From a bacterium (GTDB lineage: Bacteria; UBP4; UBA4092; JAOAEQ01): a DNA stretch of 50,999 bases. This document shows, piece by piece, positions 1 through 50,999 of this stretch. The first letter of the stretch is position 1, and the number at the start of each line of letters is the position of its first letter. The notes under the pieces were generated by a model. The model was not told the origin of the DNA and searched no databases. It worked only from the letters and a program-made list of their open reading frames with translations. The translations under genes were made by a program, and so were the position numbers. The stretch lies in contig JBHGBB010000003.1 in assembly GCA_041946755.1 (NCBI GenBank), positions 1 to 50,999 of the forward strand. Reading direction: 5' to 3'.

Positions 1-56
1 GTCGAACCATTGTGACCTGTCGATCCGACCGTTCTCCCAAGCTGAACTACATCCTC
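1..56 (-). tRNA. tRNA-like gene (Ala-like 5' half) with aberrant anticodon arm, truncated by window edge; possible pseudo-tRNA
   Basis: Minus strand reads GAGGATGTAGTTCAGCTTGGGAGAACG-GTCGGATCGAC-AGGTC-ACAATGG-TTCGAC: acceptor 5' strand, D-arm (GTTC/GAAC), AGGTC variable loop and TTCGA are present, but the anticodon arm is only GTCG-GAT-CGAC. Confidence 0.5.
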
Positions 57-184
57 ACATTGATAGCGCAAGATATACGAAAAAAGAACGAAATAATCTA
101 TTATACCATACAAGATTATCCAGAAGAGATTTGTTAAGAATAACAATATGAAGAACGCAGAACTATGTACTAAGTGCTAAATAA

Positions 185-242
185 AAAGTACCAAGTATTG
201 ATAACATTAATTTAGTCCTTCGTCCTCGATACTTGGTACTTT
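185..242. repeat. Heptamer-type inverted-repeat hairpin downstream of gspF/pilC (possible terminator)
   Basis: aaagtaccaagtattga ... tcgatacttggtacttt. Confidence 0.55.
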
Positions 243-248
243 AAAAAA

Positions 249-1361
249 CTATTGAATAATTTTAACCAATGAGAAGTAAGGTAAGAATACCGATAACGCG
301 ATAAATAATACCACACTTCCGATAAAGACTACGAGAATCGGTTCGATAATCGAAGTTAAACCATGAATCAAATCATCGAGCTCCCGTTCATAAGATTCAG
401 CAATCCGCTGGAGAACAGTTTCCAATGCTCCGGCTTGCTCTCCGACCGCAATCAGATCTACCGCTAACGGTGGGAAGAAAATCGATTCGCGTAATTGGTC
501 TTCCATCCTACCACCGCCTTCGATTCCAACCCGGGTGCGTTCAATCGCTTCGGCGACGTTCGGACTGCCGACTGAATCTTTAGCAATTTGTAAACTTTCC
601 AAAAGCCCGATTCCAGAGCGTAATAAGGTCGCGGTAGTTCTCGTGAACCGTGCCATGACCAGTTTCGTAAATATCGGACCGATAAGCCACATTCGAAGCC
701 GAATCCGGTCATATAATAACCTCCCGGATTTGGTTCTGCCATAAATCACCAAGGCAACGATAATAATGATTATTAGCGGTACATAAAACGCCCATTGATG
801 GGTAACAAAATTCGATACTTGCAGCGTTAATCTGGTCGGTAACGGTAATGGAACGTTACTTTGGGTTTTCTTCTCGAATAAGGGAACGAAAACCGGGATG
901 ACATACGTTAATAAGAAAATCACTACCCCGAGACATGCTACCAGCGCTACCATCGGATACATCATTGCCGACCGGATTTTGCTGGTTAATGCGATTCGGG
1001 TTTCCAGCATTTCTGCGATCCGGCGTAACGAGCTCTCTAATACACCTCCGGTTTCGCCTACCCGAACCAAGCTAATCATGAGCGGTTTGAATATCCGGGG
1101 ATATTTGGCTAATCCACCGGATAACGTTCCTCCGCCTTCTACATGGTCAGCAATCTCTTTAACGACTTTTCCCAATTTCGGGTTCGTGGTTCGCTCGGTT
1201 AATATCCGTAGACTACGTAGTAAAGGTACCCCAACATCGATCAATAAAGATAATGACCGGGCAAATATCGATAAATCTTTTTGGGATATCGGTCGAGGGA
1301 TTTGGATCGTTAATACCCCTTTTTTATTTGATTTAACCGCCATATCTTCAGCTCCTTTCAT
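249..1361 (-). CDS. Type II secretion/T4P inner-membrane platform protein (GspF/PilC family)
   Basis: Two T2SSF repeats (GETGGVLE, GEQAGALE), KIRSAMMYP, IIEPILVV motifs, three TM segments. Confidence 0.95.
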   Translation of the reverse strand: MKGAEDMAVKSNKKGVLTIQIPRPISQKDLSIFARSLSLLIDVGVPLLRSLRILTERTTNPKLGKVVKEIADHVEGGGTLSGGLAKYPRIFKPLMISLVRVGETGGVLESSLRRIAEMLETRIALTSKIRSAMMYPMVALVACLGVVIFLLTYVIPVFVPLFEKKTQSNVPLPLPTRLTLQVSNFVTHQWAFYVPLIIIIIVALVIYGRTKSGRLLYDRIRLRMWLIGPIFTKLVMARFTRTTATLLRSGIGLLESLQIAKDSVGSPNVAEAIERTRVGIEGGGRMEDQLRESIFFPPLAVDLIAVGEQAGALETVLQRIAESYERELDDLIHGLTSIIEPILVVFIGSVVLFIALSVFLPYFSLVKIIQ

Positions 1362-1425
1362 TAAAGGCAGTCCCTAGTCCTAAATCAATGTCTATAGACG
1401 ACTGCCTATATCAAATCCATTACGC

Positions 1426-3633
1426 CTATAAATATACTGTACGAATAAGTTCGTCGACAGTAGTTATTCCAGCAAGAACTTTCTTTATACAGCTCTCGCG
1501 AATGGTATTCATCCCTTCATTAATCGCGGTCTTCTTAATTTTAACTTCTGATTCTCCTTCGGTAATCATTCCGCGAATAGTATCGGTCATATTTAATACC
1601 TCATACACTCCGGTTCTGCCAATATATCCGGTCCGGAAACAAGTTTCGCATCCTTTGCCACGAGATAATTTAATTTTATCTTTTGCCCCAAGTCCAAGCT
1701 CTTCTTTCAATGCGGTATCCGGTTCGTATTCCTCTTTACAATGCGGACAGATAGTCCGCACTAACCGTTGTGCGATAATTCCAATCACCGAACTGGCAAT
1801 CAGAAATGGTTTAACACCCAAATGAGTTAAGGTTGTTATCGCACTCGGTGCATCATTGGTATGCAAGGTCGCAAAAAGCAGATGACCAGTTAATGCCGCT
1901 CGAACTGCAATCGCTGCGGTTTCAGCATCCCGAATTTCGCCGACCATAAGAATATTCGCATCCTGTCGTAATACTGCTCGTAATCCGCTAGCGAACGTTA
2001 AATCCACTTTCGGATCTACCTGGACCTGGTTTATGCCCGGTAATTGATATTCAATCGGGTCTTCAATAGTAATAATATTTGCCGTCAGAACATTCACTTC
2101 ATTTAATGCGGAATATAAGGTAGTGGTTTTACCGCTGCCGATTGGACCGGTAACCAGTACCATACCATAAGGCCGATGGATCAGATTCCGCATAATTTCC
2201 AGATCCCGCGGTTCATATCCCAATTGCGGTAATCCTTTCAACACCTGACTTTCATCCAGTAATCGAAGAACAATCTTTTCTCCAAAGTGGGTCGGTAACG
2301 TCGCTACCCGGATATCATAATCCTTTCCATCCATCCGGTGAGTGATATGTCCATCTTGCGGCCTGCGGCGTTCGGTGATATCCATATTCGCCAGAACTTT
2401 TATTCGCGATTGCACCGGCAATTGCTGGTCTTCACCCAAAGTCATAACATCATGCAGCATGCCATCGATACGATACCGAATCCGCATTTTGGGGATTTGC
2501 GGTTCTAGATGAATATCGGTTGCTCGAGAGCGAACCGCAGTTTCGATAATCGAACTGACCAGACTAATTATCGAAACATTATCCACTTGTTGCATGAGTT
2601 GGTCTCTACCAACAACCGGCCCTCGGCCAGGAGTCGCCGTAGAAGCAGCGGGGGTACTTTGTGTGGTTTCCTGAACTGCGGGTCGAAGAGTTGTATCGAC
2701 TTTCGCTTCTTTTTCAGTAGCCGCAGCTTGAATCTCTTCTTCGCTAGGAAATAATTTATCAGTCATGATTTTTAACGGTCCTTCCTCCACCAACATCGGT
2801 TTAATTTGGCAGCCGGTTAACAGTGCCATATCATCGATAGACGACATATCCATCGGATCGAGCATCGCTACCCAAAGGGTCTGTTTATCCCTTTTCACCG
2901 GTAGCGCGTTATGCTCACGGATAAATGGTTCCGGCAACAAATGCGCAACTTCAGTCGGTACAATTTCATTCGATAAATCGATATAAGGAATTTCAAGATA
3001 TTTATCGAAAGTATCTTTAATCTGGTCAATGGTTAAATAACCCGAATCTACCAAAATTTTACCTAAAGGAGCATGCTCAGTCTTTTTCTTTTCAAACGCA
3101 GTCTGCAACTTCTCTTGCGTAATCAATCCCCGCTGGAGTAGAATCCGGCCGATAATCTTATCCTGATTCGCTTCCTGTTGATATCGGATAATATCGCTAA
3201 TATTTTTAGGAGTAACATAACGAAGGTTGATAAGAATTCGTTCTAGTGGAAGGCCAGTAGCCTTTTGCTGATCTAGAGCGGTTTTTAATTGTTCGGGAGA
3301 AATAATTCCGGAATCAATCAGGTTGGTTCCTAAATCGGTTTCCTTCGGTTTATATTGTAAGAGCAGATCTTCTAATTCTTCTTCAGTAAATACTCCTTCT
3401 TCAACCAACGATTTCTGCAAATCTTCCGATTGATCGCGTAATACCGGAACCGAAATCTTATAACTGATTAGGTCTTTAAACGTTTCCAGATTAACTTCCT
3501 GCTTAAGGATGGTTAACAGCGATTTATTGGTTTTCTGATATTCTGATTCCAGCCGTTGCGCTTGTTCTTCAGTTAACATCCCCGCTTGCAGCAGGATTTT
3601 ACCGAGTTTAGTTTCTTTTTTCTTTTTTGCCAT
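1426..3633 (-). CDS. GspE/PilB assembly ATPase with multiple N-terminal MshEN-like repeats
   Basis: Walker A GPIGSGKTTT, Asp box TIEDPIE, MVGEIRD, His box TLHTND, CPHC..CETC. Start placed at MAKKKK (3633) because the upstream extension is translated repeat DNA. Confidence 0.95.
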   Translation of the reverse strand: MAKKKKETKLGKILLQAGMLTEEQAQRLESEYQKTNKSLLTILKQEVNLETFKDLISYKISVPVLRDQSEDLQKSLVEEGVFTEEELEDLLLQYKPKETDLGTNLIDSGIISPEQLKTALDQQKATGLPLERILINLRYVTPKNISDIIRYQQEANQDKIIGRILLQRGLITQEKLQTAFEKKKTEHAPLGKILVDSGYLTIDQIKDTFDKYLEIPYIDLSNEIVPTEVAHLLPEPFIREHNALPVKRDKQTLWVAMLDPMDMSSIDDMALLTGCQIKPMLVEEGPLKIMTDKLFPSEEEIQAAATEKEAKVDTTLRPAVQETTQSTPAASTATPGRGPVVGRDQLMQQVDNVSIISLVSSIIETAVRSRATDIHLEPQIPKMRIRYRIDGMLHDVMTLGEDQQLPVQSRIKVLANMDITERRRPQDGHITHRMDGKDYDIRVATLPTHFGEKIVLRLLDESQVLKGLPQLGYEPRDLEIMRNLIHRPYGMVLVTGPIGSGKTTTLYSALNEVNVLTANIITIEDPIEYQLPGINQVQVDPKVDLTFASGLRAVLRQDANILMVGEIRDAETAAIAVRAALTGHLLFATLHTNDAPSAITTLTHLGVKPFLIASSVIGIIAQRLVRTICPHCKEEYEPDTALKEELGLGAKDKIKLSRGKGCETCFRTGYIGRTGVYEVLNMTDTIRGMITEGESEVKIKKTAINEGMNTIRESCIKKVLAGITTVDELIRTVYL

Positions 3634-3641
3634 AGTTTTAA

Positions 3642-3701
3642 ACCAGTTGGCAGTTGCCAGTATGCAGTTTGCAGTTAACTGCCGACTGCGCACTGCAAAC
3701 T
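3642..3701. repeat. Heptamer inverted-repeat hairpin (CAGTTGG/AACTGCC units)
   Basis: cagttgg cagttgc cagtatg cagtttg cagtt / aactgcc gactgcg cactgca aact fills the intergenic gap. Confidence 0.8.
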
Positions 3702-3705
3702 ATTT

Positions 3706-4176
3706 TTATTGTTCTCCCAGGTCTTCCCAATATACTATTGGATTTGGAGTTTTGGAAATATCTACTAATGCAAAAACGGTCCGAGTCGCCCGAATTTCTT
3801 TTTTAACCTGAATCATGCCTTTTGCCGTCACCTGATAGAGATTACCGGAAGCAATCCCATATTTCGATATCGCATCAGTCCAAGTCGAATTTGCTGGCGA
3901 CCACTCAGCGGTATAAACCAAGCTTATATCGCTCGAAATCGGTTCCATTTTCGGAACCAACTCTCCTTCAATTTTTCCAGCTGCGGGTTTGCTCTTGATT
4001 GAGCCAACCGCTGCTTCAACTCCGGATTTAGCTAAATAGAGGGTTTGTAATCCCTCTTTAGTTTGATTTCCCCGCATTAAACTGAAATGCGCATATCCGG
4101 AATAGGATAACGCGACAATAAAGACTATCGCTACCAGACTTAAAATAATTATAAGAACATAACCACGTTGTTGCAT
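3706..4176 (-). CDS. Short PilX/GspK-like minor (pseudo)pilin
   Basis: QRG|YVLII prepilin site without E5, YLAKSGVEAA motif, C-terminal YQVTAKG..IVYWED. Confidence 0.7.
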   Translation of the reverse strand: MQQRGYVLIIILSLVAIVFIVALSYSGYAHFSLMRGNQTKEGLQTLYLAKSGVEAAVGSIKSKPAAGKIEGELVPKMEPISSDISLVYTAEWSPANSTWTDAISKYGIASGNLYQVTAKGMIQVKKEIRATRTVFALVDISKTPNPIVYWEDLGEQ

Positions 4177-4184
4177 AGAAACAA

Positions 4185-4270
4185 TTAAGCGTTAAGAATA
4201 AAGAATTTAAGAAGCGAAAACTAAAACATTTTGTTTTAACCTTTAACTCTTAATTCTTATTTACCTTATT
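4185..4270. repeat. Octamer-unit inverted-repeat hairpin
   Basis: ttaagaataaagaatttaagaa ... ttaactcttaattcttattta. Confidence 0.55.
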
Positions 4271-4274
4271 TCTT

Positions 4275-4988
4275 TTAACTGCCCATTATTTTTACTATGG
4301 TCGATAATTTAAGCGTTCCACCCGGTTCGTTCGGATGCTGAACAGTAACGATAACTCGAACCTGTTTCGGTAAATTCGGGCGATTCATCCATTCTTCAAC
4401 CCAACCCGGACCGGTAGGTAATTGGCTGTCCCAATATCGGAACTGCAATCCATATTTAACGTTTGGTAATCCGATACCTAACCTGCGAATATTGGTCGTA
4501 TCATTGGATTTGGTTTCATCGACATCGGTTATTACCCGATTAATCCGCGATTCTATCTGCCGATTCGCTTCTCCAACTTTACCAACTAAAGAAGTTTCAA
4601 CAGTATACGATATTTTTTGCAATGAAAAGGCTAATTTCCCTTGATTCTGCATTTTGCTGTTTCCAACAATGATAATCAGCGAATCGGAATCGAGGTTTGG
4701 AATATCACCTTTCTTCCCTTGAAACATTACATCGCCATCTTTATCGTTGACAAAGGATACCGCACCGGATATATCGCGAGCGATCTGGTCAAGCGCCAAT
4801 CGCGCTTCTTCCAATCGGTTGATTTGGGTTAATCCTTTTCTCCCGAGTCTGAAGGTGGTAGTATATACTCCATAAATCAAAGAAACGACTACTGCGGCTA
4901 GAACGATAACCACAATTACTTCTACCAGGGTCAAGCCATTGCGATTGCGGATTGCGGATTGCTGATTTCGGATTCTCGGTTGCAACAT
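4275..4988 (-). CDS. GspJ-like minor pseudopilin
   Basis: NG|LTLVEV N-methylation motif, LDQIARDIS, C-terminal WVEEW..LPKQVRV. Confidence 0.85.
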   Translation of the reverse strand: MLQPRIRNQQSAIRNRNGLTLVEVIVVIVLAAVVVSLIYGVYTTTFRLGRKGLTQINRLEEARLALDQIARDISGAVSFVNDKDGDVMFQGKKGDIPNLDSDSLIIIVGNSKMQNQGKLAFSLQKISYTVETSLVGKVGEANRQIESRINRVITDVDETKSNDTTNIRRLGIGLPNVKYGLQFRYWDSQLPTGPGWVEEWMNRPNLPKQVRVIVTVQHPNEPGGTLKLSTIVKIMGS

Positions 4989-4991
4989 AGT

Positions 4992-5510
4992 TTATTTCTG
5001 TTTTAATGAGATTAGATTAACTTTATGATTGCCTTCTTTATCCGACCAATTTACCTCAACTTCTACTTGAACAAAACCTGCGGGAATCCCATCTTTCTCA
5101 TCGAAATATTTTCGTTCCCAGCGGTAGGTAATATCTTGGACCGCTTCTGTTCCCATGTTACCTATTGCGGATTGTGGATTCGATATTTGAGATTTATTTA
5201 TGGGTTTATCTGCCTTAGATGGATTGGGATTCGGGATTTGTCCGCCTAAGGCGGATGCTGCTGGGATTTCTTCCATTTTCTCCTGCGCGAGATATACACC
5301 GTTGGTATATCCCCGGCTAAGGTTATATGCTTCGAATCCGGTTGAGAACAGCATGGTCATACCAACGATCGCAACAGCAGCGATTGCTATTCCAACAATA
5401 ACTTCTACGATAGTTGAGCCGGAAATGCAGGGTGGGGTAACACGATTTCTGCTATATACAAATCTCTTTATTCTTAAACGGAGAAACATAAATTTTATAT
5501 CGATAGTCAA
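4992..5510 (-). CDS. GspI/PilV-like minor pseudopilin (start uncertain)
   Basis: SG|STIVEV motif, LAQEKMEEI, VEVEVNW; carries an in-frame repeat-derived segment. Confidence 0.75.
   Translation of the reverse strand: MTIDIKFMFLRLRIKRFVYSRNRVTPPCISGSTIVEVIVGIAIAAVAIVGMTMLFSTGFEAYNLSRGYTNGVYLAQEKMEEIPAASALGGQIPNPNPSKADKPINKSQISNPQSAIGNMGTEAVQDITYRWERKYFDEKDGIPAGFVQVEVEVNWSDKEGNHKVNLISLKQK
5241..5255. repeat. REP-like palindrome TCCGCCTAAGGCGGA, copy 1 (inside CDS)
   Basis: Same palindrome at 7009-7023 (1 mismatch) and 27602-27616. Confidence 0.75.
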
Positions 5511-5748
5511 ATAAAATACCCTATTTTACTAGCTTTCAGAGTAGGTTATTTATAAATTTACTCTAAAAACTCATCTTTGTCAAGAGGAGAATTGGTTTTT
5601 TAGTTCATACCAGCCATTTTTGGTATATTTTCTTTCAGGGATTGTATTGACTCGGCTGGAATATAATCATCAGTATTTCAGTGCACTATTCCTAATTGAT
5701 AGGGAATATTTAACGTGCATTAAAAATCAAACTGATTATTTCTTTTTT

Positions 5749-6972
5749 TTAAAATCTGCGGTTTTTACCGGCTCTAAATAGAACTCCATTAATAACGGTT
5801 TGGGTAACCCGATATTGATTATCAAGAATAACCAGATTAGCGATTTTATTCGGTGCAATCGTTCCTACTTGATGCGATATACCCAATATCGAAGCCGGGG
5901 TTAAGGTTGCCATCTGGATAGCATCGACGAAAGGTATCTTAGCATATTTAACCGCGTTCGCTACTGCCCGGTCCATAGTTAAAGTACTGCCAGCAATCGT
6001 TCCGTCCGGTCGGGTAACCTTACCGTTTTTAACGATACTTTTCCGGCCATGTCCTTGTGAATAATAGATTCCGTCGGGTAATCCCGCAGGTTTAACCGCA
6101 TCGGTAATCAACGCTATCTTTTTAGGTCCTTTAAGTTTATAAATCAGTTTTATTATCTCCCAATCGAGATGAATTCCATCGCAGATTACCTGAACTGTTA
6201 TCCGATCATCCAATAAACTCGCTAAAGTTGCCCCGGGATTGCGATGATGAATCGGAGTTATCTGGTTGAATATATGGGTAGTATGAGAAATGCCGGCATC
6301 AAATCCTCGTTTCGCTTCGGCAAAGGTTGCAGCGGTATGGCCGATAGCCGCGATTACCCGATGGCTAACAAGGTCTCTGACTAAAGGCACCGAGTTTTTT
6401 AATTCCGGGGCAAGCGTCATCATTTTGAGGTACTGATCCGCTAATGAAAAGATTTTACTTAATAAAAATCGACTTGGTTTATGAATCGATTCTACTGGTA
6501 TTCCACCTTTCCGGTCAGGATTGATAAATGGTCCCTCTAAATGGATACCCAACATTGTAGATTGTAGATTGATGATTTCGGATTTCGAATTTTTTATTCC
6601 GCAATCTGCAATCCGCAATCCGCATTCCATAAACTCGCGGAGCCGTTTTATGGTTGGAATATGGAATTCCGTTGTGGCTAGGAATCCAGTGGTTCCAGCA
6701 GCAATGAGTTTATTGCAGAGCGCTGGTAGTGAAGACGTATCTTCATCCCAAACATCATGACCGAATGCCCCTTGCAGATGCAAATCGATATATCCGGGAA
6801 CAACCCATCTTAGGCGGGCATCGATAATCTTCGCGGATCGAGGTATTGCAATCTTGCTAGTCGGACCAATCCTTAGAATCCGGCGGTTCTTAATAATAAT
6901 GGTACCGCCATCAATGATGTTTAATGGAGTAATGATACAACCGTTGATTATTGCGAGATAACTAGTTTGCAT
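5749..6972 (-). CDS. nagA: N-acetylglucosamine-6-phosphate deacetylase
   Basis: PGYIDLHLQG, GIHLEGPF, TLAPE, IGHTAA, THIFN, DGIH, LITDA, IAGS motifs. Confidence 0.95.
   Translation of the reverse strand: MQTSYLAIINGCIITPLNIIDGGTIIIKNRRILRIGPTSKIAIPRSAKIIDARLRWVVPGYIDLHLQGAFGHDVWDEDTSSLPALCNKLIAAGTTGFLATTEFHIPTIKRLREFMECGLRIADCGIKNSKSEIINLQSTMLGIHLEGPFINPDRKGGIPVESIHKPSRFLLSKIFSLADQYLKMMTLAPELKNSVPLVRDLVSHRVIAAIGHTAATFAEAKRGFDAGISHTTHIFNQITPIHHRNPGATLASLLDDRITVQVICDGIHLDWEIIKLIYKLKGPKKIALITDAVKPAGLPDGIYYSQGHGRKSIVKNGKVTRPDGTIAGSTLTMDRAVANAVKYAKIPFVDAIQMATLTPASILGISHQVGTIAPNKIANLVILDNQYRVTQTVINGVLFRAGKNRRF
6554..6627. repeat. Heptamer inverted-repeat element inserted in frame in nagA
   Basis: attgtag attgtag attgatg atttcgg atttcga / attccgc aatctgc aatccgc aatccgc; translates as ECGLRIADCGIKNSKSEIINLQST. 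Confidence 0.85.
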
Positions 6973-6997
6973 AATGAAAAATAGTATACCATAAAAT

Positions 6998-7178
6998 AAA
7001 ATATCGAATCCGCCTCAGGCGGACGAATATCGAAGTAAGAATTAAAAGCATACCACGAAAACTCGAAATTTATATAACACGAAATAATTATTTCATTTAG
7101 CTTACCTTCGTGATTTCATTTTTTCGTGCTTTCGTGGTTAAGTCTTAGATTTCGGATTCCGACATTCGGATTTCCGCC
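6998..7178. repeat. Nested inverted-repeat elements in divergent promoter region
   Basis: Outer aatatcga../..ttcggatt arms, TCCGCCTCAGGCGGA palindrome, inner accacgaaaactcgaaa../..tttcgtgctttcgtggt arms. Confidence 0.7.
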
Positions 7179-7341
7179 TTAAATGAGTTTGTACTTGATT
7201 ATAAGTGCTTAATTGTGCTATCATTCCCCATCAAGCTGAGATATTTAAATAGCAGTAGAGAGTAGTAAGTGGACCGTAGTTGGGGAAAAATCATTATTCG
7301 CCCTATCAACAGTCTACGACCTACGGATAACGAGCATTTAT

Positions 7342-9474
7342 ATGCTCTTCGGTTCCCGTAAAGATAAATCTACTGAACTGGTTTGGAATGGCGATTCTGT
7401 TTTCACCTTCGATTTAGTCCCTGCCGATGATTTGTATACTCGCCTATCCGGTACCTTAAAAGTTGTGCCGCGATATATCGCTCGCGATATTCCGGGAATC
7501 ACCGGTATTAATCCTACCGAGCTTATTGGAAAACGGCTGGTTTTCATTGGCCGGTCAAGTTCTGGTAAAACCCGGGAAGCCATAGAACTCATCCGAAAAA
7601 TCAATAGTTGCCAACGACAGAATATCTATGTGCTACGAACCTGTTTAACGGTCCCGATCGAGTTTCCAGAAGGGTTACCTACCTCAAATCTCGTTATTCT
7701 GATTGATGACCTCCCGCGATTACCGAGTACCGCTGCTTCGGAATCTATCTCTGAATGGCGACAGAAACTGCCGCCATTAATCGACCGGCTCCGTTCAACC
7801 ATTGTCTGGTTTGAAAAACGGTCTTCAACTCCGATAACAGTCATAATAACTATCCGTGATGATGAATTTAAACCGTTAATCGATAAAGCAATCACCCGAT
7901 GGTTTAAAGACCATTTTCTCGAAATCAACCTGCCGAATTTAACCGAAACACAGAATGCTGAAGCGATGGATAACCTCTGTGATGCACTAGAAATCCCGAA
8001 AGTCGATGACCGGCTTCGTGCGCAATTTGCTCATGATGGCGATGGAACATTCGACCGGTATGCGCAATTTTTCTCCCGCCGATCACGCGGGGCAAAAATC
8101 GTTGATATGGATTATCAAGAGTTTACCCAGAATAAAGATATGTTCTGGCACTGGATTCATCTTCGGCTAAAGAACGAAGAGCGGGCAATATTCCGGGTTT
8201 TAAGCTTGTTCCGGTTTTATAATATCCCGGCGTTTAAGCCGCTGGTAGTTAATTGGAGCCTCAACCACATTCCAGAATGTAAAGGAATGAAACCGCAGCA
8301 ACTTGAATTAGTAGTCGATTGTCTTGCCCGGCAATATTTCAACCTCTGGGAGAACCGGATAAACTGTCATGATTCACGACTGAAATTTGAACCAGCACCT
8401 TTTGCCCGCGAATTGGAACCGATATCGCAGTTTATGATTCAATCCATCGCATCGGATAAATCTATTCGACCGATTCTATTAGGTGCATTAGTCGAACTCG
8501 GAGAAGCGGCTTATTTCCGGCATTTATATGATTTAGCGCAACAGATATTTACCACCATTTTAAAATATCATCCAAAACATCCGTTGGTTAATCTCGATTT
8601 GGCAATGGTCCACTGCGCGCTTGGAGCGCATCATAAGAAAAAATATCAGGCGGAATTGAAAACGGCAATCAATCTTTGTGAAACCGCATTAAATACCTAT
8701 ACAGAACAGCTTTTCCCTTATGAATACTCCCAAACCCAATATATCTTGTCGCTACTCTATACGGATTTGCCAAGTGGAAACAACGAAGAGAATTTACGGG
8801 TAGCGGTAGTCTGTTGCAAGAATGCGTTGCAATATTTCACGCGGAACGAATTCCCGGATAGATATGGCGCAATCCAAACCCAACTCGGGGTTATCCATCA
8901 GCAATTAACTCATCCAACCCGCGATGAAAATATCGCTTCGGCGATAGACTATTTTGGTGAAGCATTAAGTATTTTTACCCAGGGAATATTTTCAGAAGCA
9001 TTTGCCTTTTCATCGATGAAATTGGGTGAAGCATATTATGAACTCAAACTCGGGAATAAGCCGGATAATCTTAAATTTGCGATGGATAACTATTTCGCTG
9101 CATTATTAGTCGCTACCCGACAGGCATATCCATTAGACCATGTTCATTTGCAGGTACTACTTGGAAAAGCATATTTAGATCTACCGACCGGTGAGATTAA
9201 AGAAAATGTCGGGCAGGCGCTGGATTGTTTCCGGGAAGCATTGACGGTTTATGTTCCGACCGAACAATCTGGAGAATATGCCAATGCCCAGTATTTGATG
9301 GGAATCGGGTTTACCAAGCTTCCGGGCGATAAAGTCAGGAATCTGCAAGCGGCCATAGAATTTTTCAAGAACTCTTTGAAACTCTATACTAAAAGTACGT
9401 TTCCGACAGAACATCTTCTCGCTACCGGTGCACTCACCAGTGCTGAGATGGAATTAGAACGAATCAAACACTAA
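7342..9474 (+). CDS. P-loop NTPase (STAND-like) with C-terminal TPR-like repeats
   Basis: Walker A GRSSSGKT, Walker B VILIDD, ITIR sensor-like strand; about six ~45-aa helical repeats (AL..YT...FP..YA..Q..LG). Confidence 0.75.
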   Translation: MLFGSRKDKSTELVWNGDSVFTFDLVPADDLYTRLSGTLKVVPRYIARDIPGITGINPTELIGKRLVFIGRSSSGKTREAIELIRKINSCQRQNIYVLRTCLTVPIEFPEGLPTSNLVILIDDLPRLPSTAASESISEWRQKLPPLIDRLRSTIVWFEKRSSTPITVIITIRDDEFKPLIDKAITRWFKDHFLEINLPNLTETQNAEAMDNLCDALEIPKVDDRLRAQFAHDGDGTFDRYAQFFSRRSRGAKIVDMDYQEFTQNKDMFWHWIHLRLKNEERAIFRVLSLFRFYNIPAFKPLVVNWSLNHIPECKGMKPQQLELVVDCLARQYFNLWENRINCHDSRLKFEPAPFARELEPISQFMIQSIASDKSIRPILLGALVELGEAAYFRHLYDLAQQIFTTILKYHPKHPLVNLDLAMVHCALGAHHKKKYQAELKTAINLCETALNTYTEQLFPYEYSQTQYILSLLYTDLPSGNNEENLRVAVVCCKNALQYFTRNEFPDRYGAIQTQLGVIHQQLTHPTRDENIASAIDYFGEALSIFTQGIFSEAFAFSSMKLGEAYYELKLGNKPDNLKFAMDNYFAALLVATRQAYPLDHVHLQVLLGKAYLDLPTGEIKENVGQALDCFREALTVYVPTEQSGEYANAQYLMGIGFTKLPGDKVRNLQAAIEFFKNSLKLYTKSTFPTEHLLATGALTSAEMELERIKH

Positions 9475-10947
9475 CGCGATTAATCGTCTCCCTAATTCTC
9501 GCTCTCCAAGAGAAATCATTGCTTCTAATTCTGCTGCTTTCGGTTGGGCGATTTGAAATTGAAGATTAGGTTCTTTCCGTAGGTGTTCTCGAATCAGTTT
9601 ACTTTTTTTATTCAATTCCCATCGGGAAGCCATCGGCTCATTTTCAAATACTGTTCCTTTTTTCGGAATAAACGGTGTTATCGCAATAATCAGTTTCCCT
9701 GCTCGACCATACGGTTTACTCGCAACAAGGAGTGTATCCCGGAGTTTCTTCGATAAACTGATTAACGCTACAATATCCGCTTCGGTTTCATGCGGTAATC
9801 CAATCATAAAATAGAGCTTGATATTAAGCAAACCTATCGATACCGACCGCTCTACCAGATTGAGCAATGCGGATTCCGTTATCGGTTTTCCGATATAGTT
9901 ACGGAGCGATTCACTTCCGGCTTCCGGAGCGAAAGTAACGGTTTTCTGTCCACTTTGTTTTAAGAGCTGTAATAAACTATCCGGCGCTTTATCGGCACGA
10001 AGTGACGCAAATGATACTGCTATCTTTTTATCGAGCATTTCAGCACAAAATTCTTTTATTTGCGGGTAATCGGCAATCGCAGTAGCGACTATTCCAATTC
10101 GGGGGTAAGTCTTCCCATCGGTAAACTGCCGTGACTGCTCGATTTGGGTTCGGAGATGTTCAAGAGACCGATACCGTACCGGAGCATAAAAACAACCGGC
10201 TAAACAGAATCGGCAGCGATAGGGGCAACCGCGACCCAGTTCGATCAGAAACATATTTTTAAATTCGGTATTCGGCGTTAATATCTGGGAAACGGTTGGA
10301 TATCGGTTCAGGTCGGCTACCTGCAGTCGAGGAAGATGTTCCGCAGAATCCATAATATTGGGAACATAGATCCCCGATACCTGACTCAATTGATGTAAAA
10401 TACCGGTTTTCTTTCCCGGTACCCGTGGTATATCATTGCTGCGGAGCCAGGAGTCAAGAAGCAGTTCGATAAGTTCTTCGGCTTCGCCAAGAACCACCGC
10501 ATCGAGAATATCAGCTAACGGTTCCGGGTTGGCGGAAATCGCAATTCCACCAGCGATAATTAAGGGATATTGTTCCCCCCGTTCTTTTTGCAATAATGGG
10601 ATTTGCGCCCGATGGAATAATCGGATTAAATTCAGATAATCCAGTTCAAACGATAATGAACAGGCAATAATATCGAACTCCGCCAATCGTTTACCCGATT
10701 CCAGAGAACAGGGCATCCCGGATTCGGATTGATCATAAAAGAACCGCTCGCAAACGAGTTCATCGCGAGCATTAAATAATCGGTATAAGGTATGTATTGC
10801 GAGATTCGACATTCCGACCGAATAAATGTTTGGATAAACTAAGGCGATGGTTAATCTGCCGATATGGGATTTCCGAATCGTACCTTGTTCGTATTGCAGA
10901 AGATTATGCGATGTCTCGGGAGGAGTATCGAGTTTTCGTTTCGCCAT
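9454..10947 (-). CDS. Radical SAM protein with N-terminal B12-binding-like domain
   Basis: RGCPYRCRFC (CxxxCxxC), YPNIYSVGMSNL, FAPEAGSESLR, KLYFMIGLP, PFIPK. Confidence 0.9.
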   Translation of the reverse strand: MAKRKLDTPPETSHNLLQYEQGTIRKSHIGRLTIALVYPNIYSVGMSNLAIHTLYRLFNARDELVCERFFYDQSESGMPCSLESGKRLAEFDIIACSLSFELDYLNLIRLFHRAQIPLLQKERGEQYPLIIAGGIAISANPEPLADILDAVVLGEAEELIELLLDSWLRSNDIPRVPGKKTGILHQLSQVSGIYVPNIMDSAEHLPRLQVADLNRYPTVSQILTPNTEFKNMFLIELGRGCPYRCRFCLAGCFYAPVRYRSLEHLRTQIEQSRQFTDGKTYPRIGIVATAIADYPQIKEFCAEMLDKKIAVSFASLRADKAPDSLLQLLKQSGQKTVTFAPEAGSESLRNYIGKPITESALLNLVERSVSIGLLNIKLYFMIGLPHETEADIVALISLSKKLRDTLLVASKPYGRAGKLIIAITPFIPKKGTVFENEPMASRWELNKKSKLIREHLRKEPNLQFQIAQPKAAELEAMISLGERELGRRLIALVFDSF

Positions 10948-10994
10948 AGGGATAGATATTACTATTGGAATTTGAACCGGTCCGAGAGTAGCTA

Positions 10995-12791
10995 TTACCC
11001 GATTTCGATTATTAAGTCTTGGTTATTCGTTTCTTGATAAACTAGTTTTAAAAAAGATATCAGCCAGTTTTTACCCAACCGGGCAATTTCGGTTTCAAGA
11101 TAGGTTTTCGGAATAGTTATTTTCCCCTGATTATTCAGGTATGGATATAATCTCGATTCCGCATCGATCCGGGATAAAATATCCAGATTTGCTTCTTCGG
11201 CAAAATGCGCTCCGAGAGTATAGGTTCCGCCACCGTTCGTCGGTTTCTTCTTCGCCACCTGATTTGCTAGTAATTGGTATCGTTTCAAATCGAGTTTTGC
11301 AAATCGGGATGCAATTTCCGGCGCATAAGTCGGTTCCAATACCAAAGGGATGTTGAAAGCAACACTTAATTGCTGACATATCTCTTTGAGTTCAGAAAGA
11401 GTTTTTATTCCAAATCGGATTGCCGATTCTGATTGGTGTAATTGCTCGCCGGTAAATGCCTGTACCAATTCATTTAATCCGACAATACCTATCGCATAGA
11501 CGATTTGCGGAGTTACTGCTAATGCAAGATCGTTCCGTGCTTGATCGGCCAACCGGGCGCCATAAATCCGATTGACTATTTGCTGTTTCTGCCGATGCGC
11601 TCCTACAATCAAATCAAGCTGTGATTGTAATAGGCAAAATAGGTATGTTTCAGTTTTATTCTGGCTGACAAAATAAGCTATTCGCGGAAGATTAAGCGAG
11701 ATTTTATGGACCACAAATTCTGGAGTAGGAGTTTCGCCGCGATTTTTTACTATTCGAAGTTTTACATTGCTTTCTTTACATGTTTCGATGATATCTTCTA
11801 TTACCGATAAAGTTAATTCGGACTCGGAAACAACCCAGTTCTTTTCAATAGTTGAAATCGAATTCCAGGATTGGGAATGTTGGTTCTCGATTTTATCATT
11901 AATTCCACAATAATAGCGGAATAAATATCCTTGCCCAATCTTTTCAAGTCCATGGAGATAAATGGTTCCATCGGTATGGGCAGCAATCACCTCTTGTGAA
12001 AATACTTTTGCAAAAGCATATTGTTTTGATAGCGATTCTATTACAATCTTATCGATCGATTTCTCTGGTTTAGTTTCCGCAGCGAAGAGTAGCTGTTCGA
12101 AATCATAGAGTGGGATGCCCAGCCGGGTATGCAATCGTTGCTCCTTTTCAAATCCGGATTCTAGGAGTTTCGCATTTACCAGTTCTCGGATAAGACCGGC
12201 GGTAATAACTCGGAGTTTCGATTCGATAATCTGAATCTCTACCTCTTTACTAATTCGGGCGGCAGTTTCTGGATTAAGTTGGGTCTCCCGGACTAAGGCA
12301 TCGATAATCCGCTGCCGATTCCAGGCCATAATCTGGTCATCCGAAGTCCGAACTTGAAGAGACGAATCAATTTCAGGTTTCGGGCTTTTATCTTGCAACA
12401 TCTCGGCTTGGGTAGAACGGGGTTCGGTTTGATTTCGTTGTCGAACACGTTGCCGTTCTGCGCGATAGAGGATAAACGATTTAACCGTCCGGGCGTGCCC
12501 GTTTTCAATAAGAACTTTTTCAATCGCATCTTGGACTTGTTCAACGTTCAGAAGCCCATCTTGATATGTTCTCGCTAGATAGAGAATCACCAAATCAGCT
12601 AACGAATCTGCCAACTCGGAATCTTTTCCCCCTACCGACTGTGCCGCCGCGAAAATCGCATTAGTTATTTTAGTTTTATCGAAATCGACGATAGTACCAT
12701 CGCGTTTCTGAATCCGGCGAAACATCAGTTTCGGTTGGATCGACCGCCATGTTTCTTCTGGGAATAAAAAGTTATTATCTGGGTTTACCAT
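10995..12791 (-). CDS. NrdD-like (class III RNR-derived) protein with two ATP cones, lacking catalytic cysteines and glycyl-radical domain
   Basis: ATP cones (IQKRDG..FDKTKI; VRTSDD..WNRQRI), AH..G.I.LH, ISLNLPRIA, IGIVGLNELVQ, RFAKLD; no CCR/GCR finger loop, Zn ribbon or RxxGY motif. Confidence 0.8.
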   Translation of the reverse strand: MVNPDNNFLFPEETWRSIQPKLMFRRIQKRDGTIVDFDKTKITNAIFAAAQSVGGKDSELADSLADLVILYLARTYQDGLLNVEQVQDAIEKVLIENGHARTVKSFILYRAERQRVRQRNQTEPRSTQAEMLQDKSPKPEIDSSLQVRTSDDQIMAWNRQRIIDALVRETQLNPETAARISKEVEIQIIESKLRVITAGLIRELVNAKLLESGFEKEQRLHTRLGIPLYDFEQLLFAAETKPEKSIDKIVIESLSKQYAFAKVFSQEVIAAHTDGTIYLHGLEKIGQGYLFRYYCGINDKIENQHSQSWNSISTIEKNWVVSESELTLSVIEDIIETCKESNVKLRIVKNRGETPTPEFVVHKISLNLPRIAYFVSQNKTETYLFCLLQSQLDLIVGAHRQKQQIVNRIYGARLADQARNDLALAVTPQIVYAIGIVGLNELVQAFTGEQLHQSESAIRFGIKTLSELKEICQQLSVAFNIPLVLEPTYAPEIASRFAKLDLKRYQLLANQVAKKKPTNGGGTYTLGAHFAEEANLDILSRIDAESRLYPYLNNQGKITIPKTYLETEIARLGKNWLISFLKLVYQETNNQDLIIEIG

Positions 12792-12957
12792 AATTCTTTA
12801 TATCGATTATTGAGAAAGCTATTATAGCGGAATTCAGGTTCTCTGAGATAGCGCTATCGGAAGAATATCTTTTCGAGTTTCAATTCCGGTATTCAAGATG
12901 GTTATAGTGACGGAGAAGGTTTAACCACAGGGCTATTATTTAATCTATTTAATAAAC

Positions 12958-14013
12958 TTACCGTCTTTCTCTTTTACGTTTTTCAACAACAACCGATACT
13001 GAAGTTGTCGCCAATCCTGACGGAGTTATTAATCGCAGGATAACCGTTCTGCTTTTTCCTTCCATGGGGAGTGCTAGGATTCCAGAACATTTGAATTTAT
13101 TCGGCTCTGATAATTCATAGACTCGAAATGTGTGTAGCGGTTCCTGTAATTCCGGTGTTTCCTTCGAAAACAGTGGTGGTCTCAAAAGGGGGATTGTTTC
13201 TGGGATAACGGTCCCTAATTCAGGTCGATTATCTTTAACAACGGTAATAGCCAGGTCCGTTTCTGCAATCGGGGTATTATCATTCCAAATCGCAATCATT
13301 TTTAACAGGTATGTTCCTACAGGTAATGGCCTTATCAGATATGCTACTTCTTGTCTATCTCCGGGATATAGTTCAAAATCAGGTTTAGGACTGAATCTGG
13401 AGGCTATATATGGGTCGCTATTCGGCATCGTTGGATTAACAAGTTTTAAAATATATTTTACTTGACCGTACCCTTGTGATTTCAACATCGTCTTCCCGAA
13501 ATTGCGAATTTCGAAAAAAATCAAGGTGTAATTATTGGCTGAGAATCGATCGGTTAATTTCGGGATGAATTTTTTTGAATAGGTACCGGATTTATTGGCT
13601 GGAACGGCACCGAGATAGTTGAAAATAACATCAATATCTTTCGGGAATGCAGAAGTAGTATATACCCATTTGGATAAATATGCCGGATTCTCGAATGCGG
13701 TGGCTTCAACTGCTGCTTGCCCGATTCCGGTTAACTCATATTGTATCTGTAAATTTTCTTTCGGGGACACCGATTTCGGTACATTAAATTGAACAGTAAT
13801 CTGGGCTGCGGTTAAGATAGCCGAATATATTTCTGATGGCATCGCTGGTGGCGGTGGAATTATCCATTTGCTTTTAGCCGGAGTAAATGGTGATGGTTTT
13901 TTAGGCGGTTTAGCTGGGATACTTGTTTCTTTAGCTACCGCAGTAGATATCTGGATGAGTATAACGCTAATAATTAAAAGAGCGGTAATTAGATTACGAT
14001 AACGGTACACCAT
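12958..14013 (-). CDS. Hypothetical exported protein
   Basis: Signal peptide (AVA|K), Pro-rich linker, beta-rich body; co-oriented behind dtd. Confidence 0.7.
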   Translation of the reverse strand: MVYRYRNLITALLIISVILIQISTAVAKETSIPAKPPKKPSPFTPAKSKWIIPPPPAMPSEIYSAILTAAQITVQFNVPKSVSPKENLQIQYELTGIGQAAVEATAFENPAYLSKWVYTTSAFPKDIDVIFNYLGAVPANKSGTYSKKFIPKLTDRFSANNYTLIFFEIRNFGKTMLKSQGYGQVKYILKLVNPTMPNSDPYIASRFSPKPDFELYPGDRQEVAYLIRPLPVGTYLLKMIAIWNDNTPIAETDLAITVVKDNRPELGTVIPETIPLLRPPLFSKETPELQEPLHTFRVYELSEPNKFKCSGILALPMEGKSRTVILRLITPSGLATTSVSVVVEKRKRERR

Positions 14014-14035
14014 ATCTTATTGGCAAGCTACTCTT

Positions 14036-14488
14036 TTATTTTCTCTGTGTGCTGCTGTCGAGCACAAAGGTTACTGGGCCATCATTTACCAATTCGACCT
14101 GCATCGACGCGGCAAATTCACCGGTTTGCACTTTAATCTGCTGTGCTTTAAATGAACTGATTAGTTGGTCGATCAATTTAATCGCCAAGTCGGGAGAAGC
14201 AGCTTCGGTAAAACTTGGTCGTCTGCCGCTATAGATATCCGCGCATAAGGTGAATTGCGAGACCAGCAACAGTTCCCCTTGAATATCCTTTAGCGACAGA
14301 TTCATTTTCCCGGCTGGATCGGAGAAAATCCTTAATTCCGGTATCTTTTTCGCTAAATATGCGGCATCGGTTTCGGTATCGGATTTATGGGCGCCGACCA
14401 ATACCAATAATCCTTGCCCGATTTGCGAAATGATTTTATCCGATACGCTTACTTGCGCTCGTTTAACTCGTTGGATTACTGCAACCAT
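14036..14488 (-). CDS. dtd: D-aminoacyl-tRNA deacylase
   Basis: MVAVIQRV start, SQFTL, GRRPSF, NDGPVT motifs. Confidence 0.97.
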   Translation of the reverse strand: MVAVIQRVKRAQVSVSDKIISQIGQGLLVLVGAHKSDTETDAAYLAKKIPELRIFSDPAGKMNLSLKDIQGELLLVSQFTLCADIYSGRRPSFTEAASPDLAIKLIDQLISSFKAQQIKVQTGEFAASMQVELVNDGPVTFVLDSSTQRK

Positions 14489-14492
14489 GGTA

Positions 14493-14590
14493 AAGGCAGT
14501 CCGAAGTCTAAAGTCCGAAGTCCGAAGTAACATAAGGAAACATCAAGATTTCAGACTTAGGACTAAAGCCTTAGGACTTAGGACTGTTTT
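14493..14590. repeat. AAGTCCG/CTTAGGA-family heptamer hairpin
   Basis: aaggcagtccgaagtctaaagtccgaagtccgaag ... gacttaggactaaagccttaggacttaggactg; overlaps the DUF1844 stop codon. Confidence 0.85.
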
Positions 14591-14921
14591 TTTTGTTTGA
14601 TGTTTCTACATACAGCATGCGAAGGTTGAACAGCAGTTCTTGGAACCCTTTTTCTTCTTCTGGAGCTAGATTCCCCTTGGTTTTCTCTTTCAGCATTTCG
14701 AGTAGATCGATATTAAACTTCGCTAAGAGCAAATCCGATTCGGTTTTATTGGTTAACGGATTCGGGATGACTCCTAACGACTGCATCGCCTGCGCGCCAA
14801 GGAGAAATGATAACTGCAGAAAACTGGCTTCCGGCATCACCCGGTCTTTCTCTTCCGGTTCGGTAGATTTTGTTTCTGGTTCTACTGGTTTTTGCGTTTC
14901 TTCTTTTTTATCTTCGTTCAT
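14571..14921 (-). CDS. DUF1844-like protein
   Basis: LG.IPNP, AKFNIDLLEMLKEKTKGNL..EE, LRMLYV. Confidence 0.85.
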   Translation of the reverse strand: MNEDKKEETQKPVEPETKSTEPEEKDRVMPEASFLQLSFLLGAQAMQSLGVIPNPLTNKTESDLLLAKFNIDLLEMLKEKTKGNLAPEEEKGFQELLFNLRMLYVETSNKKNSPKS

Positions 14922-14925
14922 AAAT

Positions 14926-14963
14926 AAGGCAGTCTGAAGTCCGAAGCCCTAAGTCCGAAGTTA
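14926..14963. repeat. AAGTCCG-family repeat arm
   Basis: aaggcagtctgaagtccgaagccctaagtccgaagt. Confidence 0.75.
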
Positions 14964-15164
14964 TGGAATAGGGTATCCGACTCTAGACCGATAGTATTAC
15001 TCTATGTAATCTGGTGAAAATGCGTGTAATCATTTTTAAAAATTATGCCAGATATTGCGGATTTATGCTAGCAAAGCTAACTATAAAGGAATTATTAAGT
15101 TATACAGGTTTAGGATAAGGTTGTTTTTGACAACATAAAAACGGGATGATTCATAGAGATGAAA

Positions 15165-15827
15165 CTATTCCAATGAACCGACTGCAATATAAAGAGTAGT
15201 TGAATTATTAATTTCTGCAAGTCTCGAATCGGGTTCTAATACAGTTATTCTAACGCTGATATCTTTGAGATATTTCCCCTGTAACGGTATTTCGAATTCA
15301 TAGAGTGATATTTTATCAAATGTCGCTAAATCGTTTCTTTGATACCGAGCATGTTTTATTGATGTTGCTACATCATAAAAAAGTAGTTTATCTTTCCGGA
15401 AAAATTCTATTTTAAGCTTTCCTTTATATTTATAACGTGATTCTATTCCATTCTGATCAACTAAAAAACCTAATTCATAGGGGTCAAGATAGCGTGGACT
15501 CAAATTATATGTTTTAGAGTAACCTTTTGTAGCAAACTCAAACTTGTCCTCTACAATAGGTTGATATAAATCATTGGGGGGCTTCACCATATGCACTAAC
15601 CAGTTCATCTCAAGCTCCATAGGGAAGAATCCTCTTATTCCTCTGAATACGAGTGCCCAAGCAATAAGCAATATCAGTGCACATATTACAGCTTTTATTA
15701 CTATATGTCGGATTTTTATAGACAGCGGTAAATCCTGCCATATAAAGATTAATCCTTTGATAAAGAAGAAAGCGCCAATGAAAGCGACAATACCAAAAGC
15801 AATAAGAATTAACATAGTCAATGTCAT
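15165..15827 (-). CDS. Hypothetical membrane-anchored protein, AT-rich
   Basis: Two N-terminal TM helices plus soluble beta domain; visibly more AT-rich than neighbours. Confidence 0.7.
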   Translation of the reverse strand: MTLTMLILIAFGIVAFIGAFFFIKGLIFIWQDLPLSIKIRHIVIKAVICALILLIAWALVFRGIRGFFPMELEMNWLVHMVKPPNDLYQPIVEDKFEFATKGYSKTYNLSPRYLDPYELGFLVDQNGIESRYKYKGKLKIEFFRKDKLLFYDVATSIKHARYQRNDLATFDKISLYEFEIPLQGKYLKDISVRITVLEPDSRLAEINNSTTLYIAVGSLE

Positions 15828-15912
15828 ATCTCAAGTTTATACCATAACTTAAACTCATTAGGCAATAAAAGCTACCATATCACTTGACGCCGGATAGCAT
15901 CGGTTTGTTATA

Positions 15913-15921
15913 TGGTATAAT
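15913..15921 (+). promoter_or_regulatory. Extended -10 element upstream of hyp operon
   Basis: TGGTATAAT about 80 nt upstream of hypA. Confidence 0.4.
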
Positions 15922-15964
15922 TTAATATAACTTGAGTGATAATATTATTCTCCTAAGTTTATGC

Positions 15965-15998
15965 TTAAGACTTAGGACTTCGGACTTCGGACTGCCTT
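15965..15998. repeat. AAGTCCG-family repeat arm (inverted relative to 14926-14963)
   Basis: taagacttaggacttcggacttcggactgcctt, ending 4 nt before hypA ATG. Confidence 0.75.
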
Positions 15999-16002
15999 TC
16001 TT

Positions 16003-16245
16003 ATGCATGAATATGGAATAGCAGAAAACATTTTAAAAACCGCGTTAGCGGAAGCGGCGAAACATCAGGCGAAAAAGATTGTTACCATTTATGTTCGGCT
16101 CGGTCAGATGAATTTCCTGAAACCGGAAGTTTTGCAAAGTGCATTCGAGATTGTCGCTAAAGATACCATAGCAGCTTCGGCTAAGACGGTCGTTGAAGAA
16201 GTTCCGGGTACCGAAATCAGAATTACCAACCTCGATATCGATTAA
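16003..16245 (+). CDS. hypA: Hydrogenase nickel metallochaperone HypA, lacking the zinc-finger domain
   Basis: MHE Ni-binding N-terminus, I.VRLG, AF.IVAKDT.A, G.EIRI..LDID; 80 aa with no Cys. Confidence 0.85.
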   Translation: MHEYGIAENILKTALAEAAKHQAKKIVTIYVRLGQMNFLKPEVLQSAFEIVAKDTIAASAKTVVEEVPGTEIRITNLDID

Positions 16246-16370
16246 CCGCCAACCGCAAGAAACTGAAGGAAGAGGGATGACCGCTTCGCTAGGATGAGGG
16301 ATGAATCTTTTACCTCCTTCTTCCCTCCTCCCTCCCCCCTCAGTTTTTCGTTTTTGAGTCTTAGCGGCTA
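16242..16370. repeat. Nested inverted-repeat hairpin between hypA and hypF
   Basis: Outer ttaaccgc../..agcggcta, inner gaaggaagagggatga../..ctccttcttccctcctccctc. Confidence 0.7.
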
Positions 16371-16378
16371 GTTTTTTT

Positions 16379-18712
16379 ATGAAGCATCGTACCCACATCA
16401 TCCTCCAAGGGGTAGTTCAAGGGGTCGGATATCGACCATTCATCCATCGGCTGGCAACCCAATTCGAGGTTACCGGCTGGGTGATGAATACTACCCAAGG
16501 GTTGGTTATCGAGGCGGAAGCAACCCCGGATATTTTAAACCAGTTTATCCACCAAGTTACTACTACCCACCCTCCTTTAGCGCAAGTTGAACAGATTATC
16601 CAAACCGAAATCCCAATAGTTAACGACCAGACTTTTATTGTCCATCCGAGCGAAAAAGCTACCGAACGAGCGGTGCATATCCCCGCAGATATTGCGGTTT
16701 GCGATGAGTGTCTATCCGAGATGCTCAATCCTACCGACCGCAGGTATCGATATCCCTTTATTAATTGCGTTAACTGCGGCGCTCGGTTCACCATCATTCG
16801 CGATATCCCCTATGACCGGAAACAGACCACCATGCAGAAATTTAAACTATGCCCGGAATGCGATACTGAATTCCATAATCTATCGCATCGGAGATATCAT
16901 ACTCAGCCGAATTGCTGTTCGGTTTGCGGACCACACCTAGAATTATTAGATATCAATGGGAAAAAAGTTAGAAGCCAAGACCCGATTGCGGATACCATAG
17001 CTAGATTAGCGCACGGTGAAATTATGGCAATTAAAGGGATCGGCGGATTTCATCTGGTTTGCGATGCCGGAAATAATCAAGCAGTTTTAAAACTCCGGGA
17101 ACGGAAGCATCGGGAAGCGAAACCTTTTGCAATTATGAGTAACGATATTGCTGCTATCCGAGCCTATTGCGAAATATCTGCTGCAGAGGAGGAATTATTA
17201 ATCAGCCCGCAGCGACCGATAGTGTTACTAAGGAAGAAAGGTCCATCAACCGGTATCGCAGAATCGGTCGCCCCGAATTTGAACAATCTCGGGGTAATGC
17301 TGCCGTATGCTCCACTACATCATTTATTATTTCAGAACGCGCCATATCTGGCGTTAGTTATGACCAGCGGTAACCTGAGCGATGAACCGATTGTGATGGA
17401 TAATGCAGTTGCACTAGAAACCTTCCGTGGAATGGTTGATAGCTATTTAATGCATAACCGGGATATCTATAACCGCTGCGATGATTCGATTGCGATGGTG
17501 GTTGATAACGAGCCGATCATTCTCCGGCGGGCACGGGGTTATACTCCCCTTCCGATAAAATTACCCAACCCGGTACCGGATATTCTTGGCTGCGGAAGCG
17601 AATTAAAAAATACCTTCTGTTTAACGAAAAACCAGTTTGCGTTTATCAGCCAGCATATCGGGGATTTGAAAACCGCTGAAGCGTATACCTTCTATCAGGA
17701 AACTATAACTCGATTTGAGAAATTGTTCCGCATCAAACCGGAGATTATCGCGTTCGACTTACATCCGAATTATTTATCGACTCAATATGCGGTCGATAGG
17801 ATATCCAACGCTAAGAAACCGATTCAAGGGATTCAAGTTCAGCATCATCATGCGCATATCGCCAGCTGTATGGCGGAAAATAAGGTTAATGAAAAGGTGA
17901 TCGGTATTGCCATGGATGGAACCGGATATGGGACTGACGGCAATATCTGGGGTTGCGAATTCTTGGTTGCCGATCAAGCATCGTTTGACCGGGCTGGGCA
18001 TCTGGCATATACTCCGTTACCGGGAGGAGATATTGCCGCAGTTGAAACATGGCGGATGGCGATTAGCTATCTCTATTCGATATATCAGGCTGAAATGACC
18101 AAACTACCTCTACCGCTATTGAAAGAGGTTGATGAAGAGAAACTAAACCTAATCTTTCGGATAATTCAGAAGAAAATCAATGCACCGCTATGTTCCAGCG
18201 CCGGGAGATTATTCGATGCGGTCAGTGCGTTACTCGGAATATGCTTGGAATCGAATTATGAAGCGCAAGCGGCAATCGAATTAGAAATGATAGCTGATGC
18301 ATCGGTCACCGGGCATTATGGATTTGATATTTCGGAAGTAGAAGGAAAACAGGTTATCGACTGCAAACAAACCATAGTTGATATAATCGGAGATTTAAGG
18401 AAGAAGATCGATAAATCGATAATTTCCGGGAAGTTTCATAATACCATAGTAGCGTTTTCGATCGAGATGAGCAAAAAGATTCGGGAACAGACCGGATTGA
18501 ATAGTATCGCATTAAGTGGCGGGTCGTTCCAGAATCGGTTAATATTATCTCGGCTGAATAAAGGATTAAAACAAGCCGGATTTAAAGTTTATACGCATCA
18601 TATCATTCCACCAAACGATGCCTGTATCTCGTTTGGACAGGTTATGGTAGCAGAAAATCAAATTCGAAATTCGAATATCGAATATCGAAACAAAAAGATA
18701 ATGAAACAATAA
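16379..18712 (+). CDS. hypF: Carbamoyltransferase HypF
   Basis: GVVQGVGYRPF acylphosphatase domain, CxxC Zn fingers, KGIGGFHL, QHHHAH, DGTGYG, ND..IS.GQ. Confidence 0.98.
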   Translation: MKHRTHIILQGVVQGVGYRPFIHRLATQFEVTGWVMNTTQGLVIEAEATPDILNQFIHQVTTTHPPLAQVEQIIQTEIPIVNDQTFIVHPSEKATERAVHIPADIAVCDECLSEMLNPTDRRYRYPFINCVNCGARFTIIRDIPYDRKQTTMQKFKLCPECDTEFHNLSHRRYHTQPNCCSVCGPHLELLDINGKKVRSQDPIADTIARLAHGEIMAIKGIGGFHLVCDAGNNQAVLKLRERKHREAKPFAIMSNDIAAIRAYCEISAAEEELLISPQRPIVLLRKKGPSTGIAESVAPNLNNLGVMLPYAPLHHLLFQNAPYLALVMTSGNLSDEPIVMDNAVALETFRGMVDSYLMHNRDIYNRCDDSIAMVVDNEPIILRRARGYTPLPIKLPNPVPDILGCGSELKNTFCLTKNQFAFISQHIGDLKTAEAYTFYQETITRFEKLFRIKPEIIAFDLHPNYLSTQYAVDRISNAKKPIQGIQVQHHHAHIASCMAENKVNEKVIGIAMDGTGYGTDGNIWGCEFLVADQASFDRAGHLAYTPLPGGDIAAVETWRMAISYLYSIYQAEMTKLPLPLLKEVDEEKLNLIFRIIQKKINAPLCSSAGRLFDAVSALLGICLESNYEAQAAIELEMIADASVTGHYGFDISEVEGKQVIDCKQTIVDIIGDLRKKIDKSIISGKFHNTIVAFSIEMSKKIREQTGLNSIALSGGSFQNRLILSRLNKGLKQAGFKVYTHHIIPPNDACISFGQVMVAENQIRNSNIEYRNKKIMKQ

Positions 18713-18789
18713 GGCAAATCCAAATAGTTTGTATTCTATTATTATTTTGTTTTATTGTTTCGAATTTCGGATTTCGATATTCGGATTTG
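18659..18789. repeat. ~130-bp AATATCG-family hairpin element, copy 1
   Basis: caaattcgaaattcgaatatcgaatatcgaaacaa ... ttgtttcgaatttcggatttcgatattcggatttg; homologous to 48071-48199. Confidence 0.85.
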
Positions 18790-18796
18790 CATTTAT

Positions 18797-19021
18797 ATGT
18801 GTCTTGGAATACCAGGGAAAATCATTAAACTTGAAGGGCAAACCGCAACCGTTGATATTGAAGGAGTTACCAGGGAGGTATCGTTGCAGTTACTGGATAA
18901 TGTCGCGGTAGGCGATTGGGTGCTCCTTCATTCCGGGTTCGCTATCCAAAAAATGGATGAACAGGAAGCTAAAGAAACTCTAACCCTGCTCCGGCAGGTA
19001 GCCGAACTCGATTCTGAATAA
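18797..19021 (+). CDS. hypC: Hydrogenase maturation chaperone HypC
   Basis: MCLGIPG start, VGDWVLLHSGFAI, EAKETL. Confidence 0.97.
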   Translation: MCLGIPGKIIKLEGQTATVDIEGVTREVSLQLLDNVAVGDWVLLHSGFAIQKMDEQEAKETLTLLRQVAELDSE

Positions 19022-19102
19022 CTAAAGAACATAAGAACGAAAGAACGAAGGAACAATAAGGATTTATTTTGTTTAAGTTCATCATTTCTTCAGTTCCTAA
19101 GT
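19021..19102. repeat. Octamer-unit hairpin after hypC
   Basis: aagaacataagaacgaaagaacgaaggaac ... gttcatcatttcttcagttcctaagtt. Confidence 0.6.
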
Positions 19103-19226
19103 TGATTTTTTAGAGCGGAGAGGTACCAGAGCGGGTCAAAGCCGCTCTGGTTATACCCTAGTAGCGGTATAAATATGGATTTTTAGCGTTACTCTATATA
19201 AATCAATAGACTATATGGGAAAAAAG

Positions 19227-19422
19227 TAGTTAAATGAGTTAAATGAGTTACGACAAAAGAATATGCAGTAGTTCGGTAAGGGTAAAGGAGTGAGTTATGT
19301 AGTTGGGTAAAGTGGTTGGTTTAAAAACAAACTACCCAAGACTAACAACTTAACCCACTACCTTACCTTTACCTAACTCCGAATCTAATTTAGCTTATTC
19401 ACTTATTTAACCTATTTAACTA
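19227..19422. repeat. Nested hairpin: ~110-bp GTAGTT/GGTAAA element inside 9-mer AGTTAAATG arms
   Basis: Inner 19268-19380 homologous to 50442-50553; outer agttaaatgagttaaatgag / cacttatttaacctatttaact. Confidence 0.8.
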
Positions 19423-19434
19423 GGTTTTTAGCAT

Positions 19435-20532
19435 ATGCGATTTATCGATGAATATCGGGATGTAGCATTAGCGAAAGGGATTTTACCCCAAATTGAAAAG
19501 TATGCGAACCAGATTGGGCATAAAATCCAGTTCATGGAAGTTTGCGGAACCCATACGGTCGCAATCTTCAAATATGGTATTCGGGACTTGCTCCCGAAAA
19601 ATATCAGGTTATTATCCGGACCCGGATGCCCGGTATGCGTTACCGCTCCGGAAGATGTGGATGCGGCAATCGAACTCGCTAAACTCGAAAATATCATTTT
19701 AGTTTCCTTTGGAGATATGCTTCGTGTTCCCGGGTCGGTTTCTTCGTTGCAAGAGCAGAAAACCGATGGGAAAGAGGTTAGGATTGTCTATTCCTGTTTA
19801 GATGCATTGCAGATAGCGGAACAGAACCCGGATAAGAAAATAGTCTTCTTTGCGGTAGGATTCGAGACGACTTCTCCAACTATAGCGGCTACCATCCAAG
19901 TTGCTGAACAGAAGAAAATCGATAATTTCTATATCTATTCCGCACATAAACTTATCCCGCCGGCGATGAAAGTGCTTTTAGAATCAGGTGAGGTGAAGAT
20001 AAACGGATTCATCTGCCCGGGGCATGTTAGCGCTATTATCGGTACCCAGCCATATCAATTCATCATTGAACAATATGGCGTTCCATGCGTAATCACTGGT
20101 TTCGAGCCCTTGGATATTTTGCAATCGATTTTGATGTTGTTGGAACAAATCGCTATCAAGAAAGCAGAAGTAGCGATTCAATATCGGCGGGTAGTTAAAC
20201 CGGAAGGGAATCCAAAAGCTATCAAAACTTTATATCAGGTTTTCGAGCCGGCAGATAGCCCTTGGCGTGGATTGGGAGTTATTCCTGATAGCGGATTGCA
20301 ATTAACCATACCATATCAGCGATATAATATAACAGAGGTCTTGCCGGAAATTCGTCCTTCATCCCTCATCCATCGTCCCACAAAATGCCGGTGTGGCGAA
20401 GTGCTTCGTGGAGTAATCATCCCACCAGACTGTGCGTTATTCAGGAAGAAATGTACTCCGGAGAATCCGATCGGTCCTTGTATGGTGTCTACCGAAGGCA
20501 CCTGCGCTGCCTATTTTAAATATCAACAATAG
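19435..20532 (+). CDS. hypD: Hydrogenase maturation protein HypD
   Basis: MEVCGTHT, GPGCPVCV, GFETT, PGHVS, CRCGEVLRG, CMVSTEGTCAA. Confidence 0.98.
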   Translation: MRFIDEYRDVALAKGILPQIEKYANQIGHKIQFMEVCGTHTVAIFKYGIRDLLPKNIRLLSGPGCPVCVTAPEDVDAAIELAKLENIILVSFGDMLRVPGSVSSLQEQKTDGKEVRIVYSCLDALQIAEQNPDKKIVFFAVGFETTSPTIAATIQVAEQKKIDNFYIYSAHKLIPPAMKVLLESGEVKINGFICPGHVSAIIGTQPYQFIIEQYGVPCVITGFEPLDILQSILMLLEQIAIKKAEVAIQYRRVVKPEGNPKAIKTLYQVFEPADSPWRGLGVIPDSGLQLTIPYQRYNITEVLPEIRPSSLIHRPTKCRCGEVLRGVIIPPDCALFRKKCTPENPIGPCMVSTEGTCAAYFKYQQ

Positions 20533-20570
20533 AATCAACGCTTTTCCATATCCTTTACCTCTCAATCAAA

Positions 20571-20597
20571 ATCAGATTGGCAGCCTGCCAATTTGAT
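20571..20597. terminator. Palindrome after hypD, possible terminator
   Basis: atcagattggcag-c-ctgccaatttgat. Confidence 0.4.
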
Positions 20598-21122
20598 CGT
20601 CTCCTCTCTTATTCTGCTGATAACATACCTAATATCAATAAGCAACCTAAATCCAGTAAATATTATGAAATAAAACGGCGGGTAGTTGTGTCTCTAATTA
20701 TTAAGAACCCATGCATAAACCCGAGTTATTTGAGTAATTATTGGAAGCTTGAAGTCGGTTTATTCGTATTATTATATAAAGGGATTGAATAAAGCTAGGT
20801 TTGTATTTGTTTAGGTATAAAGAGATGAATTAATAAATTCAAATTATTTTGCTGAGGATATAAACCAAATATACATCTTATTCGTCTTTATGTTTAGGGG
20901 GAGAAGGTAAGGGTATTGAAATATGTTATTTTGCCTTGAAGTTATAGCCGAAAGTCAACCTTAACCGCTCTCGCAAAGTATATATACATAGTTATGATTC
21001 TATGAATTAATAGAATGGTGGACACGATCAATAATATAAGAATCCTTATGAGAAACATAAAATCGCAGTAACCGATACATCAATTAATTAAATTTACTAA
21101 ATTTAAATAAGGAGGTAGCTTT

Positions 21123-23687
21123 ATGTCTCAAGTGTCAAGACCTTTTGTTGTGGTTTTATTAGTTCTATTAAGCATAGCAAGTGCGGGTCCAGTGCTAGCC
21201 GATGAGTCGGAAGTTCCTTCTGCAATAATCTCGGAAACATCGGCATTACCCTCGGAAATATCGATATCGGATGAAAATAATATTACCCATAATGCCACTG
21301 AAGTAACGGGGCAAGCTGCACCACTGAATCCGGCGTTTATACAATATCAAAAAGATTATGCCGTTGGCCAGATAAAACGGTTTACCGCGAATGGATTTCG
21401 ATTGGGACATATTCCTTCGCCATTAGATTTATCCCACTTAAAATCTCAATCGCCGGTGTCCGCAGCAACGTTTGCTTTACCGGCTTCATATGATTGCCGG
21501 ACCGCAGGGAAAGTTTCCGGGGTAAGAAATCAAGGTAGTGCGGGAAGCTGCTGGGCATTTGCTACCTATGGCTCGATGGAATCATGTTTATTACCAAGTT
21601 CAAGCTGTGATTTCTCGGAGAACAATATGAAAAATCTGCTGAGTGCTGCGTATCCGGAAGGATTCGACCGCGCGCATAGTGATGGCGGTAACTGCCTTAT
21701 GTCATCCGCATATCTATTGCGATGGACCGGCCCTCTTGCGGAAAGTGATGACCCTTATAATGCGACAAGTGGAGTCTCACCAACCGATAAACCGCCAAGA
21801 AAACATATTCAGACAATAATATATCCCCCGGCGCGAGCAAATTTAATCGATAACGGTACGCTGAAACAGCTGGTTCTAGATTATGGCGGGATCGATAGCA
21901 GTATCTATTACGACGATTATTATTATAACGATACTACGCATGCCTACTATTTTTATGGTTCGTCAAATAATAATCATGATATTACCCTCGTCGGGTGGGA
22001 CGATAATTACTCCGCGACTAATTTCAGTCCGGCTGCACCAGGAAACGGGGCGTTTATCGCAAAAAACAGCTGGGGTACTTCTTGGGGACAGAACGGTTAT
22101 TTCTATATCTCTTATTTCGATGTTAATATCGGAAAAGAGAATGCCCAGTTCCGGTATGCAGAATCAACGACAAATTACGTTCGAGTATACCAATATGATC
22201 CTTATGGATTGGTTGATACCTATGGTTTTGGAAATACTACCGGCTGGTTCGCGAATATTTTTACGGCGAAAGCCAATGAAAACATTGCTGCAGCCGGTTG
22301 GTATGCCCAGATGCCGAATACCGCATATGAGATTTCGGTATATAAAACGCCGAATTCCGGTCCGATAAACACCGGCGGGGCGGCGTTGACCAAAACCGGA
22401 ACAGTTACCGAAGCCGGTTTTGTTACCATCCCATTTGGCAGTACCGTTTCGATTTCTTCCGGACAACGGTTTTCGGTGGTAGTTAAAGCTACTACCCCCG
22501 GCTATTACTATCCTATCCCAGTTGAATATCCGGAAACAAATTATTGTAGTAAAGCGACTGGAAATCCGGGAGAGAGTTTCATCAGTAGTAATGGCAGTAC
22601 CTGGTCGGATATTAGCGCGGCTTATAAACCGAAATCGAATGTTTGCTTGAAAGCATATACAAAAGCCGGAACTCCAGCGCCGAAAGTAATGAATAGTTAT
22701 GGCCAGTTTTCTACTGCCAGCGATACCACTAAATGGTATTATCAAGTTTACGCCGACGGTAGTGGTCCCGGAACGTTAGCTTGGGTATCGAGTTTCACCG
22801 GTCAGACCGGAGTAGTCCGATTCAATCAATCTGCCGGACAGAAAGCAAAACTAAGCCAGACGTTCTCGGTTCCTAGCGCAGGATGGTATACCGCAAAAGC
22901 GAAAGTCGCAACTGATGTTACTGGTACCTCAAAGCAACCGAAGATTTATCTGTATTTACAGGAAATGAACTCAAGCGCTGCGATTATCGCTTGTGCCAAT
23001 GAAGTCATCGCTTCCGGTGGCGGTGGATTCAGTCGTGCCAGCACCTGGAAAAACCTGGAAGTATCCTATTATGCCAGCGGTACTTGTTTAGGTGTACAGG
23101 TAGTCGGGATTAATCCGAGCGGAAGTGGAACAAACGGCAATATTTATTTCGATGATATTACCGTTACCCCTACCGCACCTGAAGGATTTACGGGGTCCAG
23201 TGTAACCATTACCAATTATAGTTTTACCACGACTACTACCTGTTGGATGGTAGAAGTGTATGCTGATGGAACCGGGCCTGGGACTTGGTGCTGGTGTACC
23301 GGTTGTAATGGTCGTAATGGTTTGATGCACGGGATGCAGGCTGGCGGCGAGAAAGGGAAGGCCAGCCAAGTATTGAATTTACCGAGCAGTGCGGATAAGA
23401 ATGCATATGTCTCAATCTGGGTAAACAGTGGCGCCGCTTCAATCGATAACTCCCAGAAAGTATATCTGTATTTATATAGTTACAATACCGGATATGGTAA
23501 GGTTATGGAAAGTGGCAATGCGGTATTATATTCCGGATATTGGACTCCGGGGACATGGAGAGAGTTGAAATTCGGATATACACCGATGAGCATATATAAT
23601 GTGGTCCAGTTTATCGGAATCAATCCATCCGGGAAACCGACCCAATCTATTTATTTCGATTTGATTACCATAAAACAGGAGAGTTAG
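21123..23687 (+). CDS. Secreted papain-like C1A cysteine protease with lectin-like domain and duplicated C-terminal beta-sandwich domains
   Basis: RBS AGGAGG, signal peptide, NQGSAGSCWAF, NHDITLVGWDD, KNSWG; YQYDPYG..FANIF lectin-like domain. Confidence 0.92.
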   Translation: MSQVSRPFVVVLLVLLSIASAGPVLADESEVPSAIISETSALPSEISISDENNITHNATEVTGQAAPLNPAFIQYQKDYAVGQIKRFTANGFRLGHIPSPLDLSHLKSQSPVSAATFALPASYDCRTAGKVSGVRNQGSAGSCWAFATYGSMESCLLPSSSCDFSENNMKNLLSAAYPEGFDRAHSDGGNCLMSSAYLLRWTGPLAESDDPYNATSGVSPTDKPPRKHIQTIIYPPARANLIDNGTLKQLVLDYGGIDSSIYYDDYYYNDTTHAYYFYGSSNNNHDITLVGWDDNYSATNFSPAAPGNGAFIAKNSWGTSWGQNGYFYISYFDVNIGKENAQFRYAESTTNYVRVYQYDPYGLVDTYGFGNTTGWFANIFTAKANENIAAAGWYAQMPNTAYEISVYKTPNSGPINTGGAALTKTGTVTEAGFVTIPFGSTVSISSGQRFSVVVKATTPGYYYPIPVEYPETNYCSKATGNPGESFISSNGSTWSDISAAYKPKSNVCLKAYTKAGTPAPKVMNSYGQFSTASDTTKWYYQVYADGSGPGTLAWVSSFTGQTGVVRFNQSAGQKAKLSQTFSVPSAGWYTAKAKVATDVTGTSKQPKIYLYLQEMNSSAAIIACANEVIASGGGGFSRASTWKNLEVSYYASGTCLGVQVVGINPSGSGTNGNIYFDDITVTPTAPEGFTGSSVTITNYSFTTTTTCWMVEVYADGTGPGTWCWCTGCNGRNGLMHGMQAGGEKGKASQVLNLPSSADKNAYVSIWVNSGAASIDNSQKVYLYLYSYNTGYGKVMESGNAVLYSGYWTPGTWRELKFGYTPMSIYNVVQFIGINPSGKPTQSIYFDLITIKQES

Positions 23688-23739
23688 GGGGTGTAGTTCT
23701 TAGTTTACCCAACGAAACGTTAACAAGCAAGTATTACAT

Positions 23740-23777
23740 AAAAGCAGATTCATTAATCGTGAATCTGCTTTTTTTTT
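23740..23777 (+). terminator. Rho-independent terminator
   Basis: aaaagcagattca-ttaatcg-tgaatctgctttt followed by T-tract. Confidence 0.85.
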
Positions 23778-23862
23778 GCTTGATTATCTCAGGTAAACCA
23801 TTTTTCTCATTTATACCATTATTTTTTCTTTCTTATTTAAAATATCCTTTTTTTATTTTACC

Positions 23863-23892
23863 TTGACAAATAAAATCTCAGTGTGCTACAAA
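23863..23892 (+). promoter_or_regulatory. Putative sigma70 promoter for second protease
   Basis: TTGACA-N18-TACAAA with extended TG. Confidence 0.45.
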
Positions 23893-23953
23893 ATAGGGTA
23901 TGAAAATATTTCGGTAAACACTAAAATGCAAACTTCTTTTGGGAGGTATCGTT

Positions 23954-26900
23954 ATGAAAAACTTTACTATTAGTATGCTGATTGTAGCGATAGTTTTATT
24001 GAGTATGACTAGTGTAGCCCCGGTAATAGCTCAAGGATTAATTATAACCACTGAACCGATTCCGGGAATCCCGGTATCTCCGGCGCAAATCGCGCCTGCG
24101 GATATCAAACCCAACTCGAAATCAATATTAGCGTTAGGGAATTTAACTCCCTATGCTCCTACCGGGTGGTCGGATAAAATTGTGGTAACCAGTAGTGTAT
24201 CGAATTTAACGACTGATGGCACCGTGTATGCCAATCAAACGAGTTATATCAGCTGGGCAGTAATCAATAATGGTACCGGCAATATCCCGTCGGCAATCCG
24301 GTTTTATGTCTATCTATATATCAACAGTAATTTTACTACCGGTTGGTACGGTGATGGCCTATATGCCGGGTATTATCTTTATGTCACCGGATATCCTTAT
24401 GTATTTACCACCATTGGTAATAATACCCTTCAGATAGAAGCTGATCCTACCGATGCTGTAATTGAAAGTAACGAAACGGATAATAGTTATAGCCGGGTAA
24501 AATCGGTTAGTGGCGGCGGACCGAGCATTCGCATCAGTCCAACCAAACTCGATTTCGTTAATATCGCTAGTTTCATCGGAACCTCGAGTCAAACCGAGCC
24601 GGAAACAAAAACCGTGAATGCGCCAACCGGTACTGAAGACTTAATTGGTCAAGTTGCGCCATTAAATCCGGCGTTTGAACAATATCAAAAAGACCTGGCG
24701 ATGGGAAACATTAACTATTTCACGGCAAATGGATTTCAGTTAGGACATATTCCAGCACCATTAGACTTATCGCATCTGAAAGTTAAATCGGCAGTATCGG
24801 AATCGGTATTAGCGCTACCGAGCGCCTATGATTGCCGGACTGCAGGTAAAGTTACCGCAGTAAGAAATCAAGGTAGTGCCGGAAGTTGTTGGGCACATGC
24901 GACCTATGGTTCGATGGAATCATGTTTGCTCCCGGGAGCGACCTGGGATTTCTCGGAAAATAATATGAAGAATCTGCTGAGTTCTGCGTATCCACAAGGA
25001 TATGACCGGGCAGCATCAGCCGGCGGAAACTGTTTTATGGCAACCGCTTATCTCACCCGATGGACAGGTCCGATTTTAGAGACCGATGATCCTTATAACG
25101 CCACCAGCGGAACTTCGCCAACCGATAAACCGGTCCAGAAACATATTCAAAGTGTTTATTACCCACCATCGCGAACCGGGGCAACAGATAATGCTACCCT
25201 AAAACAACTGATTTTAAGTTATGGTGGTATTGATAGCGGCATGTATTGGGATGATGCTTGTTATAATGCTACCAACTATGCTTATTATTATAGTGGGGCT
25301 TCGAGCGATAATCACGATATCACTGTTGTCGGCTGGGATGATAATTTTTCGGCAAGTAAATTCAGTCCAGCCGCACCGGGGAACGGTGCATTTTTAATTA
25401 AAAACAGCTGGGGTACTTCTTGGGGACAGAATGGATTTTTCTATCTGTCATATTATGATAGTAATATTGGGATAACCAACGCCCAATTCCGATATACCGA
25501 AGCAACAACTAATTATACCCGGGTATATCAATATGACCCATATGGTTGGATTAATTCTTACGGATATGGAGGAACCACCGGCTGGTTTGCAAATATATTC
25601 ACTGCTTTAGGAGAAGAAAATATCGCTGCCGTTGGCTGGTATGCTGGAGCACCGAATACCGTATATGAGATTCGGGTATATAAAACCCCGGATTCTGGCC
25701 CGATAAATACCGGGGGTGCCGCATTAACTAAAACCGGGACTGCTACCGAATCAGGTTTCGTTACCATCTCACTTGGTACCACGGTAACCGTCTCTTCCGG
25801 GCAGCGATTTTCAGTCATGGTCAAAGCAACCACCCCGAATTATAACTATCCGATACCTATCGAATATCCGGTATCAAATTATTGCAGTAAAGCGCGCGGG
25901 AATCCGGGAGAAAGCTATATAAGTGGTAACGGAACTACCTGGTCGGATATCAGTTCAAAATTCACGGCGAATTCGAATGTCTGTTTGAAGGCGTATGCGA
26001 AGTCGGTTGGGCAATCTTCAAACTCCCAGAAGTTTACGGTGTATAATGACGGAAGTGGCACCTTATCGGTCACCAATATAAGTAAAACTAATAATAAATC
26101 TTGGATTACGTCAATTGCACCAACTTCGTTTAGTGTGCCGGCTGCAGGGTCGCAACAAATCACCGTAACTGTCTCTGCCTCTGGATTATCGGTAGCAAAG
26201 GATACCGAATTATTAAAAATCTGGTCGGATGATACCTTACATAATCCTTACTCCGGTCCGACAGTTACTATCTCCGGAACTCCGAAAATATCAACCATGA
26301 ATAGTTATGGCCAGTTTTCTACTGCTGGCGATACCACTAAATGGTATTTCCAAGTTTATGCTGACGGCAGTGGTCCCGGCAGCTTATCCTGGCTCCCGAA
26401 TTTTGCCGGGCAAACAGGAGTTATTCGATTCCAGCAAGCAGCCGGAGAGAAAGCGAAATTAAGCCAGACGTTTTCAGTCCCCAGTGCGGGATGGTATACC
26501 GCTAAAGCAAAAGTCGCAACTGATATAGTACTTACTGCAAAACAACAAAAAGTCTACCTATATCTGCAAGAGATGAACTCCAGTAACGCGATTATCGCCT
26601 GTGCCAATGAAGTAGTCGCTTCTGGTGGCGGTGGATTTAGTAGTGCCAGCTCTTGGAAGAACCTTGAAATTTCATATTATGCCAGCGGAACCGGTTTGGC
26701 GGTACAGGTGGTCGGCATCAATCCCAGCGGTAGCGGAGTAGTTGGTAGGATATATTTTGATGATATTCTCGTTACCCCAACCGCACCTGAAGGATATACC
26801 GGCTCAAGTGTTACCATAAGCAATTCTAGTTTCACATCGAATACTGCCGGTTGGACGATAGAAGTCTATGCTGATGGTACCGGTCCCGGTACGTGGAGCT

Positions 26901-27292
26901 GGTATACTGGTTGGTATGGTCGATCTGGATTGATTAAGGGAACGCAAGCTGGCGGCGAGAAAGCGAAAATCAGTCAAGTATTCAGCTTACCGAGTAGTGC
27001 GGATAAGAACACCTATGCCTCGATCTGGGTATGTAGTGGTGCATCATCAACCGCAAATACCCCAAAAGTATATTTATATCTCTATAGCTACAATGCGGGG
27101 TATGGTAAAGTTATGGAAAGTGGAAATGCGGTAGTATATTCCGGATTATGGAATCCTACACAATGGAAAGAAATAAAGTTTGGGTATACCCCGATGAGTA
27201 TTTATAATGTAGTTCAGTTTATTGGGATAAATCCATCTGGGAAACCAACTCAATCGATCTATTTCGATTCGGTAGCAGTGAAACAAGAATAA
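23954..27292 (+). CDS. Secreted C1A protease paralog with CARDB-like, Ig-like (ASH/BACON-like), lectin-like and C-terminal beta-sandwich domains
   Basis: RBS GGAGG then ATG at 23954 (MKNF); ADPTDAVIESNETDN CARDB motif; QGSAGSCWAH, NHDI, KNSWG; highly similar to upstream paralog. Confidence 0.92.
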   Translation: MKNFTISMLIVAIVLLSMTSVAPVIAQGLIITTEPIPGIPVSPAQIAPADIKPNSKSILALGNLTPYAPTGWSDKIVVTSSVSNLTTDGTVYANQTSYISWAVINNGTGNIPSAIRFYVYLYINSNFTTGWYGDGLYAGYYLYVTGYPYVFTTIGNNTLQIEADPTDAVIESNETDNSYSRVKSVSGGGPSIRISPTKLDFVNIASFIGTSSQTEPETKTVNAPTGTEDLIGQVAPLNPAFEQYQKDLAMGNINYFTANGFQLGHIPAPLDLSHLKVKSAVSESVLALPSAYDCRTAGKVTAVRNQGSAGSCWAHATYGSMESCLLPGATWDFSENNMKNLLSSAYPQGYDRAASAGGNCFMATAYLTRWTGPILETDDPYNATSGTSPTDKPVQKHIQSVYYPPSRTGATDNATLKQLILSYGGIDSGMYWDDACYNATNYAYYYSGASSDNHDITVVGWDDNFSASKFSPAAPGNGAFLIKNSWGTSWGQNGFFYLSYYDSNIGITNAQFRYTEATTNYTRVYQYDPYGWINSYGYGGTTGWFANIFTALGEENIAAVGWYAGAPNTVYEIRVYKTPDSGPINTGGAALTKTGTATESGFVTISLGTTVTVSSGQRFSVMVKATTPNYNYPIPIEYPVSNYCSKARGNPGESYISGNGTTWSDISSKFTANSNVCLKAYAKSVGQSSNSQKFTVYNDGSGTLSVTNISKTNNKSWITSIAPTSFSVPAAGSQQITVTVSASGLSVAKDTELLKIWSDDTLHNPYSGPTVTISGTPKISTMNSYGQFSTAGDTTKWYFQVYADGSGPGSLSWLPNFAGQTGVIRFQQAAGEKAKLSQTFSVPSAGWYTAKAKVATDIVLTAKQQKVYLYLQEMNSSNAIIACANEVVASGGGGFSSASSWKNLEISYYASGTGLAVQVVGINPSGSGVVGRIYFDDILVTPTAPEGYTGSSVTISNSSFTSNTAGWTIEVYADGTGPGTWSWYTGWYGRSGLIKGTQAGGEKAKISQVFSLPSSADKNTYASIWVCSGASSTANTPKVYLYLYSYNAGYGKVMESGNAVVYSGLWNPTQWKEIKFGYTPMSIYNVVQFIGINPSGKPTQSIYFDSVAVKQE

Positions 27293-27330
27293 TTAAAATA
27301 GTAACTAGAAGATAGAAGATAAAATAAACA

Positions 27331-27367
27331 AATAATCAGATTGCCGAAACTGGTAATCTGATTGTTT
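27331..27367 (+). terminator. Terminator-like hairpin
   Basis: aataatcagattgcc-gaaact-ggtaatctgattgtttt. Confidence 0.65.
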
Positions 27368-27384
27368 TATCTATTGATGATGGC

Positions 27385-27414
27385 TTGACAGTAATCGCTA
27401 TCCTATGGTATTTT
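27385..27414 (+). promoter_or_regulatory. Putative sigma70 promoter for tRNA-Gly
   Basis: TTGACA-N18-TATTTT with TG extension. Confidence 0.5.
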
Positions 27415-27482
27415 AATAGCTGAAATATAGCAGAATCTGGCCGTTTAATCCCTTGTTATATTTAGTCTTACCTGTTCCGGAT

Positions 27483-27558
27483 GCGGGAGTAGTTCAGTTG
27501 GTAGAATACTACCTTGCCAAGGTAGGTGTCGCGGGTTCGAACCCCGTCTCCCGCTCCA
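27483..27558 (+). tRNA. tRNA-Gly (GCC)
   Basis: GCGGGAG acceptor, CTACC-TTGCCAA-GGTAG anticodon arm, GGTTCGAA, encoded CCA; 76 nt. Confidence 0.97.
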
Positions 27559-27601
27559 TCCTCTTAAAAATTCATTTCAAAATGCAAAATTAGCATTGCA
27601 A

Positions 27602-27616
27602 TCCGCCTAAGGCGGA
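27602..27616. repeat. REP-like palindrome TCCGCCTAAGGCGGA, copy 3
   Basis: Identical to 5241-5255. Confidence 0.75.
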
Positions 27617-27631
27617 TAAATTTAAAATGTA

Positions 27632-28612
27632 TTATATGGTTTTAAGCCAATCGAGTGTTTTGGTAAGCCCTTCTCTTAACGAGATATGCGAGTAGCCAAG
27701 TTCGAGTTCGGCTTTTTTTGAGGTATACGTCCAGTCATGTTTATAAATCTCGATAGTACCGTGAGTGTTTTGCGGGGTACGGTTAAAAAGATAGGCTGCC
27801 AGCTCTTCGCCAGTAGCAACTAATCCAGCCAGCCAATAGGGGATATGCCATTTTGGCGCTGGAACACCGGATAATTCTTCTAGAAGCTTAATAAAAGCTA
27901 ACATACTTGCATTTTCTCCACCCAGAATATACCGAGACCCGATGATTGCCCGTTCTAATGCAAGGATTTGTCCATTAACCACATCATCGATATAAACATA
28001 ATTCCATTGTTTAGAACCATCTCCAAGCATTCCGGGTAGTTTCCGATGTAAATATTGCTGGATTAAACTAACCACAATATTCCCTTGGGTTAATTCACCA
28101 GGCCCATAAATCACTCCGGGATATAAGATTACCTGAGCCCCCTCTTCAATACTATATCTCCGGGCGAGCTGATCTGCCAGATACTTGGTTCTTTCATAAT
28201 CATTATAGAATTTCCGGGGATAGAGAACATAATCTTCATCGGCAATGGTTCCATCAGTAGGACCAAGTGCCATAAACGATGAAGTATAAATCACTTTTTC
28301 TATTTTACATTGTTTTGCACATTCAAGTATGTTTCCCAATCCTTCGATATTAACTCGGTCGAATTGGAGTCGATCCCGTAACCACGTTTTAACCATGGCG
28401 GCGATATGGAAAACATATTGGCAGCCATCCATAGCTTTTAATACCGAAGTTTTATCGGTAATATCGCCTTTTACCAATTCAACCCCAAGATTGGCTATAG
28501 CTTCCGCACGATTAACGTCTCGAACTAAAGCACGTACCGGATAATTCCGATTTCGTAGTTCAATAACAAGCTTTTTACCTAAAAAACCGGTTGCGCCAGT
28601 GACTAGAATCAT
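27632..28612 (-). CDS. NAD-dependent epimerase/dehydratase (extended SDR)
   Basis: TGATGFLG, YTSS, YERTK, YGPG. Confidence 0.92.
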   Translation of the reverse strand: MILVTGATGFLGKKLVIELRNRNYPVRALVRDVNRAEAIANLGVELVKGDITDKTSVLKAMDGCQYVFHIAAMVKTWLRDRLQFDRVNIEGLGNILECAKQCKIEKVIYTSSFMALGPTDGTIADEDYVLYPRKFYNDYERTKYLADQLARRYSIEEGAQVILYPGVIYGPGELTQGNIVVSLIQQYLHRKLPGMLGDGSKQWNYVYIDDVVNGQILALERAIIGSRYILGGENASMLAFIKLLEELSGVPAPKWHIPYWLAGLVATGEELAAYLFNRTPQNTHGTIEIYKHDWTYTSKKAELELGYSHISLREGLTKTLDWLKTI

Positions 28613-28635
28613 AATTAATTATGGTTATATAAGGA

Positions 28636-29058
28636 TTATTTCGTTTCGAGTTTTGCGGTACAATAAGCATAAAGTGCATCGTAGATAATTAACTCTTTAT
28701 CTAGAATTTCATAGTCATCTTTACAGATTTTACTAAATCCGGAGGCAATTGCTTCCAATCCCGGACCTTCAGATGCACTATCTCGGTCAGAAGGAATATC
28801 GGCTGCATGTACTATTTTCGCTAATTCCAATACTGCCGGGTCAATGATGTTATATTTCTTGATTATCGATTCAAAACTACACTGTCTATCATGATGGCCA
28901 AGCTCGACTCCCGGTGCATCAAACGGTATCCCTTCAGTTTCATTAATCTTATCAGCTGGAACGAAAATGAATTCTGCTTGTGGGTCGATATATTTCTTTA
29001 TCAACCACGGACATGCTACCCGATCAACTTTAATATGTTCTCTAGTAACCCATCGCAT
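28636..29058 (-). CDS. ChrB C-terminal-domain (chromate resistance) protein
   Basis: MRWVTRE..KVDRVACPWLI, PFD, H...CSFE, IVHAAD, YDALY. Confidence 0.88.
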   Translation of the reverse strand: MRWVTREHIKVDRVACPWLIKKYIDPQAEFIFVPADKINETEGIPFDAPGVELGHHDRQCSFESIIKKYNIIDPAVLELAKIVHAADIPSDRDSASEGPGLEAIASGFSKICKDDYEILDKELIIYDALYAYCTAKLETK

Positions 29059-29079
29059 ATATCTCTCCTCTATAGTATT

Positions 29080-29251
29080 GTCAAATATAATAACTTGACC
29101 TGATGCATTATGGTATACTATTTAGAAACTAATACCTAAACTTATATTAGAGTTAACAGTATATTTCAAAGAATTTATATGGTTATTATTAAAAATAACC
29201 AATAAATTATTTAAGAGCAACATCAAATTCGGTCAAGCAATAATATTTGAC
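29080..29251. mobile_element. Putative MITE/IS remnant (172 bp)
   Basis: 21-bp imperfect terminal inverted repeats (18/21) flanked on both sides by GTATT (29075-29079, 29252-29256). Confidence 0.55.
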
Positions 29252-29268
29252 GTATTTATCAGTTCCTA

Positions 29269-29727
29269 TTATTCAGCAAACGGTGGCGGTTTTATTCCTT
29301 TTAGACGAATATACACAAAAAGCTGTGCTCGATGATGGATCATATGGTCTCGCATACCCCACATAAGCATACTGGTGGTCATTTCTACTCCCCAAGGGGT
29401 TTTAATCATCTTGTTTAATTGTTCTTCTGATATTTCTTCAAGGGTAGCAATGCTTTGTTTATGTGCCGTTTTTAGTAAATCTATAATTTCCTGTTTGGTC
29501 TTATAATTTTCTGCTGGATATTTGTTTCTAGGCCAAGTTCCAGTTTTAATCAAATCGGTAAATCCAGCTTCCGCGCCGATAATATGAAACAGTAACTCCT
29601 TAAAACTGAATATTTCTGGGGTTGGTTTGAAATCGTAATCTTTCTCATCCATGGATTCTGCTACTTTAACTACTCCTTTAAAAAATGCTTCTACCCGGGC
29701 AATATAATTTTGTATCTCTTGATTCAT
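29269..29727 (-). CDS. DinB/YfiT family protein
   Basis: DFKPTP, LLFHI, HMIHHRAQL.VY.RL.G..PP. Confidence 0.92.
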   Translation of the reverse strand: MNQEIQNYIARVEAFFKGVVKVAESMDEKDYDFKPTPEIFSFKELLFHIIGAEAGFTDLIKTGTWPRNKYPAENYKTKQEIIDLLKTAHKQSIATLEEISEEQLNKMIKTPWGVEMTTSMLMWGMRDHMIHHRAQLFVYIRLKGIKPPPFAE

Positions 29728-30098
29728 AGATAAGAATCCTCCCTTAATAAATTTAGTTTTGTTACCAAAATAGTAATAATTTACGTTTTATACCGGAGAT
29801 ATGACGAGGGATATCCGATATCCCTCGTCAAAGCACAACTTTGCTTCAATGGAAATAAAGATTCAAAAAAGTTTGGTAGTGCTCCTGTTAATTGATTATT
29901 GTAATTTAGATTTATGTATATGAGCAAACTGCAAATATTACAGTTTGCTCGTAACCTATATATGAATCAATAATCTATATAATTTTACTTTATTAGAAAA
30001 TCTTTAAACAACTATATATAAATATAGCTATATTGAACTATATAGGCATAATATATATTGATAATAAAAGAGTTACAGTTTAAATAACTTCGAAATAG

Positions 30099-30611
30099 TT
30101 ATTTCTTTTTTCTAGATGATTTCGTTTGCTTAACAAATTCAGCTTGTATTTTTTGTTTGGTTTCAATCGGGTCTTCAACAATAATTTTCGAACCGCCTAG
30201 AATATCTAAAAATCCAAGTTCGCTATAATACCGCGGGACAATATGCATATGAAGATGTTTAATACTCGCACCGCTAGCTTCTCGAATATTATACCCGATA
30301 GTAAATCCGCTTGGTTCATAAATCTGTTCAAGAACGCCTAATGATATATTCTGTAATCGATTTAGCTCTTTAACTTCTGTAGGAGTCAAGGCTCTTGGGT
30401 CTACAATATGCCGGTTTGGGAAAAGCATTAAATGCCCTGGATTATATGGGAATAGGTTTAGACTTATAGAGAAAAGTTTGGTCTTATATATGGTTAGATT
30501 AACTACCTTAGGTGAGTTATTTAATATATCGCAAAGAATACAACCCGGATAATGTCTTCGTTGATGTATATATTTCCGTTTGCCAGGAACAAAAAGGTGT
30601 TTTTTTAACAT
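30099..30611 (-). CDS. HIT family hydrolase
   Basis: CILC, LNLFPYNPGHLM, HLHMHIVPR. Confidence 0.93.
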   Translation of the reverse strand: MLKKHLFVPGKRKYIHQRRHYPGCILCDILNNSPKVVNLTIYKTKLFSISLNLFPYNPGHLMLFPNRHIVDPRALTPTEVKELNRLQNISLGVLEQIYEPSGFTIGYNIREASGASIKHLHMHIVPRYYSELGFLDILGGSKIIVEDPIETKQKIQAEFVKQTKSSRKKK

Positions 30612-30716
30612 AACTTATTTAAAATCAATATTTATATATTATTTTCCAAATGGAAAATAAATATATTGGGTTTAGCTGTCAAGCTGTTATTATATTAATA
30701 GTCGAAATCAAGAAAA

Positions 30717-31601
30717 TTAAACCTTCTTAACCCCGAACCGATCAAGTAATCGATCGAGTTCATCCAGGGTATGAAACTCTATTTCGATTTTACCTTGTTT
30801 CCCATGAACATATACCCTAACCTTGGTTCCCAGAGTTCGTTGTAATTGATCTTCTAGTGCAACAACTTCAGGTTTCGGTAAAGGTTTAGTTTTTTTAACG
30901 CTCGGTCCAGAAACCAGCTTCTTAACATAATCTTCTGTCTGCCGGACCGATAACTGATGATGGATAACGAACTGCGCCCCATCTTCTTGAGCTTTTATTG
31001 AAAGTAACGATAATAAAGCTCTTGCATGTCCCATTGATAATGTTCCACGTGAAACATTATTCTGGACCGATTCAGGTAACTGCAATAATCTCAATATATT
31101 AGCCACTGAAGACCGGTCCTGGCCGATTCGTTTAGCCACTTCTTCTTGAGTTAAACTGAATTGATCGATTAATCGCTGGAATCCTTTAGCCTTTTCGATC
31201 GGATTCAAATCATCCCGCTGTAGGTTCTCAATCAGTGCTAATTCTAGCGATTCTTCATCATCAACCTCTTTAACAATCGCTGGAATAATCACTAAGTTCA
31301 GCTTTAATGCTGCTCGATATCGCCGTTCTCCGGCAATAAGTTCATAACCTCCATCAACTTTCCGAACATGTATTGGGCTAATTACCCCCTTTTCAGCAAT
31401 AGATGCCGTTAATTCAGATAAAGATTCTTCAGAGAAATCAGAGCGCGGCTGTAATCGATTCGGTTTAATACTTGAAATCGGCAGGTTAACTAATCCGGTA
31501 GATTTCGTTTCAGTTTCAATAACACTAGTAAAATCAGTCTTTTTATCGGTAGGAATTAATGCTGATAATCCTTTACCCAACCCTTGTTTCTTCACGTTCA
31601 A
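30717..31601 (-). CDS. parB: Chromosome partitioning protein ParB/Spo0J (start possibly GTG at 31595)
   Basis: GLGKGLSALI, QPR, AGERRYRA, ENLQRDDL, HARALL. Confidence 0.97.
   Translation of the reverse strand: MNVKKQGLGKGLSALIPTDKKTDFTSVIETETKSTGLVNLPISSIKPNRLQPRSDFSEESLSELTASIAEKGVISPIHVRKVDGGYELIAGERRYRAALKLNLVIIPAIVKEVDDEESLELALIENLQRDDLNPIEKAKGFQRLIDQFSLTQEEVAKRIGQDRSSVANILRLLQLPESVQNNVSRGTLSMGHARALLSLLSIKAQEDGAQFVIHHQLSVRQTEDYVKKLVSGPSVKKTKPLPKPEVVALEDQLQRTLGTKVRVYVHGKQGKIEIEFHTLDELDRLLDRFGVKKV
31041..31056. promoter_or_regulatory. parS site inside parB
   Basis: TGTTCCACGTGAAACA. Confidence 0.9.
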
Positions 31602-32349
31602 TCACCTCTTGAGTTAATTTTATATAAGCTTCTGCTCCGGAAGAACGAAAATCATATATAATTATCGGTTTTCCGAATCCCGGTGCTTCGCTTAATCGAA
31701 TCGATCGGGGAATAACGGTATTAAACACCTGAGAGCTGAAATGTTTCTTAACATCATCGGCGACCTGTGCGGCTAGATTGGTTCGACCATCATACATGGT
31801 TAATACAATCCCTAAAAAAGATAATTCAGGGTTTAATGAGGTTTTAACCAGATCTATAGTAGCTAATAACTTAGCGAATCCTTCTAACGCATAATATTCG
31901 CATTGTAACGGTACCAGGATTTTATCTGCAGCAACCAGAGCATCAACGGTTAATAATCCTAATGAAGGCGGAGTATCGATTAAAATATAATCATACACGT
32001 CGCGCAGGGGATTAATCTTTTCCCGGAATAGGTATTCGCGACGATCAACATCCACCAATTCGATTTGCGCTCCATTAAGCTGGTCGTTTGAAGGAATTAA
32101 ATCAAGAAGAGGTATAATTGTCTTAATTATTAGCTCGGTTGGAGCAATAGAATTTATCAGAAGATCATAAACGCTTTTCTCGATATTATTTTTTTCGATA
32201 CCTAATCCGCTAGTAGCGTTAGCCTGCGGATCTATATCAATCAATAGTGTCTTTTTACCAGCCGCAGCAAGGCATGCAGCTAGATTAACCGCAGTGGTAG
32301 TCTTTCCGACACCACCTTTTTGATTAGCAATAGCTATAATTCGGGGCAT
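31573..32349 (-). CDS. parA: Chromosome partitioning ATPase ParA/Soj
   Basis: NQKGGVGKTTT, DIDPQANAT, IDTPPSLG, QCEYYALEG, RLSEAP. Confidence 0.98.
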   Translation of the reverse strand: MPRIIAIANQKGGVGKTTTAVNLAACLAAAGKKTLLIDIDPQANATSGLGIEKNNIEKSVYDLLINSIAPTELIIKTIIPLLDLIPSNDQLNGAQIELVDVDRREYLFREKINPLRDVYDYILIDTPPSLGLLTVDALVAADKILVPLQCEYYALEGFAKLLATIDLVKTSLNPELSFLGIVLTMYDGRTNLAAQVADDVKKHFSSQVFNTVIPRSIRLSEAPGFGKPIIIYDFRSSGAEAYIKLTQEVIEREETRVG

Positions 32350-32390
32350 AAATTCAAAAAATCAGAACTCTATTATCTGCAACCAACTAA

Positions 32391-32406
32391 TGTTCCACGT
32401 GAAACA
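32391..32406. promoter_or_regulatory. parS site upstream of parA
   Basis: TGTTCCACGTGAAACA. Confidence 0.9.
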
Positions 32407-32566
32407 TTTTTGATTAAATATGCTGATAAATGAGCAAATAACTATAAAATAAAATTTAAGATAACATAGGATAACAAATTTGTCTAGTAGAAATAATTAA
32501 AATTAATAAATATATTAGATTCTAGCGATTGGAGTAGCAGGATAGAGTAAATAAAAATAAAAAAGA

Positions 32567-32665
32567 AAAGCTCGGTATCTGACAGAGGGATTTGAGGGGA
32601 ACACGCTCTATTTGAAAAGATTTCGTACCCGGCAAAGGTACTTTTTTTCAGTCAGGCCGAGCTTT
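32567..32665 (-). ncRNA. Putative structured RNA or extended terminator
   Basis: Closing stems aaagctcgg/ccgagcttt and ctgac/gtcag, internal gtacc..ggtac hairpin, followed by U-tract on minus strand. Confidence 0.3.
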
Positions 32666-32711
32666 ATTGCAGCAATATAATTATATTATTGAAATGAATA
32701 CTTTCTAACTT

Positions 32712-32900
32712 TTAATTGACTAATCTAACGTGGAGGATGCTAGTCCCATTTTTATAGCAATGCCCTTTTTTAACGCCACCGAATCCTTTGGCTTTTTGCA
32801 TTGCTTCGAGAATATTATTTGCTCGAATGAGAAGGCGCCGCTCAATAAAACGTCCAGAACCAACATGCCCTCCCTTAACCAAACAATGATATATATGCAA
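32712..32900 (-). CDS. Small basic hypothetical protein (62 aa, GGHVG motif)
   Basis: TTG start at 32900 behind GAAGGGGG RBS and a sigma54 promoter. Confidence 0.7.
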   Translation of the reverse strand: MHIYHCLVKGGHVGSGRFIERRLLIRANNILEAMQKAKGFGGVKKGHCYKNGTSILHVRLVN

Positions 32901-32929
32901 ACTCTCACCCCCTTCGGTAACAATTATAA

Positions 32930-32946
32930 AGCAATAATCATACCAA
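32930..32946 (-). promoter_or_regulatory. Sigma54 -24/-12 promoter
   Basis: TTGGTATGATTATTGCT, GG-N10-GC, matching TGGYAY-N5-TTGCW. Confidence 0.8.
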
Positions 32947-32986
32947 ATAGCATATAAAACAACAAAATATATCATAACACTAATAT

Positions 32987-33081
32987 TATCAGTTGTTTAT
33001 AAAAATATACCAATTAAGTGTATAAATGGTTAACAACAATATGTGTAAGATAATTAGACAGTACCGTTTAGTTTATATACA
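32987..33081. promoter_or_regulatory. IHF-like site and tandem enhancer (UAS) boxes
   Basis: TATCAGTTGTTTA (32987-32999) fits WATCARN4TTR; TGT-N11-ACA at 33019-33035 and 33044-33060, CGT-N11-ACA at 33065-33081. Confidence 0.6.
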
Positions 33082-33121
33082 ATTCTGTTTAATTTAATTT
33101 TGATTGGAATAAAGAAAGTAA

Positions 33122-35092
33122 TTAACCAAAAGAAGAAGAGATTTCAGGTTTATTGAGATTGAATTTCTTGATTTTTTCGTAAAGGGTAGTTCGGGTAAGA
33201 CCCAATTGGGTAGCGGTTTTGCTAATATTCCACCCATTAATATTTAAAGCATGTAGAATATATTTTTTCTCGATTTCTTCTAAAGGAAGAATACGAGACA
33301 TCGTTTGCGGTTCATTCATAATATCCGATATCGATTCTCCGGCATCTAAGGCATGCAAATCCGCTGGTTCAATAATGTTCGTAGTGGCCATAACTACAAT
33401 CCGCTCAATCATATTTTCCAGTTCTCGAACATTACCAGGCCAATCTTTCGATCGGAGAATTTCCATCGTTTCGGGAGATAATGTAATCGCACCAGCCTTA
33501 TCATATTTACGCAAAAAATGCGCCACTAAATATGAAATATCTTCTGGTCGCTCTCGTAAGGAAGGCATATGAATCGGAATAACATTAAGTCGATAAAATA
33601 AATCTTCCCGGAATCGTTTTTCGCTAATCGCAAGATGTAAATCCTGGTTGGTGGCGGCAATAATCCGAACATCAACTTTAATGGTCTGATTACCACCTAC
33701 TCGTTCGAATTCCCGCTCCTGAAGAACGCGAAGTAGTTTCAGTTGCAGTACCGGGCTCATATCTCCTATTTCTTCCAAAAAAATCGTGCCGTGATTAGCC
33801 GCTTCAAATCGACCAATTCTTCGCGCAGTCGCACCGGTAAACGCCCCTTTTTCGTGCCCGAATAATTCCGATTCCAATAATGTTTCCGGAATCGCATTGC
33901 AATTGACCACAATAAACGGTTGGTTTTTCCGGGGACTATTCTGATGGATGGTTTTAGCAATTAAGGTTTTCCCGGTACCATTTTCCCCTGTAATAAGCAC
34001 TGTTGAATCGATCGCTGCGGCCAACCGTGCTTTCCGAACCACTTCCTTCATTTTCGAGCTACTTCCAATAATTCTCAATCCGCTTGCAGTAGTATCTACT
34101 ATGGAACTGGTCGGCGAAATACCGGGTTTAACCATATCGAAAGTAAATGAAGCACCTTCCATAAAACTAATAAATTCGCTAAATTCTTTGGTTGTTGGAG
34201 CTTCTTGGTCTTTAGCAGTATTAGCGAACCCATGTTTTGCATAAATCAAACCCAGATTATAAATTGCATTTGCATTTCCCGGTTCTCTTCGAATAATCTC
34301 ATTAAACTGCTCGATTGCTTTTTGGATTTGACCGGATTTATAATAAGCAATTCCTAAATTGTTGCGTGTCGATAAGGTATCCAAAACGCTCGGAGTCAAC
34401 TCGATTACCCGTAAATACGCACCAATTGCTTTTTCAAAATCATTGATTCCCAGATAACAATCACCTAATGCCTGATATGACGCTACCAAATATGGGTTTA
34501 ACCGGATCGATTCTTGTAAATCGACGATAGCTTCTTTCGGAACCGCATTTCGGGATCGGGCTAATCCTAAATAAAAATAAATATCTGCAATGAATAAATT
34601 TTGTTGCGGATAGAACAAACCAAGATAATATTTGTTCGGTTTATATTCATTTTTTAATTCTAACGCTGCTTTAAATTTATCAATCGCCTGATTAACCTCA
34701 CCCCGATATAGGGAGATTAAACCAAGATTAAAATAAAGATCAACCGATTTATAGTTTAGTTTTTCCGCCTGTTGATATGCTTGATACGCCTGATGATGTT
34801 TTCCGGAATGCAGATAACAATGACCGAGATCACAAAATAGATGCGGGTCGTTCATCTCAGGATAGTCTTTCAGAATTTTCTCATATAACTGGGTGGCTTT
34901 TTCATAATCACCCAGCATAAACAGATGCTGCGCTTGCTGATATGTTGAAGAGGTTAGAATTGAAATCGGCTTCACTGCGGTCCGCGGCCTAGATTCGGTG
35001 GTTTTCTCTGGCGTTGATGAAATTACTTGCCCGCAGTTCGAGCAAAACCGGCTGGTTTTAGAAACACGTCTCCCGCAAGATTGACAAACCAA
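33122..35092 (-). CDS. Sigma54-dependent activator with N-terminal Zn ribbon and TPR sensor
   Basis: CQSC..FCSNCG, multiple TPRs, [40 protein letters not shown], Fis HTH; RBS AGGAGG before TTG. Confidence 0.93.
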
Positions 35093-35141
35093 ATACTTTC
35101 ACCTCCTTTCTATAAAAGCAGCTATACCATTCCACCGAAAA

Positions 35142-35486
35142 TTATCCTGAATTCGGTTTCGGCGGCTGCGTTTCAGGTTGTATTTGTTCTTTTAACCAGC
35201 GGATTCGTTCTTCAGCAATATATGCGAATTTGGGATATTTCTCGATAAGCGATCGATAAATCTTTTCCGCATCTTGGTATAAATGCTGATGTTCCAGTTC
35301 ATATCCTTTTCGGAATTCCTTTTCAAATCGGACCAATTCTTCGCGATCTTGTTCGTTCAATGATTTTAGGAGATAACCAAGACCACCTAGGGTAGATGCG
35401 GCAAGAAATCCTATAAAATATGGCGGAAATGCTAAAGAAAGTAATAGAAAACCGACTGCGGCTAAACCGTATTCTTCTTTACGCAT
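35142..35486 (-). CDS. Small membrane protein with TPR-like C-terminal helix pair
   Basis: Two TM segments then AEKIYRSLIEKYP; start likely MRKEEY. Confidence 0.6.
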   Translation of the reverse strand: MRKEEYGLAAVGFLLLSLAFPPYFIGFLAASTLGGLGYLLKSLNEQDREELVRFEKEFRKGYELEHQHLYQDAEKIYRSLIEKYPKFAYIAEERIRWLKEQIQPETQPPKPNSG

Positions 35487-35573
35487 ACATTTTAATCGGT
35501 TTATGAAATACTGTCCCAAGCAAAATAAATTATTCTTTTTTGTTTAAGACGGCTATTTCAAACTACTAACCAT

Positions 35574-37553
35574 TTATTTAGTTGTATCAATACTCGGTAA
35601 AGCGGTCGATTCTGGTGTAGTAACTGTGGCATCACTGCTGGTTGTTTCAGCTTTTCCTTCTTCAGTCGGTTCTGCTTGAGACTCCATTAACATTTGATAT
35701 GCTTCCGGATGAATTGCAGCTAACGCCTCTCTGGTTCCCGTAACGATATGCGGAGTCATAAACAGCAATAAGTTTCGTTTCTCATGTTTCGAATCTTTCG
35801 AACTAAATAACACCGGTCCAAGAATCGGAATTTTATCTAAAATAGGAATACTTGATCCTGACTTGTTTTTACTTTGCGTAACCAAACCACCGATAACCAC
35901 GGTTTGGTTGTTCCGCACCTGGATTTTGGTATCCGCTTCACTTTTGGTGGTTTTAACTCCGGTATAACTGGTCCCACCAGCTTCCAAAGTAACCGAATCA
36001 GCGGAAGTATTTGATATTTTTACTTCCATATCGATTACCCCATCTTCATTGATATGCGGTTTAACAGATAACTGAACACCATAATCCTGGCTAACCTGCG
36101 AATAGTATTGGCTATACGTACTCGTACTCGTTGCCGGCTGAGTTACCACCGTGGTATATGGCAAAGTACCGCCGATGATAATCGATGCTTTTTCGTCATT
36201 TTTAATCAAAATTCGCGGGGAAGCGAGAATATCCGTATCGCCGGTAGAAGCATTCGGAATTTTCGCCGTTGCAGAAAGTGACCCGGTAATAAAACTGGTA
36301 TTAGTGTTGAAAAAATTGCGTACCTGCTGTTCCCAAGAACTACCTCCGGGTAATGGAATGGTGAAGTTTGAAGATGGAGTTGCGCCCGTTGTTGTTCCGG
36401 TTGAATCAGTCGACCCGCCGGTACCGGAAATATTAAACGCCAGCCCATAATTCCAGTTTATACCTAACGAAACTGATTTCGAATAATCCATATCGACTAT
36501 TTCCGCTTCGATATATACCAATTTATCCGGAGCGTCCAGTGCAGCAACAACCTTCTTTATTTTTTCAATTCGACTGGGAATATCGTCGATAATCAACCGA
36601 TTATTTCGTTTATCAACCTGAGAATAACCTTTTTTACTTAATAAATCTTTAATTTTGGTTCCTACATCTTCGGCTTTAGCATAGTTGATATTAAATACTT
36701 CGAGTTGCGTATTAATATCCAATTGTTTAACCAATTCCCGCATTTTAGCGACTGAAGATTCGACATCGGTGACGACAATAGTATTTAATCGCGAATCAAC
36801 GTCTATTTTCCCTTTCGGGCTTTTTGAACTTTCCAGCTTTTTAGCGACATCATCTGGATCTGCGAATTTGAGGGCAAATACTTCCGTTACCACGGGTATA
36901 TCGATATTAGCAATCATGGCATCAATTTTCGCTAAACTTTCCGGAGTATCGGTGATAAACAATTGGTTAGTCCGGTCATCCCGCGCGATTTTCCCAGCAG
37001 TCGATAATAGTGCAGCGATTGAATTCTGGACATCAGCTGCGTTCGCATACTGAATTTGATAAGTTTTGGTAATTACCAATTCTTTCTGCTTCTCTTGATA
37101 TTCCGGTACCGTCATAATTGTAATATTATTATCTTCCCGCATATATTTCCAGCTATTCGGTCCGGTTATAGCATCTAGTGCTTGTTCTAAGGTTGCAGCA
37201 GTTAAGGCTAAGCTGACTTTATTCCCCTTAACTCCCTTGCTTACGGTGATATTTACTCCATATCGCTTAGACATCGTACCGACAAGATTATCAATTATAG
37301 TATCGGTTAAGGTTACCGTCCATGTAATTTCTTGCCCCACCCTTGTCGTAGGTGGCGGAACTTGATTCGGAATACCAATCGTTCCATTAGGACCCGTAGG
37401 AGCGGGAGCTACGAATGGCTGCATTGGAACAGGGCCTGGAATCGGAGTCGCCGGCTTTTCAGGATTTGGAGAAGGGATTGGTGCCGTCTCTTGAGCAAAA
37501 GTAATTGATACAAGAAAAAGAGCGATTAACAAACTTAAACGAAATGATTTCAT
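35574..37553 (-). CDS. Secretin (GspD/PilQ family)
   Basis: Signal peptide, three N domains (D.RTN.L), IEAEIV, LGINW, LASPRI, VVIGGL, IPILDKIPILG.LF, FMTPHIV. Confidence 0.95.
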   Translation of the reverse strand: MKSFRLSLLIALFLVSITFAQETAPIPSPNPEKPATPIPGPVPMQPFVAPAPTGPNGTIGIPNQVPPPTTRVGQEITWTVTLTDTIIDNLVGTMSKRYGVNITVSKGVKGNKVSLALTAATLEQALDAITGPNSWKYMREDNNITIMTVPEYQEKQKELVITKTYQIQYANAADVQNSIAALLSTAGKIARDDRTNQLFITDTPESLAKIDAMIANIDIPVVTEVFALKFADPDDVAKKLESSKSPKGKIDVDSRLNTIVVTDVESSVAKMRELVKQLDINTQLEVFNINYAKAEDVGTKIKDLLSKKGYSQVDKRNNRLIIDDIPSRIEKIKKVVAALDAPDKLVYIEAEIVDMDYSKSVSLGINWNYGLAFNISGTGGSTDSTGTTTGATPSSNFTIPLPGGSSWEQQVRNFFNTNTSFITGSLSATAKIPNASTGDTDILASPRILIKNDEKASIIIGGTLPYTTVVTQPATSTSTYSQYYSQVSQDYGVQLSVKPHINEDGVIDMEVKISNTSADSVTLEAGGTSYTGVKTTKSEADTKIQVRNNQTVVIGGLVTQSKNKSGSSIPILDKIPILGPVLFSSKDSKHEKRNLLLFMTPHIVTGTREALAAIHPEAYQMLMESQAEPTEEGKAETTSSDATVTTPESTALPSIDTTK

Positions 37554-37641
37554 TTTTATCCTCCAAGAATATTATTATACTAAGAATTGATTAGCTGTGA
37601 TTATCGAACCTGATTCGTTCGATAGATACTATCGTAATAAG

Positions 37642-38373
37642 TTACATTCCTCCCATTTTAACCGTTCTTTTTTGGGTACCATAACTTAGCGTTACGCCAT
37701 CATCATTAACGCTTTCAAGCCGAATATGGTCGAACGTCGTCCCTTCTGACAGAGTGATAGAGCTTCCATGCCGCTCGATAGAAACATATGCCTCTTTCGT
37801 ATCCGGAGAAACACCATCTAATTTCCATCCCCGGGTTACCGTTTCGATATCTTGTAATACTAACCATTTCGATTCCTCTTTATAGCGTAATTCTACCCGA
37901 TTCCCAGTCTCTTCAATGCTTCCTATTTTAATTCCGTTAATTTCATCACCGGTAGTCACCTGATGAGATTCTCGCCGGGTATCGGAAATGATCGCTTGCG
38001 TTGGATCAACAATTTCTTCCAAGACCCAATTGATCGTTAATTCATTCACCCCACGTTCTCGCGGTTTCGGCGGTGGCGGTGGCGGAATTAACGGAGTAAA
38101 CAAATTCCTGCTTCCAATTCCGCGGAAATATACTTTTTGAATTACATTAGTCCCGTCAAAAGAGGTTTCTACCCGAAGCTCAGGAGACGCGGTGGTTTCC
38201 ATAGCAATTGATTCTTCAGATAGCGCGTTTAATTTCTGCTTGGCTTTGGCATCAACGATCATTCGCATCGAGCTCTTTGGTGCAGGATGCAACATAAAAA
38301 AATAATAATAACCGAGCAGTCCGAAGATAATTATGATTAAAATACTATTGGTTATTAGCTTCTTTCGGTTCAT
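37642..38373 (-). CDS. GspC/PilP-like membrane-anchored protein with two beta domains
   Basis: N-terminal TM, RNLF.P Pro-rich linker, GDEINGIKI..I; position between M and D. Confidence 0.6.
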   Translation of the reverse strand: MNRKKLITNSILIIIIFGLLGYYYFFMLHPAPKSSMRMIVDAKAKQKLNALSEESIAMETTASPELRVETSFDGTNVIQKVYFRGIGSRNLFTPLIPPPPPPKPRERGVNELTINWVLEEIVDPTQAIISDTRRESHQVTTGDEINGIKIGSIEETGNRVELRYKEESKWLVLQDIETVTRGWKLDGVSPDTKEAYVSIERHGSSITLSEGTTFDHIRLESVNDDGVTLSYGTQKRTVKMGGM

Positions 38374-38465
38374 ATATCGATAACCAAATTAAATATCAAA
38401 GGTCTAAATTCAAATTTATACTGTTTACTATTAAGCGATATCCTTAAGATTTCGAAAGTTATGTT

Positions 38466-39029
38466 TTAGTCTTTCTCCACCGGTTTCGCAACGATTTTCG
38501 CTAGGGTTAAATCAACTGAGAGAACCGGGTTGGTTACACCACTTTTTCGGTTAATCACCAATCGATGGATATATATCGCCCGATAATGCATTTCATTCAA
38601 AAATTCTCCCAATCGAGCCAAATCGGATTCAAATGTTATCGGAAGCAAATACTCTTCATATCCGGGTAAATCTTTCATTTTCATCTTTGTCACCGGATGA
38701 ATACTAAACGCTATACCCAAATTATTACCCACACTATTTGCATCAAGCATCAAAACATCTTCGGGTAATTTATTTTCGGTAACCCCTTTCATTTCAATTT
38801 GCGATTGATACCGGGCAAAGTCCTGTTCAATTACCGCTCGACGGTTGACTAAACCACGGATTTTCTTCAAATCCGTTTCTTTCTTTTGTACTTGCTGTGA
38901 TAAGATAAACCATTTTCCTGCTATTGGTACCAGTATCCAATATAAAACCATAGCGGATACCAGTATCGCCGCCGTTAAATAAAGCAGCATTCGTTCTCGT
39001 TTGGTGGTTACAAATTTATCCAGCCACAT
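38466..39029 (-). CDS. GspM/PilO-like protein
   Basis: KRERMLL + TM, coiled coil, LGEFL ferredoxin-like domain. Confidence 0.75.
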   Translation of the reverse strand: MWLDKFVTTKRERMLLYLTAAILVSAMVLYWILVPIAGKWFILSQQVQKKETDLKKIRGLVNRRAVIEQDFARYQSQIEMKGVTENKLPEDVLMLDANSVGNNLGIAFSIHPVTKMKMKDLPGYEEYLLPITFESDLARLGEFLNEMHYRAIYIHRLVINRKSGVTNPVLSVDLTLAKIVAKPVEKD

Positions 39030-39078
39030 AATATAGTTATTTTGGTTATGCTAATATATACTAATATATAAAAATAGT

Positions 39079-40740
39079 TTATTTGGTGCTTTTCATATCA
39101 GGATTCGAACTGGTCTTAATTAACCGGCATTCGATAGTAAAAAATTGTACCGGCTTACCTTCCATCTGACCGAGCCTGGTTTCCCGGAGTTTTACCAAAT
39201 CAAATAATTCCGATTTCGCTAACGCTTCCCTAATTGCGATAGTATCTGGCAGACTAATCGCGGCACCTTCAATCGTCAATTGTCCATTACGTTTATAATC
39301 AAAACGAGTTATTGCAACTTTTTCGGGTATAAAATCGATCTGACTTAGAAGTGCTAAACTATCTATCGCTGCGTCTTTAGGAGTAAACATCCCTTTAATT
39401 CGTTCAACTTGCGCCTGCATTTCCATTAATTTCTCTGCCAATGGTTTCATTTCTTGTAGGCTACGATTAATTTCGAGAATTCGATGTTCTCGATAACTAT
39501 ATTCTCGATACCCGGCATAGCTGCCGATTAATACCATAAGCCCGACAAGGATTCCGATAAGAAGATATTGCCGCTGCTTAACCAGTTGTTTTCGTTTACT
39601 TAATAATTCTTTTGGCAATAGGTTTATTCCAGCACCGAGCGCAGTTTCAGTCCCCCGGAGTGCTAGACCAATTGCGATATTGATATTTGATTTCCATTTA
39701 GTTATTTTTTCTGACTCGAGTGATCGATTGATCCCAATATTTTTTAATGCATCTGCAACGATTATTTCTGTATTTAACTCTTTCGCTAAATGCTCAGAAA
39801 ATCCTTTTAAACGAGATAAACCTCCACTAAGGATAATCGAATCAAATTGTGATACTCCCGATTCTGACCGGAAATATTCGAGTGATTGTTTGATTTCATT
39901 ATCTAGTTGTTCTAGCCATGGTAAGATAGCCTGCGCTAATCGTTCTTGATGGTAAGCATCAATACCGAAATTAGCTTGCGTTAAATTGATATGTGGTAAC
40001 ATCGATTCAGCGGTCTGTTCATCAATTTGAAATTCTGCTTGCAACCGTTGTATCAACTGATTTCCTGCAACAGCTGCGCTCCGAGAATAGACTAGAATCC
40101 GGTTCTGGACTAAAGTTAGGTCGGTCATGCTTGCGCCAATGTCGATCAAAGCTTGTACCGCACCTTCCTCTAATTGATCACTCTGCCGCATAGCGGTATA
40201 AATCGCTACTGAACCAACGGAAACAATCTCTGGTTCTATCCCGATTTTCTTGAATAAAGCAAGATGGTCGTCGATGATCTGTCGGCGCACCGCGACCAAC
40301 AAAACCTGTGATCCTCCGATAGCAGAAGCGCCCATAATCTGGAAATTCAAAATATCATCTTCGGCTAAAAAGGGAATATGTTTTGCCGCTTCAAATCGAA
40401 TCATTTGCTCGATTTCCGCCGGAGAATCGGTTGGCAAGGTGATGGATCTGATCGTAGTTAAGTGCTTGGGAATAGCAGTAACAAGATGGGTTGGCCGAAT
40501 CTTCTGCGCAGATAAAAGCTGATGAATAGTTTTAATCAAATTTGATTCGGTTTTGGTCTTAAATTCCAATTCCGGTTGATTTTGGTCCGATTCTATCAAT
40601 TCAACACGATCTCCGCGTAACGAAGGAAGATCAATCGTTGCCAGATTAACCAGTTGAGTCGACCCACCTCGACCGCGTTTTAGCTGAACCAATTTAATCG
40701 TTTTGGTACCGATATCTAAACCGGTATATATTTTAGGCAT
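39079..40740 (-). CDS. PilM-PilN fusion (GspL-like)
   Basis: GLDIGTKTIKLV actin-like domain, IDIGAS, LSGG, AIGLAL, then INLLP + TM + PilN domain. Confidence 0.88.
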   Translation of the reverse strand: MPKIYTGLDIGTKTIKLVQLKRGRGGSTQLVNLATIDLPSLRGDRVELIESDQNQPELEFKTKTESNLIKTIHQLLSAQKIRPTHLVTAIPKHLTTIRSITLPTDSPAEIEQMIRFEAAKHIPFLAEDDILNFQIMGASAIGGSQVLLVAVRRQIIDDHLALFKKIGIEPEIVSVGSVAIYTAMRQSDQLEEGAVQALIDIGASMTDLTLVQNRILVYSRSAAVAGNQLIQRLQAEFQIDEQTAESMLPHINLTQANFGIDAYHQERLAQAILPWLEQLDNEIKQSLEYFRSESGVSQFDSIILSGGLSRLKGFSEHLAKELNTEIIVADALKNIGINRSLESEKITKWKSNINIAIGLALRGTETALGAGINLLPKELLSKRKQLVKQRQYLLIGILVGLMVLIGSYAGYREYSYREHRILEINRSLQEMKPLAEKLMEMQAQVERIKGMFTPKDAAIDSLALLSQIDFIPEKVAITRFDYKRNGQLTIEGAAISLPDTIAIREALAKSELFDLVKLRETRLGQMEGKPVQFFTIECRLIKTSSNPDMKSTK

Positions 40741-40890
40741 AAGTTTCCGCTTTTAATCCCATACCTGTTTTTATTATAACAGGATATTATAGCAAACATT
40801 AGTTCTATAAGTTAAATTAGCTTTCCCTTCACTATCAGACTCTACTAAAACCAAGATTCATGAACCTGAACCGCGGGATTGGCTTCCAAT

Positions 40891-42012
40891 TTAATTTTCA
40901 ATCCATTGTTTAATGTGCAGCGCTACTCCTTCTTTATTGGATTTATTTTCATTATCTATATACTCTTTTTCTTCATCAGTAAGTTGACGGACAACCCAAT
41001 CCCGGGAGATTAACGCGGAAACCGTCTTTTGTACACCATGAACTTCTCCGGTAGCAGTTATTTCAAATAAGTTGGTATTAACCATTACGCGACCAATAAG
41101 CACTCTAGCTATTCCGGAATTCATTCCTGGCAATGTATTTATTTCACCAATATCTGTAAATGGTTTATCATCATCGGTTCCCGGTTCTTCATCCAACCCA
41201 TCTCGACGTTCAATAACCGCTTTTGCCAAATTTTGAGCAAGTTCAATATCGGATACGCCGCTACGGAACCAGGCTACCAACACTGGATATGGTGCGGTAT
41301 TGATATTAATTAACCCGGAACCATGTACTGTAAATAATTCATAAAGACTCCGTTTTTTCCCTTCTTCTGCATCCAGTTCGACTTTGCCATAGAGCAGTTC
41401 TGGCGTCATTCCCGGTAAATTGAGCAGTTCATCAACCGTTTCAAATTGTGCGTTTTTCATCTGATATTGCGGATGAGCAGTATCCGATGATTCCGGATTA
41501 TAATAACTGGTTTCATCTAATGTGGTATCCTTCCAGTATTGGGTATCGGTATCGCGATAATCAGTTAACGCATCGGCAATTAAATTGAGTTGATCTTCAT
41601 TATTTTCCAGTTCCGGATGCATAACGGTAAGTATTCCGACCATCATTTCTCGAGTCGTATAATTGATATTGATTTTACTATATTCGTCGGTTACCTGTAC
41701 CGAATATTTTCCATCACCAAGCTCAATATTAGTATAATATTCTTCGCTATTTTCATTATTCGCCCAGTTTTCGCCAAGGGTATCAATAACGCGTGGGCGC
41801 GCTTTCCGGTCAAGAATCAAGTCGTTTTTAAGTTCGACCATCGCTCGGTTGATCCCGGCTTGTGCTAATTCCGATGCAATATTCTGATCAAGTTGGTATC
41901 GTGCCAACCGTGATTCTAGGTGCATCTCAAATGCAAAACCAAGTGCGATAGTCGATAAAATCAGTAGAATCCATAAGGTGATGATAAGAACAACACCAGA
42001 TTGATTATCCAT
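40891..42012 (-). CDS. gspK: GspK minor pseudopilin
   Basis: SG|VVLIITLW, DEYSKININ, FETVDELL.LPG, GLININTA. Confidence 0.9.
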   Translation of the reverse strand: MDNQSGVVLIITLWILLILSTIALGFAFEMHLESRLARYQLDQNIASELAQAGINRAMVELKNDLILDRKARPRVIDTLGENWANNENSEEYYTNIELGDGKYSVQVTDEYSKININYTTREMMVGILTVMHPELENNEDQLNLIADALTDYRDTDTQYWKDTTLDETSYYNPESSDTAHPQYQMKNAQFETVDELLNLPGMTPELLYGKVELDAEEGKKRSLYELFTVHGSGLININTAPYPVLVAWFRSGVSDIELAQNLAKAVIERRDGLDEEPGTDDDKPFTDIGEINTLPGMNSGIARVLIGRVMVNTNLFEITATGEVHGVQKTVSALISRDWVVRQLTDEEKEYIDNENKSNKEGVALHIKQWIEN

Positions 42013-42070
42013 AAATTAAGTTATTAATATTAATTATTGGTTTTCGCTTAATAATTAACCGCTGGTTATA

Positions 42071-42946
42071 TTAACTCGAGATTGCTGCCGGAATTTGAGT
42101 AACCACAATAAATTCATGAATTATCGGCTTTTTCCCTTCCCGTTCTCGAATCGAAAATGTAACCTCGATTGCATCCGGTAAAAGGTCTGGATAAATCCGA
42201 ATCGGGACGGTTCGTTTCGTAGTCAGTTCTATTTCATCGGTTTGTTCTCGTGGATGCCGATATTTATCGATTCGAGAATCCCAATCTTCAACCCAAACCC
42301 ATTTGTCTTCTTTCATATACCCAAACCGAATTCTAAACCCAACAACATTATCTGCAATTTCATCAACTGAAGCGACTCGACTCGATGCTGGAGAAGAGAG
42401 ATCGGCTCGTTCCCGATAAAGATTGGTCCCTTCAAGGTAATATCGAATCGCAAAAACCTGCTCGCGGAGTAACGATTGATGAACTACCGGATTCTCTCGA
42501 ACACAATAGAATGAGACTTCAGCGGTGTTCCCGGAGAAAGGATATGGATTGCGTGCATATGAGCTTTCGTCGATAACTATGGTATCTTCACTATAAGAAG
42601 TATCTTCGGTATCCTGGCTTGGCGGGGGTGGCGGAACATCATATGCTGTCTCTTCAATTCCGCAAATAGACCGGAAATCGGGTTGCATGGTATCTGCTAC
42701 TGCCCGAGAAGCGACATAAACCGTTTTAACTGAAGTTCCGCTGCGATATACCGCTATCCCGGTTCGAAATGTAGTATACACCGCAGCGATTACCATCGTG
42801 AAAATCAATACTCCTAGAATTATTTCGAGAAGAGTGAATCCTGCATGAGAAATGCCAAATGTCCAATCCCGAACAGATGTTTGTTTGGCACTTACGGCGT
42901 TGAATCTAGCGCTGCGTATTTTATTTCTTATTAATAGTGATTTCAT
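42071..42946 (-). CDS. GspJ-like minor pseudopilin
   Basis: AG|FTLLEI, WVEDW..LPDAIEV. Confidence 0.85.
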   Translation of the reverse strand: MKSLLIRNKIRSARFNAVSAKQTSVRDWTFGISHAGFTLLEIILGVLIFTMVIAAVYTTFRTGIAVYRSGTSVKTVYVASRAVADTMQPDFRSICGIEETAYDVPPPPPSQDTEDTSYSEDTIVIDESSYARNPYPFSGNTAEVSFYCVRENPVVHQSLLREQVFAIRYYLEGTNLYRERADLSSPASSRVASVDEIADNVVGFRIRFGYMKEDKWVWVEDWDSRIDKYRHPREQTDEIELTTKRTVPIRIYPDLLPDAIEVTFSIREREGKKPIIHEFIVVTQIPAAISS

Positions 42947-43392
42947 TCTGAATCTAAATATGATACTTTTTGAGTTATATAGGTTACCAGCTCTATCGGA
43001 ATCGATACCCGGTTCCGTTCTTCATATTTAATCCGCAACGTTATTTGATAATATTTCTCCGGATCTATGGTTATTTCGGTATCGGTATCCGGGAACTCCG
43101 AATCTTTCTCTTCAATTTCATATTCCCAGGTATATTCCGGATATTGGTCGCCAAAATCACCGCTATCCCTGGATTTCCAATCTTCCATCGGCGTGGTTCT
43201 AATTTCAAACATCTTTTGATTGGCAAGTTGCACCGCTTCAGAATATCTGCGAGTGGTAGAAATGATTTTCGTTGATGATGAAAATGCTCCGATTATCGCT
43301 ACCAGCCCTATCGATAGAATCAAAACCGAAATCAAGACTTCAAGCAGGATGAATCCGATTTCGGATTTTAGATGTAATTGTTTATTTGCCAT
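42943..43392 (-). CDS. GspI-like minor pseudopilin
   Basis: IG|FILLEV, LANQKM.EI, SGDF, YTWEY. Confidence 0.85.
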   Translation of the reverse strand: MANKQLHLKSEIGFILLEVLISVLILSIGLVAIIGAFSSSTKIISTTRRYSEAVQLANQKMFEIRTTPMEDWKSRDSGDFGDQYPEYTWEYEIEEKDSEFPDTDTEITIDPEKYYQITLRIKYEERNRVSIPIELVTYITQKVSYLDSE

Positions 43393-43399
43393 TGTGATT

Positions 43400-44374
43400 T
43401 TAGATTTTGGTTTTAGCTATAAAATATGATAGTTCATTTCCAAACAATCGGGCAATTTGGTCCGGGTATTTAACCAGATATTCTTCTATCCGGGAACCGA
43501 TTTTTTGAGTATTCGCTACCCAGTCACGTTTGGGTTCATCGGTCTTCAAAAGTTCTATTGGCGGTTCGATAATAATTCTATGTCGATATTTATGTTTTGT
43601 CCGAAGCATGAACGTTGGTAGTATCGGCGCTTGAGAGCGTTGCGCTATCGCTACCGGACCGGAGGATAACGATACCTGCCGTCCTTGCATATTGACTGCA
43701 ACTCGATTGTCGCCGCCTAATCCATCGACTGCAATCGCTAGAATTTCATTCTGTTTTAAACAGCGGAATGCCGGCAGCATCATCTGGTGGATATAAATGA
43801 ATTTCGCCGGTAACGCTAATTCCAGCCGATGCATTATCTGCATAATCCGTTTCAACATTGGGGTTAATGGTGGCAAATCAATAGATTCATTGCTTTCCGG
43901 AACCAGTATATCTTGTAGCGACCGGCCGATTTGGTTTATCGGAAATTTTCTACCGCCTAGTGCAAGCATTAATATTTGCGGATTCCCAAAATGCGGATGA
44001 ACCAGAATCGCTCCTTGATTTTTCGATAATGCTGCTTTTAGATTATCCAATCCTTCAATTTCAGTATACGTTTCAGCCGGAATTTTCGCGAGCTTCTGAT
44101 AAAGTAAAATATCGATATGATTCAAAACCATATTTACTATTGATTGCCGAACAATATGGTGCATTGTTTTTGGGTTAAGGTTTTTGGCAAAATCCAATGA
44201 GCGGAGTTCCGATTCAGTTCGAGCCCGCCGTTTTCTAGCCACCAGATAGAATCCGTACCCTAACCAAGTACCGATACCATATGCTACCGGTAACGGTAAC
44301 ATCACCAAAATCCAGCGCAACGGAAACCAGAAAAACCAACGCGCGATATCTTTTAATAACAGTAAGATAATCAT
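43400..44374 (-). CDS. LpxL/HtrB-family lysophospholipid acyltransferase
   Basis: IEGLDNL..AL, HFGNP, IAVD, GP..IA....A.ILP, YPDQ. Confidence 0.85.
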   Translation of the reverse strand: MIILLLLKDIARWFFWFPLRWILVMLPLPVAYGIGTWLGYGFYLVARKRRARTESELRSLDFAKNLNPKTMHHIVRQSIVNMVLNHIDILLYQKLAKIPAETYTEIEGLDNLKAALSKNQGAILVHPHFGNPQILMLALGGRKFPINQIGRSLQDILVPESNESIDLPPLTPMLKRIMQIMHRLELALPAKFIYIHQMMLPAFRCLKQNEILAIAVDGLGGDNRVAVNMQGRQVSLSSGPVAIAQRSQAPILPTFMLRTKHKYRHRIIIEPPIELLKTDEPKRDWVANTQKIGSRIEEYLVKYPDQIARLFGNELSYFIAKTKI

Positions 44375-45939
44375 TAAATCGTTTGTTTTATACCGTTCGG
44401 TTTCGGTTTCAAGATTGTTTTAATCGTCTCAAGTTCTCGCGGGGTAATCGCTCTAACCAGATAAATTAAAACAAGATAAACTATCGAACTTAAAATCCCA
44501 AAAATAACCCAGTTGAATGAAGTGGTTAAATAGAGCATCGCTCCCATTCCAAATCCAGCCAAGACCGGTTTCGGAAAAGCACCTAGAATCGATTTGGTAC
44601 CGGTATATTGCCGGATAAAATAGAAGAAGGCAAGAAATAATACCAGATATGCGATTGAAGTCGACCAACTTGCACCAAGTGCTCCATATCGCGGAATTAA
44701 TATCATATTCAGAATAAGATTGGTGATTAGACAAAGGGTATTACAAACTAAAATCAGTTTCTGTCGTTTGATACTAATCAAGAAGTTATTCATCAGCAGT
44801 TCCAGGAACGTCACCGGGAAAGAGATCATGAGAATTTGTAAACAAGGTACCGCATCACTGAATTTGCTACCGAAAATCAACAGGATAATCGGTTTGGCTA
44901 ACAAGAGAAACGAAACGATTACCGGGATACAGAGGATAACCGAGAATTTAAACGCCCGGATAAATAGATTAATGAGTTCTTCTGATTTATCCGGAGGTTG
45001 ATGTGTCTCGAAGGATGGTTGGTCCGGCCGATGCGACTCTTGATCCGGTGCGACCGGAAACCGGCAATCCCGATTTTTTGCGGCACGTGAGAATACCGGA
45101 AATAGCGCCATACTTAAGGCAAACGGGATAAATTGGAATTGGAATAGAAGCCTTAACGGAGCATAGAATATCGCGATTTGTTCCGAAGTGCTGAATGCCT
45201 GAAGAAACAAGACTCCGGTTTTCATATATGCTTGGGTAATTAAAAATGCGATGGCAATCGGCACCGCTTGTTTTCCGAGATACCTCAACGTGTGGTGGTT
45301 GTCCAAGATAGGATGCGTTGGTTCAAGTGCACCGCTAGAAGGTTGTACTGGAGCAATTTTCCTGGTATAAACCAGGAAGAGAAAAATCGTTTTTGCTACG
45401 GTGGCAAGCACTAACGCTAAAAAAAGATACCATAGGCTGCCGTTTAAAAGAATAACGATAATCGTTATCGCTAAAGTAGTTAAGCGATATATCATAGTCG
45501 ATAGCGTATCATAATGCATTAGTTCATAAGCGTTTAAAATATCTAAAAAACTTAAAGAACAGATGCTGAACGATTCCGATAGTGCCATCATTAATATTGC
45601 CAGAACTAATCCGGTGGGATCGTGGCGGATAAAAAAGGTAATAAAAGTGATTATGCCAAGTAAGATAATACTGAGTCCTACCCGAAGCAGCAGACTCGCA
45701 TGAAGATATGGTTTTGCCTGTTGCCGGTTTTGTGCTACCTCTCGAATAGTGATCTGGGTGATTCCGGCATACCCGAGAGGAAACAGCAGGGTTACAAAAT
45801 TTATAATGAATCCATATTGTCCAAATGACACTAAATCGAGATATCGTGCGATGAGGTAGATTAATGCAAAAGCGCTGAGGACATCTACGATTCGAGCCAG
45901 GAGAACAAAAAACGAATTTTTTGCTACGGTAGCTAACAT
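44374..45939 (-). CDS. Wzx-type polysaccharide flippase
   Basis: KNS N-terminus, ARYL...FGQY, ~14 TM segments, N..LIPRYGALGA. Confidence 0.9.
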   Translation of the reverse strand: MLATVAKNSFFVLLARIVDVLSAFALIYLIARYLDLVSFGQYGFIINFVTLLFPLGYAGITQITIREVAQNRQQAKPYLHASLLLRVGLSIILLGIITFITFFIRHDPTGLVLAILMMALSESFSICSLSFLDILNAYELMHYDTLSTMIYRLTTLAITIIVILLNGSLWYLFLALVLATVAKTIFLFLVYTRKIAPVQPSSGALEPTHPILDNHHTLRYLGKQAVPIAIAFLITQAYMKTGVLFLQAFSTSEQIAIFYAPLRLLFQFQFIPFALSMALFPVFSRAAKNRDCRFPVAPDQESHRPDQPSFETHQPPDKSEELINLFIRAFKFSVILCIPVIVSFLLLAKPIILLIFGSKFSDAVPCLQILMISFPVTFLELLMNNFLISIKRQKLILVCNTLCLITNLILNMILIPRYGALGASWSTSIAYLVLFLAFFYFIRQYTGTKSILGAFPKPVLAGFGMGAMLYLTTSFNWVIFGILSSIVYLVLIYLVRAITPRELETIKTILKPKPNGIKQTI

Positions 45940-45952
45940 AATAGAAATAAAA

Positions 45953-46036
45953 AAAAGTCCGAAGTCGTAAGTCGTAAGTCCTAAGAGAAACCAAGTATAA
46001 TCTTTCGGACCAAAGACTTAAGACTTAGGACTGCTT
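45953..46036. repeat. AAGTCCG-family heptamer hairpin overlapping wzc stop
   Basis: aagtccgaagtcgtaagtcgtaagtcctaag ... agacttaagacttaggactgctt. Confidence 0.8.
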
Positions 46037-48060
46037 TTTTGCGTAGGATGATTCAAGATAATCCCGCTAATTTTAGGATTTTGGGTTTTTATGATATCGG
46101 TTAATATCGGTTTGAGTTGCGAACCGGTACTAATACCAGCACCAATTATCAGTATTGTTTGTTGTGTCTGTTGCGCAATAAGCTTCCCGAGAGTTGAATG
46201 CGAAAGCGATTGAGTATCGATTAAGATCACGGCATAATTCTGCCCATACTTTTGGAGTAGCTGGTCAAGATTACCCGGATTTTCTAGCATCGATTGCGGT
46301 ATCCGCTCAATGAAATCGAGCCGATCGATAGCGGTGGTTATCGGATTAATTTCGTTACCTGGCGTCGTACCGGTAATATTAAATAGTTCTGCTAAGCGCG
46401 GCGATTTGGGATTACCGTTGATAACCAAAATCTTTCTCCCCTGACCGGCAAACGCGATAGCCAGCGCCGCTGTAATAAAAGTCTTTCCTTCGCTGTTATT
46501 TCGGCTTACCATGGAGATAGATAATGGTTTATCCGTTGCTTTGTTAGCCAAGAGCAGGATAGATAAATCCGAAATAGGTTCATTTATTTCTGGCGACACT
46601 GAGGACCGCGGCGTTATACCGGTATGCGAAAAAGGAATAGTGGCTAAAACCGGTACCGAAGTAATCTCCTGGATTTGTTCCGCGCGATATATTCGGTCAT
46701 CGATATATTCAATGAAATATACCAGAAAGAGACCAAACATAACACCCAATATCGCACCAATGATTAACACCCATTTGCGTTTGGGGAAATAGATATAGGT
46801 TTTTAATACTTTCTTTGCGGTTGGAACGGCTGCAGATGATACTATCACCACATTAGTGACTTCAAGTTTCGCGGCTAATTTCGCATTCTGCAGTTGCGAG
46901 AGTAAGGTATTATACCGATTGCGAAGAGAAGTGGTCACCCGGTCTAACCGGGCTAATTCCATTGCTTTCCGGTCGATCGAATCAAGTTTTTGGGTTACTT
47001 CTTGAATCTGATTGGCTAATTTTTTCTCGGTCGCGGCAGTGGTCACCAATTCGATTTCATTATTCCCATACGATTGGATTAAATTATCGTAATATGCATT
47101 ACGACTTAATGCAGAAGAAGAATAGGTTTTTTCGATTTGCTCTTTAATTTGTTTTTTCGTTTGGTCGATCTGTTCTAATTTCGATTTTACATCCGGATGT
47201 TCATTGGTATACTGGCTGGTTAACTGGGCTAAATCCCGTTCTAACCCATATAAGGTATCTTTTAATAATTTCAAATTCGGATTCGATTCGGTATTAATCG
47301 TTGCCTGCTGGAGTTCCGGTTGTTTGGCTAATTCGGTTTTAATTGCCTGTTTTTTCTCCTGGTCGGTTTTAATGGTTCGCTGAGAAGATAATAAGGCGGA
47401 ATTGAGTGCATCCAATTGATTCGCTAGATTGGTTCGCTGGGTATCTACGGTAGCTAAATGCTCTTGAGTGCTAAACGATTGTTGTTCTTCTTCTGCCTGC
47501 GCCAATTCGTCTTTTACCTTAGGCAATTGTTCCGAGATATAGGCAATGGCTTTTTTCGCATCCCGCTGATTCGTCATCGATTTTAACGCTAAATATCGCT
47601 GGACTAAACCATTGGCGATAGCGACCGCTTCATCCGGTTTAGTGGAAATTCCGCTGATTTCGATGATATCGGTATCTTCAGGATTATTTATCGATACTCC
47701 TATCCCCTGGGTAACGGTGGTAATAAATCCGGGATTGGTGAATTTTACCGGGGAATAGGGTGTTCCGCTGCTATCGGCTAGTTTCAAATCATTAATCAGT
47801 TGTGTGATCAGTTCATAGCTCTGGAGCGTTTCCAGTTCATTCAAGGCCGGAGAGGTATTGCTAATTTTCCCGAGGTTGGATGGCATATCGCCGACAAACT
47901 GCGGTTGCAAATCCTGACCGGTTATCTGCAATGTTGCCGAAATAGAATATATCCGCGGAATGAAACAGATTAATAAAGCGACTAATAGAATTACGGCGAG
48001 TGCTTGGATAAACAGCCATTTCCGACGAACTAATATTTCCCAATATTTACGGATTTCCAT
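46018..48060 (-). CDS. Wzc/GumC-type polysaccharide co-polymerase with degenerate kinase domain
   Basis: Wzz N-terminus, YTNEHPDV coiled coil, TM2, VPVLATIP, SEGKT; no Tyr-rich tail. Confidence 0.88.
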   Translation of the reverse strand: MEIRKYWEILVRRKWLFIQALAVILLVALLICFIPRIYSISATLQITGQDLQPQFVGDMPSNLGKISNTSPALNELETLQSYELITQLINDLKLADSSGTPYSPVKFTNPGFITTVTQGIGVSINNPEDTDIIEISGISTKPDEAVAIANGLVQRYLALKSMTNQRDAKKAIAYISEQLPKVKDELAQAEEEQQSFSTQEHLATVDTQRTNLANQLDALNSALLSSQRTIKTDQEKKQAIKTELAKQPELQQATINTESNPNLKLLKDTLYGLERDLAQLTSQYTNEHPDVKSKLEQIDQTKKQIKEQIEKTYSSSALSRNAYYDNLIQSYGNNEIELVTTAATEKKLANQIQEVTQKLDSIDRKAMELARLDRVTTSLRNRYNTLLSQLQNAKLAAKLEVTNVVIVSSAAVPTAKKVLKTYIYFPKRKWVLIIGAILGVMFGLFLVYFIEYIDDRIYRAEQIQEITSVPVLATIPFSHTGITPRSSVSPEINEPISDLSILLLANKATDKPLSISMVSRNNSEGKTFITAALAIAFAGQGRKILVINGNPKSPRLAELFNITGTTPGNEINPITTAIDRLDFIERIPQSMLENPGNLDQLLQKYGQNYAVILIDTQSLSHSTLGKLIAQQTQQTILIIGAGISTGSQLKPILTDIIKTQNPKISGIILNHPTQKSSPKS

Positions 48061-48070
48061 AAATTAAAAG

Positions 48071-48199
48071 CAAATCCGAATATCGAATGTCGAATATCGA
48101 AACAAGAAGATTAATGAAACAATAATGCAAACTTGGTTGATTTGCTTATTTTCTTTTTGTTTGATTGTTTCGAATTTCGGATTGTGGTATTCGAATTTG
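48071..48199. repeat. ~130-bp AATATCG-family hairpin element, copy 2
   Basis: Homologous to 18659-18789 including the spacer aatgaaacaataa.gcaaa. Confidence 0.85.
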
Positions 48200-49399
48200 G
48201 TTCAAAGCTTTGTATAAATCAAAGATATGCGGAGCGCAGCCGAGAACCACATTCGGTTTGGCATTCCGGATTTTCTCTTGTGCGAATAAGTTAACCGCGC
48301 AGTTGCCGAACAGCCAGATATCGCCAGTCCATTTATTGATATTAGGTACATTTGGCATCGGGATTCCGACATAAACGGTTATCGGGTTTATGGCCTCGAG
48401 TTTGTTCTCATGATGCAGTTTATCGAGGGTATGCCGCAATGCTGATAAACACCCGTTACATGCGCCGCCTTCAATCACCGTAACATTTTTAAATACGCCG
48501 ACACTGCTAATAATCGGCCGTTTAAAATTCCGTTTAACCTGGTTCACGGGAGTTCCAAGAACTTTTATGTTGGCTATTTTAGCTACTCCCAGGTTCGATT
48601 GGGCAGCAACCCGATTCGTGGCCACTTCTTCCGGCTCGATTCCCATTACTATCGTTCCGATAGTATCTACGGCTACCGGATCGGTGCCAGCAATAAGGGT
48701 ATTCATATCCGGAATGGTTTTCCCGGATAATGGCGCCTGACCTTCCATCGCCATGATTCCATCGACTATCGTTAATTGCGGCCGAATAGCGCGAAGGACA
48801 TCAACTACTTTAAACGCGACATCGTTCCGGTGGAACATCAGCCGTTCATGATCATAAATCAAACCATGCAGATTCTTTATCCCTAAGGTTACCAGGGTAT
48901 GCATATGGGTTTTCATTTTCGGTAGGTTGATGAACACTTCTGCATCTAGAACCGGTTTCGGTAAATCCATCTCTTGCATAACGGTAGCATGCGGAACCTT
49001 GATTCGCATTGCTGGAGATTCATCCAGATATACCGGTTTCGCCCCATATTTCGGGAGCGATTTATCTAATCCGGCTAATTTAAACGCTTCCCGGGCGGCT
49101 AGTTGATATCCCGGATTTTCGCCTACCTGAATCTGTTTCGCACCGGCGTCATGGAGTAATCGGACGAGACCGAGAATAACCCGGACATCGGTAGTTATCG
49201 CCGGTAACTCTTTCGGATTCGGGCGTACCAGGTTCGGTTTTATAAATACCGTTTTATTCTTGACCAATTTCTGCAGCGTTACGGTATACCCAATCACTTC
49301 ATCCAGCATGGATTGGATTATTGATAAGCTCTTTTCGGTATATTTCGCCGGAGTTTCCGGTATATTCTTTCGATAGGTGATTCCAATAATAGATTGCAT
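48146..49399 (-). CDS. DUF362 domain protein with C-terminal Cys-containing domain
   Basis: IKPNLV, NLPKMKTH, TLGIKNL.G, DGI.AMEG, DPVAVD; CNGC, GNC, GCAP. Confidence 0.85.
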   Translation of the reverse strand: MQSIIGITYRKNIPETPAKYTEKSLSIIQSMLDEVIGYTVTLQKLVKNKTVFIKPNLVRPNPKELPAITTDVRVILGLVRLLHDAGAKQIQVGENPGYQLAAREAFKLAGLDKSLPKYGAKPVYLDESPAMRIKVPHATVMQEMDLPKPVLDAEVFINLPKMKTHMHTLVTLGIKNLHGLIYDHERLMFHRNDVAFKVVDVLRAIRPQLTIVDGIMAMEGQAPLSGKTIPDMNTLIAGTDPVAVDTIGTIVMGIEPEEVATNRVAAQSNLGVAKIANIKVLGTPVNQVKRNFKRPIISSVGVFKNVTVIEGGACNGCLSALRHTLDKLHHENKLEAINPITVYVGIPMPNVPNINKWTGDIWLFGNCAVNLFAQEKIRNAKPNVVLGCAPHIFDLYKALNQIRIPQSEIRNNQTKRK

Positions 49400-49447
49400 G
49401 GTCTCTTTTAAAGAAATTACTTTGCTCGTTTAACTTCAACCTCTTGA

Positions 49448-50410
49448 TTAAGGACTAATGGTTATCCCGGTTTTATCCTTACCTTGGATCGCTTTTATAG
49501 CACTATCACCAAGAATAATCGCACGTAGCGATGGGGTCAGTTCATCAATAACGAAATTGAGTTTTCCGATAATCCCTTTGGGTACAAAAACGATATCGTT
49601 TGGTTTTAGAATCTGCTGTTTCGGGGTGGTTCCTTTAAGAATTTGTTTGCTAATATTAAGTTGAATAATTTCGGGTTTCTGTAAATCTCCCCGAACGATA
49701 CATACCTGAGTTAGGTTTGCCGAATTGGTATAACTGCCGGCTTTAGCAATCGCTTCCAGGGCAGTTAATTTATTCCCGAGATCATAGATTCCCGGAGTTT
49801 TAACTTCTCCAAGAACGATAACCCGGCTGTTGGTATTATCGGGAATAAAGACGGTATCTCCGGGCTGCAATGGGATATCGAGTTTCATGTTTTTATTATA
49901 TAAGAGTTCATATAAATCGACTTCATATACGGTTTCGGTACCCCGGAATACTGAGCATTGATGCAGTTGGGCGGCTGCGGTAGGACCACCTGCACGCGAA
50001 ATGGCTTCTAATAGGGTCATTTGCCCGGAAAAAGAAATCGAGCCCGGGCTGGTAACTTGACCGAGTACCCGAATCCGTCGCCCGCCATAGGTGGTTACCA
50101 GAATCGTTACTACAGGTTCTTTAACATATTTTTTTAGTTTTGCGGTGATAACGTCACCGGCTTCTTTTTTAGTCAACCCTTTTAGAACAACATCCCCTAC
50201 CAGCGGCATCGAGATACTGCCATCAGGCCCCACGGTTGCGGTTACATTTAAATCGGTATGCTGCCACACCTGGATACTAAGGGTATCTTCGATTGCAATT
50301 CGATATTCATTAGCGACTGCGGGTGTTGGCGAAGGTTCCTCAGCAAAAATCGGGCTGCTGAGTAATATCAATATAAATGGTATGAAACCAAATCGGATAT
50401 ATTTCTGCAT
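49448..50410 (-). CDS. Wza-type polysaccharide export protein (Poly_export + SLBB)
   Basis: DGSISMPLVG, V.VLGQV..PG, L.PGD.VF.P, two SLBB repeats. Confidence 0.92.
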   Translation of the reverse strand: MQKYIRFGFIPFILILLSSPIFAEEPSPTPAVANEYRIAIEDTLSIQVWQHTDLNVTATVGPDGSISMPLVGDVVLKGLTKKEAGDVITAKLKKYVKEPVVTILVTTYGGRRIRVLGQVTSPGSISFSGQMTLLEAISRAGGPTAAAQLHQCSVFRGTETVYEVDLYELLYNKNMKLDIPLQPGDTVFIPDNTNSRVIVLGEVKTPGIYDLGNKLTALEAIAKAGSYTNSANLTQVCIVRGDLQKPEIIQLNISKQILKGTTPKQQILKPNDIVFVPKGIIGKLNFVIDELTPSLRAIILGDSAIKAIQGKDKTGITISP

Positions 50411-50441
50411 AGTTATCCCCCGCAGAATGTTATATAAAATC

Positions 50442-50553
50442 GTAGTTGGGTAAAGGTAAAGTAGTGAGTTAAGTAGTTAGTTGTGGGTCGTTAGTTTTTT
50501 ATTAACCACTTTACCGGACAACTTAACCCACTTCCTAACCCTAACCTAACCAC
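50442..50553. repeat. ~110-bp GTAGTT/GGTAAA hairpin element, copy 2
   Basis: gtagttgggtaaaggtaaagtagtgagtta ... acaacttaacccact..cctaac; homologous to 19268-19380. Confidence 0.8.
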
Positions 50554-50672
50554 TAAACCTAGGTGTTTAATAATGGATACATCCAGTTAGATATATAAGG
50601 TCTAACTGGATTCATATACTCTATTAGAACTATTTAGGATATACCAATTAGGCGGGAATTGTCAAATACTCC

Positions 50673-50769
50673 TTAACCGCAGAGAACGCCGAGAAAGCGC
50701 AAAGAACACTGAGAATTATATAGCTTTCCTCTGCGATCTCAGCGGATTCTCTGCGGTCTCTGCGGTTAA
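50673..50769. repeat. AACCGCAGAG/CTCTGCGGTT 9-mer-unit hairpin element
   Basis: ttaaccgcagagaacgccgag ... ctctgcggtctctgcggttaa; its end contains the stop codon of the upstream ORF. Confidence 0.85.
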
Positions 50770-50999
50770 TTATTGGTTTCTTGTTTCATCAGGGTATCTT
50801 CAGCCTCTTTCATCAGATTGTTAATCCAAGTTGAAATGGCTGAAAGATGGCCGATCATCATGACTACCCGGTCGGGATTAGCATTCTCGAATTCCGGCTG
50901 TTTCCCCTGAAACCGGTTGATACATTGATACATATGGCCTACCAGCATCATAGTCTGGAAAAAGACCGGGCTCCGGTTATATTCGGTTTGTAATGCGAT
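50766..50999 (-). CDS. Partial CDS (C-terminal 77 aa), function unknown
   Basis: Frame open from window edge (IALQTEYNRSPVFFQTMML...) to TAA at 50766; co-oriented with the polysaccharide cluster. Confidence 0.55.
   Translation of the reverse strand: MALQTEYNRSPVFFQTMMLVGHMYQCINRFQGKQPEFENANPDRVVMMIGHLSAISTWINNLMKEAEDTLMKQETNN

Follow-up and report, generated by a model that had tools for sequence, protein, structure and literature searches.

What are the small hairpins built of short tandem units that lie between the genes of this soil bacterium, and why do so many of them sit where one gene stops and the next one starts? The window studied here is a stretch of 50,999 nucleotides of its genome (G000), for which about 20 elements of one architecture had been predicted. 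When every junction was read, 20 elements were found, 15 of them two-armed hairpins and 5 lone arrays, including all eight units named in the original prediction, and the observation of a population of tandem-unit hairpins at gene junctions is confirmed (Table 1). Tandem Repeats Finder gave 45 rows on the window, with period 7 dominant. Our own strict scan, which demands a palindrome score of at least 9 and periodicity in both arms (lag 6-10), detected 9 elements versus 0, 1, 1, 1, 0, 0, 0, 4, 0 and 0 (mean 0.7) in ten 51-kb windows simulated with a third-order Markov model; a stricter version had given only 4 and the later one 9, so this count depends on the threshold. Relative to dinucleotide shuffles, the RNA folding of eight window elements gave z values between -2.3 and -6.9. 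As had also been claimed, no transposase was detected in the window, where 0 of 40 ORFs match a transposase family (Pfam, E<=1e-5).

Table 1. Tandem-unit elements of the window and their surroundings. z, folding z value; IR, paired arms from the inverted-repeat search; strict, recovered by the strict scan; G001, the one family-level relative.
Element	Position	Strand	Context	Counterparts
AAGTACC-unit hairpin	185..242	.	17-nt arms, 94% complementary; IR 185-201/226-242; z -4.48; just downstream of T2SS protein F gene (249-1361, minus strand), then a sense-strand T-run	AAGTACC unit family also at the orthologous G001 site
Degenerate AAGTCCT-type hairpin (AAAGGCAGTCC...GACTGCCT)	1363..1407	.	junction of T2SS E ATPase stop and T2SS F start	G001: hairpin from another unit family (AAATCCG/AATATCG)
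GCAGTTN/CAGTTGG-unit hairpin	3644..3701	.	inverted repeat (IR search: 3652-3701); strict; z -3.26; between stop of 156-aa gene (3706) and T2SS E ATPase start (3633)	G001: lone AATATCG-type array only
TTAAGAA-unit hairpin	4179..4275	.	between prepilin-like gene and 156-aa gene; strict; z -2.26, the weakest
Lone (CCGCAAT)n array	4938..4974	-	codes for leader peptide of prepilin-like protein (N_methyl motif at residues 14-39)	G001 orthologue: leader equally long, without array
Heptamer hairpin ATTGTAG/GATTTCG...TCCGCAA	6554..6628	-	translated in frame inside nagA (5749-6972); strict	segment 10 residues longer than in G001 orthologue
8-nt-unit hairpin (ACCACGAA.../...TTCGTGGT)	7052..7138	.	divergent intergenic region; IR 7052-7083/7107-7138	arm type also around GxxExxY gene, contig C49
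Lone ATTTCGG-type array	7147..7176	.	adjoins hairpin 7052..7138
AAGTCCK-unit hairpin	14498..14585	.	between DUF1844 gene and dtd; strict; z -4.32; DUF1844 stop (14571-14573) in one arm, dtd ATG (14488) 9 nt past the other
Lone AAGTCCK array (GACTGCCTTATTT ATG)	14926..14961	.	ends 4 nt ahead of DUF1844 start codon	none at the same place in G001, L252, L253, L255
AAGTCCK array, half hairpin	15951..15993	.	ends 9 nt ahead of hypA start (16003)
GAGGGAT/CCTCCCT hairpin	16275..16341	.	between hypA and hypF
Composite hairpin, about 140 nt, AATATCG/AAATTCG arms	18654..18794	.	between hypF and hypC; IR 18654-18711/18737-18794; z -5.30; hypF stop within stem, hypC ATG 2 nt past it
8-nt-unit (AAGAACGA) hairpin	19017..19107	.	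begins at hypC stop; strict
Long hairpin, AGTTAAATG arms, with nested GGTWAAG-type hairpin	19226..19421	.	ends 13 nt ahead of hypD	inner arm type also flanks four-helix-bundle gene, contig C299
TAGAAGA run and hairpin	27306..27372	.	after stop of large cysteine-protease gene; also in IR search; strict
AAGTCCK/AAGTCGT hairpin	45949..46039	.	strict; z -6.09; GNVR-domain gene stop (46018-46020) within stem; ATG of flippase-like gene (45939) 9 nt past it
Second composite, AATATCG-armed copy	48066..48202	.	IR 48068-48105/48165-48202; right arm supplies last codons of DUF362 gene	80% identical to 18654-18794
GGTWARG-type long hairpin	50443..50563	.	upstream of polysaccharide-export gene
9-10-nt-unit hairpin (AACCGCAGAG...CTCTGCGGTT)	50673..50769	.	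IR 50673-50713/50729-50769; strict; z -6.94	arm type also around GxxExxY genes, contigs C135, C225, C320

The elements belong to a much larger population. Period-7 arrays number 907 in the genome versus 110 in a simulated genome, with 360 versus 125 for period 8 and 166 versus 22 for period 14; an inverted partner within 110 nt is present for 218 of 1995 arrays but for 0 of 594 simulated ones, and the genome as a whole has at least 150 hairpin loci. The unit sequences had been described as unrelated, which is wrong at this scale: 895 period-7 arrays comprise 191 canonical units, the ten commonest of which make up 364 arrays, neighbouring families lie one base apart (AAGTCCG/AAGTCCT, AAATCCG/AATCCGC/AAATTCG/AATATCG), and the units form about 20 recurrent families. 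Arrays can also be read as protein, as in the prepilin-like leader and in nagA (assigned by TIGR00221 with 314 bits, cut-off 225.65).

Judged by their sequences, complete elements have diverged copies elsewhere in both G000 and G001: the composite hairpin between hypF and hypC has 8 near-full-length copies in the former and 2 in the latter, and in 90 of the 150 hairpins the centre (+-12 nt) is matched elsewhere in the genome. Elements have non-periodic arm-proximal sequence in common, plus end motifs such as GGCAGTCC...GGACTGCC. Sharing is limited to the arms and this arm-proximal sequence, and loops of at least 16 nt are almost all unique (only 3 of 42 matched elsewhere), a combination that would also fit local renewal of the arms rather than copy-and-paste. 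Stems have a median of 38.5 columns with an arm GC of 0.31, and the median stem is only 78% Watson-Crick.

The same kinds of arms enclose genes of two families. Inverted arrays flank 11 of the 13 TIGR02436 (four-helix-bundle) loci of this genome on both sides, eight of the arrayed loci being recovered by the array-pair script as well; one further locus has an array on the sole side covered by its contig, and the weakest match (27.8 bits) has none. All five TIGR04256 (GxxExxY) loci lie between inverted arms of 8-10-nt units, of the types seen in the window at 7052-7138 and 50673-50769. The association of both gene families with the repeats, cited for other bacteria in the original prediction, is true within this genome. 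Of the eight most frequent units, six are found beside a four-helix-bundle gene as well. Spacer lengths in inverted array pairs have a bimodal distribution, with 41 of 83 at 0-40 nt, 11 at 300-500 nt and none at 200-300 nt. With two G000 proteins as query, four-helix-bundle homologues in other phyla had inverted periodic arms at 20 of 29 and 22 of 29 loci, versus 4 of 29 and 0 of 29 in the direct-orientation control, and the units were most alike at the loci of the closest homologues.

The reading that we favour, with moderate confidence, is that the window elements belong, as gene-less members, to a dispersed family of palindromic, repeat-armed cassettes and have settled in tight gene junctions. 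The full form would be a small cassette in which inverted arrays enclose either a TIGR02436 gene (heptamer arms), of the family annotated as '23S rRNA intervening-sequence protein'/Avd-like, or a GxxExxY TIGR04256 gene (8-10-nt arms); in the gene-less form the two arms are short tandem arrays, mostly of 7-nt and some of 8-10-nt units. Gene-less copies may spread or be renewed with cassette proteins helping in trans or, alternatively, by recombination among copies within a unit family, and the arrays would then lengthen and shorten via slippage. The tie would connect the long-noted bacterial excess of 7-base repeats to two orphan protein families; heptamer repeats beside starts without a ribosome-binding site are already published, and a link between heptamer arrays and gene cassettes was not found in print. 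Mobilisation in trans, as originally proposed, is only what we infer. No polymorphic insertion was seen for these elements. Nor was a parent transposase seen or, where a single clean empty site could be compared, a target-site duplication, in which they are unlike REP, REPIN and MITEs. The one metagenome holding the organism (about 11x, contigs only) had no insertion or 7-nt length polymorphism, and no movement events were seen among relatives, which at 51-82% protein identity are too distant to show fresh insertions.

Comparison with these relatives shows that sites have been gained, lost, resized and replaced, with empty, shorter, conserved and replaced sites all present. At the DUF1844-dtd junction, G001 has an ATGA overlap (an empty site), and the metagenome relative L255 has a spacer of 15 nt; the hairpin of L253 is of the type present in G000 but shorter than the 88 nt found there. 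Among 36 informative orthologous junctions, G001 has an array at 13, with the same unit at 3, compared with 54 of 367 array-free control junctions, and at 20 of the 36 its gap is within 30 nt of that of G000 despite different content. The G001 junctions orthologous to G000 hairpins are structured no more than controls (fold z below -2 in 12 of 33 versus 20 of 90; Mann-Whitney p 0.38). Cassettes number 13 in G000 versus 1 in G001, and the density of period-7 arrays is 229 versus 77 per Mb. Beyond the family, the same heptamer arrays appear, by sequence match, in unrelated phyla (58-65% GC): (AATCCGC)x3 with at most one mismatch was present in 7 of 151 genomes, of which five belong to unrelated families, with a single match for the reversed control, and contigs from GC-rich soil organisms pile up on the window arrays.

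A different explanation is that the arrays are ordinary heptanucleotide 'long SSRs', born in place by polymerase slippage. The hairpins would arise when the polymerase switches template and one arm is copied onto the other, with no movement and no protein involved. We regard it as improbable. It would accommodate the large majority of arrays that have no inverted partner, the uniqueness of long loops, the DUF1844-dtd hairpin, which differs from that of L253 chiefly in unit number, and the prepilin leader, whose length is unchanged by the array, which looks like overwriting rather than insertion; a slippage origin of heptamers has also been published (Mrazek 2007, as quoted in PMC4692102 and PMC4679880). 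However, slippage on random sequence predicts arbitrary units, yet ten of them make up 364 of the 895 arrays, the same heptamer arrays recur across unrelated phyla, the elements have end motifs and non-periodic sequence next to the arms in common, and the arrays bracket two specific gene families.

The placement of the elements was as predicted. A residual stop-start spacer of at most 25 nt was found beside the hairpin at 63 of 113 co-directional junctions, far above the 30% seen among 1590 junctions without arrays (p 2e-8) and the per-nucleotide null of 2.2%, so that in this genome-wide test the stop/start boundary is enriched. The upstream stop is within the stem in 50 of the 113 hairpins, and the hairpin ends at most 15 nt from the start in 62, with genes called by our own simple caller, which takes the first in-frame start past the hairpin and so shortens stem-to-start distances. 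Of these nearby starts, 3 of 54 (5.6%) have an SD-like 4-mer, versus 32.7% genome-wide, and the share is 42% at starts more than 15 nt away. Since this enrichment was found and relatives have empty sites, the original prediction was not overturned on either ground, and a family defined by its architecture is real. Under the cassette reading, copies would persist in tight co-directional junctions because the stem rejoins the stop of one gene and the start of the next; a ribosome terminating there could melt the base of the stem and so uncover the start region, which is A/U-rich and has no SD motif, in an RNA-unfolding type of translational coupling, and operon expression would thus survive insertion. 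Hairpin-mediated coupling has precedents in phage f1 genes VII-IX and rpmI-rplT (review PMC12548453). The placement would then be mainly a survivorship pattern and not a purpose-built device.

Such a device, modelled on the proposal for the TAACTGA repeats of Beggiatoaceae, would consist of hairpins, or a repeat-binding protein, selected to couple, tune or process operon translation post-transcriptionally. The stop and start at the stem base, the depletion of SD motifs at adjacent starts and the RNase III gene of the genome speak for it, as does the published parallel of TAACTGA arrays that end 1 nt ahead of SD-less start codons (PMC4679880). Against it, and against the RNA-level part of the cassette reading too, G.U wobbles are equally frequent on the two strands (195 sense, 196 antisense), so the pairing is not maintained specifically in the transcript. 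Nothing directly supports the co-option for translational coupling or mRNA processing that had been suggested. The imperfect stems point the same way, as do the two-thirds of orthologous G001 junctions without any array, the coupling of DUF1844-dtd in G001 through a plain ATGA overlap, the 27 of 150 elements in convergent or divergent gaps or inside ORFs, and the co-directional share of hairpin junctions (113/133), close to that of the genome (2221/2716). MIRU-like relay ORFs were not enriched at hairpins (21/113 versus 131/655 controls), and none runs from stop to start. We consider selection for such a role unlikely.

That the elements are ordinary regulatory palindromes, either intrinsic terminators or REP/BIME-type elements served by a RAYT transposase, is very unlikely: a few members are terminator-like (185-242, with its T-run and conserved in G001, and the weakest member, 27306-27372, which follows a gene end) and the genome has three Y1-transposase (RAYT-like) genes, but a T-rich tail follows the stem on the sense strand in only 21 of 113 cases, with an A-run before it in 35, the stems are long and AT-rich, the 18 terminator-like sites in 1-20000 (shuffle expectation 19.9) include no tandem-unit hairpin, and the RAYT-like genes, which had been suggested as possible carriers of the same units, are flanked by different, non-periodic GC-rich palindromes.

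The REP/BIME and REPIN elements with their RAYT genes and the Correia elements, which are MITEs, are likewise intergenic palindromes that carry no gene, occur in large numbers and are presumably mobilised in trans; their arms are not tandem arrays, whereas those of the window-type elements are. Tandem 7-nt units were reportedly described in 1990 as the STRR repeats of the cyanobacteria Calothrix and Nostoc. The heptanucleotide LSSRs of Mrazek et al. 2007 (via PMC4692102 and PMC4679880) resemble the window arrays in being tandem 7-nt units, mostly intergenic, over-frequent and sporadic among bacteria; unlike LSSRs as described there, many unit families coexist here, a large share of arrays is paired as inverted hairpin arms, and the arms enclose two specific gene families. 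The TAACTGA direct repeats of marine Beggiatoaceae, cyanobacteria and Bacteroidetes (MacGregor 2015, PMC4679880) are likewise heptamer arrays that end a few nt from starts without a ribosome-binding site, some overlapping the end of the upstream ORF, with a patchy cross-phylum distribution and relatives with shorter, repeat-free gaps. They differ in having one unit, nearly always as direct repeats, with 1 inverted among 170 sets and no gene-cassette link drawn in the account given of them (PMC4679880), whereas the window-type arrays are two-armed hairpins of about 20 unit families. The GGGAATC and GGGGAYT heptamer repeats of Xanthomonas and Nostoc (Rehm et al. 2015, PMC4692102) are intergenic arrays too, some of them inverted pairs able to form stem-loops, and differ in length and sequence among close relatives, but they are described as G-rich and quadruplex-forming, in contrast to the A/T-rich units found here. 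Mycobacterial MIRUs are, according to a review (PMC12548453), also small dispersed repeats at operon gene junctions that do little harm to expression, but they contain a relay ORF, coupled at -4 nt to the gene that follows. The ORF-bearing intervening sequences of 23S rRNA, as in Coxiella burnetii (with S23p) and Leptospira, have a long terminal-inverted-repeat stem around a gene of the same protein family as TIGR02436, and their stem is cut by RNase III and their distribution sporadic, suggesting horizontal transfer (PMC4990558). The G000 cassettes have this layout but lie outside rRNA, and the window elements differ further in being gene-less and located between protein-coding genes.

The source genome (G000) is a soil metagenome-assembled genome of 3.9 Mb in 362 contigs with 41% GC, of which the window is one contig, and its lineage is thinly sampled, with only one further genome in the family (G001) and three in the class. 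The window holds around 40 genes, most of them named by Pfam and NCBIfam searches, among them type II secretion/type IV pilus genes, hypA/F/C/D, nagA, dtd, an NrdD-like reductase, a sigma-54 activator, ParAB and polysaccharide export genes. No transposase was found in these searches, as the original prediction had stated. Tandem Repeats Finder (TRF) gave 45 rows for the window, with period 7 prevailing, many of which were paired by an inverted-repeat search. A junction-by-junction reading gave 20 elements built of short tandem units, 15 of them two-armed hairpins and 5 lone arrays, and all the units that had been named were recovered among them. A strict scan, which supersedes an earlier one that caught just 4 hairpins, detected 9 window elements against a mean of 0.7 (range 0–4) in ten simulated windows. 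RNA folding of 8 window elements gave z-scores from -2.3 to -6.9, and no element matched Rfam 15 at the gathering score, a tRNA-Gly being the sole match in the window.

The same excess was found genome-wide, where arrays of periods 7, 8 and 14 numbered 907, 360 and 166, against 110, 125 and 22 in a third-order Markov genome, and an inverted partner was present within 110 nt for 218 of 1995 merged arrays, against 0 of 594 in the simulation. When pairs were sought from TRF consensus units only, the criterion proved too strict and gave 71 pairs. The set used for genome-wide counts comprises 150 hairpin loci, a lower bound because the filter passed only 4 of the 15 window hairpins; gene positions were called with a simple program based on ORFs and codon usage, made for this analysis.

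These hairpins form a multi-family, dispersed and fast-turning-over population of array-armed palindromes. A total of 191 canonical units was found among 895 period-7 arrays of the genome, but ten units make up 364 of the arrays (AAATCCG 52, AAGTCCT 52, AAATGCT 48, AAGTCAG 46, AAGTACC 35, AATATCG 33, AATCCGC 30, AAGTCCG 25, ACAGTAG 22 and AAGACTT 21), in such a way that the units, initially taken as unrelated sequences, are not arbitrary. In the AAGTCCK family the end motifs ..GGCAGTCC ... GGACTGCC.. are common to dozens of loci, and the hairpin centre with 12 nt on either side was matched elsewhere in G000 for 90 of the 150 hairpins. Two window elements are 80% identical copies of a composite of around 140 nt, with 8 more near-full-length copies in G000 and 2 in G001, the arms and arm-proximal sequence being conserved and the central part variable. 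Long loops are nearly all unique, with 3 of 42 matched elsewhere, and the spacing of successive stem mismatches has only a faint bump at 7, for which no periodicity is claimed. Among 151 genomes, 7 contain the specific array (AATCCGC)x3 with at most 1 mismatch, and five of the 7 belong to unrelated families. In the organism's soil metagenome, contigs of GC-rich organisms pile up on the window arrays, and word depth reached 73–511 over three stretches, against a baseline of around 11. The arrays with raised depth are AATCCGC and AATATCG, and the flanks of the reads are GC-rich and foreign; many other organisms of that soil carry these arrays.

The elements have the same arm types as two kinds of small gene cassette. 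Profile searches of G000 gave 14 hits for TIGR02436 (four-helix-bundle proteins) at 13 loci and 5 for TIGR04256 (GxxExxY proteins). When the flanks were read by eye, inverted tandem arrays were seen on both sides of 11 of the 13 four-helix-bundle loci, and one further locus had an array on the single side that its contig covers, the weakest hit having no flanking arrays; the five GxxExxY genes all lie between inverted arms of 8–10-nt units. The expectation that the same repeats flank both kinds of gene was thus borne out in this genome. The units AAGTCAG, AAGTACC, AATCCGC/AAATCCG, AAATCCA, AAATTCC, AAGTCCT, AAATGCT and GGTWAAG form the four-helix-bundle arms, and ACCACGAA and AACCRCAGAG the GxxExxY arms, AAGTCCT, AAGTACC, AATCCGC/AAATCCG, GGTWAAG, ACCACGAA and AACCGCAGAG being common to window elements and cassette genes. 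No TIGR02436 or TIGR04256 gene was found inside any window element with Pfam and NCBIfam, and for this reason the elements were classed as relatives of the cassettes that lack a gene. Spacers of inverted array pairs in G000 are bimodal (0–40 and 300–500 nt), so the forms with and without a gene are separate states rather than successive stages of decay.

Beyond this lineage, homologues of two of the four-helix-bundle proteins were present in 69 and 80 of the 401 genomes sampled. At the best 29 non-self loci per protein, inverted periodic arms were found in 20 and 22 cases, against 4 and 0 in a direct-orientation control; among these loci unit similarity is highest for the closest homologues, and the hosts have 33–65% GC. 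Another locus of G000, on contig C1, has two adjoining small genes, for a 139-aa protein and a 151-aa membrane-like protein, between alternating inverted TTTTCGTG/CACGAAA arrays, so the cassette position is open to genes beyond the two families.

The placement of the elements relative to genes was also studied. The 150 hairpins are distributed over 113 co-directional, 10 convergent and 10 divergent junctions, 7 ORFs and 10 contig ends, which leaves 143 outside ORF interiors according to our own gene calls. Co-directionality per se is not enriched, since it is found in a similar share of all junctions (2221 of 2716). By contrast, the elements concentrate in tight stop-start gaps without a Shine-Dalgarno (SD) motif. 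The upstream stop lies between 30 nt inside the stem and 10 nt before it at 75 of the 113 co-directional junctions, and the first in-frame start, whose choice as the start shortens these distances, is within 15 nt of the stem end at 62. The leftover spacer is 25 nt or less at 63 of the 113, compared to 30% of 1590 array-free junctions and to 2.2% expected if hairpins hit intergenic nucleotides at random. An SD-like 4-mer precedes 5.6% of the 54 starts within 15 nt of a stem, compared to 32.7% of starts genome-wide and 42% where the start is farther from the stem, and the stem-adjacent starts follow a short A/U-rich stretch. These data agree with the originally noted placement at stop/start boundaries and lack of SD sequences.

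Arrays also encode protein. The product of nagA, N-acetylglucosamine-6-phosphate deacetylase, is otherwise well conserved but includes a complete heptamer hairpin translated in frame, in a stretch that has 25 residues in G000 and 15 in the G001 orthologue. A prepilin-like leader peptide is encoded by a (CCGCAAT)n array, and that of G001 has equal length (18 residues before G) without any array, which looks like overwriting of the leader sequence rather than insertion. Arrays also encode the C-terminal residues of the DUF1844 and DUF362 proteins. The hypA ORF, with 80 aa, matches positions 1–69 of a 112-position Pfam model and is directly followed by a GAGGGAT/CCTCCCT hairpin and then hypF, with no hypB in the cluster; HypA may have lost its C-terminal part at this element.

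Coordinates of the features described in the text
Feature	Sequence	Positions	Strand	Detail
Block collinear with one G001 contig	window	249-14921		
Depth-raised stretch	window	4670-5336		
Prepilin-like leader peptide	window	4938-4974		
nagA	window	5749-6972	minus	
Depth-raised stretch	window	6004-6670		
In-frame hairpin of nagA	window	6554-6628		
GC-rich mini-hairpin	window	7008-7028		TCCGCCTNAGGCGGA
hypA ORF	window	16003-16245		
Copy of the composite	window	18654-18794		
Depth-raised stretch	window	18677-19343		
Cysteine protease paralogue	window	21123-23687		
Cysteine protease paralogue	window	23939-27292		
tRNA-Gly	window	27483-27555		Rfam 15
GC-rich mini-hairpin	window	27604-27622		TCCGCCTNAGGCGGA
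Copy of the composite	window	48066-48202		
Two-gene locus between arrays	C1	27765-28877		
RAYT/IS200-like gene	C209	3091-3429		PF01797
RAYT/IS200-like gene	C313	8601-8945		PF01797
RAYT/IS200-like gene	C112	30273-30602		PF01797

In the block shared with G001, DUF1844 and dtd overlap there as ATGA, and the array upstream of DUF1844 is absent from G001 and from all the metagenome relatives compared. At the T2SS E/F junction G001 has a hairpin of a different unit family, and at the 156-aa/T2SS E junction an unpaired array, again from a different family; the hairpin that follows the T2SS F gene has been kept, as has its AAGTACC unit. Among the metagenome relatives, L253 has at DUF1844-dtd a shorter hairpin of the same type and L255 an empty site. 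The relatives, which are distant from G000, thus include empty sites (G001, L255) and do not all carry identical hairpins; a search of genome contigs with the dtd protein found nothing closer than 58% identity. Some array was present in G001 at 13 of 36 comparable junctions genome-wide, 3 of them with the same unit, against 54 of 367 array-free control junctions. The G001 gap is within 30 nt of the G000 gap at 20 of the 36, and the G001 gaps there show no more structure than controls do. A single four-helix-bundle gene is present in G001, whose array density is one third that of G000. In the organism's own metagenome contigs, at around 11x, no insertions, deletions or 7-nt length variants were detected over window positions 1–20000, the joints in the read mapping being cross-matches between arrays; the organism was absent from a second metagenome run.

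Among known systems, heptanucleotide repeats have been described as a class, and occasional inverted pairs of them are already published, according to the accessible text of PMC4692102 and PMC4679880. The elements share with LSSR/STRR-type repeats the excess of 7-nt tandems over composition and the mainly intergenic placement. Heptamer repeats close to SD-less start codons were reported for TAACTGA arrays (MacGregor 2015, accessible text of PMC4679880), and there too the array ends within a few nt of the start; those arrays consist of a single unit in direct and fixed orientation to the start, whereas the elements comprise many units and many inverted pairs, TAACTGA not being among the commonest ones of G000. 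Hairpin-enclosed genes of the four-helix-bundle family in 23S rRNA are already published (accessible text of PMC4990558), and IVS-type cassettes are defined by inverted arms around a TIGR02436 or TIGR04256 gene. The window elements share with the cassettes of G000 the arm unit families only. IVS-type stems are cut by RNase III in the transcript, and a gene for this enzyme, rnc, is present in G000. No tie of heptamer arrays to four-helix-bundle or GxxExxY genes was found in the literature searched, outside which most subscription journals lie. MITEs are marked by terminal inverted repeats, a target-site duplication and descent from an IS with a transposase; at the elements inverted arms are present, no target-site duplication was visible at DUF1844-dtd against G001, where divergence is high, and no parent IS was found.

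The MIRU, intrinsic-terminator and REP/RAYT identities each failed on the defining feature. An internal ORF with its stop overlapping the next start, as in MIRU, was found at 21 of 113 hairpin junctions and at 131 of 655 controls (Fisher p 0.80), and no relay-type ORF also starting at the upstream stop was found among the 113. Intrinsic terminators have a short GC-rich stem and a U-tract, whereas the elements have an arm GC of 0.31 and a median stem of 38.5 columns, with a T-rich tail on the sense strand in 21 of 113 hairpins and no overlap with a consensus terminator scan. In REP/BIME-REPIN systems the RAYT gene is flanked by its repeat; the three Y1-transposase genes of G000, for which a search for flanks of the same units had been suggested, have instead non-periodic GC-rich palindromes (e.g., GCGAGAGTAGAACTCTCGC and GCGGTAGTTCTACTACCGC) and no arrays within 600 nt, and are with them a separate REP-like repeat system.

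We favour, with moderate confidence, a composite reading in which the elements are gene-less relatives of the cassettes that are spread or renewed and whose survival in tight junctions is linked to translational coupling. The kinship with the cassettes is well supported. As for movement, the cassette proteins would spread or renew gene-less copies in trans, or recombination among copies of a unit family would do so, and slippage would then resize the arrays. As for coupling, copies in tight junctions would survive because the stem brings stop and start back into proximity; a terminating ribosome would open the stem base and make the start region accessible, in line with the RNA-unfolding model of translational coupling outlined in a review (accessible text of PMC12548453). 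Our confidence is held at this level because the results run against both a selected RNA role and simple copy-and-paste. Relay ORFs are not enriched and the terminator signature is lacking, which count against an RNA role, as do the equal numbers of G.U pairs on both strands (195 vs 196) and stems that are 78% paired at the median. Simple copy-and-paste is disfavoured by the unique long loops, the kept length of the prepilin leader and the often equal G001 gaps.

A more far-reaching alternative, which we consider possible but rather unlikely, is that every unit family has its own partner clade of four-helix-bundle (Avd-like) or GxxExxY (nuclease-fold) proteins, for which it is the cognate nucleic-acid target, and that these proteins write, spread or maintain their own arrays in trans and cross phyla as arm-gene-arm cassettes. 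As estimated from unit counts, a one-to-one correspondence between cassettes and unit families is indistinguishable from abundance-weighted sampling, and the unit of the lone cassette of G001 is not clearly that of its dominant array family, so nothing is gained for the idea there. If true, this cognate-target relationship would amount to a novel type of protein-guided repeat system and would explain the heptanucleotide-repeat excess, the SD-less genes behind repeats and how ORF-bearing 23S rRNA intervening sequences arose.

Heptanucleotide repeats have been known since 2007 as the most over-represented long simple repeats of many bacterial genomes, and to our knowledge the sole explanation offered is polymerase slippage, a guess; the four-helix-bundle ('23S rRNA intervening-sequence') proteins and the GxxExxY proteins each make up a large orphan family. 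G000 unites both at high density, with around 20 unit families, hundreds of gene-less hairpins and around 18 cassettes, the same units form hairpins and cassette arms, and comparison with relatives reveals gain, loss and resizing. This makes possible experiments on the binding or cutting by a protein of its own repeat and on the coupling of two genes kept by a hairpin. The elements displace ribosome-binding sites, break assemblies, and extend or interrupt frames, as in nagA, the prepilin leader and the C-termini of the DUF1844 and DUF362 proteins; genomes that abound in them will therefore cause errors in gene calling and binning. Many contigs of the assembly end within tandem arrays (e.g., C32, C121, C176, C229, C253, C66 and C166), in addition to the 10 hairpin loci that touch a contig end; the elements are thus a cause of its fragmentation, and array and cassette counts are underestimated.

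Other sequences were also observed. The GC-rich mini-hairpin found twice in the window recurs on contigs C135, C2, C224, C297 and C57, where it is often followed by GGATTTTGAAATTTGACATT, with TTGACA inside, and this repeat may be a terminator-plus-promoter module. The window also has two large tandem paralogues, each with a papain-family cysteine protease and a lectin-like domain, and one of them with an additional CARDB domain.

Follow-up and report, generated by a model that had tools for sequence, protein, structure and literature searches.

Sigma-54-dependent promoters follow the consensus TGGCAC-N5-TTGCW, and in their usual geometry transcription starts about 12 nt after the GC. The known input domains of sigma-54 activators are receivers, GAF, PAS, V4R, PRD and similar domains. 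In the Psp system of E. coli, the activator PspF is held by PspA, and the system also includes the membrane proteins PspB and PspC. NifA uses an upstream activator sequence of the form TGT-N10-ACA. Dual-function RNAs such as SgrS/SgrT, RNAIII/hld and SR1/SR1P encode a small protein and also work through base-pairing. Sigma-54 activators are also found in pairs with sRNAs, such as LuxO-Qrr, GlrR-GlmY, CbrB-CrcZ and the NtrC-dependent sRNAs (for some of these see PMC10162802, PMC3045617 and PMC10746234).

Here we analyze a 50,999-nucleotide stretch of DNA (the window) from an uncultured soil bacterium (genome G000). The window contains a group of features, all on the minus strand, that probably form a self-contained sigma-54 signalling cassette, in which a membrane protein and an activator would act through dyads and a promoter on a transcript that encodes a microprotein and ends in a hairpin. 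An initial annotation had listed an activator, boxes, an IHF site, a promoter, an RBS and an ORF, all of which we found again. That annotation had also called the circuit undescribed, and no description of a circuit of this kind was found in the literature that we searched.

The locus resembles Psp in having a receiver-less sigma-54 activator and a local promoter of its own that comes with an enhancer and an IHF-type site. We propose, by analogy, that it also shares the Psp logic of control in trans by a membrane-tied partner. Unlike PspF, the activator has a Zn ribbon and TPRs of its own. Its candidate partner, a protein of 114 aa with two transmembrane helices (2-TM), belongs to no Pfam or NCBIfam family, and the output is a microprotein/RNA rather than a membrane-protecting protein of the PspA type. 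As with LuxO-Qrr, GlrR-GlmY and CbrB-CrcZ, a small transcript is the principal or even the sole local target, and we propose a post-transcriptional role for it. Those activators are kinase-fed response regulators, whereas the one described here has a Zn ribbon and TPRs, and its transcript also encodes a conserved protein. Like the dual-function RNAs, the transcript is short and joins a small ORF to a separate structured, possibly pairing region, but here pairing is predicted from the make-up of the loop and from a single 13-nt complement that is conserved.

Results

Activator, promoter and microprotein keep their order across the phylum

Table 1. Features of the cassette, in the order of transcription.
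Feature	Position	Strand	Basis or remark
2-TM membrane protein gene, 114 aa	35142..35486	-	homologues upstream of activator across genomes
Sigma-54 activator gene, 656 aa	33122..35092	-	Pfam domains, alignments
Putative enhancer box 1, 17-bp dyad TGT-N11-ACG, imperfect	33065..33081	-	starts -136 from T of promoter TGG
Putative enhancer box 2, TGT-N11-ACA	33044..33060	-	starts -115
Putative enhancer box 3, TGT-N11-ACA	33019..33035	-	starts -90
IHF-like site WATCAR-N4-TTR, between enhancer and promoter	32987..32999	+	pattern match
Predicted sigma-54 -24/-12 promoter TGGTATGATTATTGC	32931..32945	-	pattern; equivalents in relatives
RBS GGGGGTGA	32905-32912	-	strong; right distance from start codon
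Microprotein gene, 62 codons, TTG start at 32900	32712..32900	-	homologues, pS/pN, AF2
3' hairpin and U-run	32555..32662	-	fold and comparison, 5 genomes

Five genomes of this small phylum were compared (G000-G004); all genomes in this study are MAGs. In each of the five, the microprotein gene is immediately preceded on its strand by the gene for a TPR sigma-54 activator, and the other neighbours of the pair differ between genomes. The initial annotation had proposed conservation of this neighbourhood as a check, and the order activator-promoter-microprotein was indeed present in 5/5 genomes. Because the five genomes are kin, the shared gene order does not represent five independent observations. 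The comparison supports the view that activator, promoter and microprotein would behave as one conserved unit.

The activator combines a Zn ribbon and TPRs with a sigma-54 activation domain

Pfam searches of the activator matched the AAA+ domain Sigma54_activat (PF00158, residues 341-508, 248 bits), AAA_lid_14 and a C-terminal Fis-type HTH (HTH_8, PF02954, residues 604-644, 56 bits). A Walker A motif, GENGTGK, and a GAFTGA loop are present in the alignment. TPR repeats extend over about residues 48-290, and Zn_Ribbon_1 matches residues 3-22 at the N-terminus with 24.9 bits against a cut-off of 25. All 17 aligned homologues keep the four cysteines of the Zn ribbon. The absence of receiver, GAF and PAS domains, which had been noted from the sequence, agrees with the best 25 of the 43 Pfam families matched, none of which is one of the three. 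Among the 25 NCBIfam matches listed, all cover the AAA+/HTH part alone (residues ~335 onward) and all score below cut-off, including the named equivalogs NifA, AtoC, NtrC, PspF, ZraR and others; the highest score is that of NifA, 388 bits where the cut-off is 529. The rpoN gene presupposed by the initial annotation is present in the source genome (G000:C338, PF04552, 200.7 bits, open frame of 527 aa). With an AAA+ domain bearing GAFTGA, a Fis-type HTH and rpoN in the genome, the protein has the features of an enhancer-binding protein. ATP-dependent activation of the -24/-12 promoter from the enhancer is predicted from the sites and their conservation.

A 2-TM protein is encoded directly before the activator

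The 114-aa membrane protein has two hydrophobic helices with an invariant FPPYF turn between them, followed by a C-terminal, cytoplasmic domain of helices in which the motif FE.EFR.GY is invariant (alignment A8). Its AF2 model contains five helices, with pLDDT of 86-92 in the C-terminal part and 55-64 in the TM part. Homologues with 64-79% identity lie directly upstream of the activator in four of the five phylum genomes, and a homologue directly precedes the activator in 16/16 FCPU426-type loci (hmmsearch E 1e-16 to 1e-20). The gene is missing from G003, whose activator, uniquely among the phylum genomes, is also without the Zn ribbon. Since G003 keeps the activator-microprotein pair in the absence of both, the partner is not indispensable. 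We consider the 2-TM protein a better candidate partner for the TPR domain than a free peptide, and it may be the sensor of the system.

The initial annotation had also stated that the activator follows a secretin operon. A secretin gene does lie upstream (35574-37553), but the membrane-protein gene stands between the two and the synteny is not conserved: only G000 and its closest relative, G001, have the secretin neighbourhood, and in the other three the neighbours are unrelated. A tie to the secretin operon was therefore rejected.

Paired dyads mark the predicted promoter

The predicted promoter has its GG at 32943-32944 and its GC at 32931-32932. By eye, TGGTATGATTATTGC matches 13 of 15 positions of the consensus, with TGGTAT instead of TGGCAC as the -24 element. 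Four TGGYAY-N5-WWGC matches occur in the window versus 1.19 expected, and 4/100 shuffles reach four. The promoter had been reported as TGGTAT-N5-TTGCT in the initial annotation, and the relatives bear this out: TGG[CT]AT-N5-[TA][TA]GC lies between the activator and microprotein genes in all five phylum genomes, and GG-N10-GC is kept in these five and in 2/2 Sumerlaeota loci. By analogy with the usual geometry, transcription is predicted to start near 32919, about 12 nt after the GC. The WATCAR-N4-TTR site was likewise found again, and an IHF-like site occupies a similar position in three of the five genomes (G000, G001 and G002). Three DNABII genes are present in the source genome; for each, the best NCBIfam match is an IHF subunit and scores under cut-off.

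The enhancer had been described as three TGT-N11-ACA-type boxes. Two are perfect and the third is the imperfect box 1. Perfect boxes number six in the window versus 6.6 expected window-wide, and two of the six are located here. Boxes 1 and 2 are spaced by 21 bp, as are the box pairs of G001 and G003. Across two phyla, YGT-N11-ACR dyads were found no more than 220 bp upstream of the promoter in 18/18 loci, with at least two dyads in 15 of them; there are 34 boxes overall, the spacer is N11 in every box counted, and shuffling gives an expectation of ~0.06-0.17 boxes per locus. The dyads have fixed starts: -135/-114 in this phylum, and around -119/-90 in loci of the FCPU426 type. Among the 124 promoter-like sites of G000, this one alone has more than one dyad (three), six have a single dyad and 117 have none. 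These data support the dyads as a conserved enhancer type and as putative activator sites. The arrangement is like that of NifA, with a TGT...ACA dyad for a Fis-type HTH ~100 bp upstream of the promoter and predicted binding. Unlike in NifA, the spacer is N11 (17 bp in total) and the resemblance between the two activators lies in the AAA+ part only, below the NifA cut-off.

We also considered that the activator might have its targets elsewhere, for example at the upstream secretin/pilus genes, that another of the roughly ten activators might serve this promoter and that the adjacency might be coincidental. The source genome has 10 strong Sigma54_activat matches. Moreover, the microprotein gene of Sumerlaeota, which is preceded by a TGGTAT-N5-TTGC promoter in 2/2 genomes, lies apart from the TPR activator, and the dyads before that promoter are of another type, TTGC-N5-GCAA, so that a different activator may serve it. 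We nevertheless judge this explanation very unlikely for the locus in the window, where activator and microprotein stay adjacent in 5/5 genomes while the flanks change and the secretin neighbourhood is not conserved, where dyads of this type are also found after the homologous activators of 13 FCPU426-type loci, and where this promoter is the only one in G000 with multiple dyads.

Homologous activators in FCPU426 precede a non-coding RNA

The FCPU426 system has the gene order, the promoter type and the TGT-N11-ACA dyad type of this locus, and its membrane protein and activator are homologous to those here (31-37% identity for the former, 39-41% overall for the latter); dyad spacing is 29-30 bp there versus 21 bp here. 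Dyads, promoter and an RNA of ~100 nt are present in 13 of 15 full-length FCPU426-type loci. Unlike the transcript described here, this output is a ncRNA without the microprotein, and it carries an anti-SD-like stretch, CUCACCUCC, before its terminator. The RNA stretch of L017 has no open frame, and no microprotein homologue was found in 72 loci or in three whole genomes. Seventeen pairs are predicted from the RNA alignment, five of them with compensatory changes, and Rfam scored nothing at the RNA positions of L017, L019, L029 and L031. The covariance model of this RNA (R1), run on the five phylum genomes, did not match the 3' element of the transcript; its matches were ordinary terminators only (best E 0.003 per genome; two matches inspected). 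The model thus gives no support for homology between the two RNAs. Given the ncRNA output in FCPU426 and the unlinked microprotein gene in Sumerlaeota, the sensor pair and its outputs seem to be linked but modular.

The microprotein is conserved and basic

A small basic ORF with a strong RBS, encoding an unknown protein, had been noted at the end of the module. All nine close candidate homologues (9/9) match at E <= 0.01, and 26 columns are invariant among homologues down to 48% identity. The family comprises 69 cluster representatives at E <= 1e-3 and 18 at E <= 1e-10. Values of pS range from 0.71 to 0.95 versus 0.09-0.39 for pN, and G000 and G001 differ at 31 synonymous and 12 non-synonymous positions. 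These values show a real gene under purifying selection. The protein has a pI of 10.5 and a net charge of +9, and 41/41 aligned family members are net positive. Structure prediction, which the initial annotation had suggested, gave an AF2 model with pLDDT 94 and pTM 0.77 and no convincing named fold.

It is extremely improbable that the 62-codon frame is untranslated and the transcript purely non-coding. The output of the FCPU426 relatives is non-coding and the start codon here is TTG, but amino acids are kept in spite of saturated synonymous sites, the invariant columns persist across divergent homologues, the AF2 model and the size of the family speak for a protein, and the strong RBS is suitably spaced from the start codon. 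An 87-aa version of the ORF with an ATG start (P0002) was rejected; the added stretch is not conserved and would run into the promoter. A second family member is encoded at G000:C355, where no sigma-54 promoter was seen. A wider-locus scan of metagenome contigs with alignment A1 matched 101 stretches, of which 0 were confirmed.

Searches for a named family gave no Pfam match above cut-off and no NCBIfam or PHROGs match. DUF4288 (PF14119) scored 13.4 bits (E 0.1), below its gathering cut-off of 27 bits, and weak matches to it occur in 10/41 family members (best E 0.0035), making a distant link possible. L7Ae-type PDB rows from sequence-profile searches (E 0.2-0.8, 22-38 residues) were read as chance. 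The model had no Foldseek match at E <= 0.001 in PDB (best E 0.14) or in BFVD (best E 0.017, an uncharacterised phage protein), and the best ESM Atlas scores, 0.88 to unnamed phage clusters, are below the 0.9 line. Judging from charge and predicted fold, the microprotein most likely binds nucleic acid, probably RNA. A role on RNA polymerase rather than on RNA or ribosomes, like that of Gp2 or epsilon (RpoY/YkzG), seems improbable. Foldseek lists 4lk0_M and 4njc_A at E about 1, and among named ESM-Atlas clusters RpoY comes nearest, at a score of 0.84 that such rows often reach by chance. Every one of these scores falls within the range that the tools call non-specific, Pfam scans gave no PF07288 match, and the net charge of +9 stands against that of Gp2, which is an acidic DNA mimic.

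A hairpin with a CU-rich loop follows the microprotein gene

The 3' hairpin has an outer stem, GCUCGG.CUGAC / GUCAG...CCGAGC, a small inner hairpin and a CU-rich loop at 32583-32602 that contains CCCCUCAAAUCCC. The element is present in a single copy in G000 (blastn). The cassette could be real with the microprotein as its sole output, the hairpin being a mere intrinsic terminator and the loop either incidental or a C-rich Rho-loading stretch. We regard this as a serious possibility, though not the one that we favor. A U-run follows the hairpin in 5/5 phylum genomes, and a terminator scan flags the inner part of the structure. Rfam 15 gave nothing at E <= 1 for the hairpin (positions 31500-36000), and neither did the FCPU426 RNA model match it. 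The loop sequence itself is conserved between G000 and G001 only, and long loop complements in G002-G004 (21-22 nt, <=3 mismatches) were found solely at the locus itself.

A simple terminator accounts less well for the loops, which are CU-rich in all five genomes, 17-25 nt long and almost pure pyrimidine despite their differing sequence. A CU-rich stretch also lies 3' of the Sumerlaeota microprotein gene, and the homologous FCPU426 activators drive an RNA with CUCACCUCC. Hairpins with CU-rich loops are rare in G000, where a handful are listed under a 7-bp perfect-stem rule that missed this hairpin. Two candidate 5' leaders contain perfect 13-nt complements of the loop, and for the G000/G001 loop one such complement falls, in either genome, within the leader of the same orthologue. 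We view the hairpin as a terminator and a candidate 3'UTR regulatory RNA. The suggestion of the initial annotation that the output is possibly an sRNA gains support from this conserved CU-rich-loop hairpin and from the ncRNA of FCPU426.

Discussion

Our results suggest how a sigma-54 cassette of this kind might work. The 2-TM protein is encoded right before a cytoplasmic activator in which a Zn ribbon and TPRs replace the usual receiver domain, and its cytoplasmic helical domain would probably bind the TPR domain and restrain the activator. An envelope or membrane cue could then free the activator, by a logic like that of Psp. The freed activator is predicted to bind the paired 17-bp dyads 90-136 bp upstream of the promoter, perhaps assisted by an IHF-like bend, and to remodel sigma-54 RNA polymerase, giving a transcript of ~360 nt. 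This transcript would encode the strongly basic, 62-aa microprotein and end in the terminator hairpin, whose large CU-rich loop may pair with purine-rich leader/SD sequences and so serve as regulatory RNA in the 3'UTR.

A bolder version, in which the cassette relays a signal from the membrane to translation, is doubtful when all of its parts are taken together. The FPPYF turn of the 2-TM protein would sense the state of the envelope and release the Zn-ribbon/TPR activator. The single sigma-54 transcript would then affect translation initiation in two ways. The basic microprotein, with a shape like that of a ribosomal protein, would bind ribosomes or mRNA leaders, and the CU-rich 3' loop would mimic the 16S anti-SD and pair with purine-rich leaders such as GGGAUUUGAGGGG, that of the gene for a conserved 107-aa protein. 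The anti-SD ncRNA of FCPU426 and the microprotein mRNA would then be two forms of one ancestral output.

New here are the conserved 2-TM partner candidate, the FCPU426 ncRNA counterpart and the CU-rich hairpin at the transcript end. The 62-aa protein represents an unnamed family with a confident fold, to which no match assigns a function. Because the regulon of the activator appears to be a single small transcript, the cassette could offer a clean system for studying how the sensor works. Homologous activators that precede either an anti-SD ncRNA or a coding RNA with a CU-rich 3' loop may present a natural case of interconversion between an sRNA and a microprotein mRNA. The sensor pair is conserved in at least three little-known phyla (this phylum, the FCPU426-type lineages and Sumerlaeota), and a Zn-ribbon/TPR input and a 2-TM protein that is dedicated to it and translationally linked would together constitute a further class of sigma-54 sensor.

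Conservation of the activator–microprotein cassette

The 62-aa microprotein is encoded in all five UBP4 genomes, the only five of the phylum in the collection: the source genome (G000), its closest relative (G001) and G002-G004. In each of them the microprotein gene is immediately preceded on the same strand by that of a TPR-containing sigma-54 activator, and the spacer between the two carries TGG[CT]AT-N5-[TA][TA]GC (5/5). The neighbourhood comparison proposed in the initial annotation thus returns an adjacent pair in every genome; because the five genomes are kin, this shared order does not count as five independent observations. The remaining neighbours differ, so that the tie to a secretin operon is not conserved: the reported link holds for G000 and G001, which have secretin and T2SS-like genes at the locus, and fails in the other three, where unrelated glycosidase, DUF975, LarC-type, enolase-type and C25 peptidase genes are found.

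Every defining feature of enhancer-binding proteins that was tested is present in the activator. Pfam places a sigma-54 interaction domain at residues 341-508 (248 bits), together with an AAA lid, a Fis-type HTH (604-644) and TPR repeats over approximately residues 48-290. The Zn-ribbon/TPR architecture originally described is therefore confirmed, with the N-terminal zinc ribbon just under the cut-off (24.9 bits against 25). NCBIfam matches are confined to the AAA+/HTH part; no named equivalog (NifA, AtoC, NtrC, PspF and others) reaches its cut-off, and the protein fits none of them. Alignment of 17 activators showed that the four zinc-ribbon cysteines are invariant; in G003 the activator is without the ribbon and has an incomplete TPR domain. 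The check for rpoN was positive, the gene being present in G000. Titles and abstract openings in the literature yielded no description of a sigma-54 activator with a TPR input.

Features of the cassette in the window
Feature	Position	Strand	Remarks
Membrane-protein ORF, 114 aa	35142-35486	-	between secretin gene and activator
Activator gene, 656 aa	33122-35092	-	Pfam
Imperfect dyad TGT-N11-ACG	33065-33081	-	pattern scan
Dyad TGT-N11-ACA	33044-33060	-	pattern scan
Dyad TGT-N11-ACA	33019-33035	-	pattern scan
IHF-like site WATCAR-N4-TTR	32987-32999		between enhancer and promoter
Sigma-54 promoter TGGTATGATTATTGC	32931-32945	-	
RBS GGGGGTGA	32905-32912	-	
Microprotein gene, 62 codons	32712-32900	-	TTG start at 32900, end 32712

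Promoter and enhancer

The regulatory elements occupy the 220 bases of the minus strand that lie 3' of the activator stop codon. The IHF-like site, -24/-12-type promoter, RBS and small ORF are all located where the initial annotation had put them; of its three TGT-N11-ACA-type boxes, two are perfect and the third ends in ACG. The 51-kb window contains six perfect dyads (6.6 expected), two of which share a 42-bp span upstream of the microprotein promoter. The promoter pattern occurs four times in the window (1.19 expected), the other loose matches being at 24217-24231 (+), 27406-27420 (+) and 42843-42857 (-).

We counted 17-bp YGT-N11-ACR dyads up to 220 bp upstream of the promoter at 18 loci, comprising the five UBP4 genomes and 13 FCPU426-type loci from relatives with a homologous activator. 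Every locus has at least one dyad and 15/18 have at least two (34 boxes in total), compared to 0.06-0.17 dyads per locus in shuffled sequence. Box starts are fixed at -135/-114 in UBP4 (spacing 21 bp) and lie at about -119/-90 in the FCPU426-type loci (spacing 29-30 bp). The activator would bind these dyads. Among 124 loose-pattern promoter sites in G000, 117 have no dyad, six have one and only the microprotein site has three. Because just one site in 124 carries more than one dyad, the microprotein promoter is probably the activator's sole direct target in this genome. An IHF-like site separates enhancer and promoter in 3/5 UBP4 genomes, and G000 encodes three DNABII proteins whose best models are IHF subunits, all below cut-off.

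The microprotein family

All nine homologue candidates lie at E <= 0.01, with identity as low as 48% and 26 invariant columns; invariant stretches include CLVKGGHVGSG and GGVKKGH. Conservation of the small ORF is borne out in the five genomes, among which synonymous sites are saturated (pS 0.71-0.95 versus pN 0.09-0.39); the G000 and G001 genes differ by 31 synonymous and 12 non-synonymous changes. When 1.84 billion representatives were searched with a profile, 69 proteins were found at E <= 1e-3, 18 of them at E <= 1e-10; one of the homologues comes from a Sumerlaeaceae MAG. The proposed structure prediction was run with AlphaFold2 (41 sequences; pLDDT 94, pTM 0.77) and gave a strand-strand-helix-short helix-strand fold. 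The microprotein is basic (pI 10.5, net charge +9), and a net positive charge is common to all 41 aligned members. It is the product of a genuine gene and belongs to a family without a name. Pfam gave only sub-threshold hits to DUF4288 (10/41 members, best E 0.0035), a domain for which we found no literature mention. PHROGs and NCBIfam had no match, a PDB sequence search returned only L7Ae rows (E 0.2-0.8), and fold searches were weak (Foldseek against PDB, best E 0.14; BFVD, best E 0.017).

A second family member, divergent in sequence (CCLVKMGH.GHKK type), is present at G000:C355:2228-2410 and G001:C23:6716-6895, preceded by large proteins of no Pfam family (619 and 1110 aa) and with no sigma-54 promoter visible 5' of it. 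In G001, the gene that follows this member after 25 nt is pilin-like and has an N-methylation motif.

In the two Sumerlaeota genomes, the microprotein gene adjoins an S13 peptidase gene rather than an activator gene, and has TGGTATAAATATTGC 30 nt 5' of its RBS (2/2 genomes). The upstream dyads there are repeated TTGC-N5-GCAA / ATTGCAAT, not TGT-N11-ACA (minus strand, ~3935-3995 in locus L102 and ~3910-3970 in L103), which suggests a different activator or altered specificity. A CU-rich stretch follows these microprotein genes too.

A membrane protein encoded beside the activator

Alignment indicates that the 114-aa, 2-TM membrane protein starts at the methionine of MRKEE. Homologues with 64-79% identity are encoded directly 5' of the activator in 4/5 UBP4 genomes. 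The gene is absent from the whole G003 genome (98% complete); in this genome the activator also has no Zn ribbon. The family also lies directly 5' of the homologous activator in 16/16 FCPU426-type loci (E 1e-16 to 1e-20) and is found in both Sumerlaeota genomes tested, G005 and G006. In G005 its gene lies immediately 5' of a Zn-ribbon activator gene, the two sharing a few bases; the TPR domain of that activator was assigned by visual inspection rather than by Pfam. In G006 the membrane-protein gene stands at a contig end. Across 17 aligned members, FPPYF is invariant at the turn joining the two hydrophobic helices, as is FE.EFR.GY in the helical domain that follows them. AlphaFold2 predicts five helices, with pLDDT 86-92 in the C-terminal part. 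We propose this protein as the activator's membrane-bound partner, following a partner-control logic like that of Psp.

A predicted non-coding RNA in related loci

The N-terminal 335 residues of the activator gave 203 matches at E <= 1e-5. Among the 120 listed, 16 have a sigma-54 domain, all from MAGs or metagenomes and with generic names only. A second-tier relative, P0103, was used to recover 72 loci, 16 of which (L017-L032, mostly labelled candidate division FCPU426) encode activators with 73-100% identity to it, 15 over the whole protein. Leaving out L026, which stops at a contig edge, 13/15 loci have two TGT-N11-ACA dyads after the activator, then TGGCA[CT]-N5-TTGC and a ~100-nt stretch; L021 and L023 have no promoter within 420 nt of the activator. 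The stretch consists of a hairpin, conserved single-stranded AAACGAAUCAAAA...CUCACCUCC and a terminator, and part of it resembles the 3' end of 16S rRNA. It contains stops in all three frames in L017, and five of the 17 pairs predicted from the 13-locus alignment show compensatory changes. Rfam has no match for this RNA. No microprotein homologue was found in the 72 loci (0 among 6046 ORF peptides) or in three whole FCPU426-type genomes. The same sensor pair would thus drive a non-coding RNA in these loci. In L017-L032 the next gene (in L017 a glycosyltransferase-4/MraY-like membrane protein, by eye) is preceded by a conserved TGTGTTATAGTGCC-like motif, approximately 60-90 nt past the terminator of the small RNA; the motif is probably the promoter of that gene.

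The hairpin 3' of the microprotein gene

All five UBP4 genomes have a hairpin and U-run 3' of the microprotein gene, with a loop of 17-25 nt that is almost pure pyrimidine; G000 has one copy of the element. The FCPU426 RNA model finds no match there and so does not support homology of the two RNAs. The chief alternative to a regulatory role is a plain terminator, which fits the finding that loop complements of 21-22 nt (<=3 mismatches) are confined to the locus itself in G002-G004. It accounts less readily for G000 and G001, whose loops share CCCCUCAAAUCCC and whose exact 13-nt loop complement, GGGAUUUGAGGGG, occurs in the same leader in both (G000:C338:8220-8232, minus; G001:C56:89857-89869). 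These leaders, diverged around the complement, belong to orthologues (68% protein identity) that encode a 107-aa protein without a Pfam family. A 3'UTR regulatory role of the hairpin is therefore plausible but unproven. A further copy of the complement, G000:C126:6367-6379, is at a contig end. In the 107-aa gene leader, the complement lies 3' of a promoter-like TTGACA...TAAACT site.

Between the microprotein stop and the hairpin is a sigma-70-like site, TAGAAA-16-TATAAT (10/12; 32680-32707, minus strand), from which the hairpin could also be transcribed alone in G000; no clear counterpart is seen in G001. Elsewhere in G000, downstream of a pheA-like gene (C297, minus strand, reverse-complement ~18048-18135, outside the window), a hairpin and U-run lie ~30 nt 3' of a near-consensus sigma-54 promoter, TGGCATAACGATTGC. 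The 23-nt loop of this hairpin contains CACUCCCCCUUCAAACU and resembles that of the microprotein 3' hairpin, and the element is a candidate sigma-54-dependent small RNA of ~65 nt. Small RNAs of this kind are well known (Qrr, GlmY/GlmZ, NfeR1, NcS25 and those of C. jejuni).

For the cassette as a whole, we infer the sensing step, the microprotein's function and the RNA role; comparative sequence evidence gives good support to the chain from activator through promoter to microprotein. The sigma-54 cassette is real and conserved, and apparently undescribed.
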